NCBI GenBank assembly: GCA_964016885.1
Contig: OZ024743.1
Location: forward strand, 286,068,001 to 286,132,000
Length of the DNA: 64,000 nt
Source: Eledone cirrhosa
Taxonomy: Eukaryota
Direction of reading: 5' to 3'
In this document: positions 1 to 64,000 of the stretch, one piece after another
Layout: the number at the start of each line of letters is the position of its first letter
How positions within the stretch are numbered: the first letter of the stretch is position 1
The notes under the pieces: model-generated
Told to the model about the DNA's origin: nothing
Database searches by the model: none
What the model saw: the letters and a program-made list of their open reading frames with translations, nothing else
Made by a program: the position numbers and the translations under genes

Positions 1-1
1 A

Positions 2-271
2 TCTAATATCCATCGATCTGAAGAGACTTGTTTATCACAACATACAGAAAACTGTGATAAAGAGACAGAAAATCAGAAAGAATTACAGTTAATTTCAGTA
101 ACATCTGCAACAGGCAATATAAGTGAAGACAGTCTCAGCAATAATTCTGATGTAATAGAGATCTCCAGTACCATGTGCACAAATACAGACCCACCTCAAA
201 CATCAAATTCTCTACCATACCCTGTTAGCTTATTTTCAGTGAATGACGGTGGATATACAACTATAGAGTAA
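2..271 (+). CDS. 3' end of terminal coding exon of a tandem paralog of the STPR-BTB gene (5' part outside window)
   Basis: Positions 1-260 align ungapped to 16291-16550. Open frame SNIHRSEETCLSQHTENCDKETENQKELQLISVTSATGNISEDSLSNNSDVIEISSTM...GGYTTIE, stop TAA at 269-271. Confidence 0.85.
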   Translation, partial: SNIHRSEETCLSQHTENCDKETENQKELQLISVTSATGNISEDSLSNNSDVIEISSTMCTNTDPPQTSNSLPYPVSLFSVNDGGYTTIE

Positions 272-849
272 ACATTTTCAATTAAATTTCCCAGTGTATC
301 AGATTTTGTACAAAATATTTGCAATTATTTTTAAATGCAAATCTCAGGTCTGCTTTCATTGTTCAAATTAATCATCTCCACTTTTACATCAGTCTCATTA
401 TATCACTGTTATAATTTGCCTTGACAAATTTTATCTGATATCTGCCTAACTGAACTAATATTTTTTTAGAAAACAAACAGAATATAAATTTCATTTTATG
501 TACTTGGTTTATACAACATATTTTTTGAATTTAAAAAAAAAAATTAAAAAATGAAATAAAGAAATAAAAACGACATTTGATTACTGCCAAATTTTCAATA
601 AATTTTATATAATTTTTGGAGGATAAAAATTCTGAATTTCTATTTTGATTTTATCGATAAACTTTTTGATTTTGTTGAAAAATTTTAATATAAAATGTCT
701 TTTGAAATGTTCGAAAGAAAGTTTTGGTGAATAAATAAAAGGGAAGAAAATAATATTTGTAACCTTCAGTTGTTCAGATTTACTTGTCAATGAGTTTAAC
801 TCTAAACTATCACAGTAAGTACCAGCTAATCTCTGTAAATAACAAGGAT

Positions 850-1165
850 ACCATTTAAGTGATAACTGTTTCAGTGCATGAATGGCATAGCATAAGTGAC
901 CTGAGAGAAAAACCTAGCGTAAAATGAATTGAATGTAGTGTGCAAGAGAGAAGACTGTGTTGGTATGAACATGAGATGCATATAGAAGATGACAGTTGTT
1001 TAAAGAAGTGCAGAGAAATCTCAGTGATTGGAATTTGTGGAAGAAGCAGACTCAGGAAGACAGAATAATGGAGTAAGAACTGATATTAAGAAGCTGAACC
1101 TGACAAAGGGCCACGAGAACTGGTGACCTACTGTACTGAAGAAGACTTGCCTACCAGCATAAAAT
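850..1165 (+). mobile_element. Degenerate RTE-clade LINE 3' fragment
   Basis: Decayed 'LREKL..VQERRLCWYEHEM..EDDSCLKKC' similarity to the RTE C-terminal fragments at 12250-12610, 23700-24020 and 45330-45570. Confidence 0.5.
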
Positions 1166-2627
1166 TTGATGTGACCTGAATTATCCATGTGCCCCTCCCC
1201 TCTACCAGCACTCCTTAGTAGTTATCCTAGCCATGATTGTACACCCCCACCTAATCCGTGGTTTTTAACTATTTCTCACCATCACTGTACATGCCCACTC
1301 CATTCATGCTCCCTTCCACATCATTCCTTAGTAGCTATTCTCACATCATTACACTCCACTCTAAAATCCTGACACAACAGTCATAACACCACAGAAGCTA
1401 CAATCACCACCTCTTAATCATCATATACACCCATGACATTATACTAATCATCCTCATCTGTAGGGTAGCAAGGGCTCTATATTTGAGTCAATAATATAAC
1501 AACCTCTTTAGTGCTGGTGCCACGAAAAAGGCACCCAATACATCTTATAAGGTGATTGGCGATAAGAAGGGTACCCTTCTGTAGAAACCATGCCAAAAAG
1601 GGCCGAGTGGAGTCTTTAGTTAACAGCAGGACATCCTTTCTAGTGTTGATATACTGTAAAGTGGTTGGTGATAAGAAAAGCATTCAGCTGTAGAAAACTT
1701 GCCACACAAAGGGTCAGGAGTACTCTTCAGTCGTGTCAAAAACATGACAACCTGTCTAGTGTTGGTGTTATATGTAAGAGGGATGTAGGCTCCTAGCCGA
1801 AAGATGGATGTTAAATGATGATGATGATCTCTAGTTGTATATTTCCAGCTTATGGAAAGTAGGTGTAACAACTACCTTACATAACAAGTTTGGTGGTTTG
1901 TCTCCTCAGATTATGACCTTTATATATCCAACTTAACAGATAATGAAAGGTTGCACTGGTACATTTTATCTGGTGTGGAATTTCCTCATCAATACCTGTG
2001 GTCTATGATAGATGATTACCCAGGTTTTGAAAACATTGTACATTTTCCAAAAGCTGTCCACATAGCTGGACTTGGTTCCTGCTTGTTAATGCAAGACTTC
2101 TGTTTTACTTAAGTTGATAATTAAACAGACACATGCTCTTATATACATGAGTGGCAATGACAGTAATTATATGCAGTCTTGGTGAAGTTACACTAACTGG
2201 CATCATCTGTGTAATGAAATTCAATGACCAATATCAGTTTTTGTTCTGATATGGTTGAATAGCTTGCTATTTGCGCAATATGAGATTTGGGCACCAAGTG
2301 GGAGTTTGCTCATAGTGAGCTTGAGCATTGTTGAGATTAAGATGAAACAGTGTACGGGCAATTAGGCACCCCTTTCCTTCAAGCTGATCTCAGCTCACCA
2401 ATTACAACCATTTTACATATCTCAACATTTTTTCCAACAATTCCAAAATACATTTATCCATGAAAAATATCTATCATTTTACCCTTTCTGTTAATAATTT
2501 GACCCAAGGCTGATGGATGGGCAGAATTGGTATAGCGTTACACAAAATGCTTTGTTGTATTTAGTTACATTGTGTTAATGAGTTGAAATCATGCCGATAT
2601 CAGCTTTGCATTTCGTCATTGTGGATT

Positions 2628-3300
2628 CATCATCATCATCATCATCATCAGGTTTAGCGTCCGTGTTCCACGCTTGCATGGGTTTGGACGGGGGTTTTCC
2701 CACTTGAGGCAAGAGTGGTTGTCTTGCTCGCATAGGACTGTCTGGCGGGTTTTCTACAGTTGGATGCCCTTCCTAACACCAACCACATTTACAGTGTGGG
2801 GCTGGGAGGTTTTTACCGTGTTGCCTACACGGCCACATTACAGCGTGGACTGTCTGGCGGGTTTTCTACAGCTGGATGCCCTTCCTAACACCAACCACAT
2901 TTACAGTGTGGGGCTGGGAGGTTTTTACCGTGTTGCCTACACGGCCACATTTACAGCGTGGACTGTGTGTTTTTTGTCGTGACACCTACACGATCTCATT
3001 TGTTTCGGCCTGGATGTTGTGGGACCAACATAACTTTACATTGAAAGGGGCGGTGTGGGTGGGGTGGAGGTGGTGGGACGGGGGTGTGTTTTGATAGAGG
3101 TGCCTACTGACTGTAGTAGGTTTTTACTTTGTATTTAGGTAAGGCGGGTCTTCTCTATTACTGAGTACCGCCAAAGGTCTCGGTCCAGTGACATTGTCTT
3201 GGAGAGGTGTAAGCGTGTGAGGTCGGAATTTATCAGCTCGTCCCATGTTTTTCTGGGTCTGCCTACTCCGTGGCTACCGTCTATCTTTATTGCCCTGCAC
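2628..3300 (-). mobile_element. RTE-related element 3' end with (TGA)n tail and internal ~117-bp tandem duplication
   Basis: (CAT)n at 2628-2650 on the + strand. Direct repeat ggactgtctggcggg...acagcgt at ~2735-2846 and ~2847-2960. Motif ggatgcccttcctaacaccaac is shared with 12060, 23280, 31570 and 42930. Confidence 0.55.
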
Positions 3301-4120
3301 TCACTAAATTAATTACAAGCCTGCATTTGGGAGCCATCTTGAATTAATATATCAATGCCCTTCCCACAAAACATTTCTCCTATATACAAAGAAATGATAA
3401 ATATATATAAGAGCAAAAGTTTGTTGATCTTGAAAAGATATCGCCATTTTGCAACGAATCATAACAAAATTAGGCAGAATGTATATCTATCCCAACCGGC
3501 GAATTGGCAGAGTCGTTAGAATGCTTTAACTTTATGGCATTTGTTCTGGCTCTCGGAGTTCAAATCCCACCGAGGTCAATAAAAAAAGTACCAGTCTAGT
3601 ACTGGGGGCTATTCTTCTTCTATATCTATTTCTCATTTCTCCTTTCTATCTTTCTCTGGAAGAAATCTGCTGTACTCAGGCCTGAAGAGGGATGGGTGCC
3701 CAAGAAACGCTGTGTGTCAATATGGCGCCCCTACAACTCTGTCGGGAGTTACGGGAGCATGCATGCATATCTATCCCAGAATATTCCATAATCAAACACT
3801 TTTCGAATCCAATATTCTAATTTTAGAAACAATGAATTATAAAAAAAGAAATACAGAAAAAAATGAACTTCTGTTTGACTGGTAGTGGGAGAGTAAAGAA
3901 ACTGATAGTTGAGGGGGAACAAGTTTTATAAAAAGAATGGACATTCTACCGGAGTGAGAGAGCAAACAGACATTAAAAGGTGAATAAAAGAATTAAAAAA
4001 TGTCTCAATAGTCAGTTTTTAGCAAGACTAAGTTAAGAAGGGAGCCAATACAAAAGCCGGCAATAGCTAGAAAGCTATATTGGCAGCACAATATCAATGT
4101 TCCACCACTAAAAACTACAA

Positions 4121-4644
4121 TCTATATATATAAAATAGATTATGTATGTGTGTGTATGTTTCTGCATAACTTCTAGAACTTGCAACCGATTTTCTTCAAA
4201 TTTGGCACAAACATGTCTTATGCTCCTGACCTTCGTACGAACGCATTACATTTTCAAATTTGTGTCTACTGCGCCCTCTATAAGAGAAAAACACTTAAAA
4301 AATCATTTTTGTCAATAACTTCTACAGTTTACATCCGATTTCCTTCAAATTTGGAACAAACAAGCATTATGTTCCTGTCTTTATTTCATAAGTCATCGGT
4401 TGTACCAGAAAAAGCTTAATTGGTGAAAAAGAGACAGAACGGATCTAAAGTCCCCGCCAACGGTTAGCAACAATAAACCGAGTGTTACTGGTTTATTTTT
4501 TTCACCAAAGAAGTAGGGCACAAACTACAACCTATGTTTCCGCTCCATGTGCGCAACTCATATTTGATTTTTTATTTATACGTGTTACTACAGTTTTGAA
4601 GTTTAATTTTTCCAATCCCATGCAATGCTGGGCTCCACTGCTAG
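4121..4644 (+). mobile_element. Non-autonomous Helitron/DINE-like element
   Basis: 5' TCTATATATA start, (GT)n-like microsatellite, 'ccgatttt..caaatttgg' core repeats, subterminal hairpin CCCA-tgcaatgc-TGGG, 3' CTAG at 4641-4644. Flanked by A and T. Confidence 0.7.
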
Positions 4645-5246
4645 TAGTAAATAAAATAAATAAGAGGTTAATGTCAACTGTAGACTGAGCAGTAAACATT
4701 AAAAAACAATTCACCATCTGGTGGTGTTGTGAAAGAGAGCAGAAACTACCTATAATAATTGATGCTGAATATTTCAAAAATACAAGCTCCATAATGAGAT
4801 TCATAATTTCACTTAATTGAAAAACTAATTAAAGTCAATGAGTGTATAATCATTTTCAAATTATACCCTACTGACTTGAAAAGGTGACATACACATTGAA
4901 TATTGAGGTCTTAGATATGCAATGTTAAAAAAACAGATCAGATGATGGTCATGGGCTGAACAACTACTAGACACAGTATATGCTGTGTGCAAGAACCACA
5001 ACACAATATTCACAAAACAAATCCTATAAAAGCCCTCTAGGCTATTGATGGAGAAGGAGCAAAAGAGTCGCTAACTGTGACATCCCAAATGAGAAATTAT
5101 GATGGGAAATAAAGTAGTAATGCTTTGATCTGAGACAGATGCAAGCACACATTTGTTCTACCATCCCTAGAACAATGTGATCCTCTCGATAAATTTTCAG
5201 TTTCAAAAAAATCTTTGTTCATTTTACAGCTGAGTTTTATTACCAA

Positions 5247-6568
5247 CTAGACCAACCATGACCCATTGGGTCACGTTCACTTCAAAATATTTTTTAAAAT
5301 CATGTTCACTTAAAAATAATTTTTAAATAATTAAAATGTACACAGACATGTATATAATGTGAAATGAAACTGGAAGGCCCATATATATATATATATACGT
5401 GTGTGTATATATATAAATGTATGTGTGCGTATATATATATATCTAGGTGTCTGATCTATATAAACTGGTCATAGACACACACACACACACACACATATAT
5501 CTACTATATAAATTGGAAGTGGTCGGATGTTGTATATGTAGGTGTAGTCGGATAAACGTCGAAACGGCTTGGTGGAATGCAGCAAAAATTTACACAGTTA
5601 TGCAGAATGACCCGAGGAGGCGTTGGGTTGCCTTTCAAGCTACAAGCTTCCATGGTTACGGAGAAAATCGATGAAACAGGAATTTACCATTCAAATTGAA
5701 CTGAGAGTAATCTGTGAGTGCAGAAGTAAATATTTCGAGAAACGTTGCAGCTGAAGGAAAACAGGAAGACGATATTTTGGTTCGTAAAGACGTTCCCTGG
5801 CAATGAACGGAAAAAAAGCGAGGATAATATGTCGTTATGTGGAACGTAAAGAACAATTTCATGCAAAGACGACCAAGTTTATGGTATAAATGGAGTCGTT
5901 AGACTAATATTCTATTTAAAATAACAGAATGATTTCTAGCCCTGGATTTTGAGAATGTTGTAAATAAAATTGAAAACGAAAATGACAGGTTATTAAAATA
6001 GTAAAAGTAAATAGTGAAGATTTAGGCCAGTACATACGTATGCCCCGACGGACATACACATACATACGCACACACAAATACATACACACACATGCACGCA
6101 CACGTGCAAGTATGTATAAACCTTATGCATTTCTACAGTATTTTCACCAAACTTAAGACATAGGTTACTTATGTACTCCGGATGGTCATGGGCACTTTCA
6201 TTTTTCCAGATATTGATTATAGGGCCTCCCGGCAGATAACCCCCTTTAACCACTTCCTTGGAGTCGACTGAAGCACTGCAGTGCAATGCAACAAAACGTC
6301 ATAACTTCTGGAGTTCGCAACCGATTTTCACAAAACTTGACACATGGGCTACGTTTGTCCTAGAGATGAATGTGAACTCTCAGAATTGGCACATATTGAG
6401 TAGGGGATCACTGGGGGCAGGAACCCCCTTTTGGAAAAATCCAATGATTTTGTAAAAGTATACTTTTCGAAGCAGCACTGAAGTATTGACATAAATGGTA
6501 TACACAACTGCTATTTAATACCCGAGCAACGCCGGGTACCTCTGCTAGTATATATATACACACACACA

Positions 6569-6610
<42 letters not shown>

Positions 6611-6903
6611 TACACAACGACACCACCATCTCTCACTCTCTCTATGCCTCTCTTTCAATCTACTTTCTCACAACCACTATCTCTTTCTCTCTATCCTTCT
6701 CTCTCTCTCTCTCTCTTTGTGTTTATGAAAGTATCCCGAAAAGCCACATATCTTGGGAATCCGTGATCTGATTTATGCGAAACTTGTTTTATTCCATTTG
6801 TATTCCCATTTCAGAGGCAACTTCCTTTCAAATTATTTCCCCATTATGCGCCTTTTGTCTGTACAGACAAGCAAGTAATCACATAATTTTAGTAGTATAT
6901 AGA
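5247..6903 (-). mobile_element. Non-autonomous Helitron (family A), interrupted by a second Helitron
   Basis: On the - strand it starts TCTATATACTACTAAAA and ends with hairpin GTGACCC-aat-GGGTCAT then CTAG. Homologous to 26011-26540 and 26541-27534. Confidence 0.75.
5500..6548 (+). mobile_element. Non-autonomous Helitron/DINE-like element nested in family A copy
   Basis: 5' TCTACTATATAAA, 3' hairpin TACCCG-agcaacgc-CGGGTA followed by CTAG. Inserted between A and T, no TSD. Confidence 0.8.
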
Positions 6904-7029
6904 TAGATAGATTATATACAAGAATTGCTAAATTCCTTTTTTTCACTTTCATGATCCTTAAAACAAAAGATAACTAAATTGAGGTAAAAAAACGTGACAT
7001 ATGATTGAATATGCGGGCCTTTTGGATTT

Positions 7030-7480
7030 CGAATATGCTGCAAAGGACTCCCCATCCCCAGAAAACGGAGGATAGAGAGGGGTGGGAACTTGGACTTTTC
7101 AATTCCCTCCCCCGGGTTTTCTTTAACATTTTCTCCCTTAGGTTTTCCAACTAATCTTACGCTCCGAACATGCTGCAAAGGACTTTTATCCTTGGAAAAC
7201 GGAGGGGAAGAGTGGGGGCGCTCGGACTTTCACCCCCAGGAGGAGAGTAGGGGTAAAGAAAACTCCGGGAGAGGGCAGATCCGAGCCTCTCTTGCTCCTC
7301 CGATTTCCAGGTAAAAAAGTCATTTGCACCATGTTCGGAGGTAAGATTAGTTGGTAGCACAGGTAAAAACCGAGGGAAAAATTATAAAGAAAACGAAACC
7401 TCCGAGGATGGGGGTCGGAGAAAAGTCCGTGTCCATCCCTAGTCCGTTTTCCGGGGGGAAATCCTTTGTAGCATATTCAG
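7030..7480. repeat. Direct plus inverted repeat cluster upstream of STPR-BTB gene
   Basis: Unit atgctgcaaaggact..gaaaacggagg..ggactttc at ~7031-7100 and ~7165-7230, inverted at ~7420-7478. Second inverted repeat ccaactaatcttacgctccgaacatg (~7147-7172) / catgttcggaggtaagattagttgg (~7330-7354). Confidence 0.7.
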
Positions 7481-7562
7481 AGGTAAGTTTAATTGATAGC
7501 ACACGAAAAAAGACGACCAAAAATAATTATTTCCCACCGAAATCGATGGGGATGTTCTGTAA

Positions 7563-7790
7563 TAATAGTTTCTACTTTTGGCACAAGGCCAGCAATAATC
7601 CTAGTGTATTACTGGTACTTTATTTTATCGACCCCGTAAGGATGAAAGGCAAAGTTAACCTCGGCGGGATGGTTTCTTATAAGGCCATCCATTTTGGGGG
7701 AGGGGAAAGTCGATTAAATCGATCCCGGTGCGTGACTGGTACTTTATTTATCGACCCCGTAAGGATGGAAGACAAAGTTAAATTCGGCTG
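7563..7790 (-). mobile_element. tRNA-derived SINE fragments (Meta-domain-like), two partial copies
   Basis: Reverse complement of gcctttcatccttacggggtcgataaaataaagtaccag, as in the full copies at 11646, 21870 and 25363. Confidence 0.7.
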
Positions 7791-8444
7791 GAATACTTTA
7801 TCGTTATGTCTTGGTAATATAAATGTTCCTATTTATTGCTATAACTAAATTTCCATCTTTGTGAAAATATTCACATCATAACAAAATGTAACCTCAGAGT
7901 TGTTTAACAAATTCCCAAGGATACTGAATAGCACCGTTTTCGTACGTAAAATTATAACATGAATAATATAACAAATAGTACTAGCCTCGACATTTTATAT
8001 TTATTGTTATTGAGAAGTTATACACGAAATCAATATTGTTATACATAAAATTAAATAAAATACAGAATAATTGATAATTACTCCACCGTCTTTACTTTCC
8101 TCTTATGAAATACGTCTTTGAGTGTGACACTTGTAATAATCCAAACTACGTATCTCGGAAACTGGCGGAAACTTCCGAAAACAAATTCCTTTAAAAGGGA
8201 GGAAAATACAACAAAAAAAAAAGGAAATCAAAAATTCTGTTTGATTATCTGTGATGTCCCCTTCATTCTTGCTATTAATATATTTATTTATGTTACCATA
8301 TTGTTAATATCATCAGCATCAGAGTTTAGATTATCCAAGATTACAATACCTGTCTAATCTCGGATATTGCAGCATCAATCATCTTCAAAGTCGTATCATA
8401 TCGTTTTTGTTTTTTTGGGGGAAATCCGATTAAAGTAACAGATA

Positions 8445-8940
8445 ATGGCAAGACCAAAAAAGTACAAGACTGAAGCGGAAAAACGAGAGGCCAGGCGACA
8501 GCGTGAAAGAATTAAAAGAGCTAATGAAACACCTTTAGAGAGAGATCAAAGACTGATGAAACTATCTATGAATGAATGGAAACGGCGTCGAAGCGAATCA
8601 GCTGAAGAGAGAAATGAGAGACTTAAAAGGTTGTCTGTAAATGCACGAAAGAGACGAGCTAAGGAAACGATACAAGAGAGGAAAGAGAGGCTTAAAAAAT
8701 TGTCTGAGAGCGAAATGAGAAGACGAGCCAGAGAAACGGATGAAGAAAGAAAGAGAAGACTTCGGAAACTCGCTGAATATGCAAAGAACAAGCGTAGTTT
8801 AGAGTCAAACTATCATAGTACTCAACTGGGTAAAATGGCGCGAGACCGAAAGCAAAATTCTAATGGCATTAAAATCGATCTGGCCAGCTGTTTTGATGAC
8901 CAAGACAACAATTACCTGGAGCAAATACAACACGATCCTG
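8445..8940 (+). CDS. STPR-BTB gene exon 1: four tandem 23-aa STPR-type repeats
   Basis: Repeats ETPLERDQRLMKLSMNEWKRRRS / ESAEERNERLKRLSVNARKRRAK / ETIQERKERLKKLSESEMRRRAR / ETDEERKRRLRKLAEYAKNKRSL. ATG at 8445, phase-1 donor G|gtatct at 8941. Confidence 0.85.
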
Positions 8941-9607
8941 GTATCTCTCTCTATCTACTTTTGATTCATTTAAGGGTGATAATAACTAGCATGTATAAAT
9001 TCTACGATCGTCTTTTTATCTCTTATACTCAATATTTTCGTAAATACGAACTCAGTATTTATAAGCTGCCAGCGATTTCGTAATATTTTCAGCTATTTCG
9101 CTAGTGTCCGCGAAAATTTGGCATTAATATCATACAATCTCATTTTCTGTATTGAACTGAGATCTTGTATTTATTTTAAGATCTTAATGTTGATCTATTC
9201 TGTATTAATTTTTGTTTGTTAGGTTTGGACTTGTTTTACCTTTATTTATCCTATGATATTTTGACAACTTTTCACGCATGAATTATATTTCCTTAAATCG
9301 CTATTTCATCTCTTAGTGGCGTGTGTGTGATAGAGGAATCATTAATAAAGTTTCTTTTTCTTCCTACACGTCAACTCGTGGTGGAAAGAGTTGTCATGTT
9401 GCCACAGGCATCGTAAAAATAACAAGTGTTCATAATTTGAATTTTGCCAAAATACTACATTCCAATATAAATATTCGTAAAATGTAAACGGTCAGAATAG
9501 CGAAACACTTTTCTAGACTGTTGTTTGACAGGCACGCTAATCGGATGAAAAGTCGCTTTCGCTTTCAATATTTCCCCGTGACGCAACAGTGATAATGTAA
9601 ACAATCT

Positions 9608-9835
9608 CTCCGTTGCCTCTGCTTTCAAACTTGAATTGCATATAAGTTTGAAAACAGAGGCAACGGAGGAGTTCCAACTGAATCTTGTCCATATGCACAA
9701 GTCTTCAATATCCAAGTGGCTAAAAGGTGTCAGCAGGAGTCATGACTTGGATGCGGCACGGCTCCCTTCGAGTGCAAGTTAACGGCCGAAACACTTGCAA
9801 GAGAGGGGCTTTTTCTGCTGTCCAGCTCTCTCGAA
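9608..9835 (+). mobile_element. Dispersed repeat with terminal fold-back (homolog at ~22815-23065, - strand)
   Basis: 9640-9830 aligns to the reverse complement of ~22815-23065. Positions 9608-9668 form a 25-bp stem with one mismatch and an 11-nt loop. Confidence 0.65.
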
Positions 9836-10611
9836 ATGATTGAACTGAATTTTTCGCCTGTCTGCCACGAACGCTAGACTCTCACAAAATAGTTCTTTAA
9901 ACATTTTTTATTTTATTTAGAATGAATGAAATATAATTAAAAGTGAGACAAAAAAGGGTGAGACAAAAAAGGGTGAGAATAAATGTTCTAAATGGTTTAA
10001 TTCGTGCCAACGATTGTCTCTGTTTGTCTTCTATACGCGAATTGTGTGTGTGTGTAACCCACAAACAGCTTTGTTACAATTTGGTTAAGAAACCGAATAT
10101 TACTTATTATTCCCGTTTGTACTAGTAAAATATGAAACACGCACACGGGAAGTCATTTAATTATTTTTGTTACTTGGAGTTTCTTTTATATATCAAATAA
10201 TTTTCTATCACCTAAGTTACCAGACATATTAGCAATCCTGAAATTATAATTAATATAGTCAGCGTGAAAAAAAAAAAAAAAAAGAAACACCTAATACAGT
10301 TATCACTTAGATTTTTTTGTTTCTACTTTGCAATGGAATCCTTCATACATTTTCGCATCCTCGACTTATTGTTCAGAGCTAGGGTACACAATACCATCTT
10401 AGTTCGTATTTTATACGAAGCAAAAGAAATAAAAAATTAACAGTGTTGTAACTATTCAATCTGTTTGTATTATAAATAGCTCGCGATTCATTCAGAAAGA
10501 TATATTCTTTTAATGTTACAATATTAAAGAAAATGTAAAGGAAGGGGTGAACAACCGAGCCAACACCAGAGCAAAAGACAGCAACGTCGCGAGGAGTATT
10601 GGGCAATCTCT

Positions 10612-11025
10612 CTAATGATTTTTGAGTCGAGCCAGCACACTCGCAGCGTTGCCTCGGGTGATGGCGAGGCTGATGCGCTGAAACAGCCAAGCGCCCTCGC
10701 GAGATTCGCCAGTTACCTCTATTAGGCGAGCCGCCAGTGAAGAGAGGGACCTCGCAGTCAGCGGCCCGACTTCCCCAAACGTCTCGAAAGCCACAGGCTT
10801 AAAAATGTAGCTGGCCGACAGATCAGAGTATTTGTGTTACTCCGCTCCGCTGCGGAAGCTGTGGCTCTCGTCCTAACCGCAGCATCCAGGATGTAGGAAA
10901 GAGCAAAAGAGTCACTAACAATGACGTCCCAGACAAGGCACCTGCCTCTCGACCAGGGGCACAGGGTAAGGCCGTCAGGTCTTTTGCCGTCACTTCTGGA
11001 CAACCCAGATGGTTCCAAGACTGTT
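10612..11025 (-). mobile_element. CRE-clade non-LTR retrotransposon 3' fragment (restriction-like endonuclease)
   Basis: LEPSGLSRSDGKRPDGLTLCPWSRGRCLVWDV ... (frameshift) ... AFETFGEVG ... LFQRISLAITRGNAASVL matches the CRE RLE domain motifs. Confidence 0.8.
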
Positions 11026-11645
11026 ATGTATGAGGAAGCATGCATGGCTAAATGGTTAAATCGTTCACTTTGCAATCATAAGGACCTAGGTTTGATTCCA
11101 TGGCATAGCATCTTAGGCAAGTATTTTTACCATAGCTTCAGGTGAGTGAAACTGTCTAGAAGCCTTTCGGATGAATTGTACCTGTAATTCAAAAGCTCCC
11201 GCCTTGTCACATATTGTGTCACAGTTACAGCTTTGGAATGTTAAGGATATACATGACTATGGAATACTCAAGCACTTATATGTTAATTTAGAAGTTGGAA
11301 GTTTCATTCACATATAGAATGCATTACAGGAATTAACTCTAGCACTTGACTAGTACTTTATTTTATCGGATCCCAGTAGAATGAAAGGCAAAGTTGACAT
11401 GATTTGAACTCAGAACATAATGAAAAAGAGTATAATAAAATACTGTAAACATTTTGTTTGTTGTGTTAACGATTCTGTAATAAAAAAAAAAATAATAATA
11501 ATGAAAATGATTGTGCACTACAACTCATCAAAGGTGCATGTATATTACATAGAATAATGTACAAATACATGCACCTTTGATGTGTCGTAGTGCACCTGAC
11601 CACTACACAATAATTTTTATTGTAATTATTATTTATTATTACAGT

Positions 11646-11830
11646 GGATTGGCAGTATCGGTAGAGGGTCGGACGCCATGCTTTGCAGCAAAGAGTTATG
11701 GCCCTTTATGGTCTGAGTTCAAATCCCGCCAAGGTTAACTTTGCCTTTCACCCTTACGGGGTCGATAAAATAAAGTACCAGTAATGCACTGGGTAATTGC
11801 TGACCTTGTGCCAAAAGTAGAAACAATTAT
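11646..11830 (+). mobile_element. tRNA-derived SINE (Meta-domain-like)
   Basis: A box tggcagtatcggt, B box gagttcaaatccc, core gcctttcacccttacggggtcgataaaataaagtaccag. Near-identical copies at 21870-22052 and 25363-25548. Confidence 0.8.
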
Positions 11831-11929
11831 TACAGAATCATTAACACAACAAACAAAATGCTTACAGTATATAGTTATGCTGATATCAGGAGCATACAGT
11901 TCAACTTGTTATATGTAAGCAAGTATCTC

Positions 11930-12612
11930 CTCATCACCGTTTTACATCCATTCTTCCATGCTAGCATGAGTTAGATGGGTTGTCCTGTTGTGAGCAATGC
12001 CAGGTCGGGTGACCATGTCTTGCTGATACAGAACTGATTCTGGCTTGATTTCTACAGCTGGATGCCCTTCCTAACACCAACCTCATTTACAGTGAGTACT
12101 AGGTGCTTTCTTACCGTGGTGCCTACATGACCACTTTACAATGTGGACTGGGAGCTTTTTTGTTGAGGTACCTACACGACCACTTTACTATGGGAGGGGG
12201 TGGGGCATATTGTCTATATTCTTCAGCTTCAGCTTGTACCTGTGGGAAGTCGGGTCTTCTGTATTACTGCGTAACGCCAGAGGTCTCAGTCCTGTGTCAT
12301 CATCTTTGAGAGGTGCAATTGGGCAAGATCAGCTCTTATCGCCTTGTCCCAGGTCTTCTTGGGTCGCCCCACTCCATGCTTTCCATCTACTTTTAGTGCT
12401 CTGCACCTTTTTAGCAGCTGTCATCCTTCATATATGTCACATGTCCATACCAACATAATCTCCTCTCCTGCACACAACATTTGATTCCTCTTATGCTTAG
12501 TCTCTCTCTTAATTCGTTTATGCTTTGCCGTTCACATATTACACATCCATCGGAGCATGCAAGCTTTCTAATCTACGCAAGTCTTCTGCACACATCGCCC
12601 AGGTCTCACTAG
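11930..12612 (-). mobile_element. RTE-clade LINE 3' fragment
   Basis: Reverse strand reads 'ETWAM..EDLRRLE..MLRWM..LRERL..VQERRLCWYGHV..KKVQ' with a tgatga-type tail. Confidence 0.65.
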
Positions 12613-13174
12613 TAAATTATAAATGGGAAGCTATTATAGCCATATCTCTATTTTTTCATTTGTTAGTTTGATGACGTGGGATATTACCCTTAATCTGAAA
12701 GAGAGAAATAGCAAGGTGAGTTTATAAGTTGGTGGTAAGAGAGAAAATAAGTGCAGAGAAGAGGTTGTAGAGGAAATAATTTCTAGAAATGAAGGATTGG
12801 GACAAGTATATATCAGTAGAGATACAGTATGAGTGATGGTGACATAAAGTGAATTTATGTGGGATCAGTGCAGTTATAGAGGAAACAGAGACAGCACAAT
12901 ATGTTAGCTATTTGGTAGTTGTAGAATTAACTATTATATAAATGGCCTTTTATTGAATGTGGCACAGAATAATGATGATAATGATGAACAAGGTAGATGG
13001 TGGTGTGGAACAGCAATAATGATGATATTGATGAATATTGGACTTAAAAGACACTACCTAGATATCTTTGACACTTAAAAAAATCAAAATATACCTTGAA
13101 ATGGGAAATATGAACTATGCAAATATAGAATTGTTAATATTTTAAAATACTAATTTTTTATTGTTTTCATTCAG

Positions 13175-13412
13175 AAAATTCATTTGGATGTAACTCTCAT
13201 TTTACAGAGAAGTTTGAAGCTCTTATTGAAAAATCGGAACTGAATTCTATCCCATTTTCCCAACTCCATTGTGGTGAAAAAAGAAAATCGCAAAAAGTTT
13301 CAAATCAGAAACAGAAAACCAAAACCAGAACTCAGAGAAACCAATCAACCTCGGTCAACAGTTCTAACAAAGCAAATTCAAGATTATACCAAAATAGCAC
13401 CAATACAATGTT
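13175..13412 (+). CDS. STPR-BTB gene exon 2 (basic/polar linker)
   Basis: Acceptor ttttcattcag|, in-frame alternative acceptor at 13208, donor TT|gtgagt. Phase 1 to phase 2, stop-free ENSFGCNSHFTEKFEALIEK...NSTNTM. Confidence 0.75.
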
Positions 13413-13829
13413 GTGAGTGTTTTAAAAACATTTCTTTTAATGCTATCCATTCTTTTGCAAATGTCCATTGAGCTGGGTGTCCTTCCTACAGCTAGGCACC
13501 CAACCTAGAGGTAGAAATGGAACCTGTTTATCAAACAAGCAAACTGCAACAAGTGGAGTTGTGTTCCTTGCCCAAAGATCTTTAACTTTTCTTTACCATA
13601 TATCTAATGAAAGAAATAATTTTGAAAATAATTAAAAGTTTGAGGTATTTAGTAATTATAACTAACTTTCTCTTGGAACATAATATAACAAAGTTTCTTA
13701 CATAAAATTATAATTGAAGATTTTTAGATAAATAGTTTTGTATCATAGATACAGAGGCAGTTACAGACAATTTGTTATCAAAAAGGTTAACAAATATTCA
13801 ACAGTATCTTGATTTTATAAAAGAATTTG

Positions 13830-14215
13830 TTATATATTGTTAACCATCTTGCGTACCTTTTTGATTTCCATGTGTCTAACACACATGGGCATGCCCACAA
13901 AGTCAGAAAACACCACAGCTCCCATGACTTTCGGAAACATTTTTTCACGCTCCGAGTTGCTGAAGCATGGAACAAACTACCTGCATAGGTTGTTAGCTGT
14001 CAAGACACTGCATCCTTTAAAACCTCCATGCTTCTCGAGATTCGCCAACACTACACCTAATGTTCCCCCTACATACACATACACACATGTATATCATGAC
14101 TCATACACTATTCACTTCCCTGACATTTGTATATTATTCTATGTACTATACATGCACCTTTGATGAGTTGTAGTGCACTTGAGCACTTTACACAATAATT
14201 TCATTATTATTATTA
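13830..14215 (+). mobile_element. CR1/L2-group LINE 3' end
   Basis: Matches the C-terminus SNTRGH..KVRK..FRKHFF.LRVAEAWNKLP and 3' UTR of the 17829-19769 element, with an (ATT)n tail. Confidence 0.85.
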
Positions 14216-14320
14216 TATTGCTATTAATGTTACTATTAACGGTAATATTACACAGTATTGTTCATGTTACTATTAACTATAAACTAACTATTGTTGTGTT
14301 TTATGTTTTTGTACTTCTAG

Positions 14321-14498
14321 TCATTCTGTCTCCAGTGAAATCTTACTCCACTCACAATCAACTGCTCCTCCTATTCAGGAAAAACGAATTTTAGTGGTTC
14401 CAAATCACCAAGTGGCAGTGATGTCCAATTTATTTTCTATGTGGAAAGCTGGACGTTTGTGTGACTCATACATTAGTAATGGTACTACAAATATAATG
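14321..14498 (+). CDS. STPR-BTB gene exon 3 (N-terminal half of BTB/POZ)
   Basis: Acceptor ttttgtacttctag|, donor ATG|gtatgt. Encodes ...VPNHQVAVMSNLFSMWKAGRLCDSYISNGTTNIM, matching the BTB 'H...L..L...G.LCD' motif. Confidence 0.85.
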
Positions 14499-15511
14499 GT
14501 ATGTTATAACCTTCACTATAATATAGAATAAAACTATAATGATAATTGTAATGTTGATTTCTGACATAGGTCACAAATTTGTATTAGTATTTTACTGATT
14601 CTGGAAAGATGAAATAGGTAGTTGACCATAGGAGGATTTGAACTCCATACATAAAGAGCTGTAACTAAATGCTACAGAGTATTTTATTTGATGCTTTAAT
14701 TCTGCCAATCCTTATAATATTAAATATGAACAATCCAAGTTTTTTTTATCAAAAGATCAAATAACTGTGAAACTAACATGCAAGAGGCTGAGCATTCTAC
14801 AGGCATGTTCCCTTAACATAATTCTCATGGAGATTCAACTTGTTACTTTTTAGTCATAATTATTCTCTACATTCATTGTCAATATCTTACCACCATATAG
14901 CATGAATTTACATATATTTTATTTGTACTGATCTTTATGTAGGGATAGAAAGCTTTTGTTTCCAGCATATCTCAAATTGTGCTACCCTTCAGAATGTTAT
15001 CAGTTACTCCACTTAATTGTTACTCTAAAATGTAGTCAACTTTGTCGGAGTCATCATCACCATCTATCTTTTTACATCCACTTTTCCATGTGGGTATGGC
15101 TTAGATGAGAAGTTTTCTGGCAACAATTCTAGTCACCTTTTATAACTTGTAGGGTTACAGTGTGTGTATTCTGAAAACCAGAATACACATACTGTAGTTT
15201 AATTTTAGTCAAAATTATATTGCCACAGTGAAATCATCATCATCATCATCATCATCATTTAACGTCTATCTTCCATGCTAGCATACCTTTGTTGGTAAGT
15301 CTTTTGTATCTAAGATAGAACTGAATTTAGCAACAAACATTTGATAAATGGTCTTACCAAATACAAATGTATATTATTAAGTGGATGAAAATATATTTAA
15401 TATATGGAACATTAAAAAAAAAAAAGTAAAATGAAATATGCACTGAGAAAAATACAAACATTGCAATTTTTGCCACACTCATTCCAGATATATTTTATCA
15501 TATATTTTCAG

Positions 15512-16567
15512 ATTCATAAAATGGTTTTAGGAGCTATATGTCCAAAGTTATTGCCTGCTCTCCACTACTCATCAAAAGGTTCATTTCCCAAAGTGGTATT
15601 TCCAAGTTCGGTCAGTAGGGAAGGACTTTTAGCATTTATAGAATACATGTATAATGGTGTGTTAGATCTGAATGAAGATATTCTTGTCCAACTGAAGACT
15701 ATTGGTGAAAAACTAGAAATGAAAGATTTTGAAGAACTTTGTAGTAAAGAACTGAAGAAAGCTAAGGCTAAAAATATTTTATCAACTGTGGTGGAACCTT
15801 TGTTGGCAGAACCTTGTTCTTTATCAGGATTGTTCCCTTCTAGAAAACATGGAGACACTAACGAGGTGCAGAATTCTACATTGATGAAAATACTTGGAAA
15901 TAGTTACAATACTAGCATACAAACTGATGTTGCTGTTACTATTGCATCAACATCTAGATCCAATTCATCTTATGCTTCTGATGTAAGGTCTACAGAAAAT
16001 ATGACTACAAACCAGATTATTGATATCAAGACTGAAATGGAAACAGAGAAAGAGCCTGCACCAAACCAGAATTCTCTACAGTTAAAAGAAGAACCTTGCA
16101 GTCCTGATGAAAATCAAAATAGTATTCAAGAAGAAATGTGCATGGGTATTAGTACTTCCAATAACAATGTTCAGTTAAAACCTGCTGCCACTTCTGGAAA
16201 TATTAATAAAGACAATGAGTTAACAGTTACATATTCAAATAACCAGTATAGAAATGATATAAACATGGATTCCAGTGATATCATTGATATATCTGATATC
16301 GATCAATCTGAAGAGACTTGTTTATCACAGCATACAGAAGACTGTGATAAAGAGACAGAAAATCAGAAAGAATTACAGTTAATTTCAGTAACATCTGCAA
16401 CAGACAATATAAGTGAAGACAGTCTCGGCAATAATTCTGATGTAATAGAGATCTCCAGTACCATGTCTAAAAATACAAAACCACCCCAACATTCAAAATC
16501 TATTCCATACCCCATTAATCTAATTTCTGTACATGACAGCAAAAATACAAGTCATCAAAATGTGTGA
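15512..16567 (+). CDS. STPR-BTB gene exon 4 (C-terminal half of BTB plus acidic S/T/N-rich tail)
   Basis: Acceptor tattttcag|. IHKMVLGAICPK...SVSREGLLAFIEYMYNGVLDLNEDILVQLKTIGEKLEMKDFEELC matches BTB 'HK.VL.A', 'F..Y.Y.G.L' and 'L.M..L..LC'. TGA at 16565-16567. Confidence 0.9.
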   Translation: MHKMVLGAICPKLLPALHYSSKGSFPKVVFPSSVSREGLLAFIEYMYNGVLDLNEDILVQLKTIGEKLEMKDFEELCSKELKKAKAKNILSTVVEPLLAEPCSLSGLFPSRKHGDTNEVQNSTLMKILGNSYNTSIQTDVAVTIASTSRSNSSYASDVRSTENMTTNQIIDIKTEMETEKEPAPNQNSLQLKEEPCSPDENQNSIQEEMCMGISTSNNNVQLKPAATSGNINKDNELTVTYSNNQYRNDINMDSSDIIDISDIDQSEETCLSQHTEDCDKETENQKELQLISVTSATDNISEDSLGNNSDVIEISSTMSKNTKPPQHSKSIPYPINLISVHDSKNTSHQNV

Positions 16568-17134
16568 AAAGTGTTCACTTAATTGTCCCTACTATTAGGT
16601 TTGCATAAAGGACTTGTAATTATTCATAACTGCAAATTTCAGATTTTCTCTCATTACTTTCAAATCAAATTTATTAAAATGCATTTCATGTTACAACTTT
16701 ATTTTACATGTGTGATGTTATTTTTAAAATAATACTTTATACACTTTTAGGTGTATTTCTTTAAAAGGTTGTTTTTGTTTTTTTCACAAATTTCAAAATT
16801 TGATATTAAAGCATTTACATTTGAACATCAGGTTTCCTACCAGTCAACATTCAGCCATCATATCAATTAATTAATGAAAGTATGTTTTAGATAAAACAAA
16901 ACATGTAATAATTAATTTAATGCTTCTCTGCCAACCAAATTTACAGTTGCTTGAAGCAAATATTCCTTTACTAGTTTTCTTCACTAGATTCCATTTCTGC
17001 TGATTATCTCCTTCAAATGTTATTTTGTCACTTATATCAACTGCAGTATTCACTTTAGTCTGGTATTTATTTCAACAATCTTTATTATTTGATTGGCAAA
17101 GCTACCTTTTGATATACAGGAATGTAATTTTTAT

Positions 17135-17670
17135 AATAATAATAATAATAATAATAATGAAATTATTGTGTACAGTGCTCAGGTGCACTACAACTCACCA
17201 AAGGTGCATGTATAGTACATAGAATAATATACAAATGTCAGGGAAGTGAATAGTGTATGAGTCATGATATACATGTGTGCGTGTGTATGGAGGGGGAATA
17301 TTAGGTGTAGTGTTGGCGAATCTCAGGAAGCATGGAGGTTTTAAAGGATGCAGTGTCTCGACAGCTAACAACTGATACCGGCAGTTTGTTCCATGCTTCA
17401 GCAACTCTGAGCATGAAAAAATGTTTCCGAAAGTCATGGGAGCTGTGCTGTTTTCTGACTTTATGGGCATGCCCACGTGTGTTAGACACATGGAAGACAA
17501 AAAGGTACTCAGGGTTGTTGTTGGCAAGATGGTTAATAATTATATAATAATAATGAAATTATTGTGTACAGTGCTCAGGTGCACTACAACTCATCAAAGG
17601 TGCATGTATAGTACATAGAATAATGTACAAATGTCAGGAAAATGAACAGTGTACGAGTCATGATATAATA
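17135..17670 (-). mobile_element. Two stacked 3'-end fragments of the CR1/L2-group LINE
   Basis: (TAA)n-tgaaattattgtgtacagtgctcaggtgcactacaactc starts near 17135 and again near 17545. Confidence 0.85.
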
Positions 17671-19752
17671 ATAATAACAATAATGAAATATTGTGTACAG
17701 TGCCCAGGTGCACCACAACTTATCAAAAAAAGTGCATGTACAGTACATAGGGCAATGCACAAACATCAGTAAAAGGAACAGTGCACGAGTCATGATACAC
17801 ACGTGTGCATGTGTATGGAAGGGGTACATCAGGTGTAGTTTTGGCGTATTTTGGGAAGCATGAGTGTCTTAAAGGATGCAGTGTCTCGGCAGCTAACAAT
17901 TGACGCAGGCAGTTTGTTCCATGCTTCAGCAACTCTGAGCGTGAAAAAATGTCTACGAAAGTCATGGGAGCTGTGCTGTTTTCTGATCTTGTAGGCATGT
18001 CCACGTGTGTTAGACACATGGAGATCAAAGAGGCACTCAGGGTTGCAATTGGCGAGATGGTTAAAAACTTTGTGGGTATTCACCAAGTCCATTGCCAGAC
18101 GTCGGAGCTTCAATGAATCCATGCCCAGGGAAGCAAGGCGTTCAGAGTATGGTAGGTGTCTTATGGAGGGTATGCGCTTGGTTGCACGTCTCTGAACAGT
18201 TTCCAGGAGGTCAATGTTCTGAGCAAGATAGGGGTTCCAGACTGATGATGCGAATTCCAAGTGTGGTCGTACCATAGCTGTATACAGTTTTAAATAGATG
18301 ACTGGAGAGCGGCTAACAAAGGTCTTGCTGAGTGATGCCAAGACACCCTCGGCCTTCTTGACAATCTTAGTGACATGCTTTGTCCAACGCAAATCGTTGC
18401 TGACAGTAATGCCCAGGTCACGTTCACAAGAGGACTTTTTGATATCAGTGTTGTGGAGAGAGTATGTGGACGCTGGATTTTTCCTTCCAAAATGCATGGT
18501 GGTACACTTGTCCACAGCCAGCTTCAGTTGCCAGTCTGTGATCCATTGCTGCATTGTGTCCAGGTCTGATTGTAGGAAAGAGTTGTAAATTTCAGGTTCA
18601 GTCCTTTTGATTTCAAGGTACAGCTTGATGTCATCTGCATATTTTAGTACCATGGCATTCTGTAAGTTGGCATCTATGTCGTTAATATATGCCACAAACA
18701 AAAGAGGACCAAGAACAGATCCCTGTGGTACACCAGATGACATCTCATATGGTGAAGAATGCTGTCCTAGAACCGTGACTACTTCTTTTCGGCTGAGAAT
18801 GAAGGATTTCAACCAGTCGAAAAGATCATCCCTCACACCCATTGCAGAGAGTTTTGCCATAAGTCTTTTGTGTGGCACAGAATTAAAAGCTTTAGCAAAG
18901 TCAAGGTAAACAACATCCACCCATGAGCCGCTGTCAGTGATCCGGGTGATGTCCTCAAGGAACTCGATAAGCTGATCACAGCAGCTGGAGTTAGGGATAA
19001 ATCCAAACTGTGAGGGCCGGATGAGGCTGTGAGAGCTCCAGAAGTTCCAAAGTGTTTCTCTGACACAGGATTCCATCAGTTTGGCCATACAGCTAGTAAG
19101 ACTGACTGAACGATAGTTGACAGGTGACATGCGGTTGCCCTTTTTGAACAGGGGAATGACACTGGCAGTTTTCCACTGCTCCGGAGTAGCACCATTGTTG
19201 AGACAGTATTGAAAGAAGAAAGAAAGCTGGCGCAAAAGGAAATACCCGCCACGTTTGAGAAGCAGGTATGTCACACCATCAAGACCAGGGGAGGCATAGT
19301 TGCGCTTATTCTTAAGGTGACGTCGCAACATTGCAGGTGTAAATTCCATAGTTGTTATGGAATTTGATGGTGGAGATGGTACATTCTGGTTTTCAACAGT
19401 AAAAATACTTGCATAGCACTCAGCAATGAGTTCTGTGCATTCCTTGGGATCGTCAGTGATCTGGCTTGTGTGGGGATTGCGAAGAGGACCAACTGGAGAG
19501 TGAGGTCTCTGCTTTGAATGAATATATTTCCAGAACACCTTACTGTCAGGATTGGTTGCGATGCACTGTTCAAATTCAAGCACTGCCTTCTTTGTCACTT
19601 GCTTGAGATGGTTCGAAGATTTATTCCGCTTTTTTCTGTTGGCATCTGATCTATGCAGTTTATATTCCCGTTCAGCGTTCCGACGTTCTTTCCTGGCAAG
19701 TCGGACCGCTGAAGTTTCCCAAATTGCACTTTTGGGGTGGTTATTTTTCTGC
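17670..19752 (-). mobile_element. CR1/L2-group LINE, 5'-truncated, RT reading frame open
   Basis: ORF 17829-19769 carries SPGLDG, NYRSVSLTS, QFGF, YLDFAKAFNSVPH, GVPQGSVLGP, YADD, ERDLG, RPHLE, RGH. No endonuclease domain present. Confidence 0.95.
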
Positions 19753-21500
19753 TTGTGGGTGTTTACCAAGTCAATTGCCAGACGTCAGAGCTTCAATGTA
19801 TTCATGCCCAGGGAAGCAAGGCGTTCAGAGTATGGTAGATGCCTGATGGAGGGTATTCGCTTGGTTGCACGTCTCTGAACAGTTTCCAGGCGGTCAATGT
19901 TCTGAGCAATATAGGGGTTCCAGACTGGTCATACAAATTCTAAATGTGGCCGCACCATCGCTATATACAGCTTTAAATAGATAGCTGGAGAGCAGCTGAC
20001 AAAGGTCTTGCTGAGTGATGCTAAGACACCCTCGGCCTTCTTGACAATTTTAGAGACGTGCTTCATCCAACCCAAATCGCTGCTGACCGAAATGCCCAGG
20101 TCACGTTCACAAGAAGACTTCTTGATATTAGTGTTGTGGAGGGAGTATGTTGACGCTGGGTTTTTACTCCCAAAATATATGGTGGTACACTTGTCCACAG
20201 CCAGCTTCAATTGCCAGTCTGTGATCCATTGTTGCATTGTGTCCAGGTCAGATTGCAGGTAAGATCTATAGTGTCCAGGATCTGTCCTTTTATCTCAAGG
20301 TACAGCTTGATGTCATCTGCATATTTTAGTACTGTGGCATTCTTTAAGTTGGCATCTATGTCATTAATATATGCCACAAACAAAAGGGGGCCAAGAACAG
20401 ATCCCTGTGGTACACCAGATGACATCTCATGGTGAGAAATGCTGTCCTAGAACCGTGACTACCTCTCTTCGACTGAGAATGAAGGACTTCAACCAATTAA
20501 AAAGATCATCCTTCACACCCATTGCAGAGAGTTTTGCCATAAGTCTTTTGTGTGGCACAGAATTGAAAGCTTTAGCAAAGTCAAGGAAAACAACATCCAC
20601 CCATGAGCTGCCATCAGTGATCCGGGTAATGTCTTCAACAAACTCGATAGGTTGATCACAGCAGCTGGAGTTAGGGATAAATCCAAATTGCTAGGGCCGG
20701 ATAAGAGTGAGAGTTCCAGAAGTTCCAAAGCGTTTCTCTGACACAGGATTCCATCAGTTTGGCAATGCAGCTAGTAAGACTGACTGGACGATAGTTGACA
20801 GGTGATGTGCGGTCACCCTTTTTGAACTGACACTGGCAGTTTTCCACTGTTCTGGAGTAGCACCATTGTTCAGACAGAATTGGAAGACATGTGATAGCTG
20901 GTGCAGAAGGAAGTACTCACCACGTTTGAGAAGCAGGTACATAATGCCATCAAGACCAGGAGAGGCATGGTTGCGTTTATTTTTAAGGTGATGTCGCAGC
21001 ATTGCAGGTGTAAATTCCATAGTTGTAATAGAATCTGATGTCAGAGGTGGTGGAGACAGTACACTCTGGTCTTCAATAGTGAAAATGCCTGCATAACATT
21101 CAGCAATGAGTTCTGCGCATTCCTTGGGGTCGTCAGTAACCTGGCTTGTGTGGGGATTGTGAAGAGGCCTTTGCTTTGAGTGAACATACTTCCAGAACAC
21201 TTTACTGTCAGGGCTGGTTGCTATGCGCTGCTCAAATTGAAGCACTGCCTTTTTTGTCACCTGTATGAGATGGTTGGATGATTTATTTCGCTTTTTCCTA
21301 TTGATATCTGATTTATGCAGTTTGTAATCACGTTCAGCATTATAACGTTCTTTTCTGGCAAGACAGACTGCTGCAGTCTCCCAAATTGCATTTTTGGGAT
21401 GTTTTTTCTGCTTACATGGCACCGATGCTGCACATGCTGTCTATATTGAGTTCAGGATGTTCTGGAGTACAGTGTTGACATCTCCAGAGTCGTAAAACTC
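19753..21500 (-). mobile_element. Second, older frameshifted copy of the same LINE, joined head-to-tail
   Basis: Colinear similarity to 18075-19752. RT is broken into ORFs 20754-21422, 20207-20425 and 19929-20237. Confidence 0.9.
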
Positions 21501-21869
21501 TGTTTACTTCTGGCCACTTACATGCTAGGAGTAATTTGAAAGCAAGAGATCGAATAAGAGAACTTTATATAGGGATTAATATAGTAGAAGAAAAGAGAGA
21601 GAGGAGAGGCAGAGTGAGAGCAATAAAATCAAATCAGAATTGAGATTTCAATCTTACATAAAATTGAAAGAAAAAGTAATATTAAGCCAGAGAAAAACAT
21701 GTATGTGTATGTGCATACATATATGTGTGTGACTATGTGTATGGAATATTTATGTATTAAAATGTTTATATTATGAAAATCTGTTGAAAATATTTTCAAG
21801 GGAATGCATCAATAACACCAATGACGATGTAAATGTAGAAAAACTGTTTTATTGTAAAATAATCACTGA

Positions 21870-22052
21870 GATTGGCAGTATCGGTAGAGGGTCGGACGCC
21901 ATGCTTTGACGCATAGAGTTACGACCCTTGCCATTCTAAGTTCAAATTCCGCCAAGGTTAACTTTGCCTTTCATCGTTTGGGGTCGATAAAATAAAGTAC
22001 CAGTAATACACTGGGTAATTGCTGGCCTTGTGCCAAAAGTAGAAACAATTAT
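21870..22052 (+). mobile_element. tRNA-derived SINE (Meta-domain-like)
   Basis: Close match to 11646-11830. Confidence 0.8.
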
Positions 22053-23694
22053 TTACGTATAATTTAAAATTGGTGAAAATCATTAAAATATTGACCATCG
22101 ATTTTTGGTCACATATTCCTTGGCTTATATTTGAGTATATACGGTATGTGATTTCTGAAGTGAACCTCTTAACCATCTGGCTATGCCTCCATCTATCTAT
22201 ATGTAGAGGTTAATTTCAGTTCTATACTTCAATCTTACTGTTACTTATATATCAACCCTTTGATTACTGTATTTCTAATAAAAGACATTACTTAGGATTT
22301 CAAACAACTTTAAAAATAGTGAAGAATTTTAAGGGATTTAGTAACTTTCTCCTTATTAAGCTAGTGTTTGGAGCATAACGTAACAAAGGTCTTTACATAA
22401 AATTATGAAGGATTTTAGATAAACATAAGCACTTTATATTAAACAGTTTTGTATCATAGAAACAGGAGTAGGCTGATAAAAAAACAGTTGAACTGTATCA
22501 CAAGTATCAAATTAACTAGCTTTCATAATTTACATGAGAAAATACAACAGAAAGTGATAGTCTCTTGAGTTCAAATGAAGGTAAATGAATTTTTAGAATA
22601 GCTACTGATTATAGAGGTCATATTAACATTATTTTGTGTATCTACGAAGTCTTTTTCTTTATTTCTCAAATCATCCAATCAATATGTTTTTGGGGATCTC
22701 AGATTATTAATAAGCAAAATTCTCAGAACATTTCCTATCTGTGACTCTCACGATATGTTTAATGGAAATGGTTCTTCAAAAATATACCAGAATAGGCTCT
22801 TTTTAGTGGTAAGAAACTCTCAGGAGAGCTGGACAGCAGAAGATCTTTAGAAAAGAAACCCATCAAGCGAGTGTTTCGGCCCTTAACTTCTTACACTCTA
22901 AGGCAGCCGGGCCACATCCAAGTCATAACTCCTGGGTGCCTTTCTGCTAACATTTAGCCATTCAGAAATTGGAGACTTGCTGTGTATTTAAACCATATGG
23001 AGATTTTGTTGGTAGGATCTAGCTGGAATTCCTCTCTGCTGCCTCTGCTTTCAAACTTATATTTAAACACTTTCTTGAATTGGAAAAATAACATTGGTAG
23101 TCATGGTAGCAGTGAGATGTCAACAGTTCTTTTTTATGTTAGAAATCTTTTTAAAGTTTAAACTATATTGATTGTTTAATGATTGTATCATCATCATCAT
23201 CATCATCATCAATTTACGTCTGCTTTTCCCTGCTTGCAAGGGTGGGACGGGAACTGATTCTGGCTTGATTTCTACAGCTGAATGCAATTCCTAACACCAA
23301 CCTCATTTACAGTGAGTGCTGGGTGCTTTTTTGCCGTGGCACCTCCATGACCACTTTGCAGTGGGATGATATGGACCCCAGTCCCTATCATCTCATTTCT
23401 ATTATAGAATTAGATTCCCAAAAAGCATATGTTATGTTCTTGTTTGGGGTCTAATTATTGCTAGAGCTAAAGATTTAGTACTCAATATTCACCCTGTGAA
23501 CTGTGAAAAATGCACACTCAGAAAAACAAGTAATTTACTTCAATTATAAGATATATATTAGTTATATACACATAAGTGCAAGCATTGGCTGTATGGTTAA
23601 AGAGCTTCCTTTACAACCAGTTAATTCTGGGTTCAGTGGCACTGTGTGGAAACTTGGGCAAGTGTCTTCTACTATAGCCTCAGGTTGGCCAGTG

Positions 23695-24295
23695 CCTTGC
23701 ATGCTCCAATGAATGTGTAATAGTAATATATGTCAATGGCAAAGTATAAATGAACTGAGAGAGAAACTAGGTATAAGAGGAATCAGATGCAGTGTGCAGG
23801 AGAGAAGATTGTGTTGGTATGGACATGTGATGCTTATGAAGGATGACAGCTGTATAAAAAGGTGCAGAGCGCTGAAAGTCGATAGAAGCCATGGAGTGAG
23901 GAGACCCAGGAAGACTTGAGATGAGGTGATAAAACTGACCTTGCTCAATTGCACCTCTCAAAGGCGATGACACATGACCGAGATCTCTGGCGTTATGCAG
24001 TAATACAGAAGACCTGCCTTCCCATGAGCACAGGCTGAAGCATATATATATAGTATACACCACCTTCACCACCCTACTCTTCCATACACCTCCCATGAGT
24101 ACAGACTGAAGCATACATCTTGTGTGCTCCCCCCCCCACACACACAGGCCCAAATATACACCTCTCCCACCAATGTCCCAAGTTCACACTGTAAAGTGGT
24201 CCTGATGGCGACACAACAAAAAACGTGCAGCCCACATTGTACAGTGGTCATAATGGCGACACGACAAAAAACGCCCGGCCCACACTGTAAATTAA
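23695..24295 (+). mobile_element. RTE-clade LINE 3' fragment
   Basis: ORF 23713-23919 INELREKLGIRGIRCSVQERRLCWYGHV...RRPRKT, plus 3' UTR homologous to 12100-12300. Confidence 0.7.
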
Positions 24296-25362
24296 CTTCT
24301 ATAAATATCCGAGTCAGTAGAGTACTGAACGATTTCCTAGGAGATTAGCAGCATGTATCCTATCTATATAAGTAGCGATAATACTGTCAAATCAACTTTT
24401 GAAAGTGCATAAATCGTATAAGGGAAAGAAAAAAAAATCACTATACCAGTCAAAATCACTATAACAGTCAAAGAGAAATAAATCTTGATATATGCAAATC
24501 CCGTGCGAGTTCTTTCCCTTTGATCGTTACTTGAACCTGTTTGAAAATTGCGATACAGTTGAAAAATACCTTGAACAAACAAAATAAATAAAACTAAATC
24601 AAGAAACACCAAGACATTCGCAATTCTACAGTAACACTCCACTAAAAAAGAAAAAACAAAACAAAACAAAAAAAAACTAGAAAGAGCAAAATGAAAACGT
24701 ACAAAAGCTATAAACATTCGGTATTGTCTCTGTAAACGATAATTATGAATTACACGCGTGCGTGTATGTACAGCTATGTGTTTGCGAACACGTACAGCTG
24801 TAGCAATCTGGGTATCACATGTGGATGAAACCCGTAGAAGTGAAAGACTCAGGTAGACACAGGACGAGGTGGTGAAAACTGGTGTTAGGATGTTGAGCCT
24901 CATCAAGTAGAAGAAAGTCTGCAATAATGGTGGTACTTGCATCCGATGAGTCCCTATAAAGTCTCTATCTGCTGCCCACCCTTCTTTGATACCCTCTTAT
25001 TTCTCTGACTTACCCTCTCTCATATTTACTGTACAATACCTGCACAACCTGGGATAGCATTACATCTGTCCAACTTTCATTTCTCTGATGCTCACCCACT
25101 CTTCTATTCACTGCAATATATTGCCTACATAACAAGGGATGTCATTTGATACATATATCCAATCCATCCCCTTGCCACCAACCTTATCACTATGCAATCT
25201 GTCAGATGACTCTTTATTGACATCCACTACTATCTCTTTCAATCGGCCATCTCTATCTCTTACTCTCTCACTAACAAACACATAGTTGTCATTGGTGCCT
25301 CTCTTCCATTACTTTCCCTCCACATTACTTCTATCACACACTCATTCCATTCTTCCATTCGG

Positions 25363-25548
25363 TGGATTGGCAGTATCGGTAGAGGGTCTGACGCCATGCT
25401 TTGCAGCAAAGAGTTACGGCCCCTTACGGTCTGAGTTCAAATCCCGCCGAGGTTAACTTTGCCTTTCATCCTTACGGGGTCGATAAAATAAAGTTCCAGT
25501 AATGTATTGGGTAATTGCTGGCCTTGTGCCAAATGTAGAAACAATTAT
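25363..25548 (+). mobile_element. tRNA-derived SINE (Meta-domain-like)
   Basis: Close match to 11646-11830. Confidence 0.8.
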
Positions 25549-26010
25549 TTCCTGCGAATTACTGCATGTCTCCTTTTACCCACTTTGACACTGTCTCTCT
25601 CCTATGATCCTCATTTCACCCCAATCACTTTGCCTTCAAACCCTTTCACTCACTCACCTTAGTTCTTTCTCTGCCATTTCTCTCTCTCTCTCTCTCTCAC
25701 TCTCTCTCTCTCTCTCTCACCCTCTCTCTCTCTCTCTTCTATTCATCCTCTTTGTCATATTGTTTGAATGAAAGAAAAAAGACAATGGTGTATTGTGACT
25801 ATTGTTTAACATTGCAAAATTCAATACAAACTTAGTGTTGTAGCCAGCAAAGGTGTAACTTGGGTATGGCTAGCTTAGCATGTGCCATGGGTGCCACATG
25901 AACTAGGAGCACTTTCTATTGAAATCAGATATGATATCTTTGCAGAGTGAGACAGATCATAGGTGAGAAGCACTATGGTGTCTGGATCTTTAAAACATTT
26001 ATATAAATTA

Positions 26011-27534
26011 CTAGACCACCTGTGACCCGTTGGGTCACGTTCACTTTAAAATATTTTTTAAAGATCATGTTCACTTAAAAATAATTTTGTAAAATAATTA
26101 AAATATACTCAGACATGTGAAATGAAACTGGAAGGCCCATATATATATATACGTATGTATATATAAATGTGTGTGTTTGTATACATATATATATATACAT
26201 ATACATATACATATACACACACATTCACATATATATACACAACACCACCAGCTATCTCTCTCTTCCATTCTCCTTCTCTGTCTCTTCTCCCTCTCTCTAT
26301 GTCTCTCTTTCAATCTACTCTCTCACAACCATTATCTCTTTCTCTCTCTCTGATTATGAAGTTACCCGGAAAAACCCCATATCTCGGGAACCCGTGCTTC
26401 GATTTATGCGAAACTTGTTTTATTCTATTTGTATTCCCATTTCAAGGCCAACTTCCTTTCAAAGTATGCGCCATTTTGGCTGTATTAGATTACAGACAAG
26501 GAAGCAAGCAATCACAGACTTTTAGTATTATATAGATAGACTAGACCACCCGTGACCCGTTGGGTCATGTACACTTAAAAAATAATTTTTGAATAATCAA
26601 CATATACACAGATATGTATATAATGTAAAATGAAATTGGAAGGCCCATATATATATATATGTGTGTGTATGTGTGTGCACATGTGTGTGTATGTGGGTGT
26701 CTATGACCTATATACACCAGTCACAGACAGACACACACATATATATATGTATATATATATATTATATATATATTTACACACACACACACACATATGTATA
26801 TATATTCACACACATGCACATATACACACATACTTAGAAACCCTTTCTATTTAGCAGGGTATAGCAATGCTGTATTCGTTTCTTTAAAGTCACTGGTTGT
26901 AATTTCATTCAACAATAATATAATGAAAATATTGTGTACAGTGCTCAGGTGCACTACAACTCATCAAAAGTGTATGTATAGTACATAGGGTAATGTACAA
27001 ACGTCAGGAAAATGAACAGTGCATGAGTCATGATATACACATGTGTGCATGTGTATGGAAGAGGGACATCAGGTGTAGTTTTGGCGAATTTCGGGAAGCA
27101 TGAGGGTTTTAAAGGATGCAGTGTCTCAGCAGCTAACAACTGACACAGACAGTTTGTTCCATACTTCAGAAACTCTAAGTGTGAAAAAATGTTTCCGAAA
27201 GTCATGGGAGCTGTGCTGTTTTCTGACAACACCACTAGCTCTCTCTTTCTCTTCCATTTACCTTCTCAGTCTCCTTCTCTCTGTTTCTCTCTCAATCTAC
27301 TCTCTCACAACCCCTATCTCTTTCTCTCTATATATTTATGAAGGTACCCAGAAAACCCCATATCTCGGGAACCCGTGCACTGATGTACGCAAAACTTGTT
27401 TTATTCGATTTGTATTCCCATTTCAAGGGCAACTTCCTTTCAAAGTATTTTCCCATTATGCGCCCTTTTGGCTGTATTACATTACAGAGAAGCAAGCAAG
27501 CAATCACAGAGTTTTAGTAATATATATATATAGA
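26011..27534 (-). mobile_element. Head-to-tail tandem pair of non-autonomous Helitrons (family A); second copy carries a LINE 3' end at ~26915-27226
   Basis: CTAGaccacc..GTGACCC-gtt-GGGTCA at 26011 and 26541. 5' termini ...ttttagta.tatataga at ~26536 and 27534. Confidence 0.8.
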
Positions 27535-27879
27535 TGGATTTGGTCCATAGTTAAAAATAATGCTGTGCAGAGGTGCAATTTCACTGCTTGCCATAGGTGC
27601 TATTTTACCTAGTTACTTCTCTGGTACTCTGTACATTCTGTAAAGTGTGGTTAGTATTAGGCAGGGCCTCCAGCCATAAAAACACTGCCCAAAATGGAAC
27701 TTACGAACAGGACATAATCCTCAGACCTGTCTAGGATGGTGGTAACTGTGAATAAGGACTGACTCAGACTGTGACAATGTGTCCAACCTATATATGTATG
27801 TATGTTCTTCTGGTTTTATAATCTTATAAATTTTTACCAACAGAGAGAGAGTCAGTTTCTAACATAAACACAAGACTCT

Positions 27880-28890
27880 TTCATTGGAATTTAGATAACA
27901 TCAACTAGGCAGATGTCTGCATGCGTGTGTGTGTGTGCAGGTATGGATGTGGATATTTTGAGTTTTATGTGTGCATGTGTATATGCTTTGTATCTGTACA
28001 TGCAGAATTTTTGGAATGTTTTACATATTTTTACTGTTCCATTAATGGATTGTACTTGTAAATTCCTAACTAGCCGTGTTCTTTCTGGTTCTGTGAAGCC
28101 CAGCTTCTCAAAATTTGTACTGAGGCAGTTACTAACATATCCCAGTGCCCCAATAATCACAGGTATGAATCTGAAGATAAAGTCAGGGTGGAGTATCTGC
28201 AGATTTCTCATTAGTTCTGCATAGATATTCTCCTTTTCGCTGATCTTTAATATTGTATTGGCATCTGACTTCCACTACTGTGTATGTCTTCTTTCCTCTG
28301 TCTCATATCATTATATCTGGTTTGTTATGCTTGCATTTTCTTGGGGATTTGTCTGGAACATTTCACCAGTACTTTTTCATATTATGTATGTAGATGTCTT
28401 CCACATTGCTGTAACTTTTAATGTTTATTGTCAGGGCTATCTTCTCTATGGATTGCATTGTACAGTGCTTTGGCCACTATATCATGCCTTATAGGCAGAT
28501 AGTACCGTGATGACATTGTTGGACAGCTGCTTATGACAACTTCAATGTTAATTCTGCATTTTGTATTGATTTCCTGTTCTTGGACTGCAAAAGAGTATCC
28601 TTCAAACTGAGAGCTAATATAGTGGTTGCTGGTCCAAGATAGACTACTTTGCTTATCTACATTACTCTCTCTTTCTCTGGAGCCTCCTGACAACATATCC
28701 ATGCATGATTTTTTGCTGATAAGCATGCAGCTTTCTATCCATGGATTTACTAAGGTATTGCTGGGCAATTTCCCTGGGTGTGAGTTTTTGATTATCATAC
28801 AGTGAGTATCTTTCAAGGAGTTCCTTCCCAACCCTCAAGATCTTATCTGTCTCACGTAGACAGACTTGCTCAATAGATGGGCTATACACT
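27880..28890 (-). mobile_element. R4/Dong-like non-LTR retrotransposon 3' fragment, degenerate
   Basis: KLHAYQQKIMHG, EGYSFAVQEQEINTK, SSCP..YLPIRHDIVAKALY, FIPVIIGALGYV..VQSINGTVKICKTF across frameshifted ORFs. Confidence 0.75.
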
Positions 28891-29610
28891 CAAAGGCTGT
28901 CTGACCTACTTTGTTGACATCAACACAAGAGTTCAAATTACTGCTCTCTCTCTCTCTATATATATATATAGAGAGAGAGAAAGTTGATTCCAGTACAATA
29001 GATGTATGAACCAACTAAGGTGATTCTACACAATATGTGGACCTCATTCAAATAGTAGCCAAATCTTCCTCATATCACACCCTATTGGCTTGTGTTTGCA
29101 TGAACCAATGAAGAATCCTCTATGTCACGGGTTTCAAACTCAAGGACTCAAAAGGCTATTACATCCTGGGGAAGAGGCAGAGCAGGCCAAATGTAAGATG
29201 AGGTAGGGGGGGGGGGGGAGGGCATGATTTCCACCAGATATAATGCTAATCTACAATACAACTGATAGGCTGCTATTTGTTCATGTTTCCCCAAGTGTGA
29301 TATGGGAATTAGTACAAAATATAGGAGGATAAATCTGCTGCAGGCCATAGAAAAGTAATTTTTGAGCCACGTCTTTGAAACACCTGCTCTACTTGGTACT
29401 CGAAATGTTAGATATAACTGTCAAATCTCCCACTTCTGTTACATTGAGACAATGCCCAGGCATCTCTGTTAGTACAATATATAATGGTGATGCCCCAGAT
29501 GGCTTCAACCTGTCAGCTGAAACAGGTAAAGAGTATGTATATGTATATATATATATATATATAAAATTATAGGAGAATAACCAACCAAATTTTTGAAAAA
29601 ATATTTATTT

Positions 29611-29734
29611 GTTTACAATTGTTTCAGAGGACAAAATTACAATTCGATCCATAAGATTGAGACCTATCAATATATGAATCAATAGGTTTAAGTGATATTA
29701 AAATCGAACTATGGTTGGACCTCATCTTCAGAAC
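29611..29734 (-). ncRNA. Type I hammerhead ribozyme motif with long stem II
   Basis: - strand: gtt-CTGAAGA-t-GAGG..(~100 nt, self-complementary)..CCTC-t-GAAAC-aatt-GTA-aac. Stem III is the palindrome ACAATTGT. Confidence 0.6.
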
Positions 29735-30325
29735 GTAAAAACAAATTTCAAAAATGCATGTCATTTATGGAGGAAACACTTGTTTTGCATCTTTTACGCA
29801 TTGAGGACACTGTCCTCTTCACTACTGATTTATAATTCTCACAAACTAATCTCTAATCTATCCTTCTTGATTGGATTGTACACTTACATTTGATCATCGT
29901 CATCATCATCATCATCGTTTAACGTCCATCTTCCACGCTAGCATGGGTTTGGATGTATATATATATTATAAAGAGTCGGGACCCTTGTCGTTTCAACAGT
30001 TAGTTTCAGAACTAGCTGTTGAACTGGCAAGAACTCAGCCGTCGGAGTCCCAACTCTTTATAATATAACCACACTCAACTACTCCAAGTATCGAGTACTC
30101 TGTTGAGTAATGGTCTATAATGGTTTAACCAGTTTCAAACTGAATCCATCCTGATAAATATATGTATATATATATATATATATGCAGAGGTTATATTTAA
30201 TTTGTTGGGATTCAACAAGCTTAAAAATGTTTATAACTGATATAAAGCACTCAACAGTTAGCTCCAACCGTTAAGGTTGTCTTTTTTCCGGGTATGTCAA
30301 TATTTATTTATAAAACAAATCTGTA

Positions 30326-30387
30326 TTTTATCTGATGAAAGCACACCATAATTTGCCTTGGTTGCCCTTGAAATATATATAATAAAA
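30326..30387 (+). ncRNA. Type I hammerhead ribozyme motif
   Basis: ttttat-CTGATGA-aag..acca...tggt..ctt-GAAA-tatatata-ataaaa. 6-bp stem I and (AT)n palindromic stem III. Same family as 58683. Confidence 0.65.
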
Positions 30388-30444
30388 TAATTATGGTTTT
30401 ATAAATATAGTTTCCATTTATTAATATATTGCATATATATATAT

Positions 30445-30755
30445 AAGGTGCATGGCTTGGTGGTTAGAGCATTGGGTTTGCAACTGAGAGATTGTGACTA
30501 GGTGATGCGTTGTGTCCTCAAGCAAGACACTTTATTTCACATTGCTCCAGCTTACTCAGCTGTAGAAGTGAGTTGCGACGTCACTGGTGCCAAGCTGTAT
30601 CGGCCATTGCCTTTCCCTTGGACAACATTAGTGGTGTGGAGAGGGGAGACTTGTATGCATGGGCGACAGCTGGTCTTTCACAAACCTTGCCCAGGCTTGT
30701 GTCTAGGAGGGAACTTTCTAGGTGCAAAACCATGGTCATTAGTGATCAATGGAGG
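30445..30755 (+). mobile_element. tRNA-derived CORE-like SINE
   Basis: tggcttggtggttagagc A box, core gtgtcctcaagcaagacactttatttcacattgctccag..actcagctg. Related copies at ~31335-31480, ~36980-37090, ~48180-48420 (-) and ~48665-48780. Confidence 0.7.
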
Positions 30756-30771
30756 TGGGTGAGGTGGGGAC

Positions 30772-30826
<55 letters not shown>

Positions 30827-31979
30827 AAATATTCCTTAATATTCCTTGACTTTATCAACTGGAAAATGTACGCAATCAAATATAAACCAATACGAAATTA
30901 TTTTTCTTATTATTCCTTAATATGCGTATGCATCTCTTACCCACCGAAGTTGTTAAAATACCACGAGGATGTATAAAGATAGCACTTGTTTCTGTAACAT
31001 TGGTCGTTCTTATTCTTTTCCCCAGAGTACATTCTGAAGACACACCTTCGGTGGAAGAGGTCGTTTCTTTGCTTTAGCAATAACACTGATTACCTGTAAA
31101 CCACTTTTTCAGTTTTCATTAGAATTGTTGTTTAGATCCTTTTGAACAGACTTATGACCATCCTGTCAATTTGTATATCTAACTTTGGGAACATGACTGC
31201 TATTTCTAGCAGGCTTACACGGTGGCCCGATGTTCTGTTGATGTTATTGTTTAGTCCTAAATCAATTCTTATAAAGCATTCAGCCATAACAATTCCGTCT
31301 TTTTAGGGGTATAAGACGAGATTATGAAATGTATTGGAGGCACATGGCTTAGTGGTTAGAGCATAGGCCTTGCAATCGAAAGGTTGTGAGTTCAATTCTC
31401 AGACCGGGTGATGTGTTGTTTCCTTGAGCAAGATATTTTATTTCACATTGCTCCAGTTTACTCAGCTGTAGAAATGAGATGATAGGGACTGAGGTCCATA
31501 TCATTCCACTGCAAAGTGGTCGTGGAGGTGCCACGGCAAAAAAGCACCCAGCACTCACTGTAAATGAGGTTGGTGTTAGGAAGGGCATCCAGCTGTAGAA
31601 ATCAAGCCAGAATCAGTTCCCATCCCACCCTTGCAAGTAGGGAAAAAGCGGACGTAAAATGAAATGATGATGATGATGATGATTCTCTTATATAAAGAAG
31701 TGATTTCTCTTATATAAAGAAGTGATTTGGAGGCTCCCATGTAAAATGAGAAAACATGACAAATATGTTTAAGGACAACTAATTTTGGTAACATCACATT
31801 ACTAATAGAGGGGTTTGTCTGAAACGTTAAATATTTCTTCTTTTTTGCTCTGTTTGTTGTATTTTCTCCTTGTTGCAGGCAGACCACTAAGCCCTCCTAA
31901 TTCTGACTGAAATGGAACAAATTTCAATGAGCAACTACGTTCGTTTAGCACCGCGTTTGTAGCAGTCCACTTCCGCGAG

Positions 31980-32034
31980 ATGGCTGTTGACACAAGAGAA
32001 TTTTATGTCAAAATATCGTCTCCTACTGTTGATA
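31980..32034 (+). CDS. PDE9-N-terminus-like small protein, exon 1
   Basis: ATG in a CpG-containing patch, MAVDTREFYVKISSPTVD, phase-1 donor A|gtgagt. Confidence 0.75.
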
Positions 32035-32229
32035 GTGAGTCTTTTTCAATTATAATTTAAATTCCAAGCATATTTAAACCATTTATTATTTCAGTAAAAC
32101 TTAACTAAATTTGAAATTCTTAAAATTATTTAACTATCTCTCTATATTTTTATACACACAATTGCCTTCAACTACCCTTTAAATTTCTTTTTCTATTTTG
32201 ATTTTGTAAGTTTTTATTTGATGGATCTT

Positions 32230-33085
32230 TGAGAAATTGTGGGAATAATGCCAAGAGGTGTATGATTGCTTTGTAGACATCGAAAAGGCATACGATCGCA
32301 TTTTACGAACCTACCACAGTATGAATTTTTGGTCTTGCTGTGCTGCGTCCTAGGTGAAAACCACATCGTTCATCAGCTAGCTTGAACTCGACATTCTCCC
32401 TACATCTCTTTGCCAGGAGACCCCACTATAATTGGAGAAATCTTTCTTGCCTCCATTTTTGAAAATTGGTACTATAACTCCCGATTACCGTTGCTTAGGT
32501 GTCTAATCTTCATACATAGGATTGACATAAACAGTCGGGTTGTAAGTAGTATTTTGATTGGTGGGTGTAGGATCAGTTAGTTGGAATTTACTGACGACAC
32601 GATGTTATTTAACTCTTCAGAAAGTGATCTCTGACATGCATATGATAGGTTTGCTGCTGAGTGCTGCACGACAGGAATGAAAATCAGTGCTGCAAAGAAT
32701 GAGACGCTCGAAAGCAGCTAAAATGGGGTTCCTTCAAAGAGTTTTTGGAGTAACATTTTACTCGATAGTGTGTATAGCTGAGAGATTTGAGTCACTCCGG
32801 GTAGAGATGCTACTTCTCCGAATTTTAAAGATCACAGCTCCAATATTACGGGCATGTGGTTAGAATGTCTCAGGAAAAAATTAAGGGACAGATTTTTCAG
32901 TCAAAACCAACTGGCAGGAGACTCAGGGGTAAACCCTGAGCAAGATGGTTGGATAACATCAATGAGCTCGGCTGGTCCTGCTTGGGGATCCAGTCAGACC
33001 AATTGGAGATTATTGCTTCTGACATGATCTGCTGGAAGGTGTTTAAGGACCCACAACCTACCCAGGAATAAGTGGGCAAAGAAGA
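32230..33085 (+). mobile_element. Degenerate RTE-like LINE fragment(s) in intron 1
   Basis: FVDIEKAYDR, EFTDDT..L, GMKISAAK, LQYYGHVVRM, GRRLRGKP..RWLDNI remnants with stops. Confidence 0.55.
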
Positions 33086-34112
33086 GAAGTGTTTACCTGT
33101 TAATAGCAGAGAAGAAAAATATTAACTAATTGAGTACATATAATTTTGAAAATATTTAATATTTTGGAATGAAGACATTGTTTATAAAGTTATATATAGC
33201 AGATGTTAATCTTTGGTACTTACAAAATGGATTGGTAAAAATGTTCATGCTATCCAATGGCTTTTCAAAAACTACTTATTAATAAGCAAAAATAATAGCA
33301 TCAGCTGTTGTAGTTGTCATTGTGCCCAACCGATACCCATTGGCATCAAATTTGGTGTTACAGTGAAAAGATAATTTCTTTTGATGAGTCAGACAGCCAA
33401 TGTTTTGTTAAGGAGAGAATATATTCAATTGAGTCCACCTCAATGTGTCACTACATATGCCTAGAGCCACTATCACTAAAACAAACAAGAAATGTCCTGT
33501 GAGATAGATACAATCTCATCGGAAACTGGCTTAATTTACACAGATGTGAGCCACAACTACATGTTACTAATTGTTATGTATGTATATTAGCAACTCAAGA
33601 GCAAAGCAATATTTTAAATCTGAACACTGAGGTACAAAGTAAACTATAGTAAAGCATTCTGTCTGGTACCTTCAATTGTATTATCACCACTAGTTTACAT
33701 ATTAAAGAAGATACTACTCAACATACAGAGGACAAGCATACCAATCTATTGACCCACTATAATTTTGGAAATATTTAATATACTGGAATAAAGATATTGT
33801 TTATAGCGTAATATATAAAAGAAGTTAATCTTGGGTACTTGCTTGGTATCTTTTACAATATGGATTGGTAAAAATTCTCACGCTATATAGTTTTTATCAT
33901 TTATTGAAAGTCAGATATTTTTTACAGAATTTTCAATTACAACGCCTTTATCTTGTTGCATATTGTAAAAATGACTTTCCTTCTTTCACTGCAGAAGGAT
34001 CATTAACCTCTGTCTTCTGGTACTTTCACTTTCAAAAAAGTAAGAGATAAGGAATTTAAAAAAAAATTATTCAGATACTTTCTCTTAATAGTTTTATGCT
34101 ATTCTCTTTCAG

Positions 34113-34228
34113 TCAGCCATTCCAAGACAGTCCAGTGTATCACTGTTGACTCCAACTGTTCTTTTCGTAATGTTCAGCGTAAGGTTTTGGAGGCAATTGA
34201 CATTGATAGTAAGTCCCATGTCATCAAG
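34113..34228 (+). CDS. PDE9-N-terminus-like small protein, exon 2
   Basis: ttctctttcag| ... AAG|gtaagg. Encodes ISHSKTVQCITVDSNCSFRNVQRKVLEAIDIDSKSHVIK. Confidence 0.8.
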
Positions 34229-37200
34229 GTAAGGAAATCATCTGCATTCATTCCTCCACTAAATTTCATTACTAGACATATTGGACAACACCATCATAAG
34301 TACTTCAGCATGTATATAGACTGGATATGGTATGAGAAATGAGGAGGGATCAAGGTTCTTGGATTTCTCTGATGCAAATGACCTAACCATTTGTAACTCT
34401 AACAGCAGAAAACTAGATTGCTACCTTATCCCTCAAGAAAACACACAAGCCAAATAGACTCATATAGGTATTTTGGAGAGGGAAGGTATGGAAACTGCAA
34501 GATCCCTCGGCCAGATATAGGTTAAAAAAAGTAAGAGGAATTGACGAAAAGAAGAAGATAGAGATAAATAACATAGGGGATGGAGATTAGTGAGTTGCGT
34601 ACTGAAAGGGGCAGGGTGTTGCAATGTTACAAGAGCAGAAGGGATCAAATGACATTTTCTCTCTATTGGTAATTTTGAAGGGACAAGTTGTGTTTTCAAG
34701 GGTTGCATGTGAAACTTTAATTTCTGTCTAGAGTTTAGATGAGTATGATTCTTGGGTTACACAAGTAGATAGAGAGACAGCCAACAAGGACCACCCAAGG
34801 TAAGTGATTTTGTGTTTTCTACCACAGAAGACTACTGGGAGTTTTTTCGAGGCAATTCGTGAGCAATAGACTAGATTTGTGGATGGTTTATGATTCCAAC
34901 CACACGGGTGCTGATGAAATGGTACAATTAGAGCCATAGAAGTTAAAAGACATGTTCCAAAGCATTGGAATAAAGCAGAGTGCAAGAAACAATATCAGAT
35001 AACTAGACATCAAATATACGTAACATGGAGAGAAGCTGAAAATATCAAGCTTGCCATGTTCTGCAGTGAGAAGATCAAAGGCATGGAGTGTTCCATATTG
35101 CAAAGAAGTGCTTTAGTGGGAATCAAGATATCATTATGGCAAAGTGTGTGAAGAATGAAAGTGGTGTACATATTTTGGGGAAGAGTTTATCCTAAGTAGG
35201 CCCAACAGCTATATGGGTAAATGCACAATTAGTCCTTATGTTACCAAACCGTCTCAGGTTCTATGATACAAAGTTATTTGTTTTAAAGTGTTTATATTTC
35301 TCTAAAAATATTCCATCATTATTTTATGTAAGAAACTTTGTTATGTTCCCCAAAAATAGCTTAATAATGAGAAAGTTAGTTATATTACTAAATCTTTCCA
35401 AATTCTTGATTATTTTCAAAATGATTGAAAAATCATAGACAGTGTCTTTCATTGGAAATATAGTAACAAAAGGGTTAAGGATTTAAAAATTGAGCAAACT
35501 GGACCGTTATGTATAGTTGTTGAGGATATGCTAGTCACTTGTATAATCAGCCAGGTAGTTCAGGAAGTTGCTATACTTAATGATTAGCATAGCATCATCA
35601 TCATCACCTGCAAAAGGGCAAAAGAGATGCTCTAGGAAGAAGCAACTATAGAAACATTAAACTGATGAACCATGCTATGAAAGTAACATAGTTATCATTA
35701 CAAGTAGCTTAGATGAGATGTAGTTTGGGTTTGTGTCAGACATGGTATGATTGATTCTCTCTTAGTGTGACAGCTACAACTAAGAGGAAGCCACTATACC
35801 TAGCATTCATTGATCTGGAGAAGGGTTTTGATAGGTTACTGTTTATTGCTAAGAAATTTAGGTGTAGAAGAATGGCTTGTGAGAGACATGTACAGAGCTG
35901 CCTGCAAACTGAGAGTAGGTAGGTATTTATTTAGTTCTCATAACTGAATATGTTGAAGACTTAGAGAAGGAATGCCAAACTTAGAATGAAGACATCTCAT
36001 AGTAAATCTAATGAAGACGAATGCTTAGGATTCTACTTCCATCCTGGATGAAGTCATGCTCAATATGCAGAAAAGGAGTGGGTAGGTACTCTGTATGATA
36101 CACTCAATGAAAACTATGGATGCACAAGAGGTGTAGTATGATCACAGGCAAGCTGACAGAGGAGAACTTTATAGCAGATGTAGATGAGTAATTAATGAAG
36201 GCTACCTAGAAGTTTGGAAAGTAATTAGATGAGCATGCTCTATTGAATGTATAATATTAATGTGTACATATAAATTTAGAGAAAAGCTATGTATAAGAGG
36301 ATATCAACTGTGGAGAGATGGCTGCACTGGCACAAACATATGATGCATATGGAGGATAGGTAAAGAAGTGCCAAGTAATTAAAGTGGAAGTAACCTGCAG
36401 AAAGAGAAGACTTTGGAAGAAATGGTGGAGGCTGATCTCAAATGGTGAGAGGCTATGCTGAAGAAGGCGCATCCAACCCATTAAGCATGGAAAAATGGAT
36501 GTAAAATGCTGCTGCTGATGATTATGTACATTACTTTAGTTGCTTCATTTGAAGCTTGGAAATTAATTGAATCCAACTAAAAAGTCAGGACCATTGTGCA
36601 TTAGTAATTTTCAAAAATTTTCAAAAAACCCAGCAATATCTTATTCTAATAATTCCCCATTCAACTAAATATGAATGGTGTGTATTAGTAAGTTTCTTTT
36701 CAGTAACATTATTTTAATATCCACTTTGCCATGTCAACATGCCATGCATTGCTCTGCAGTATAGCATATTGCAATTTTTATGTGCCTGGGAGGTTAAAAA
36801 TATATTCAAATTGACATGAAAAAAAAAAAGAAATACTAATTGGTGATTAGTGATGTTTAATAACTTAGTTTAAAATTTTATTTTATTGCCTTTCTTTGTC
36901 ACTGCCATTTGTCAAAACATCTTAACTCACCACCTCTTCATATGTCTTCTTTATTCTTCCTCTGTCACAGCACTTTTCATTTGGCCTAGTGGTTTGAGTA
37001 TTATGTTCAAGATAATAAGGTTGTAAGTTTAATTCCTGGATTGGGCATTAGGTTGTATTCTTGAGCAAGATACTTCATTTAATGTTGCTTTTATGACTGA
37101 AACACCCAAGAAACCTCTTTTGAGATGCAACCTTATAGTAGGCCAGTTAAACTTACATAGGTGTGAGCTGTTACATTTTTTTAATTGCTTGTATAAACTA

Positions 37201-37293
37201 TTGAATATCAACAATATCAGGTACTAGTAATGTTCTACCATTATCAATGTATATTTTAATTGAAACCATATTATTGTTGTTTTCTTTTTTCAG

Positions 37294-37358
37294 GTGCGAA
37301 ACAGTAGTGGGTCGGTGTTTACTCTAACTGGAAAAGTGCCTTCAAATACTTCTGATCA
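37294..37358 (+). CDS. PDE9-N-terminus-like small protein, exon 3
   Basis: tttttttcag| VRNSSGSVFTLTGKVPSNTSD, CA|gtatgt. Phase-compatible with neighbours. Confidence 0.8.
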
Positions 37359-38269
37359 GTATGTAATCCACATTGAAGTGGATAGTTTTCACATTCTACC
37401 ATTCTTTTAACTTATCTTCTATGATTAAAACTATTATCATATTATAAATATCATACATTATGTGTGTGTATGTATCATCATTTTATATCTACTTTTCATG
37501 CTGGCATGGGTCGAATGGGTTGTTACATTTTTGAGTCAATTCTTATTACTGCTTTCTTAGATGGATTAGAGGACCACATGTTGCTCATACTTTCCATTTT
37601 TGGCATGGATTCTTTAACTGATTTCCCTATGGAGTGTACTGGGTATATTTTATTATTGCACCAACACTTGAGAGGTTTCCTTACTCTCTGCATGACTAAA
37701 GAGTCATGGGAATGTGGGTCTTATATACATAATTGCTTTTATTGAATCTGGCCATTCAGCTATTCATGCCAATCACCAATTTTGTAATTTTCTCAGACCC
37801 ACGAAAACTTGGCATCTTTTTAGAGATAGCCTTTACTCACCTTGTCATAACTAGGTTGTGAGAGTTTTCTTGAGAGCTAACAGTGTCACCCATTGCTCCA
37901 TCTCCCCTATTATCTTATGACTATAATAGCTGTACAATAAAGGTTGCAAGGGGTATACATTTCTAAGATTGTAGGCAGGAGGAGGGATTGGATATATACA
38001 GAATTAATGCTATCCTTCTTTATGTGGGTAACATTGAGCAATGGATATGGGAGTGGGTGGGGTGGTGGGAATAATAAAGCAGTGGTATTTCTAGTTTTGT
38101 AGGCAGTATGGTCAAGGGAATTGGAGAGGAAGAAGAAAAGTGATTTGGATAGTTAAGGGAGTAAAATGGTGGGTACAGTAGATTAAGAGAAGGCTTAACA
38201 TGAATGTATAGGGTGCCCTGCTTGCAGCAGTGGATGGGTCTTTTCTAGCACTAGAAGCTGCCAATTCTC

Positions 38270-38775
38270 ACAGTCTTTAGTCATCTTGGTTATGAGGCTT
38301 AGCTTCTTGATCTCAGTTTTCACCACAAGGTCTATCTCTTCCATGTGTTCCATCCACCCCGAGAGTGTGGCACTGTTTCATGGAACTGATATTCTCCATG
38401 CACATCACGTATCAAAACCAGTGTAGCCTTCCCTCTTGTATACTACAACTGATTTCTTTTAAACCTATTTTCCTTCTCAACTCATTTGTTTTCCTTCATT
38501 CATGCATGCTAACATTACATATCTAGCAAAGCACAGTCACTGTAGATTTTCTGCAATCAAGGCCCATGTTAAACTTCCATGCAACATTACAGTTTGTATA
38601 CAAGAATCGTATAGTCTACTTTTCAATCTGAGAGAAAACCTTTTTGTTGCCAACAACAACTTCCTGAATGTTTTCCACCCTGTTTTTATCTTGACTACTA
38701 TGCTTTCTGTAGATTCACCTCCAGCACTAATGAGATCACCTAGATTACAGTAGCTATTAACTACCTCCATTGAAG
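38270..38775 (-). mobile_element. Degenerate RTE-clade LINE fragment
   Basis: MEVVNSYCNLGDLISAGG..GWKTFRKLL..LRLKSRLYDSCIQTVMLHGS.TW. Confidence 0.7.
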
Positions 38776-39307
38776 TAGTCTTGATGATGATACATTACCA
38801 TAAGATGGTAATCATAAGTAATTAGTTCATCTTGTTTACCTAAATGATTTTTTTTTTATTAAGCATGAAACTTAAATAAAGGAGAGTCAAATGGTTGAAG
38901 GTATGTCTGCGTGATTATCTGGATTTGACCCCACTGTGTGGCACCTTGGCAAGTGTCTTCTACCATAGTCTTGAATTGACCAATCTTTTTTCTGTTGTAG
39001 ATGAAAACAGTATAGGGGTCTGTTGTATGAATGTGTGTGTCTGTCTTTCACCTGTGTATGATATCGCTGAGAAAAACGAAAGATTGCAGCTTTTAAATAA
39101 CAATACCACGTGTGATATATATTCTATAGCAAGTTACACAGACAAACCCGTCACCCACTCCATCATAAATGTAGTGAACCACTGGTTGGACCATTGGAAT
39201 ATTGGAAACCTATAACTAATGATGTTATTGTTTATCAAATGCAATAAATAAATGTTATATAATGATTTTCTAGATTTGATAAGGATTTTTATTTTTTCTT
39301 CTACTAG

Positions 39308-39345
39308 ACCTTACAGTGTTGAAGTAATACCATATTACTATCATG
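39308..39345 (+). CDS. PDE9-N-terminus-like small protein, exon 4 (38 nt)
   Basis: ttttcttctactag| (Q)PYSVEVIPYYYH G|gtaagt. Phase 2 to phase 1. Confidence 0.75.
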
Positions 39346-41013
39346 GTAAGTAAAAGTTACATTTTTCTTTGCTATCATATTCATTGTTATTGTCATCTTT
39401 TGTGCATGCTTCAATTAAAAACCTATCAGTTCTGTCTTCTCACTGTGTTCCTTTATTTGATTTCCCTCAGTTATCTGATGATTGGCTTTAAGGTTCAGTT
39501 ATATGCACACATACACCCAGTAGTGGAACTACGTCATATCTCGCAATAGCAACATTTTCATATGCAATAAGGTTAAACAGACCAATGGTAAATTGTGTAT
39601 GAATACATTGTCACTCTCTCGTGAAAACCACAGTACACGAGGAGACAAGGAGATGAAGCGGACTACGAAAGCGTGAAGACTCATTATAGTTTGACTCCTA
39701 CTATATTCCCTCCATAATCCTGTTAGAAGGAATATAACAGTCATTGACAAACCATGTTCTCTTTTGTGTCAATTGTTCAGCTACTGCTGATCTATTATTG
39801 AGATATTCTATTGCCTGTACGGAAATCAACTTTCAACAATAAAAATGATATTGATGATGGTGATGATGATGATGATGATGATTGAGCGTTAAAAAGATAT
39901 TTATAATATCCTGGAAGTCAGAAGCATGTCACTGCAAATAAGAAGCAACAAATTTATCGACTAAGGTATTTCTCTTATTATCGTTTTGTAAAAACATGAT
40001 CCTTGGAACATTTCAACTTGTAGTTATAAAAAGATATAGGTAATATTTAACTCCTCATCATTCCTATAACCCCATTCTACCCTTTTATCATCCTATTAAG
40101 TTCCACCACACATCTTTCACCTATAACATCAAATATGTCTTTCATCCCTCCTATAGTTACATACCCATGATATACTTATTATTCTTTGTATCTCCCCCAT
40201 CCTATTCCCATATTATGCTCTAGGGTAGAGAAGGCTATTCAGGCTAGTGCTGGTACCACAATAAAATATACTCAGTTCACTCTGTAAAGGTGGTGATGTT
40301 AGGAAGGGCTTCTAATTGTAGAAACCATGATAAAAAAGTTGAGAAGACCCTTCAGTTACGACAACAACCTTTGTAGTGCTGGTACCACAAAAAAAAGAAA
40401 ATGCACCCAGTACATCCTGTAAGGTGGTTGGTGGTAGGAAGAGCATAGAAATCATGGCAAAAAAGGTTGAGTGGACTCTTCAGTTGTGTCAAGGACAACA
40501 ACCTCTCTCATGTTAGTTTTGACTATAAAATGCATCTGGTGCACTCAGTAGATTGTGGGAATGTATCTAACTGAGATGTGGGGTTCTGAGAGATGAATAG
40601 CTCCAGTTACGTACTGAGTTGTTCTGTGATGATCCATCCAACTCTTGTTAACGGAAAACAGACGTTGATGATACATATACACATTAGTGTCTCACTTGTT
40701 AATTATGATGAGTAGAAAAACTGCAATAAACTGAGATAATACTCTGCAATTTGAAGACAAGAACTCTTTTTAAGGCTGTTCAAATCTAGGAAAAGCAAGC
40801 TTTAAATATCTTATCAACAATCACCTGTGAATTGAGAACATGAAAATCTGACTAGCAACTCACTGACATAGTATATGTAAACAGTATATGTAAAACATAC
40901 TGATATGAACATACATATATTTATATATGTACATGGAGATATAAGCTGCAATCGTGATCTTGTTAAAATTTAACTCTAATCTAATTCTCTTATTATTTTA
41001 ATTTTATTTCCAG

Positions 41014-41090
41014 CGCAACCATTATCCTTTGTCCAAAAAGATCATCTGAGATTGTTTATTAATGCAAAATTAAAAGCTTTTACAAATAGA
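41014..41090 (+). CDS. PDE9-N-terminus-like small protein, exon 5
   Basis: ttttatttccag| AQPLSFVQKDHLRLFINAKLKAFTNR |gtaagt. Confidence 0.8.
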
Positions 41091-41524
41091 GTAAGTAAAT
41101 GATTTTCAAGCATTATAGTTATTATGAATTTAATAGCATTTATTACATTCATGTATAAATAACTATGTAATATATAGAACAGAATTAAAAAAAGATTTTT
41201 TTTTCATTTAATTGTTTTACATCGATTATGCCATAGAACTATTTTCCAGCTAGATGCCATTCATGCTGTAGATGCCATATTGTGTTATGCAGTTTACATA
41301 ACACAATGTTTGTAGAAAGATGTCCATCACTTTAACATATCACCTTAGTGTTTCTTAATAATGTTTAAGGAAACATATTTAGCTTTGCTGTAAATAGATG
41401 ATAATAGATGTCTCTAGGATACTAATCCTAGAGACATCTATCATTGGAGCTGGATAGCTGGGGTTGAGCTCCCACTGGCCTAAAAAGTTTCTCCATATAG
41501 ATGTACATCTTGATCACTTCATCA

Positions 41525-42805
41525 TAATAATAATGACATATTGTGTACAGTGCTCAGGTGCACTTCAACTCATCAAAAAGTGTATGTATAGTACATAGGG
41601 TAATGCACAAACGTCAGGAAAATGAACAGTGCATGAGTCATGATATACACGTGTGCATGTGTATGGAAGGGGTACATCAGGTGTAGTTTTGGCGAATTTT
41701 GGGAAGCATGAGGGTTTTAAAGGTGTCTTGGCAGCTAACAACTGACGCAGGCAGTTTGTTCCATGCTTCAGCAACTCTGAGCGTGAAAAAATGTTTCCGA
41801 AAGTCATGGGAGCTCTGCTGTTTTCTGATTTTGTAGGCATGTCCACGTGTGTTAGACACATGGAGATCAAAAAGGTGCTCAGGGTTGTTGTTGGCGAGAT
41901 GGTTAATAACTTTGTGGGTGTTTACCAAGTCCATTGCCAGACGTCGGAGCTTCAATGAATCCATGCCCAGGGAAGCAAGGCGTTCAGAGTATGGTAGGTG
42001 TCTGATGGAGGGTATGCGCTTGGTTGCACGTCTCTGAACAGTTTCCAGGAGGTCAATGTTCTGAGCAAGATAGGGGTTCCAGACTGATGATGTGAATTCC
42101 AAGTGTGGTCGTACCACAGCTGTATACAGCTTTAAATAGATGGCTGGAGAGCGGCTAACAAAGGTCTTGCTGAATGATGCCAAGACACCCTCGGCCTTCT
42201 TGACAATCTTAGAGACATGCTTTGTCCAACGCAAATCGCTGCTGACAATAATGCCCAGGTCACGTTCACAAGAGGACTTCTTGATATCAGTTTGTGGAGG
42301 GAGTATGTGGACGCTGGATTTTTCCTCCCAAAATGCATGGTGGTACACTTGTCCACAGCCAGCTTCAGTTGCCAGTCTGATCCATTGCTGCATTGTGTCC
42401 AGGTATGATCGTAGGAAAGAGTTGTAGATTTCAGGATCAGTCCTTTTGATTTCAAGGTACAGCTTGATGTCATCTGCATATTTCAGTACCGTGGCATTCT
42501 TTAAGTTGGCATCTATGTCATTAATATATGCCACAAACAAAAGGGGACCAAGAACAGATCCCTGTGGTACACCAGATGACATCTCATATGGTGAAGAATG
42601 CTGTCCTAGAACCGTGACTACCTCTTTTCGGCTGAGAATGAAGGATTTGAACCAGTTAAAAAGATCATCCCTCACACCCATTGCAGAGAGTTTTACCATA
42701 AGTCTTTTGTGTGGCACAGAATTAAAAGCCTTAGCGAAGTCAAGGTAAACAACATCCACCCATGAGCCTCTGTCAGTGATCCGGGTAATGTCTTCAAGGA
42801 ACATC
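41525..42805 (-). mobile_element. CR1/L2-group LINE, 5'-truncated, antisense in intron 5
   Basis: High identity to ~17680-18962. YLDFAKAF, GVPQGSVLGP and YADD present, with two compensating small deletions. Confidence 0.95.
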
Positions 42806-43419
42806 AATTTTTCCACAGTTGCATAGGTTAGATAGGTCGTTCACGCTGGGAGGCAAGTCTGGCCAGGGTTAGACATGTGTTGCACCTTGCTCTAGCGAGG
42901 ACTGTAATTTGGCTGGGTATATTACAGCTGGATGCCCTTCCTAACACCAACCATGTTTCTGTAATACAAATCCTCCTCAAACATCCTTGTCGCAGTACTG
43001 GCAGGCATTCAGGTCAGGTGCGAAATGGCTTGCCTGAAATCCAGTATGTATCTGCTTCAGGATCCAGCAACAATTGGTGCCATTGACCTCTGCAACTGCA
43101 AATAGCTTACGCAAGTATCTGCCTTCTCTGAAATCCAAGACACACTTGTCTTGATATTTAGTGGTTTCCTTTGTTGGTATTCCTACTGCTATTGTTGACA
43201 TTCAACAGGAAGAAGAGCTGCTATGAATCACATTATCCCAATATGTGTATGCTTGTGGCTGGAGACTGCCTGTGAAAATCAGATCATCATCTCCATAATG
43301 AGACTGTAATCATGAATCTACATACACTACACATCAGAATACAAACAATGCTGTGCATCAATGGGAGCCAACATACTTGTTCTTCAAACAGAACAAGTGG
43401 TAATTATGCAAGCTGAATT

Positions 43420-44340
43420 CCTAGCCAGCAGGGAAAACTACTTTTTTGCCTTCTGGAATATAAAAACATTGACGACTTTAGAAATACAAATACTGACTAT
43501 GCATACCCGACATCAGTATAATATAGATGTCATATGTCTCTCAGAAGTGAGACTAGTTGACACTGGCAATCAATCCTTTAAGATTTCGCATTTCTCAGTT
43601 GACTCTCACTTGTATCACAGTGATGTTAACAATGACCCTAGATAGCATGATATGCCTTTTTCTTCTAAAGAGAAGGTTAATACCTTTCTGATATGCTAGA
43701 AGCCCATAGCCTCATGCTTAATTCAAATTCGTCTAAAGGCCATCTTGTATAATATTTCTGTCATCTTAGTTTATGTGCCAACCTTAGATAGTGATGATCC
43801 TGTGAACTATGAATCCCACAGTAACCTCTAACCTCAGTGTGGCTGGAATATCAATACAACAAAGGCAAAGATAGTATCTGCTGGTATCTCACACTCAGAT
43901 CATACTCAATGGCAAGATTTTGGAAGAGGTTGATTACTTCTAGTACTTTGGAACTACCTTCACTGTTTCAGGACAGGGTAACAATAAAATAGATGTCCTT
44001 GCTGTATTTCATTAGCTTCAGTGCAGGCTTTCACCTAGGTTAGAGCTCCATTTGGCCACAAAACATACATCTACCAAGCACTCTTTCACATAATTCTTTC
44101 ATATAGCTGTGAGATATAGTCAGTGAGAACAGCATACTTACACAATCTAGAAGTATTGGACCACTCTTGCATTTGCCAAATTCTCTATGTTTGTGCATTG
44201 GATTTTATTTCAAATTCTGAAATTATGTGTCACTGTTGGATTGGTTTGGTTACACACTGTTGACAGCTGAAAATGTAGATTACCAAAATCAAGTTGAATT
44301 TTGAATCAATATTTGGCTCTTGCTTATATGGCATCCATCA
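43420..44340 (+). mobile_element. Highly degenerate RTE-like LINE (APE endonuclease and C-terminal remnants)
   Basis: AFWNIKTL..YNIDVICLSEVR, VILVYVPT and ..SCEI remnants. Confidence 0.55.
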
Positions 44341-45040
44341 TTGGAGTCACAGCTGGCTGACAATCTCAGCATCAGGTGCCTGTAATTGCCATTCATGGTC
44401 AGTTTCTGTTCCCAATGCTGTGGATTCACTGGCTGGAGTTGACTCAAGCCATCATGAGTGAATGCCAATACAAGTAATAGCCTTTGTACTTTTTAATTAT
44501 TTTAAAGAAAATATTCAGTCAAGTTCTCTGATGATATTGTAATGGATGAGCCCCAACTAGGTTGAAATCATGATAGTTTGGTTGTCAAATTCTCACACTC
44601 TCTCTTTAGAAGTTTTACTTTCAGAAGATTATACACCAGGTTATTAGTTCAAATTCTGTATTGTTTGTGTTTCAGAATTATTTAAAAAGGGATTATTTAC
44701 CTAAATGCTGGTACCAAGTTATTATTAATACTACCTGAAACATTGTTTTTACTATTAAACCATTTAAAAAAATAAATTATATTTTCAATAGTTTAATCTA
44801 CCCTGTTATGGGACAGGTTCTTGTAGCATACTGAATAAAAATATTGTGCTTTGTGTATAATAAAAGTTTGTAAGTTCAATACCATCATGTACACAGGCAA
44901 ATATTGAACCTAATAATAGATAGACACAAGATAGAAAATACATGAAAAAATGAGGTTAACATTCTGAATAACATTTCCATTTGTTTAAAGGTTTATGAAT
45001 TTCTATTGATAAATTATTTTTCAATACTTTTGTATTATAG

Positions 45041-45103
45041 ATAGAAGCCTTACAAGATGCCATTCCTGATTATCTGAAATCTATTGAAAAAACAATATTG
45101 AGA
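45041..45103 (+). CDS. PDE9-N-terminus-like small protein, exon 6 (probable GC donor)
   Basis: ttttgtattatag| IEALQDAIPDYLKSIEKTILR |gcaagt. Phase 0 on both sides. Confidence 0.75.
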
Positions 45104-46269
45104 GCAAGTATCTTCTTTTCAATTTTTATTGGTCTTTTAAGAATAATATTTGGGTCATGGTTGCCTATCTTATTAATAAATTTACCCCAAGAAGTGGTGA
45201 TTTATTATTAGATACACTTCACTATCATCATCATCATCATCATCGTTGCTGTCGCCGTGAGAAAGGGAGGGGGTGATTAGAGAAGTCTAGTGTCCTCTAG
45301 ATGCTTGCATCATCCTGTGTACATGGAAAGGCAGGTCTTCTGCAGTACAGCATATTGCCAGAGGTCTCGATTCAAAGGTTTAATTGTGCAAGGTTAGATT
45401 TTATCACTTCATCCCAAGTTTTTCTAGGTCTTCCTCTTCCATAGTTTCCTTCAACTTCAAGTGCCTTGCACTTTTTGATACAACTGTCACCCTCCATATG
45501 CATCACAAGTCCATACCACCACAATCTCTTCTCTTGCACACTGCATCTGATTCCTCTTCTGTTCAGTTTCTCCCTTACTATGTTTGCTTAACCAGGGTTG
45601 ATCTGCAGTTAAACTACATACTTAAATGTGAATGTAATATGTAGGAATACCAACAAAAAATTATGACTTCAATGCTTATTAGTATCTTCTCAGCTTTGAG
45701 ATTGGTGTGATGTGTAAACATCTTATAGAAATGCTGAGGTCAGACTATGTTGTGTTAATTATTTAGTAAAATACTGCAAACACCATAGAGCATCTGGATT
45801 CATACGTTAAGTTCATATGAACATTTAGTCTTGGTACAAAGGGGTATTTAGGTTGAGAACCCAAGTTAAGGAAAGAACTACAAGATGTTGAATTTGTGTT
45901 TCTTTGAAAAATCACACAAGTTATATTTACATATATTGTATTTGCAAATCCATGTTCTGTGGGTTTTTTTAAAATATAATTTTTCTTGCTATATAATTGT
46001 TAATGTGTTAATTAAGATTTAAAAATCATATCTCAAATTCCATACAGCCAGACCATTACAAAGCCATCTGCAACCACACCCACAGATAATTAGTCATAAA
46101 GCTCTTTCTTAGAATGTGACAGGTACAAAATTTGAATCACTTTTTTCTCAAAATGTCTTACACAATTTATATTCAAAACCTTGAGAGTCTGTGTGTGTGT
46201 ATATATATGCTTGCACATACACACATGCATATGTAATCTATGTATATGTATGATTTATTTTAATTTCAG

Positions 46270-46377
46270 GATCTGCAACAAAAGTTGAAACCTACACTAG
46301 ATTTCCTTGAAAACCGTTTGGAACAGTCCAAGTTAGCTTCCTGGGAAGGAAAAATAAAGCAGTCTCCTCTTTGGTGA
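46270..46377 (+). CDS. PDE9-N-terminus-like small protein, terminal coding exon 7
   Basis: tttttaatttcag| DLQQKLKPTLDFLENRLEQSKLASWEGKIKQSPLW, TGA at 46375-46377. The seven exons sum to 522 nt. Confidence 0.8.
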   Translation, partial: DLQQKLKPTLDFLENRLEQSKLASWEGKIKQSPLW

Positions 46378-46658
46378 TCTATACCATTTACTCAAGCTCA
46401 CCCTGCATTATTTTATATCTATTTTCCATGCTTACATGGGAAATGGTTGTCATAAATTTGTATTTTTGCATAATGTTAACACAAAATATGTATAAGTTGG
46501 ATGTCTTTCCTACTATAAATCACTTGAGGTGTTGGAAATGTTTATCAATCAGATACACTGAGGCAACTGCAAGTACCACACAATGTAATAAGATTTTAAC
46601 AAAGGGTAGTTCAAAATCTCAGTGTGTCTTTAGATAATATATAAATAGATAGATATAA

Positions 46659-46718
<60 letters not shown>

Positions 46719-47547
46719 GAGATACATATAATAAACATGAGTATATGTGTATGTGTGTATATATATATACATATATATTTTTCCAGATCCATGCTAGCGT
46801 GGAAAATGAACATTAAACGATGATGATGATATATACATACACATATGCACATCCCAGTTTTAGCAAAAGGTACAGCATATCCATATCCATATCCCTGTGT
46901 ATTTTAAGAAACTACTAAAAGAGTTGGCATCAGGAAAGATACCGGGCATAAAATACTGTCCCAAAAAGTCCTCCAACAATGATATGTATATTATATGTAT
47001 ATATAAAAAAAATATGTGTACATATAAATATGTCTGTGTGCGTGTGTGTATTTATTAATCATATACACGATATTACATAATAGGTAACAATTGATTTCAC
47101 ACTCCAAAAGAAAACTTACATGATGCTAACACCATCATTATATATTTATTTATATATGTATATAGCAGGGGAAAATGAATGTTGATGATGATGATATATA
47201 TATGTATTAATATAAGCCAGTATTGCACCAAGAAAAATAAAACGGTGTAAAAAGATTATGAAGAATTTATTTGCTTTGACATGTTTCTGTGTCTATTATA
47301 AATTGTCTACATATGCTGACTACAATATATATTGTTCAATCATATGCAATACTTAATTATTTATTACACTTCATCAGAAAGCCTATAGTAAATTCAACTA
47401 TTTTCTATGCGATATATATATATATAGAGAGAGAGATGTGTATGTATATATGTAGCCTTCTGCTTAAGCTCCATCCACATGTGCGTTTACACTTGATGTT
47501 GAATGTATGGTCACTGGTCGATATATGTGTGTTTAGTAAAACATCTA

Positions 47548-47642
47548 TCTACTGATGATGGGTTCTGATGTCTTTATAGTGCCTGTTATTTAATAATGGT
47601 AATTGGCATTATTTCTCTTCAATCCTGAAACAGCTGTATAGA
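47548..47642 (+). ncRNA. Type I hammerhead ribozyme motif with enlarged stem-loop II
   Basis: tcta-CTGATGA-t-ggg...cct-GAAAC-agct-GTA-taga. Stem III is the palindrome ACAGCTGT. Confidence 0.6.
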
Positions 47643-47717
47643 CTAGAGGAATGTACTCCTGTTGGCCTGTGCATTTGCCAGATAATATGATTAATATTTT
47701 ATGTATTGATCCAAATA

Positions 47718-47758
<41 letters not shown>

Positions 47759-48071
47759 CACCATCACCCTCACCATTTTACATCTCATTTTCATGCTTGC
47801 ATATAAAATATGTATAAAAGTGTTTGTAAAAATGATGATATATATATATATCATTATTTTTATATCTGCTTTTCCAAGTCAATATGGGTTGTATAGACAT
47901 TTTTAATGCAATATTCTACAGTTGAATGCTCTTCATGATGTTAACCCTTACTTTTTAAGTATGGTATTTACTCCACTGATATTCAGCTGTCAAAATGCTA
48001 CAGTGTGAGACATTGTTTATGCAGGCTGTAAACAAGTGGTACCAGTGTCAACATGAAGACAGATGTATGCA

Positions 48072-48102
<31 letters not shown>

Positions 48103-51100
48103 ATACACATACACTTATATATATGTATGTGTTGGATCTCCATCAGTTTCAACGACGAATGTTTAAACAACAGAACAACCTGTTTGTGAAATTAATGTAT
48201 AAGTAGCTGAGCATTCCACTGACACATATATCTTTAATATAGTTCTCAGGGAGATTCAGGTGACTCTTTGAATTACAGGTACAACTAATTTTTGTCAGCT
48301 AATTGGATTGAAACAATGAAATAAAATGTCTTTGCACAAGGATACAACATGCCACCTGGGCTAGTAATTGAACTCACGACCTTACTACTGTGAGCCTAAC
48401 ACCCTAGCCACTAAGTCACAAGCCATCTCAAAAGTTTAGATCCTTATAGTACCTAGGTTTCTCAAGCAATCACCCAACTCAGTACTAACTAGACTGGATG
48501 TTGCTTAATTTTGGTGGTTCGATGAGAATTAGTGTTTTCAACCTGATATAGTCATAAACACACATATATATATTAAACTCATGCACACATATACATATTA
48601 TATATATGTACACATGTATATATATTAAACACACATACACATATGGCAGGCTTCCACATAGTGAAGGCATGTGGCCTAGTGGTTAAAATGATAGACTCAC
48701 AAACATAAGGTTATGGATTTGATTCCTAGACCAAGGGGTACATTGTGTTCTTGAGCAAAATATTTTATTTCACTTTGCTCCTTCTGTCAGGTGTTGCAAC
48801 TGGAAGATAGTATCACCAATGAAAAGATCTATGGTAATACTGCTTCTTTGGTTTGAAATGACAATCAGTTCCATTCCTTTGCACACATTTTCTATTTACT
48901 AAATTTCACAGACAAGGCATTGATCAGTTCGAAGCTACAGTAGAAAATACTTGCTCCAGGATCAAACCTGAAGCTACATGGTTGTGAAGAGAGCTTTTAG
49001 CCCCGTAGCAATGCTTACGCCTTTCAAGTGGCCAGTCCATTATATAATGAGTGTTTTTGTGTGCATGTATATATATATATATATATAAGTGGTTACACAA
49101 CAGTGTATATTACCTTCCAGTGTTCTACCACTATATATATATAAATGTGCAAAAATAGTTACAGTTTATATTATAGAAATAACACCCAGATGATTATACA
49201 TTTATAGTTAGTACAACAGATTCATGAAGTTACTATAATGATGACATACTTATAACAATTAGATAAAGAAAATACAAGTATTTAGGTTCTCAAATTGTAT
49301 TTACACATTCCTGTAGTATAATTTCTATAGTCAAGCTCACTTTGGCACAGAGCACTATTTTACAAAGTGTACTGCAGTACCCATTATAAACAAAATACTA
49401 AGTATCTCATTCAAAAGAAAACAAATTATTTTCCTTAGGTTACTGTGTCTGCATGGACAAGGGCAACAACAAAATTACCTAAGGGTCTGTAAATTCCTGT
49501 ATGAGTGGTAGTCATCAACTAAGACCATTATAGAGAAAGACTGTCTTGTGGTATATGTTGATGGGAGAGAACAATGGTTAACAGTAGGGGTGATGACAGG
49601 GACTTAATTAATAGAGCAGTAGAGAGAGGCTAGATAGGAGTATACTGGGCATGAAGACCACAAATTTTTATGACTGTTTTACCTTGATACCATAGATGAT
49701 TGTGTCTACTCTAACACAGCATGACACCAAACAATGTGGTTCTTTGTCATCTCTATTATGAGGTTTAGCTACTCTATGTTAGAAATACAAAATAAATTAT
49801 GAGTTCTAATTAATTCAATTTCAGTTGCTAATCACAGCTGAAGAATAGAGACAATGTACATATTACATATGTATGTGTGTGTGAGTGTGTCTGTCTGTTT
49901 GTATGTATTCGTTAGCTGTGAATAAAGACTAAAATTGTATAAATTGGAATTTATTTTACATCATATATTTTTTTCTGTTTCTAACATGTTGAGAAACCTG
50001 GGAATGTATGTTGATCTTTTTTGTGATATTTTTGGAAAGTGTATAGATTAAAAAAAATAATTTGTCCACTTCTGGCAAAAAAATTATTTTAATTAATTTA
50101 TCTTTTTTTTCCTATCAGTTATCTTGCCAGGATAAATTAATGATCTGTATTCAAACAATTTCACTTCATTTATGTTGTTAATGTACTTGAAAACAAAACA
50201 AAACAAAAACAATTTTGCACTATCTCTTTTCTTTTTGTGGGGAAAACATACCTGCTGTTGACAACAGTTAATAAATTTGTGTCAGATCTCTTTAATGGAA
50301 ATATTGATGAGTTGTAGTGCACCTGAGCACTATACACAATAATTCTATTATATTATTATTATTATTTTATATTATGGTAGCTAAATGAAATAGATGTTAT
50401 GTAAACAAATCTCTTTTCAAAGAAATCAATAACTGATGAGTTTAGGGAAATGAGGTGAGTGTTTTGGTGTTAAAAGTAATGCAGGCAAAATCAGATTGTA
50501 TTGTCATTCAGAGAAAATAGTGAATGAGGTTTAAGCAATAAAATACTGTTGGTTTGAGGACATTGGTAACAATTAAGAATTTAGGATGAAGCAAGGTACA
50601 GCATCAAACTGAGAGCAACAATTGTCCTTGTAAATGTTATCAGTTTTAGTATATATAAAGGAACATTGAAATGATACTAATGATTGTGTAACAGTGTAAT
50701 GGTATCAGTGTCAGTAGTGTATATTCAAAGCTACTCATACACTTTTATACTATTCTGTTCTTATGTGTTCTACATGTTCACACATATATGACATTCATTT
50801 TATTAAACAATGTTCATATTTATCTTGTAATATACTATTCAGTTTGTATAGAATATTATAGAATATCATGCATGCTTAGTCAAACTGGTTAAAGAAATTA
50901 ATTATTGTTTAATGTCCAGTTTTCCATGCTGGCATGGATAACCATAAACTTCATTAATTTATTGTGAATCAAATAACACAAAGGGAAAATCTGGAGTTTA
51001 TTCCTGTATTTTGTTTCTTTCTTTTTTTAGGCATTAGGCATTGATACAAATGCTAGCCTGTAGCAGATTTTTGATCACGGGAGAATTCAAGCTCACCATT

Positions 51101-54100
51101 GCAAGCGTGAAAAATATTTCCCTTGTTAAACAGTGCTTTCTACTGCTAACATTAGTGAGCTGCACCTCCATATGGTACACATTTACAGCTAAAGTAGTCC
51201 TTAGCTGAAACTTGAGTAATTTATACTTGACATAACTCCTTATGGTTATATTCTTGTATTTAATCCTTCCATTTGATAATATATGTAGAGAAAATGCCTA
51301 ATTCATTGTAGCTTTGGTGATAATTAAAAATGGCTTCTTGTGTAATGAAATGGCAAGTATTTTTTTTCTGTTTGTGTGTGTGATCATCTAAAATAAAATA
51401 TCAGTAAAATTATCAAATTGTTTGTAAAGTTATAAATGTATTTTGTAAAGTTTTGCTCTCTATATTACCAATATGTTCAATTTTGTATTTCTATATTGTA
51501 TACTTGATTAAAGGTTATCTAAAATTTAAGAATTCTTCGATATATTGCTAATCTTTGATTGTCTGGTAGTTTATGCTTCTTTATTAAATAGCAGCTGACG
51601 TAGCTCCATTTAACAAAACAAAAATATAAAGATTACTTTTTTTACACAAATTTAATTTCAGTTACGAGATTTGATCAATGTTGGTATTTCAGTTTTAATA
51701 AAGTGTTAAAAATGTAATTCTTTGTGTGAGTCTTTCATAGAATTACATTTATGATTCTTGAGAATGTATAAAATGATTATTTCATAAAACATTTTAAATA
51801 TCTTAATTAGTGTAAGTTAAATTTTAAGGAAGTTTTAATTAAATATAAATTGTTTCTCCCTGATCTCTATGTATTGAACTGTTTGATGGGTTTCTCAATA
51901 TCATACATAACTTTACTTCTTACCATGAATTGACATCGCTTGTAGTGATCTTCTGTTGTACACCAACTATCATCCATCCATACGTCCTGAACCTTTTATG
52001 GAGTGATAGGGATGCTGTCATAATACATGCATTGGGTATTTTAAACCTGTCAGAGCCCATTCCTCTTAGGTTTGAGCACAGTAAATTATTTCTAGAGAAA
52101 GGGAAGGAGGGCAAGAGAGGAAGGATTGATCCTGGTACTGGACTGGTACTTTATTTATTGACCTTGAAGGCATGAAAATTAGAATTGACCTCAGAAAGCT
52201 ACTGAAAATATGAAACATTCTATCCAATGTTCTAAACATTTCATTAAAGAACAACATTCAGTTTCCTTAGGTTACTGTGCATGCATGGACAGGGACTATA
52301 ACAAAATGAACTAAAGTACGTAAATTTCTGTTGAGGTACCACTGGACTCTCATATTCTCAAAGCCTTTCTTCAACATATACATATCTATTCCTTTACTTA
52401 ATATACACTGCCTCACTTTCAGATAACATCACAATAATCTCCTTTCAACATTTCAAAGACATCACTTTACAAGATCTCTGACCATATATCAACCACATAG
52501 ATCCCTCGTTCCAACAAACAAAAATGTACTATCTACCATCTTCCTTCTTACCAACTAAAATACAACCAACCATCACACAGAAGACAAAAATACGAGACAC
52601 TATTATGCCTCAAAAACATTTCCCCCATATATTAAAAACAGTAAATAAAACGAAATGATGGCTAAACACACTCAGATCATTCACAAATACCACACTTGGT
52701 CAATATAAAAAAAGGTACCGTATTAGTGTACAAACAATACATTAGATTCATCATGAATTTTTACTAACCCTGTCTGGTCATTTCTCCACAATGGACAACA
52801 AAGACCAAACATAGTGCACATTGCATAATTACAAGGTACACACACACACCACATGAGTTACAAAATCCTGCTCCTCATCATCATCGTCATCATTTATCGT
52901 CAGTTCTCTCTGCTAGCACGAGTTTGGTGGGTGGTCACAGACCAAGTTAGTAGTTAATTGATGCTACTGACTTCTCAGAGAGGTCAGAGCAGAGTGCATC
53001 TCGCTTACATACATTCCCACATGCTACAGTGTACTAGGAAGGGCCAGACTTTCACTTGCTATATGAAATTTGAGGTTCTTCTCTAAATAAAATTTAATAT
53101 ACATGATTATTAATTTTTATATTAATGTTAATGATAAAGAATGAATAATATATATACATATAATTTTTGATGATTTAGTGTTAAAGAATAAAACTAATGA
53201 TAAAATAAAAATATATTCTAAAAAATGATATTCTTGAGGGTTATTGAGCCTTGAGGCTTATTTAGCTGAATAGGTAAGTCCAGCACTGGCACCGAGTTCA
53301 TTTTATTATGACACCAACATTAATGAAGTCGTTATGTCATTGACACATCGGAAGGACGCTACCGACTCTTTGTTTGGCAAATTTTCTACAGCTAGATATT
53401 CTTCCTATCACTAACGGTTTACAGTGTGTACCGAGTGCATTTTATCATGCCACCAACATTAGAGGTGTGTTCTTAACATAACTGAAGAGTCTTCTTGACA
53501 AAATATCATTAATATTTTTTAGTTAATTATTTGATACTTCTTGCATTAACTATGTTAGTACTTAAGAAACCGGTAAATTGGCAGAATCATTAGAGCGTCA
53601 AAGAAGTGCTTTTGCGGTACTGGAATCGATCTAATCAACTGCTTTCCTGTCCCCGAATTTCTAGCTTTGAGCCTTAGCTTAAATCTAAGAGTTGTTTCCC
53701 TTTCATTGAAACGCAGTATTAGAATTGTTCCCCATATTTGAGCTATTATTAGAGTTGTATCCCTTATATGAAAGGACGCTAATGTTGAATCAGATTGTGA
53801 AAAAGATTTCCGTCTTGCGACAAGAGTTGATACTGAGTTTCAATATTTGATATTGATATTTTTTTTTATATAATGTATGAATAACTCAGAATACTTCTTT
53901 AAATTGTAGCTCATCTTATATCTATTCTAGTAGAGGTTCTTCGTGTCTTTTACATGACGGACAATAGCGAATGCAACAGCCCGGGGGATAGCGAAGATGT
54001 ACTGAAAGAGCCAGTTAAATTTACGAGGTTCGCTCCCGCGGATGACCATCTCTGTTTCGATTTCCGGATGCTTTCACCGCTATGAATTCGTCGAGAAACC

Positions 54101-55027
54101 TATCGGAGAGCGGGGGGTAATTAGTTTGTGATCTTCAGCGTCAGTAACAGAACCTGGGTCTGACGCTAAATTCACCAGGTTCTCACTGGAGAACGTATCG
54201 CTGCAAGGTCGCATCTCAGATGCGAGGCTCACCACCTCGGAACGTGTTGTTTGTGATACATCCATTATTACGGAATAAATATTATGATTAAAATGTTTCT
54301 TTCATAGCGTTACCTCCCTTATACTAGTTATGAAAATTCACGAAGAAATTTATCTCTAGTAAAGCGGAAATTGATTCTGAGTTTCCATTGCCGATTGTTA
54401 TCATTTCGTTTATATTGTTCTTAGTCAAATCATGCCGAAAGGTCGACTTTGCTTTCCCCCCATCCCAGGAATCATAAAATAAGTCCCAGTTAAGTAACTG
54501 AGGGGCGATTCAATCGATTTTTCCTTCACACACAAATAAATGACCTTGTGCAAAAATTTGAAACCTTTATTATTATCGTTGAAAAGGGCGTGTCGAACAA
54601 AATATTCGCGAATATTCAGTTACGACCCTAAATGGTTTGAGTTTAAATCTCATCGAAGTCAATTTAGACTTCCATCCTTTCAAGTGTCGATAAAATGAAA
54701 TACCAGTGAAGTACAGTGGTTGATGAATTTTATTCCCACCCTAACCCCCCAACCACCACAAAAAAATCTGGGTATATGCATATGTTAAAAATAATAATAA
54801 TTATTGTTATTGAAAAGGCTAGCAAAGTCGGTAAATCATTATAGAAAAATAAATATTTGAAATATTTAGTTATGTCTCGTTAGGTTTCTTTAGTTAAAAA
54901 ATGCCGGCGATATAGACTTTGCTTTTTCATTCCATTGACAGCTGATAAATAAAACCCAGTCAAGAACTGTAGTAGATTTAATCACCCCTGCCCTCTTTCA
55001 CACAAGTTGGAATCGCAGACTAATATA

Positions 55028-55195
55028 ATTGTTTCTACTTTTGGCACAAGGCCAGCAAATTACCCAGTACATTACTGGTACTTTATTTTATCAACCCCGT
55101 AAGGATGAAAGGCAAAGTTAACCTCGCACACTAATATAATAATTGTTTCTTGTAAGGATGAAAGGCAAAGTCAACCTCGGCGGGATTTGAACTCA
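55028..55195 (-). mobile_element. tRNA-derived SINE fragments (Meta-domain-like); older copies at ~54430-55000
   Basis: Reverse-complement match to 25363-25548. Confidence 0.7.
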
Positions 55196-56720
55196 TATAA
55201 TAATAGTAATAATAAATTGTTATTGCACCATTCTCCTATATAACTTTACATCTTGTGTCTAAGAAATCAATAAGGTAGCGAATTGGTTGAGTCTTTAGAG
55301 TGGTGGATAGGAATACATTGTCATATTTCTTTGTACTCCCTGCGCTCCAAAGTCAACTTTGCCTTCATCCTCTCGGGATCGATAAAAACACAAGTCAAAG
55401 CACCTTCTTCCTTCCTTTCTTATTTATTTGGTTATCTGAATCGGCTACTTTGTGGTGTGTAAAGGGTCGTGGGAGACAATTCAGAGTGTCCCTTTCTCCA
55501 TTTCTGGTGAAAGCGTAAGCGAGGTGGGGGTTAAGCGACCTCTTCTAATCGAAAATCTATGTTATTTAAATCGTCCAAGGAAGGGATGACGTGCAGTACA
55601 GCACGGAACGATCTAAAAAGTAATCAATATTTTAACGAGCACAGCAGTGCTGTGCTATCTATTTAATATATAAGTGACTTGGGCTATTTGAAAATTATCT
55701 TGGTCATAGGACACATAATACTGTTGGTGACGCAATATGAACTAATCAACTATATATATATATATATAGATCGACTCAGTAACTGTTTTAAGGAAAGAAG
55801 AAAAGGTAGAATTTCACTGTCCTGACATTTCTTGTCAAGGTGACCTTTATGTAAATAACAGTTTCTTACTTAGTTACGAAACTTGAGTATTTATAACGGG
55901 CTGTGTCAAGAGTATTAGTGGCCTAACACTGAATAAGCGAAAAAGGGTCCTTGACTGTGATCGCCGGGTATGGAAACTTACTCCAACGATAATTGTTGCC
56001 ACTCTACTGTATTAGAGACAATGATAATGATAATGCACTGATGATGATGATCAGTTGCACTAGTAGCAGTAGCAGCAGCAGCGTCTTTGTACAATACAAA
56101 AACATTACGATAAAATACAATACAGAATCACTGACACACACACACACTTATACATGCATACATACACACACATTCCAGAGCTGTATTTGTTTGGCATGGG
56201 ATTTGATTTGAGATCGTTTGCTGCGACTAAAACAGTGATGTAGTATTAAACACAGAAACATACTTATATTCATTTTTTTACTTTATTATAATTTTTAGAA
56301 TTATTTTTCGGCATCAAAGTTTCCAGCGTACATCTATCTAGATCATGGTCACCGACATTCTACTTTACAGTATGACATATATTCACACATAGATAGATAT
56401 GTAGATAAAATAAGTCCCTGTCAACTATTATGAATAGTTATTCGATATACTTCTTCCCCAAGTATGTGATCAATGACAATTTTAGAAACAAATTATTAAG
56501 TAAAGTAAGTAAAGAGACACATTTCGAAATAGATAGAAAAAAAAAGACACGGTCAGTTGAGGTCTTATGATATACACTATTATTTTGTGCTAATAACAAC
56601 CACAAGTGGCCAGGAAGTAGATAGACATTTTTTTTGTAGGACTGCGAAGAAAAGGGAGGAAAAAAGTTGCTTATTTTACTAAATTAATGTCATGCCAACT
56701 GTTTTTAGTTCAGCAGTACG

Positions 56721-58002
56721 ACACTTCTCTCCATACCAGGGAAGGTCTATTGTCTGGTGATCCTGAACCGCATGCGTGGCATGGTAGACCAGGAACTGCG
56801 AGAACAACAGGCAGGGTTCCGACCAAAACGTTCCTGTGCAGAGCAGATCTTTACGCTACGCCGCATCATTGAGAGGTACAACGAATTCCAGAGACCCCTC
56901 GCCATCAGTTTCATCGATTTCTCCAAAGCATTCGATAGCATTCATCGACCGTCGCTCTGGAGCATCATGCATGAGTATGGTCTACCCCAGAAAGTCATTT
57001 CGGCAATCAAACAGATTTACGCAAACTCCAAGTGCTGCATACGGACAGAGAATGGTTACAGTGACTGGTTTGAGGTGGTTACTGGCGTGCGTCAAGGTCG
57101 CTCTCTCTCTCCAATTCTCTTTGCCATAGCCATTGACTGGGTACTAAGAAGAGCGTCTAAAGACCAGGGTATATCTTGGGTGGGAGAGCAAAAGTTGTCT
57201 GACCTGGACTTTGCGGACGATATTGCTGCACTTGCAGAGAGCACAGCTGACTTGCAAATCATTGTGAACAATATCAATGTCGAAGTAGGAAGCGTAGGTC
57301 TCAATATCAGTGCCAAGAAGACCAAAAGCATGTTATCAGGGACACACCCACCACCAACCAGTGTCTTCATTGAACAGGGGGAGGTTGAGATAGTGGACAA
57401 CTTCACCTACCTAGGAAGCTCCATTAACAATGAGGGCACCATGGACAGTGAACTGCAATGTGGAATGGGAAAGGCTTCAGCAGCATTTAACCAGCTTGAC
57501 AAGATCTAGAAGAGCAGGAAGTTCACCCTCAAAACAAAGATGAGATTCTACAACAGCAACGTGCTGTCCACACTCTTGTACGGAAGTGAAACATGGCACC
57601 TTAAGACCAGCCAAGAGAAGAAGTTGGACGCATTCGATTCCAGATGTCTGCGAAAGATCCTGGGGATTAAATGGAGTGACCATGTAACAAACCAGGAAGT
57701 CAGGAACCGCACCGACCAGCAGCTAGTCTCTTCTACTATCTCCAAGCGACGCCTGGGCTGGTTTGGACACGCTTTGAGACTTCCCCCCGGAGAGACTGGC
57801 GAACCAAGTACTTAAATGGAGCCCGCAGAGAAGCAGACGGAGAGGGCGACCCAAAAGGAGCTGGCGCCAGACAGTTGAGAGGGACCTGCGAACGACAAAC
57901 AGACAATGGCGGGACGCTGTGCAACTGGCTGCTGACCGAACGCGATGGAACACTATGATTGCCTCATGCGTCGCAAGATGCGGGAGCTTCTGAGTCTGAG
58001 TG
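56721..58002 (+). mobile_element. Young 5'-truncated RTE-clade LINE with 6-bp TSD
   Basis: TLLSIPGK, QAGFRPKRSC, FIDFSKAFDSI, GVRQG, DLDFADD, FTYLGS, LLYGSETW, WFGH, RGRPK. One in-frame TAG (57507) and one frameshift (~57785). (CTGAGT)-type tail. AGTACG flanks at 56715-56720 and 58003-58008. Confidence 0.92.
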
Positions 58003-58214
58003 AGTACGTCAGTTGGCTGACAGCGCAGACGATTCATTTTTTTTATTGCATCTTTTTATTTACTTATTTTTATTGTAACGGACTTTAGACCAAGTGAGAA
58101 ATGGTAGAAGGAGGGGCAAAGAGTGAAACAGAGAAAGACAGACGCACACGCGCACGAATAACTCCTAACATATATTTTCACACTTCTATCTAGAAACCTA
58201 ACTATCTATCTATA

Positions 58215-58595
58215 CATTCTTTTTTTCAAATACCACTTTGGAAGAAGAATCAGGATGGAGAGAGAGGTGCTGTACCCCAGCAAGTTTTATGAAAGGTGGG
58301 TGAAAGTGGCGAGAATGGCCCGAGTGAATGGGCCTTCTCTCTATATCAGCCTGTAAGTTGAGGAAAAGGAGGAGGAGAGGAAAGGAGTACAAACTCTTCG
58401 TACTCCTGGAGATGAGGGTTGCACATTTTTTCGGGGGTATGTGTTACCCATATAAACTGTCTCCCCCTATTGGGGAAAATCGACTAACTTTTTAAATTAC
58501 ATTTGTGATAACATTTTACACGTTTTTATTGTATGTAAACTTCCCCCTTTGTATTTGTCCCCTTCTTTTGTGCCCCTGTGGCTAATAAAGAAACA
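58215..58595 (+). mobile_element. Tx1/L1-like LINE 3' end
   Basis: FFKYHFGRRIRMEREVLYPSKFYERWVKVARM plus 3' UTR ending gctaataaagaaa. Homolog inverted at 59282-59850. Confidence 0.6.
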
Positions 58596-58682
58596 TATCT
58601 ATACATATATTATTCATATATTATTCAAAATATTAACAAATGAAGATATTCACATAATCAAAATATATGCTTTATTATATAT

Positions 58683-58744
58683 TTTATCTGACGAGGACGT
58701 ACTGAAAAAACAACACAGTACCTTCGAAATATATATATAATAAA
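58683..58744 (+). ncRNA. Type I hammerhead ribozyme motif inside a 65-bp perfect inverted repeat
   Basis: tttat-CTGACGA-GGACGTACTG-loop-CAGTACCTTC-GAAA-tatatatata-ataaa. Stem II has 9 of 10 pairs, cleavage triplet AUA. Confidence 0.75.
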
Positions 58745-59048
58745 GCATATATTTTGATTATGTGAATATCTTCATTTGTTAATATTTTGAATAATATTAA
58801 TAACTCCAGGAAAATTTTTCTTGTTGAGTGCTTTTAATCTATTGTAAAACTGTATTCATTGAGTAATCAACGAACCATATTAATCTTTGGTTATATCTAT
58901 ACATATATATGAAATATAAGTGTACAATATATATATATATATATACTAGACTACCATTCTAATATATATATATTGCCTGTACAGGTAATCAAAGTGTGTA
59001 TACATTTTTCGGGGACACCATATATATATATATATATATATATAATAA

Positions 59049-59142
59049 TACCGGGGTCCCTAAAAATGTATACACCATCCTAACAAATAATGCATGTATA
59101 GGCAATCAAAGTGGGTATACATTTTTGGGGGGACAACCTGTA
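59049..59142. mobile_element. Tc1/mariner-like MITE (~90 bp); partial second copy at ~58975-59020
   Basis: TA-ccggggtccctaaaaatgtatacac ... gtatacatttttgggggacaacctg-TA imperfect TIRs. Confidence 0.55.
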
Positions 59143-59281
59143 TATACACAAATATGAACATATATATATATAGAGAAAGTGTGTGCAAGCAAGCAAGCAA
59201 GCAAGCAAGCAATCAAGATCAGAGTTTTAGTAGTATATAGATATATAGATATAGATAGATAGATAGATAGGTAGATAGATA

Positions 59282-59850
59282 TATTTCTTTATTTGCCACA
59301 AGGGCGCACAAGAAAAGGGGACAATACAAAGACACATGCCGGGGATTTTACATACAGTCGTGTAAAAATATTGAAACAATTATAACAATCGAAATCCCCA
59401 ATAGGGGGGAAGCACCACAAATGGGTTGTTTAATACTCCGTCGATAGAACAACCCTCAACTTCGGGAGCGTATTGTGCAAGTGCTCCCTTCTTCCTTTTG
59501 CTCTCTTCTTTAACCTACAGGCTTATAAACAGAGAAGGTCCAATCACTCGGGCCATTTTCGCTTCATTCACCCATCTTTCAGTAAATTTACTGGGGTGAA
59601 GTGCCTCTCTCTCCAGTCTGATTCTCCTTCTAAAGTGATACTTAAAGAAGGGAATCAATTGTTGTCCGGAGAGAAAGGCATCTGTCCTCAGTCCTCTCAA
59701 TCTCGTCCACCATATAACCTCTTTCACCATAGCCACTGTACAGAGGAAAACCGCCTCTCTTTCGTTTTTGAAAGAGGCTCATTGAGAGTGAGGTGGAGTT
59801 CTGCGACGTCGACACGGACGAACTGGGCCTCCTACTTAGACTTACCTATG
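59282..59850 (-). mobile_element. Tx1/L1-like LINE 3' end
   Basis: ORF 59515-59736 KEVIWWTR...FFKYHFRRRIRLERE...FTERWV, polyA-signal tail (tttctttatt on + strand). Confidence 0.65.
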
Positions 59851-59879
59851 ACACTGACTACCTAGACAGCCATGACCTT

Positions 59880-61695
59880 AGACGTTTCTGCCCCAGTAGA
59901 CCCATAAGAGGTAGACCCCCCACCATAACCTCAATGGCAAAAAAGACTCCCATGGGAAGGTAGATTGGGTGGACCAAAGCTATACGGACCCCCCAAACAA
60001 TGATCAGGTAAGAAAAATGATCGCACATGCAATAGGAGCTAGTATCAAAACCACCCTAAAGGGCCACATATTCAAATTCAACGAGAAGATCTACACCCAA
60101 AATGAGGGAGCAGCTATTAGCGTCAGCATAGCTGGTGACGTTGCCAACCTTTTTATGGTATGGTGGGAAAGGAAACTCAAAGATCTCCTTGATGAGAGCT
60201 CCATAGACCTCATCATGTACTCTCGTTACGTAGACAACATCAATATAGTAATAAGGACATCCCCACAAGAGAGTACTAACAAGTTTGATTTAGAACGTAG
60301 CACAATGGAAAACATCCAGCAGATAGCTAATTCCATACACCAGAGTATAACTGTAACTATCGACTACCCTTCCAAACACCCTAACAATAGACTACCTGTA
60401 TTAGACACGGAACTCTGGATTAACACTATAGACGAGAGAGCCCAAATTCTCCACTCACACTATGCTAAACCCATGGCCTCCAAATACCTGATACTCAAAA
60501 ACTCAGCAATGTCCAGTAGTGCTAAGTTTAATATTCTGATCGCAGACTTGGTACGAGTGATGTGCGACCCAACAGAAATGGAAAGACACATCCAACACTT
60601 CATCAACTGCATGCAGTTCTCTGGCTACAACCAAAGAGACAGAATCAGAGTATACGAAGGAGCCACGGAGAAGTATAAGACCCTCATAGAACTGGACATG
60701 AAAGGAATTGGCCCATTATATAGGAGCAAATCATGGAATAGCTTAGATAGGACTAGACATAAGATAGGGAAAGCCACCTCATGGTACGACAACCAGAGAT
60801 ACCAGAGTGTCATGTTTGTGGACGCTACCCCTGGAGGGAAATTAGCTAACCAGTGTAGAAAGGCCCTGAGAAAGACCCACTTAAAGATTAAGGTGGTAGA
60901 AAAGCCAGGAACCACCATAAAATCCCTGATCAGCAAAACCTACCCTTTTAAGAAAACCCACTGTACTAATAGGAAATGTATTATATGTAAAGTAAACCCC
61001 CGGATAAACTGTAAAACTAGAAACGTAGTCTATAGCATAAGATGTACAGAGGGTACTTGCAGAAACATGACAACAACATACATAGGCGAGACAGCTCGTA
61101 GCATAGGTGAAAGGATAGACTAACACTGGCGGGAACTAAACGGACGAAAAAATGGTTCAGTACTATACGAATATGCCAGACATGCCAAACATAGAAATGA
61201 CCCAGCAGATAGGCAAATCAGAGAGGCCAGCGAAATAGAAGTTAGAAGGCCAAGGCTAAACAGAAAAAATGAATGGAATAACAACAACACCCAAACAAAC
61301 AATACTGACCTAAGAGAAGTATAAATAAATAAATAAATACATACACGAGCACAATAACAACAAACACATATAAACACGCACTAGTAAACTAAGATAGAAT
61401 ACAATAACCAATACACAGTCACCCAAACACGAACACACATCAAACACTACACACACACACACACGCAAACGCATGCGCAGAGAAGACAAAAAAAAAATAA
61501 ACAGACTAAATAAAGATGGCATAGGCATACAATACAACGGAAGGAAACATAATAGCACCACTGACGATGTTGCAGATGTGCAACGAAAGAACTTTGTTAG
61601 ACTATATATATGTGTTTGTGTCTATATTGTAACTGTATTTTTGACCGTTGGTCAGTCAATGGTAACATTGAGGACCGAATAAATTAAATTAACCG
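59880..61695 (+). mobile_element. Penelope-like retroelement (RT + Cys-rich linker + GIY-YIG), 5'-truncated and inactivated; probably Naiad-type
   Basis: FKFNEKIYTQNEGAAI, YSRYVDNI (YxDD decayed to DN), LPVLD, FVDATPGG, CxxxxCxxC..C, VVY..YIGETAR. Premature TAA at 61121 is followed in frame by RQIREA..P.LN.K.EW. Hammerhead remnant in the 3' region. Confidence 0.9.
61556..61600 (+). ncRNA. Hammerhead ribozyme motif in Penelope 3' region (stems I/III decayed)
   Basis: CTGACGA-t-GTTGCA-gatg-TGCAAC-GAAA. Perfect stem II, weak stems I and III. Confidence 0.55.
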
Positions 61696-61796
61696 ATATA
61701 AAAGACACAGAAGCGAAAACCAACCAAACAATGAGTGTGTTCTGTTATTAATTCTGGCAATATTATTACACAAATATGACCCTCCCCAAGTATAAC

Positions 61797-63479
<1,683 letters not shown>

Positions 63480-63480
<1 letters not shown>

Positions 63481-64000
63481 CAGACCTACTGGCTGTTACC
63501 CAATGGGCAGAGAAGAACAACATGTTACTGAACGAAGACAAATTCGAACTGATCCACTTTGGAAAAGAGGATGCTCTGAAACTCCCGTACTCCCTTCCCT
63601 CCGGGGAAACTCTCGTGGCATCTAACAACATCAGAGACTTGGGAGTAACCGTGGACAGCAACATAAGCTGGACCACGCATATAAGCAGCAAAGTTGACAT
63701 GGCCCGCAGAATGTGTTCCTGGATCCTCAGAACCTTCCAGTCGAGAGATTCCCGCACCATTATCCTTCTCTTCTCTACTTTCGCCCGACCACACCTTGAA
63801 TACTGTTGTCCACTGTGGTCTCCCCACACGAAACAAAGTATCATGAAACTTGAAGCTCCTCAAAGGGCAATCACGAAAAAGATAGATGGCATGTCAGACC
63901 TTGACTACTGGGGTCGATTAGAAAACCTGAAACTTTACTCACTCCAACGTCGCCGTGAGCGTTATATTATCTGCATGATGTGGAAAATGTTCCATCATCA
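63480..64000 (+). mobile_element. CR1/L2-group LINE RT C-terminal part (different family), runs off window
   Basis: Open frame [63 protein letters not shown]. Confidence 0.9.

Follow-up and report, generated by a model that had tools for sequence, protein, structure and literature searches.

The window, a stretch of 64,000 nucleotides from contig OZ024743.1 of Eledone cirrhosa, carries on its forward strand a real gene in which four STPR repeats are joined to a BTB domain. As first modelled, AG and GT flank all four exons, which together give 1968 nt, or 655 amino acids plus a stop; splice sites and frame agree with the first-pass annotation of this DNA. Coding exon 1 (8445..8940, with a phase 1 donor) encodes a basic start helix, the repeats and a linker, and its open frame extends 47 codons beyond the donor. 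By comparison with relatives and the paralog, a 5' untranslated part (8261..8444) likely belongs to the same exon, and contigs of runs X1, X3 and X8 continue from there into the coding part. The exon 1-2 junction had been set at 8940/13175. Its donor stands, but the acceptor is most likely the AG before 13208 rather than the one before 13175, because the 11 extra residues encoded by the in-frame stretch 13175..13207 have no counterpart in the orthologs P0003 and P0012 and because the spliced contig of the upstream paralog uses the downstream site. With this acceptor, the predicted protein has 644 residues. Exon 2 (13208..13412) encodes a linker. In exon 3 (14321..14498), the BTB domain begins at about 14382 with its N-terminal strand and first helix, as placed by ortholog alignment and ortholog interface residues, and exon 4 (15512..16567) encodes the BTB core (15512-15766), then an acidic tail rich in Ser, Thr and Asn that runs to the stop.

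The four repeats (8526..8801, amino acids 28-119) are predicted DNA-binding helices. Exon 1 scores 59.2 bits against the Pfam STPRs entry (PF21107; cut-off 27), and the exact 23-residue register claimed earlier is borne out by a self-identity of 37 at lag 23, none of the other lags from 15 to 31 exceeding 16. STPR domains consist of four or more such tandem repeats and bind the major groove of AT-rich DNA. Residues E1, T/S2, R6, R9, L10 and R/K20 are conserved in all four repeats, including the Glu1, Thr/Ser2 and Arg9 by which STPR repeats are defined (PMC4856987). FMBP-1 of Bombyx (5d23) aligns gaplessly with these repeats (E 1.1e-9), and the gene resembles both FMBP-1 and ZNF821 in keeping four exact 23-residue repeats with E1, T/S2, R6, R9 and L10. 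It differs from them in the N-terminal position of STPR, in its fusion to BTB and in the base-reading positions: S14 is found in three repeats of four, A17 in two and Y16 in one, while M13 (replaced by Leu) and L21 occur in none, and the target sequence is therefore probably different. Each STPR helix takes up 4 bp of DNA (PMC4856987), and the N-terminal four-repeat module is predicted to wrap about 16 bp of the DNA major groove. The model of an ortholog contains five helices at a pLDDT of about 90; at full length it is poor beyond the repeats (mean pLDDT 42), and a fold search with it returned no match at E 0.001. STPR clusters are also seen in the ESM Atlas at up to 0.87, as a lead only.

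The BTB domain is divided between exons 3 and 4, as had been proposed, and its exon 4 part alone reaches 28.0 bits in Pfam against a cut-off of 20.5. It lies within the protein, downstream of the N-terminal STPR module, which confirms the inverted order noted before. This arrangement is unlike that of ZBTB factors, in which an N-terminal BTB precedes C-terminal C2H2 fingers, and the Pfam scan of exon 4 found no zinc finger, again as first described. For the orthologs, the domain listings include neither BACK nor Kelch. A homodimer model of an ortholog BTB scored 0.75 against 0.00 for the best control, with pLDDT of at least 86, agreement between runs in at least 98% of contacts and a first strand that contacts the partner chain. 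Among solved pairs and single chains, the dimer mark was reached by 21 of 30 and 0 of 23, respectively, from microbes and by 17 of 29 and 0 of 30 from eukaryotes; just one of seven eukaryote pairs without a solved relative reached it, and BTB dimers have been solved many times, so the pass of the ortholog dimer may reflect solved structures already known to the model. The BTB domain of the STPR-BTB protein is predicted, on this model, to dimerise. Within the tail (16025..16093), the two predicted SUMO-consensus motifs are present as annotated, IKTE at 16025-16036 and LKEE at 16082-16093, and one or two such motifs occur in the tails of six of the seven relatives checked.

A paralog had been placed immediately upstream, and the last coding exon of this unit (copy C) does end inside the window, its 3' end occupying 2..271 on the same strand with an open frame to the stop that fits the exon map. 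Copy C carries an STPR exon of its own, about 7.1 kb ahead of the window start. The locus is not a pair, however, but a tandem cluster of six BTB units in about 135 kb, of which three have STPR first exons and three have other DNA-binding first exons; a single DNA-binding exon was found ahead of the window gene, and likewise ahead of copies B and C. Exon 1 DNA has three matches in 3.0 Gb, all inside the cluster, and dN/dS across the repeats, measured against each of the two paralogs, is 0.32 and 0.29. Three genomic copies and purifying selection argue that exon 1 is not a repeat fragment, and the earlier concern over a high-copy transposable element is thereby answered. The protein has orthologs in O. 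sinensis (75.6% identity across the full model), O. bimaculoides (75.4%) and Argonauta. The STPR exon is carried by other cephalopods, and the STPR+BTB architecture exists in RefSeq/GenBank as uncharacterised predictions from three Octopus species and Argonauta. The view that no such protein had been described holds insofar as no paper joining STPR and BTB was found, but not for these database entries.

The junction evidence comes from the neighbouring copy. A public contig of 1209 nt (run X8, of unrecorded type) covers exon 1 and exon 2 without the intron; by letters and lengths it is copy C, with the joint exactly at record position 676. The exon 2-3 and 3-4 joints of copy C are supported solely by equal depth and length. 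A contig of run X8 shows zero differences to 15980-16248, in exon 4 of the window gene. In runs X1-X3, exons 1, 3 and 4 are covered at about 85-90% identity, and no junction-bridging piece was among those displayed. Across the window gene's own junctions, no read or contig was found among the 32 pieces displayed of more than 25,000; we infer that its exons are spliced. No RNA data set on record is listed as containing exon 4, an observation uninformative on expression.

The exons found ahead of paralogous BTB cassettes encode THAP, CENP-B/Tc5, Brinker, FLYWCH, psq, CG-1 and Crypton domains. STPR is one of many interchangeable N-termini and not the defining feature of the family, so the earlier proposal of a dimerising regulator family fits the tandem paralogs and the BTB modelled as a homodimer, but not a definition by STPR. 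In four BTB-linked regions of Eledone cirrhosa, 43 matches to DNA-binding domains are sense and none antisense, and 194 kb of flanks hold no match. At the large locus (G000:C4:234.66-234.79 Mb), the best donor is in phase 0 for 18 of 19 exons (binomial P 3e-8), and for 9 of the 11 exons that have an annotated isoform, the exon end coincides exactly with the predicted donor base. The isoforms themselves are predicted database models from other species. All 25 isoforms examined of LOC106877732 in O. bimaculoides have the same 534-residue BTB body, and Pfam DNA-binding domains, six kinds in all, occur in 20 of the 24 scanned. LOC115209617 has three isoforms with 473 C-terminal residues in common and starts that are STPR, Tc5 or CENP-B plus Tc5; a cluster with cuttlefish proteins has one BTB body common to THAP and FLYWCH starts. 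It is predicted that at one locus some two dozen different DNA-binding first exons splice onto a shared BTB body, the first exons of the arrays being likely transposon-derived. Since the window gene has a single DNA-binding exon, variability is a property of the family. LOC115209617 was considered as the ortholog of copy C, but its exon 1 identities (63%, against 65% to the window-gene ortholog) do not settle the relation, and we regard it as a close paralog; for its Tc5 first exon, no Eledone cirrhosa ortholog was found among the scored candidates (best 52%). First exons absent from the large locus raised the question of trans-splicing from a remote site, but these are co-oriented on the unplaced contig C581, which makes an assembly gap more likely. 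With all exons found co-oriented, trans-splicing is not required.

Among the closest known designs is that of Drosophila mod(mdg4) and lola, in which one BTB body is combined with differing DNA-binding domains, including FLYWCH, in dozens of isoforms (at least 30 and at least 20, respectively; PMC11426971). The coleoid order is mirrored, with variable first exons and a constant downstream BTB; because first rather than last exons vary, choice is likely by promoter and not by 3' or trans-splicing. Each coleoid locus also has more kinds of domains, all exons found are on one strand, and the window gene has but a single first exon. The fly BTBs are of the TTK type, and the TTK motif is reported to be absent from Mollusca (PMC11426971). 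An oyster gene, LOC133187093, has the fly-like BTB-first order, with five isoforms that have 502 N-terminal residues in common and differing zinc-finger ends; it and related N-terminal BTB proteins are the next-ranking BTBs in the profile search, and they fall outside the 33-row clade that contains the window gene (99/96). Host-transposase fusions such as KRABINER are similar in that a transposase DNA-binding domain was spliced, repeatedly, to a host regulatory domain (bioRxiv 2020.05.07.082677), but the coleoid case involves BTB rather than KRAB, captures that pile up per locus, Helitron-type STPR and an invertebrate. KCTD1 isoform b likewise draws an alternative N-terminus from a Crypton DUF3504 exon inserted ahead of a BTB gene, but as one capture, with a KCTD-type BTB and no STPR (PMC3212892). 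The window gene itself is, like host-transposase fusions, low in copy, intact, under purifying selection and conserved across species. Some of the same proteins are in the tables of Mukherjee and Moroz, LOC106877732 appearing 11 times and LOC106872008 at least once, and BTB on Octopus THAP and CENPB factors is mentioned in the text (PMC10027918). There each entry counts as a factor of its own, and BTB as part of a transposon; the words 'isoform', 'alternative', 'STPR' and 'Helitron' are all absent from the main text. The coleoid family is apparently an undescribed, mirror-image mod(mdg4)/lola system.

We consider it probable that the window holds an intact octopod gene that likely encodes a transcription factor, and that this gene belongs, with its single first exon, to a coleoid variable-first-exon BTB family that grows by capture of transposon exons and by duplication. 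In such a family, a transposon would land upstream of a BTB cassette and its DNA-binding exon would be captured, the sources being pogo/Tigger, P/THAP, MULE/FLYWCH, Crypton and, for STPR, probably a Helitron N-terminus, while whole units would also multiply in tandem. In the encoded protein, the BTB domain would pair and the acidic tail would recruit co-regulators; we infer DNA binding, dimerisation and a regulatory role. The chance is very small that exon 1 is instead a stand-alone gene or transposon remnant, the fusion a prediction artefact and the exon arrays transposon debris. The open frame that passes the donor, a genome rich in Tigger and Helitron pieces and the lack of a junction read for the window gene among the pieces displayed would suit such debris, but not the spliced contig of the paralog, the orthologous fusions in four species, the 43 to 0 strand bias, the donor phase with its exact junction agreement or the purifying selection on exon 1. 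It is also unlikely that the protein acts as a Cullin-3 ubiquitin-ligase adaptor or dominant-negative BTB sponge, its basic repeats binding RNA or protein rather than specific DNA: KLHL-type BTBs score about equal to ZBTB ones against the family profile and the base-reading residues are changed, but the phosphate-contact residues are conserved in all four repeats, orthologs have no listed BACK or Kelch domain, sister cassettes carry established DNA-binding folds and SUMO-type motifs recur in the tails.

The source of exon 1 is less clear. STPR repeats in the Eledone cirrhosa genome are mostly Helitron N-termini, with Helitron body sequence at 14 of the 18 top non-paralog STPR loci (12 of 16 places); that STPR heads Helitron proteins here was absent from the first-pass annotation. 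In other paralogs, the STPR first exon can be aligned with Helitron N-termini beginning at the initiator methionine (best E 3e-16), and transposon traceability is clear for several paralog exons. For exon 1 of the window gene, the resemblance to Helitrons is weak (34%, E 8e-4), the best local match of exon 1 is a locus (L013) with no Helitron body nearby, and no Helitron body matched in the 70 kb around the cluster; unlike a Helitron element, exon 1 has three copies and no Rep/helicase body beside the repeats. It is possible, if rather doubtful, that the gene and family are as described but that exon 1 arose by shuffling from an older host STPR gene of the FMBP-1/ZNF821 type. The gapless four-repeat match to FMBP-1, better than that to the Helitrons of this genome, points this way, as do a start, MARPKKY, unlike the Helitron start at L004 and L024 and the wide presence of STPR host genes in animals (PMC4856987). 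Against it stand the Helitron nature of most top STPR loci, the directly Helitron-derived look of the other paralogs' STPR exons and the transposon-type domains of the other cassettes. A Helitron N-terminus is likely but unproven as the source of exon 1.

A wider reading, to which we give somewhat less than even credence, is that coleoid BTB loci are landing pads for transposon DNA-binding domains, where promoters select among about 30 or more first exons at one locus, with combinatorial dimers and Helitron-borne STPR. If so, coleoids would have evolved a mirror-image mod(mdg4) independently, with first exons steadily gained and lost between species; the same BTB in all isoforms would make hundreds of mixed dimers possible, a combinatorial code of transcription factors. 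In the STPR members, Helitron N-termini would for the first time have been domesticated as transcription factors, and the STPR domain itself would be a Helitron-borne DNA-binding module. Regulatory novelty in cephalopods has mostly been tied to zinc-finger and protocadherin expansions. The family suggests a third route: many fast-changing DNA-binding heads, derived from transposons, on a single dimerising body. It would converge on the design of fly mod(mdg4)/lola, with the order reversed; published Octopus THAP and CENPB 'gene' counts would include isoforms of a single locus. Altogether, the family permits direct tests of how transposase capture yields new transcription factors and of DNA recognition by Helitron STPR repeats, and the window gene, a simple single-head member, is suited to such tests.

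The gene at window 8445-16567 of Eledone cirrhosa is a real gene, and the four-exon STPR plus BTB structure proposed in the first-pass annotation was borne out, with one boundary corrected. All four exons (8445-8940, 13175-13412, 14321-14498 and 15512-16567) have AG/GT ends and, with the acceptor at 13175, give a reading frame of 655 aa. Pfam STPRs matches exon 1 at 59.2 bits (cut-off 27), and Pfam BTB matches exon 4. The four STPR repeats lie in a 23-aa register at window 8526-8801, and E1, T/S2, R6, R9, L10 and basic residue 20, named as stabilising or phosphate-binding in PMC4856987, are kept in 4/4. Exon 1 gives a gapless alignment with FMBP-1 (PDB 5d23; E 1.1e-9), and a structure model of an ortholog contains five helices at pLDDT ~90, with little else confident. 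Behind this basic, helical repeat head come an internal BTB and an acidic tail of 15% Asp+Glu, with SUMO-type motifs that recur in 6/7 relatives. Its sequence places the protein in the STPR family; it is neither a ZBTB protein nor a mod(mdg4) ortholog.

A protein search with the exon-4 BTB retained 9 proteins among 115 candidates, every one from Octopus or Argonauta, with STPR+BTB in 6/9 and Tc5-type+BTB in 3/9. XP_036357333.1 and XP_014774311.1, 75.6% and 75.4% identical to the window-gene model, lack the 11 residues that acceptor 13175 would add. One 1209-nt contig of the public sequencing run X8 (run type not on record) covers 8330-8752 and 13207-13412, with 59 and 18 differences from the window; the window copy differs from copy C, the adjoining upstream paralog, at 57 and 18 positions. 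Its five listed exon-1 letters are all copy C's, and its second piece starts at record position 676, where copy C exon 1 ends. Because differences, letters and junction fit copy C, the contig is read as copy C spliced with the downstream exon-2 acceptor and, since that acceptor is used there, the window gene most likely encodes 644 aa, with exon 2 starting at 13208. Another X8 contig equals window exon 4 at 15980-16248 with zero differences. Run contigs thus support the exon 1-2 joint in copy C, but none crosses the window gene's own junctions among 32 pieces listed of >25,000. The O. vulgaris model P0002 takes its first three exons from one tandem unit and its last from the neighbouring unit, through read-through, rearrangement or annotation error.

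The exon-4 BTB has 21 matches in the genome, six of them in tandem within ~135 kb and ending at the window gene; the proposed tandem paralog is present as copy C, in a cluster larger than a pair. The last three units (4-6) have STPR first exons, unit 3, just before them, has THAP, CG-1 and CENP-B/Tc5 exons, and units 1-2 have Brinker/Tc5, CENP-B/Tc5, FLYWCH, THAP and CG-1 exons. LOC115209617, a close paralog in O. sinensis, has three isoforms that start with STPR, Tc5 or CENP-B+Tc5 and have 473 C-terminal residues in common, and LOC106872008 of O. bimaculoides has two with 471 in common. Because cluster units and isoforms carry other heads on a common BTB body, STPR is one interchangeable head; the suggested family of likely STPR-BTB regulators is supported in part, by the tandem STPR+BTB genes. 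The BTB part of exon 4 (window 15512-15766) is almost identical to that of copy B, another STPR-headed tandem paralog (G000:C4:286055616-286055870; dS 0.04), whereas other parts of the two genes have dS 0.16-1.05; the low value points to recent gene conversion. In O. sinensis, orthologs P0001 and P0003 look homogenised over this same part. On other chromosomes, long Crypton-type DUF3504 frames lie upstream of remoter BTB paralogs (L051:4768-6354 and L052:1646-3043).

At a larger locus on the same contig (G000:C4:234.66-234.79 Mb), 19 short frames, chosen by ORF scan and Pfam and some below cut-off, precede one BTB cassette, with THAP, CENP-B/Tc5, DUF3504, psq and zinc-finger domains. For 18/19, the best-scoring donor after the domain is in phase 0, which is also that of the constant acceptor (binomial P 3e-8). 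Isoform numbers of the O. bimaculoides ortholog, LOC106877732, run up to at least X36; 534 C-terminal residues are exactly identical in 25/25 isoforms examined, THAP, CENP-B/Tc5, FLYWCH, Brinker, psq or DUF3504 occurs in 20/24 scanned, and 9/11 mappable ones end precisely at the donor predicted from the array. Distal first exons pass first through one short shared exon before the constant part. This exon (G000:C4:234758112-234758285), with several acceptors, receives every distal first exon, and split THAP domains appear to get their end from it. Further first exons are found on unplaced contig C581, where nine co-oriented DNA-binding exon matches (L093-L100; G000:C581:27423-77761) are orthologous to LOC106877732 first exons; no BTB was found in the fetched 80 of 88 kb, and the contig's place may be the gap at C4:234660713. 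Queries made of the domains alone, taken from other species, gave 43 sense and 0 antisense matches in the four regions linked to a BTB, and four flanking regions (194 kb) gave 0; the queries include array-exon orthologs, a bias toward matches in arrays, not toward strand. Elsewhere, G000:C25:19.3-23.9 Mb holds dozens of decayed Tigger-like copies packed into a few megabases.

That exon 1 might be a high-copy TE fragment is contradicted by its DNA, which matches the 3.0-Gb assembly at 3 places, all inside the BTB cluster, and by the dN/dS over its STPR repeats, which simple codon counting puts at 0.32 for the comparison with copy C and 0.29 for that with copy B. STPR repeats as such have at least 176 matches in this genome, and Helitron body sequence is present at 14/18 top non-paralog STPR loci fetched (12/16 distinct places). 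Locus L004 carries STPR plus Helitron_like_N within one frame. Helitron Rep/helicase proteins of this genome start with STPR repeats (L004:1435-3264 and L014-L031); the literature search found no paper joining STPR and Helitron. Paralog STPR first exons align from the first Met with Helitron starts (P0015, 45%, E 3e-16; L039, E 2e-10; L047, E 3e-8), and window-gene exon 1 is more distant (34%, E 8e-4). Its best local match is L013, where the 3.2 kb fetched hold no Helitron body; the intact 225-aa frame there (L013:1357-2031, minus strand) has the genome's best STPR score and is perhaps another host STPR gene. Because the paralog exons match Helitron starts and the window exon does so at 34%, a Helitron origin is considered likely for the cassette type and possible for the window exon. 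Reverse-transcriptase-type frames lie at window 17832-19784, 41680-42840, 56709-57812, 59915-61120 and 61752-63998, two confirmed by Pfam and the last broken by a 1.7-kb AT-rich microsatellite.

A profile built from 16 paralog BTB exons, searched against 1.84 billion representatives, gave 92 matches at E 1e-10, the top-ranked being internal BTBs after THAP, CG-1, DUF3504, FLYWCH or STPR-like starts (38 scanned). Named members belong to Octopus, Argonauta and the cuttlefish Acanthosepion, and in the cuttlefish-containing cluster 698 C-terminal residues are common to proteins with THAP and FLYWCH starts. In a 54-row BTB tree (long branches flagged, root for drawing only), the window gene falls inside a 33-row clade (support 99/96), apart from the oyster group; three internal-BTB cephalopod rows, P0101 and P0113 as a pair, fall outside it in an unresolved fork. 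"Coleoid-specific" is used as a working label, many family members being unnamed. Unlike this family with its internal BTB, oyster LOC133187093 is arranged as in flies, with the BTB at the front and zinc-finger ends that vary. The five isoforms of this lola-like gene (P0121, P0234-P0237) have 502 N-terminal aa in common, including the BTB, and differ in their zinc-finger ends; N-terminal BTB proteins akin to it end in Ets, BEN, DUF3504, piggyBac-type finger or Brinker domains. A search of openly accessible literature for STPR together with BTB gave one unrelated match, and no paper describing such exon arrays was found there. Octopus THAP and CENPB factors have been noted as bearing BTB (PMC10027918); a table of that paper lists LOC106877732 11 times, and "isoform" and "alternative" are absent from its main text. 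Passages of PMC12111275 and PMC12062965 hold nothing on this BTB family, and the domain-pair table of the latter might list such fusions.

A BTB homodimer is predicted for ortholog residues 258-395, with a score of 0.75 against 0.00 for the best control, contacts agreeing at least 98% and pLDDT at least 86. The score mark is reached by 21/30 microbial pairs and 0/23 single chains, and by 17/29 eukaryotic pairs, 0/30 single chains and 1/7 pairs without a solved relative; because BTB dimers are well solved, the prediction shows likeness to known ones. Such a dimer would place two STPR heads on DNA, each covering ~16 bp if every helix spans 4 bp as in FMBP-1, and would recruit co-regulators. Changes in base-reading residues suggest a target unlike that of FMBP-1. 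The most likely role of the window gene's product is that of a DNA-binding regulator acting as a dimer. At the array loci the head would be selected through promoter choice, and mixed dimers could form through the common BTB. Three sources serve for comparison, on fly mod(mdg4)/lola isoform numbers (PMC11426971), KCTD1b (PMC3212892) and transposase capture (bioRxiv 2020.05.07.082677). Set beside mod(mdg4) and lola, the window-gene family follows the same logic, with the order reversed and the heads probably supplied by transposon capture.

Follow-up and report, generated by a model that had tools for sequence, protein, structure and literature searches.

Hammerhead motifs of Penelope-like elements and of a non-coding repeat in a 64-kb window of Eledone cirrhosa DNA

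Hydra-clade Penelope-like elements (PLEs) are described as generally short, under 3 kb, with an RWK motif (Craig et al. 2021, PMC8557442). As represented by Hydra-1_Obim of Octopus bimaculoides, they share with elements described below a C-terminal GIY-YIG domain, the DKT and CxCX5C motifs, the absence of CCHH, insertion at (TA)n and a hammerhead near the 3' end, and in many of the motifs in File S2 of that study, as here, stem II has a basal U.U and stem III is short and in part self-complementary. The families are different, the hammerhead of Hydra-1_Obim being unlike all six motifs found here. Stem II is also longer in our Hydra-type motifs (31–99 nt) than in the Hydra motifs of that list (about 11–26 nt); two PLE-X motifs from spike moss have a stem II of about 50 nt (PMC8557442). 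Metazoan PLE type-I hammerheads (Cervera and De la Pena 2014, PMC4209133) share with ours the location in the pLTR, mostly as single motifs from truncated PLEs, as well as opposite-strand pairs, many families per genome, a palindromic loop 3 and, as in motif E below, an extra nucleotide before stem II. Those that are minimal or have a small palindromic helix III show low, dimer-dependent activity. Relative to that set, the arms are longer here, the stem III palindromes measure 4–10 nt, and G10.1-C11.1 is present in only 5 of 19 multi-hit clusters. Earlier publications already cover self-complementary stem III, U.U at the stem II base, the targeting of (TA)n and a Hydra element from octopus. 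Because the hammerhead design is known, the present finding mostly adds families, and the estimated count (~100,000) and some unusually long arms are the only features that stand out.

The window analysed here, a stretch of 64,000 nucleotides, contains six hammerhead motifs, A to F. A preliminary description had noted five of them (A, B, C, D and E), all present at the positions given, and had overlooked F (core at 47377, minus strand); for B the location was right, and the strand, which had been omitted, is minus. The features are as follows.

29556..29894 (-), family B insertion: 5'-truncated Hydra-type PLE 3' end (29556-29776) and inverted distal-tail piece (29776-29894), adjoining (TA)n
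29611..29734 (-), hammerhead B: core 29731-29725; stem I 3 bp; stem II 99 nt, rod-like, U.U at its base; stem III ACAATTGT; predicted cleavage after 29614
30154..30446 (+), family A insertion: inverted tail piece (30154-30256) and PLE 3' end (30260-30439), (TA)n on both flanks
30324..30389 (+), hammerhead A: core 30332-30338; stem I 8 bp; stem II 31 nt; stem III ATATATAT (30373-30380); predicted cleavage after 30381
47204-47414 (-), family F element
47273..47382 (-), hammerhead F: core 47377-47371; stem I 5 bp; stem II 83 nt, A.A at its base; stem III ACATGT, with ACATATGT in 4/10 copies
about 47457-47719 (+), family C copy, internally deleted, from a ~564-nt non-coding unit
47548..47642 (+), hammerhead C: core 47552-47558; stem I 4 bp; stem II 68 nt, U.U at its base; stem III ACAGCTGT
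58618..58682 (-), inverted copy of the 3' side of the D element itself
58682..58745 (+), hammerhead D: core 58688-58694; stem I 6 bp; stem II 31 nt; stem III (AT)5 in this copy
59779..61810 (+), family E PLE, 5'-truncated
59915-61123 (+), family E ORF remnant: RT thumb, CX4CxxC linker, GIY-YIG
61559..61596 (+), hammerhead E, in the 3' pLTR: core 61561-61567; immediate stem I 2 bp; extra U and 6-bp stem II (17 nt); stem III AGAACT

Judged by their sequences, the six are genuine hammerhead RNA motifs, with self-cleavage as a prediction. The core CUGANGA...GAAA...UH is present in all six and stems I and II pair in each, weakly in B (stem I of 3 bp) and E (2 bp immediate). G10.1-C11.1 is confined to D and E, with A-U in A, U.U in B and C, and A.A in F. 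The range of about 17 to 100 nt initially given for stem II agrees with the measured 17 nt (E) to 99 nt (B), and the assignment as PLE-type type-I hammerheads with self-complementary stem III is correct; stem III is a palindrome in A, B, C and D, and is none in E. None of the stem III segments is predicted to fold as a monomer hairpin. The palindromic ones (A, B, C, D and F) are predicted to form dimers at -2.2 to -11.1 kcal/mol, as compared with +1.4 kcal/mol for the predicted duplex of E.

We consider it highly probable (about 0.85) that five of the motifs are hammerheads of PLE 3' pLTRs, four of them Hydra-clade, left in (TA)n as insertions that are 5'-truncated and in many cases 5'-inverted, and predicted to cut only when paired, and that the sixth lies in a short non-coding repeat likely to borrow the same machinery. 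The several families proposed at the outset are accordingly four Hydra-clade PLE families, another PLE (E) and the non-coding C. Families A, B, D and F are identified from sequence as the 3' ends of Hydra-clade PLEs, with 5'-truncated copies in the window, because longer copies elsewhere have an RT/endonuclease ORF upstream. A search for linkage to autonomous PLEs returned an ORF connection for A, B, D, E and F, so that the earlier statement that four copies are ORF-less holds for the window copies and fails for families A, B and D, which are ORF-bearing Hydra-clade PLEs elsewhere.

The linkage is most complete for family A. Of 16 long-frame RT loci chosen from 150 matches, 12 have the A-type motif on the sense strand, one of them with a deleted stem III; the motif forms a direct pair in L341 and inverted pairs in L335, L337 and L344. 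A full-length element has one hammerhead in the upstream pLTR, 193 nt 5' of the AUG, and a second about 1.3–1.9 kb past the stop codon, in a unit of about 3.7 kb (L341). RT and then C-terminal GIY-YIG are encoded by a single intact ORF of 742 aa (L334), with GIY-YIG and RT-type clusters at 0.96–0.98. The presence of DKT, CxCX5C, CxxC and CxH in A-type ORFs, and the absence of CCHH, agree with the Hydra description (PMC8557442, section 11) and, by eye, with the Hydra-1_Obim protein; the differences are RWR instead of RWK at the corresponding position, and the 3.7-kb unit instead of one under 3 kb. In family D, 3/30 copies extend 1.3 kb upstream and reach the endonuclease end, and in family B the motif lies 1.2–1.6 kb 3' of the endonuclease in 6/20 loci, the query locus among them, with RT upstream in L288. 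The linkage of family F consists of two loci (endonuclease upstream in 2/10 copies). RT and GIY-YIG of D, B and F are seen as fragments only, and the CxCX5C linker is visible in D and B and by similarity only in F. The PLE ORFs were not recognised by Pfam, and a PDB sequence search likewise gave the PLE proteins no name.

Two fixed end points recur among the insertions, one about 58 nt and the other about 151 nt beyond the cut site: in family A, 20/30 ends lie at +48 to +58 and 10/30 at +151. An inverted 5' piece is found in 21/30 A copies, and (TA)4 or more follows directly after the end in 26/30 A, 22/30 D and 15/26 B copies. The core is intact in 26/30 A and 27/30 D copies. Stem III is 8 nt in 26/30 A and 20/30 D copies, which contradicts the proposal that a (TA)n microsatellite serves as stem III; it is mostly a conserved palindrome of 8 nt, of which a wobble variant also occurs, and not a captured microsatellite. 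An apparent extension of stem I in D was rejected, being the inverted 5' piece of the D element. This piece is predicted to form a perfect helix of about 65 bp over the cut site, so that the window copy of D would be masked.

Two fixed 3' ends past the hammerhead, an optional tail and AT-rich targets are shared with the Poseidon element PAc of Anolis (Frangieh et al. 2024, PMC11167929). PAc belongs to a different clade, its tail is 30–40 bp as compared with about 93 nt here, and its AUG is upstream of the cut, whereas here it is 193 nt downstream. The same study gives internal RT initiation and protein-assisted cleavage for the Anolis PLE. By analogy, the element protein would nick AT-rich DNA, and reverse transcription would begin at internal sites just 3' of the ribozyme. 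With an RT start downstream of the hammerhead, every insertion longer than about 150 nt would keep the motif, and this retention in short insertions is a likely explanation of how roughly 10^5 motifs arise from a few dozen families. Two copies within one pLTR-ORF-pLTR transcript may pair via stem III and cut, probably assisted by the protein of the element, to yield unit-length RNA. Isolated copies such as those in the window, having no partner in cis, would probably be mostly silent.

Family E follows another design. Its ORF remnant, with RT thumb and GIY-YIG upstream of the motif, bears out the original attachment of this hammerhead to a Penelope ORF; YVDN replaces YVDD, and the visible CX4CxxC linker and Cys/His-bearing endonuclease were compared with the Neptune/Nematis-type CX2-5CxxC. 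The element is followed by a 1.7-kb (TA)-rich microsatellite. The motif had been called decayed, which is not the case since 22/30 family copies carry an identical one. Because E has spread as many near-identical copies despite a non-palindromic stem III and a 2-bp stem I, dimer cleavage may not be needed.

The population to which these motifs belong is large. In 60 evenly spaced 10-kb samples the density was 37–55 motifs per Mb, which corresponds to an estimated 1.1–1.6 x 10^5 genome-wide. The very large, probably uncatalogued population initially suggested is thereby supported in size by a sampled estimate of ~10^5, and is uncatalogued only in part: Files S1/S2 of PMC8557442 already list a Hydra element from octopus together with its hammerhead, although the literature searched gave no genome-wide count. 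A local cluster was rejected: the 64-kb window has 4 descriptor matches where 2.5–3.8 are expected (P 0.23–0.54), and its density is the genome average. The genome studied here is about one tenth the size of that of axolotl, so motif density here would be about tenfold higher than in axolotl. The axolotl motifs number 126,247 (PMC7229834). Counts in PMC4209133 are about 2,000–9,000 per genome as compared with the estimated 10^5, with different descriptors in the two cases. The 126 Rfam matches with E up to 5 included no hammerhead family; since Rfam misses motifs estimated at near 10^5, such genomes probably contain far more ribozymes than have been counted.

The best surviving alternative, which we still regard as unlikely, is that the motifs no longer cut and persist as a structural handle near RT starts or as passengers, the long arms being tolerated insertions. 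For the Anolis element (PMC11167929), insertion in vitro did not require cleavage and reads ending at the cut site were absent, and E is weak but abundant. Arm folds differ among families, and covariation does not exceed that of shuffles: the observed count of doubly changed pairs is reached by 139/500 shuffles in family B and 203/500 in family C, and RNAalifold gives zero consensus pairs for B. SINEs within the arm of C in several copies point the same way. Against this, the core and stem I/II pairing recur over 19 multi-hit clusters with unrelated stems, most of which have a self-complementary stem III, a recurrence that the descriptor itself selects for, although the reversed control gives 3 matches as compared with 36. 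The axolotl hammerhead HHR_Amex2, which has U.U at the base of helix II as do B and C here, cuts, and better as a dimer (PMC7229834).

Conservation was compared between core and flanks, since cores no better conserved than flanks would speak against the motif. The core is above the arms and flanks in both families, with 0.93, 0.85 and 0.77–0.82 in B and 0.89, 0.78 and 0.50–0.60 in C, where the flanks include truncation ends. Paired cells in stems I and II of the two alignments amount to 83–86%, as compared with 36–53% in slid controls, a control that favours a structure drawn from a single member. The core is intact in only 10/32 B and 7/19 C copies, most copies in these families being dead and under neutral decay. 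The long arms (68–99 nt) fold well, with a z of -3.2 for stem II of B. Short inverted matches cross in the B arm, as in a pseudoknot, but the predicted fold is a simple rod. A bolder extension of the preferred reading, which we hold to be rather doubtful, is that intact-looking ribozymes would be denser in this genome than in any other count available for comparison (~40–55 per Mb, >10^5), that Hydra elements would repeatedly have evolved folded stem II arms of 50–100 nt as protein-docking or switching modules controlling dimer cleavage, and that C would be a larger-than-described circular-RNA parasite of them. Intact 742-aa ORFs, matched pLTR pairs and a natural variant series (stem II of 13–99 nt, plus stem III variants) make PLE hammerhead function directly testable; bench studies of the Hydra clade were not found in the literature searched.

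It is improbable that the population consists mainly of retrozymes, i.e., short non-coding tandem units with circular RNAs that are mobilised in trans, since A, B, D, E and F are all ORF-connected. Only C, of the six, looks non-coding from its sequence. Sequence 5' of its hammerhead is repeated 3' of it, the repeat period being about 564 nt in L083, and L088 and L225 show the same head-to-tail order. A search of 61 loci, some of which overlap, gave no PLE ORF colinear with C. Family C is old (72–91% identity), so that an ORF link could have been missed. Mollusc retrozymes have been described, and metazoan non-LTR retrozymes are likewise non-coding, AT-rich and head-to-tail with a type-I hammerhead (Cervera and de la Pena 2020, PMC7229834). 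Compared with that account, C is longer (~564 nt as opposed to monomers of about 170–400 nt), has a 68-nt arm and is present as ~1.4-mers or less, not as long arrays; the other five families differ by being ORF-linked. SINEs are found inserted within the arm in several C copies.

A role as host-domesticated regulators of a nearby gene, for example through cleavage of the pre-mRNA from the BTB-domain gene (15416-16567), is very improbable: 4/6 motifs share the strand of the BTB ORF, but their density equals the genome mean, the copies resemble ordinary family members, and the inverted piece next to D is predicted to mask it. A scan of 87 frames gave no further host exon, so an intronic position of the motifs is not established.

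Chance matches in AT-rich, microsatellite-rich DNA, where stems of high AT content readily pair and noise is expected to account for about one relaxed match in 12 (36 matches, 3 in the reversed control), are refuted as an explanation by shuffles (5 matches in the window with a palindrome-requiring descriptor, tuned after the motifs were known, against 1 in total in 120 block-shuffled windows), by the reversed control (23 matches against 1 with a similar descriptor in independent DNA) and by family searches, in which 6/6 motifs are members of multi-copy families with the core in place. The repeat search of the window was swamped by microsatellite. Motif F (47377) was initially read as a chance match, a reading rejected when a real multi-copy family was found, with 946 first-look candidates in the genome search, a total that is not a copy number, and 89–95% identity among the best 40.

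The hammerhead motifs in the window are real. A descriptor that demands the core, pairing in both stem I and stem II, and a perfect stem III palindrome, tuned once the motifs had been seen, matches A, B, C, D and F, and returned one match in total on 120 block-shuffled windows. The stricter initial descriptor recovered only A and D in the window, and E is detected only if a 2-bp stem I and mismatches in stem III are permitted.

Hammerhead motifs in the window
30332, plus strand: motif A
29731, minus strand: motif B
47552, plus strand: motif C
58688, plus strand: motif D
61561, plus strand: motif E, the end of a truncated Penelope-like element (PLE) at 59779-61810
47377, minus strand: motif F

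All five motifs claimed in the preliminary description are present where it placed them, and F is a sixth. An Rfam search of the window gave 126 matches, none of them a hammerhead. The motif families are new, their kind already known: PLE hammerheads with a palindromic helix III have been described, mostly as single, truncated copies and with weak dimer activity (PMC4209133), and dimer cleavage has been reviewed (PMC6765202).

Each of the six motifs occurs as a repeat in the 3.0-Gb genome, where searches gave 260 (A), 171 (B), 73 (C), 1153 (D), 2079 (E) and 946 (F) first-look candidates; these figures do not represent copy numbers. The size and repeats of the genome, together with the resemblance of its elements to a published octopus element, suggest an octopus-like source. 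Among the best matches listed, identity is 97–99% for A, 97–98% for full-length E matches, 79–94% for B and 72–91% for C. Since 22 of 30 family copies have the E motif unchanged, E is not the decayed copy it had been taken for. Nor is stem III in A and D a (TA)n microsatellite, as had been proposed; both families keep a fixed palindrome, varied by a wobble form and, now and then, by slippage. It reads ATATATAT in 16/30 and ATATGTAT in 10/30 family A copies, and spans 8 nt in 20/30, 10 nt in 9/30 and 12 nt in 1/30 family D copies.

A very large genome-wide ribozyme-bearing population, as had been predicted, is borne out by sampling. In 60 evenly spaced 10-kb stretches, 40 of them from the four largest contigs, a strict descriptor gave 23 matches versus 1 in the reversed control, and a relaxed one 36 versus 3. 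The estimated density is 37–55 per Mb, or 1.1–1.6 x 10^5 genome-wide (95% ranges 0.7–1.7 and 1.1–2.3 x 10^5), and the descriptors undercount because A and E in the window escape them. The supposed high local density did not hold up: under the sampling rules the window has 4 matches, which is ordinary for the genome (P 0.23–0.54). A wider set of 1.57 Mb of retrieved DNA, biased to the searched families and with overlaps counted twice, yielded 204 matches in 38 clusters, 19 of which have at least two matches. PLE hammerheads are reported at 2,000–9,000 per genome (PMC4209133) and hammerhead motifs in axolotl at 126,247 (PMC7229834); no genome-wide count for an octopus was found in the literature searched. 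Only two traits of these motifs are unusual, their estimated abundance and the long arms.

Linkage to autonomous PLEs, which the preliminary description had raised, stands for five motifs, A, B, D and F having reverse transcriptase (RT) and/or endonuclease upstream and E ending a truncated PLE; for C, no colinear ORF was counted in 61 loci. An upstream walk from family A reached RT/endonuclease ORFs flanked by inverted hammerhead pairs, and the A-type motif lies on the sense strand in 12 of 16 long-frame RT loci, hand-picked from 150 scored matches among 36,555 first-look candidates. In family D, 1.3 kb of upstream sequence, common to 3/30 copies, runs into RT and GIY-YIG fragments. At locus L288 the family B motif is preceded, on its own strand, by remnants of RT, linker and endonuclease, and the B motif lies 1.2–1.6 kb downstream of the endonuclease in 6/20 loci found with the endonuclease DNA of that locus; for F, an endonuclease is upstream in 2/10 loci. 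Locus L334 encodes a Met-to-stop 742-aa ORF with RWR, DKT, CxCX5C, CxxC and CxH, and without CCHH; all but RWR are among the Hydra-clade features given in section 11 of PMC8557442. By eye, this protein resembles Hydra-1_Obim, which the same source lists, with (TA)n targeting. Hydra-type ORFs of 742 aa that look intact, accompanied by matched hammerheads in the terminal repeats, occur at L334:1475-3700 and also in L333, L335 and L341. Judged from these reading frames, the family may still be active. Thirty Penelope families are described as recently active in Octopus vulgaris in PMC13282606, whose main text does not mention hammerheads.

Copies of family A end +48 to +58 nt past the predicted cut site in 20/30 cases and at +151 in 10/30; 21/30 carry an inverted 5' piece, and (TA)n follows the copy end in 26/30. 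In full-length elements the same tail continues into an AUG at +193. Copies of E end uniformly at +203, which lends no independent support as they were selected by the query. In an Anolis PLE with an AT-rich target, the tail is defined by two internal start points of reverse transcription, and the hammerhead cleaves only with protein and is dispensable for insertion in vitro (PMC11167929). By analogy, reverse transcription here would start from internal sites downstream of the hammerhead. The motif would then lie within ~150 nt of the start, and nearly all insertions would therefore retain it.

For family C, no colinear PLE ORF was counted in 61 loci, some overlapping; the two Hydra-like protein matches, one reversed and one a 36-residue fragment, were not taken as colinear. 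Sequence upstream of the C hammerhead reappears downstream, with a period of ~564 nt in locus L083. A SINE-like repeat of ~180 nt, very common with 41 near-full copies in 600 kb, lies within the C stem II arm at several separate loci in both orientations; the C loci hold 45 matches in 189 kb, overlapping loci being counted repeatedly.

SINE-like repeat in the C arm
L088:1589-1770
L225:1915-2095
L082:1596-1776
L089:1588-1764
L240:1194-1374
L090:1629-1796

No hairpin fold was predicted in any stem III. The palindromic ones form predicted homodimers at -2.2 to -11.1 kcal/mol; for E none is predicted (+1.4 kcal/mol). In the window copy of D, 65 bp of predicted pairing with the copy's inverted piece would mask the hammerhead. 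Stem II spans 13–99 nt in the 19 multi-match clusters and at least 50 nt in 8 of them. These long arms fold better than shuffles (z -2.3 to -7.2 in the eight clusters, -3.2 for B and -4.0 for C), with predicted shapes that are rods in some families and branched in others. Pair counts across 32 B copies (from 35 matches, omitting one near-duplicate and two others) and 19 C copies are not above shuffles, RNAalifold found nothing on B, and an intact core is kept in only 10/32 B and 7/19 C copies, which argues against a function of the arms. Conservation is somewhat higher in the cores than in the arms and flanks, and so the lack of core conservation that would have counted against the families is not seen. 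Further long-arm families (79–97 nt) occur at L210:3865+, L171, L178 and L254, with U.U plus ACAATTGT or A.A plus ACACGTGT and unrelated, in some cases branched, stems. Hydra hammerheads with U.U at the stem II base are on record (PMC8557442), and a U.U variant from axolotl is active (PMC7229834).

Elsewhere in the window, a host ORF at 15416-16567 encodes a BTB/POZ domain (E 2.6e-06), and no further exon was identified in 87 frames scanned. An ORF with STPR repeats (E 1e-15) at 8439-9083 may be Helitron-derived. A 5S rRNA-like sequence at 48441-48559, minus strand (54.5 bits, many broken pairs), is either a pseudogene or a 5S-derived SINE. Translations reveal LINE-type reverse transcriptase remnants at 17829-21440, 41677-42840, 56709-57509 and 63530-64000, and a 1.7-kb (TA)/(TACA) microsatellite at 61798-63530 lies directly 3' of the E element end.
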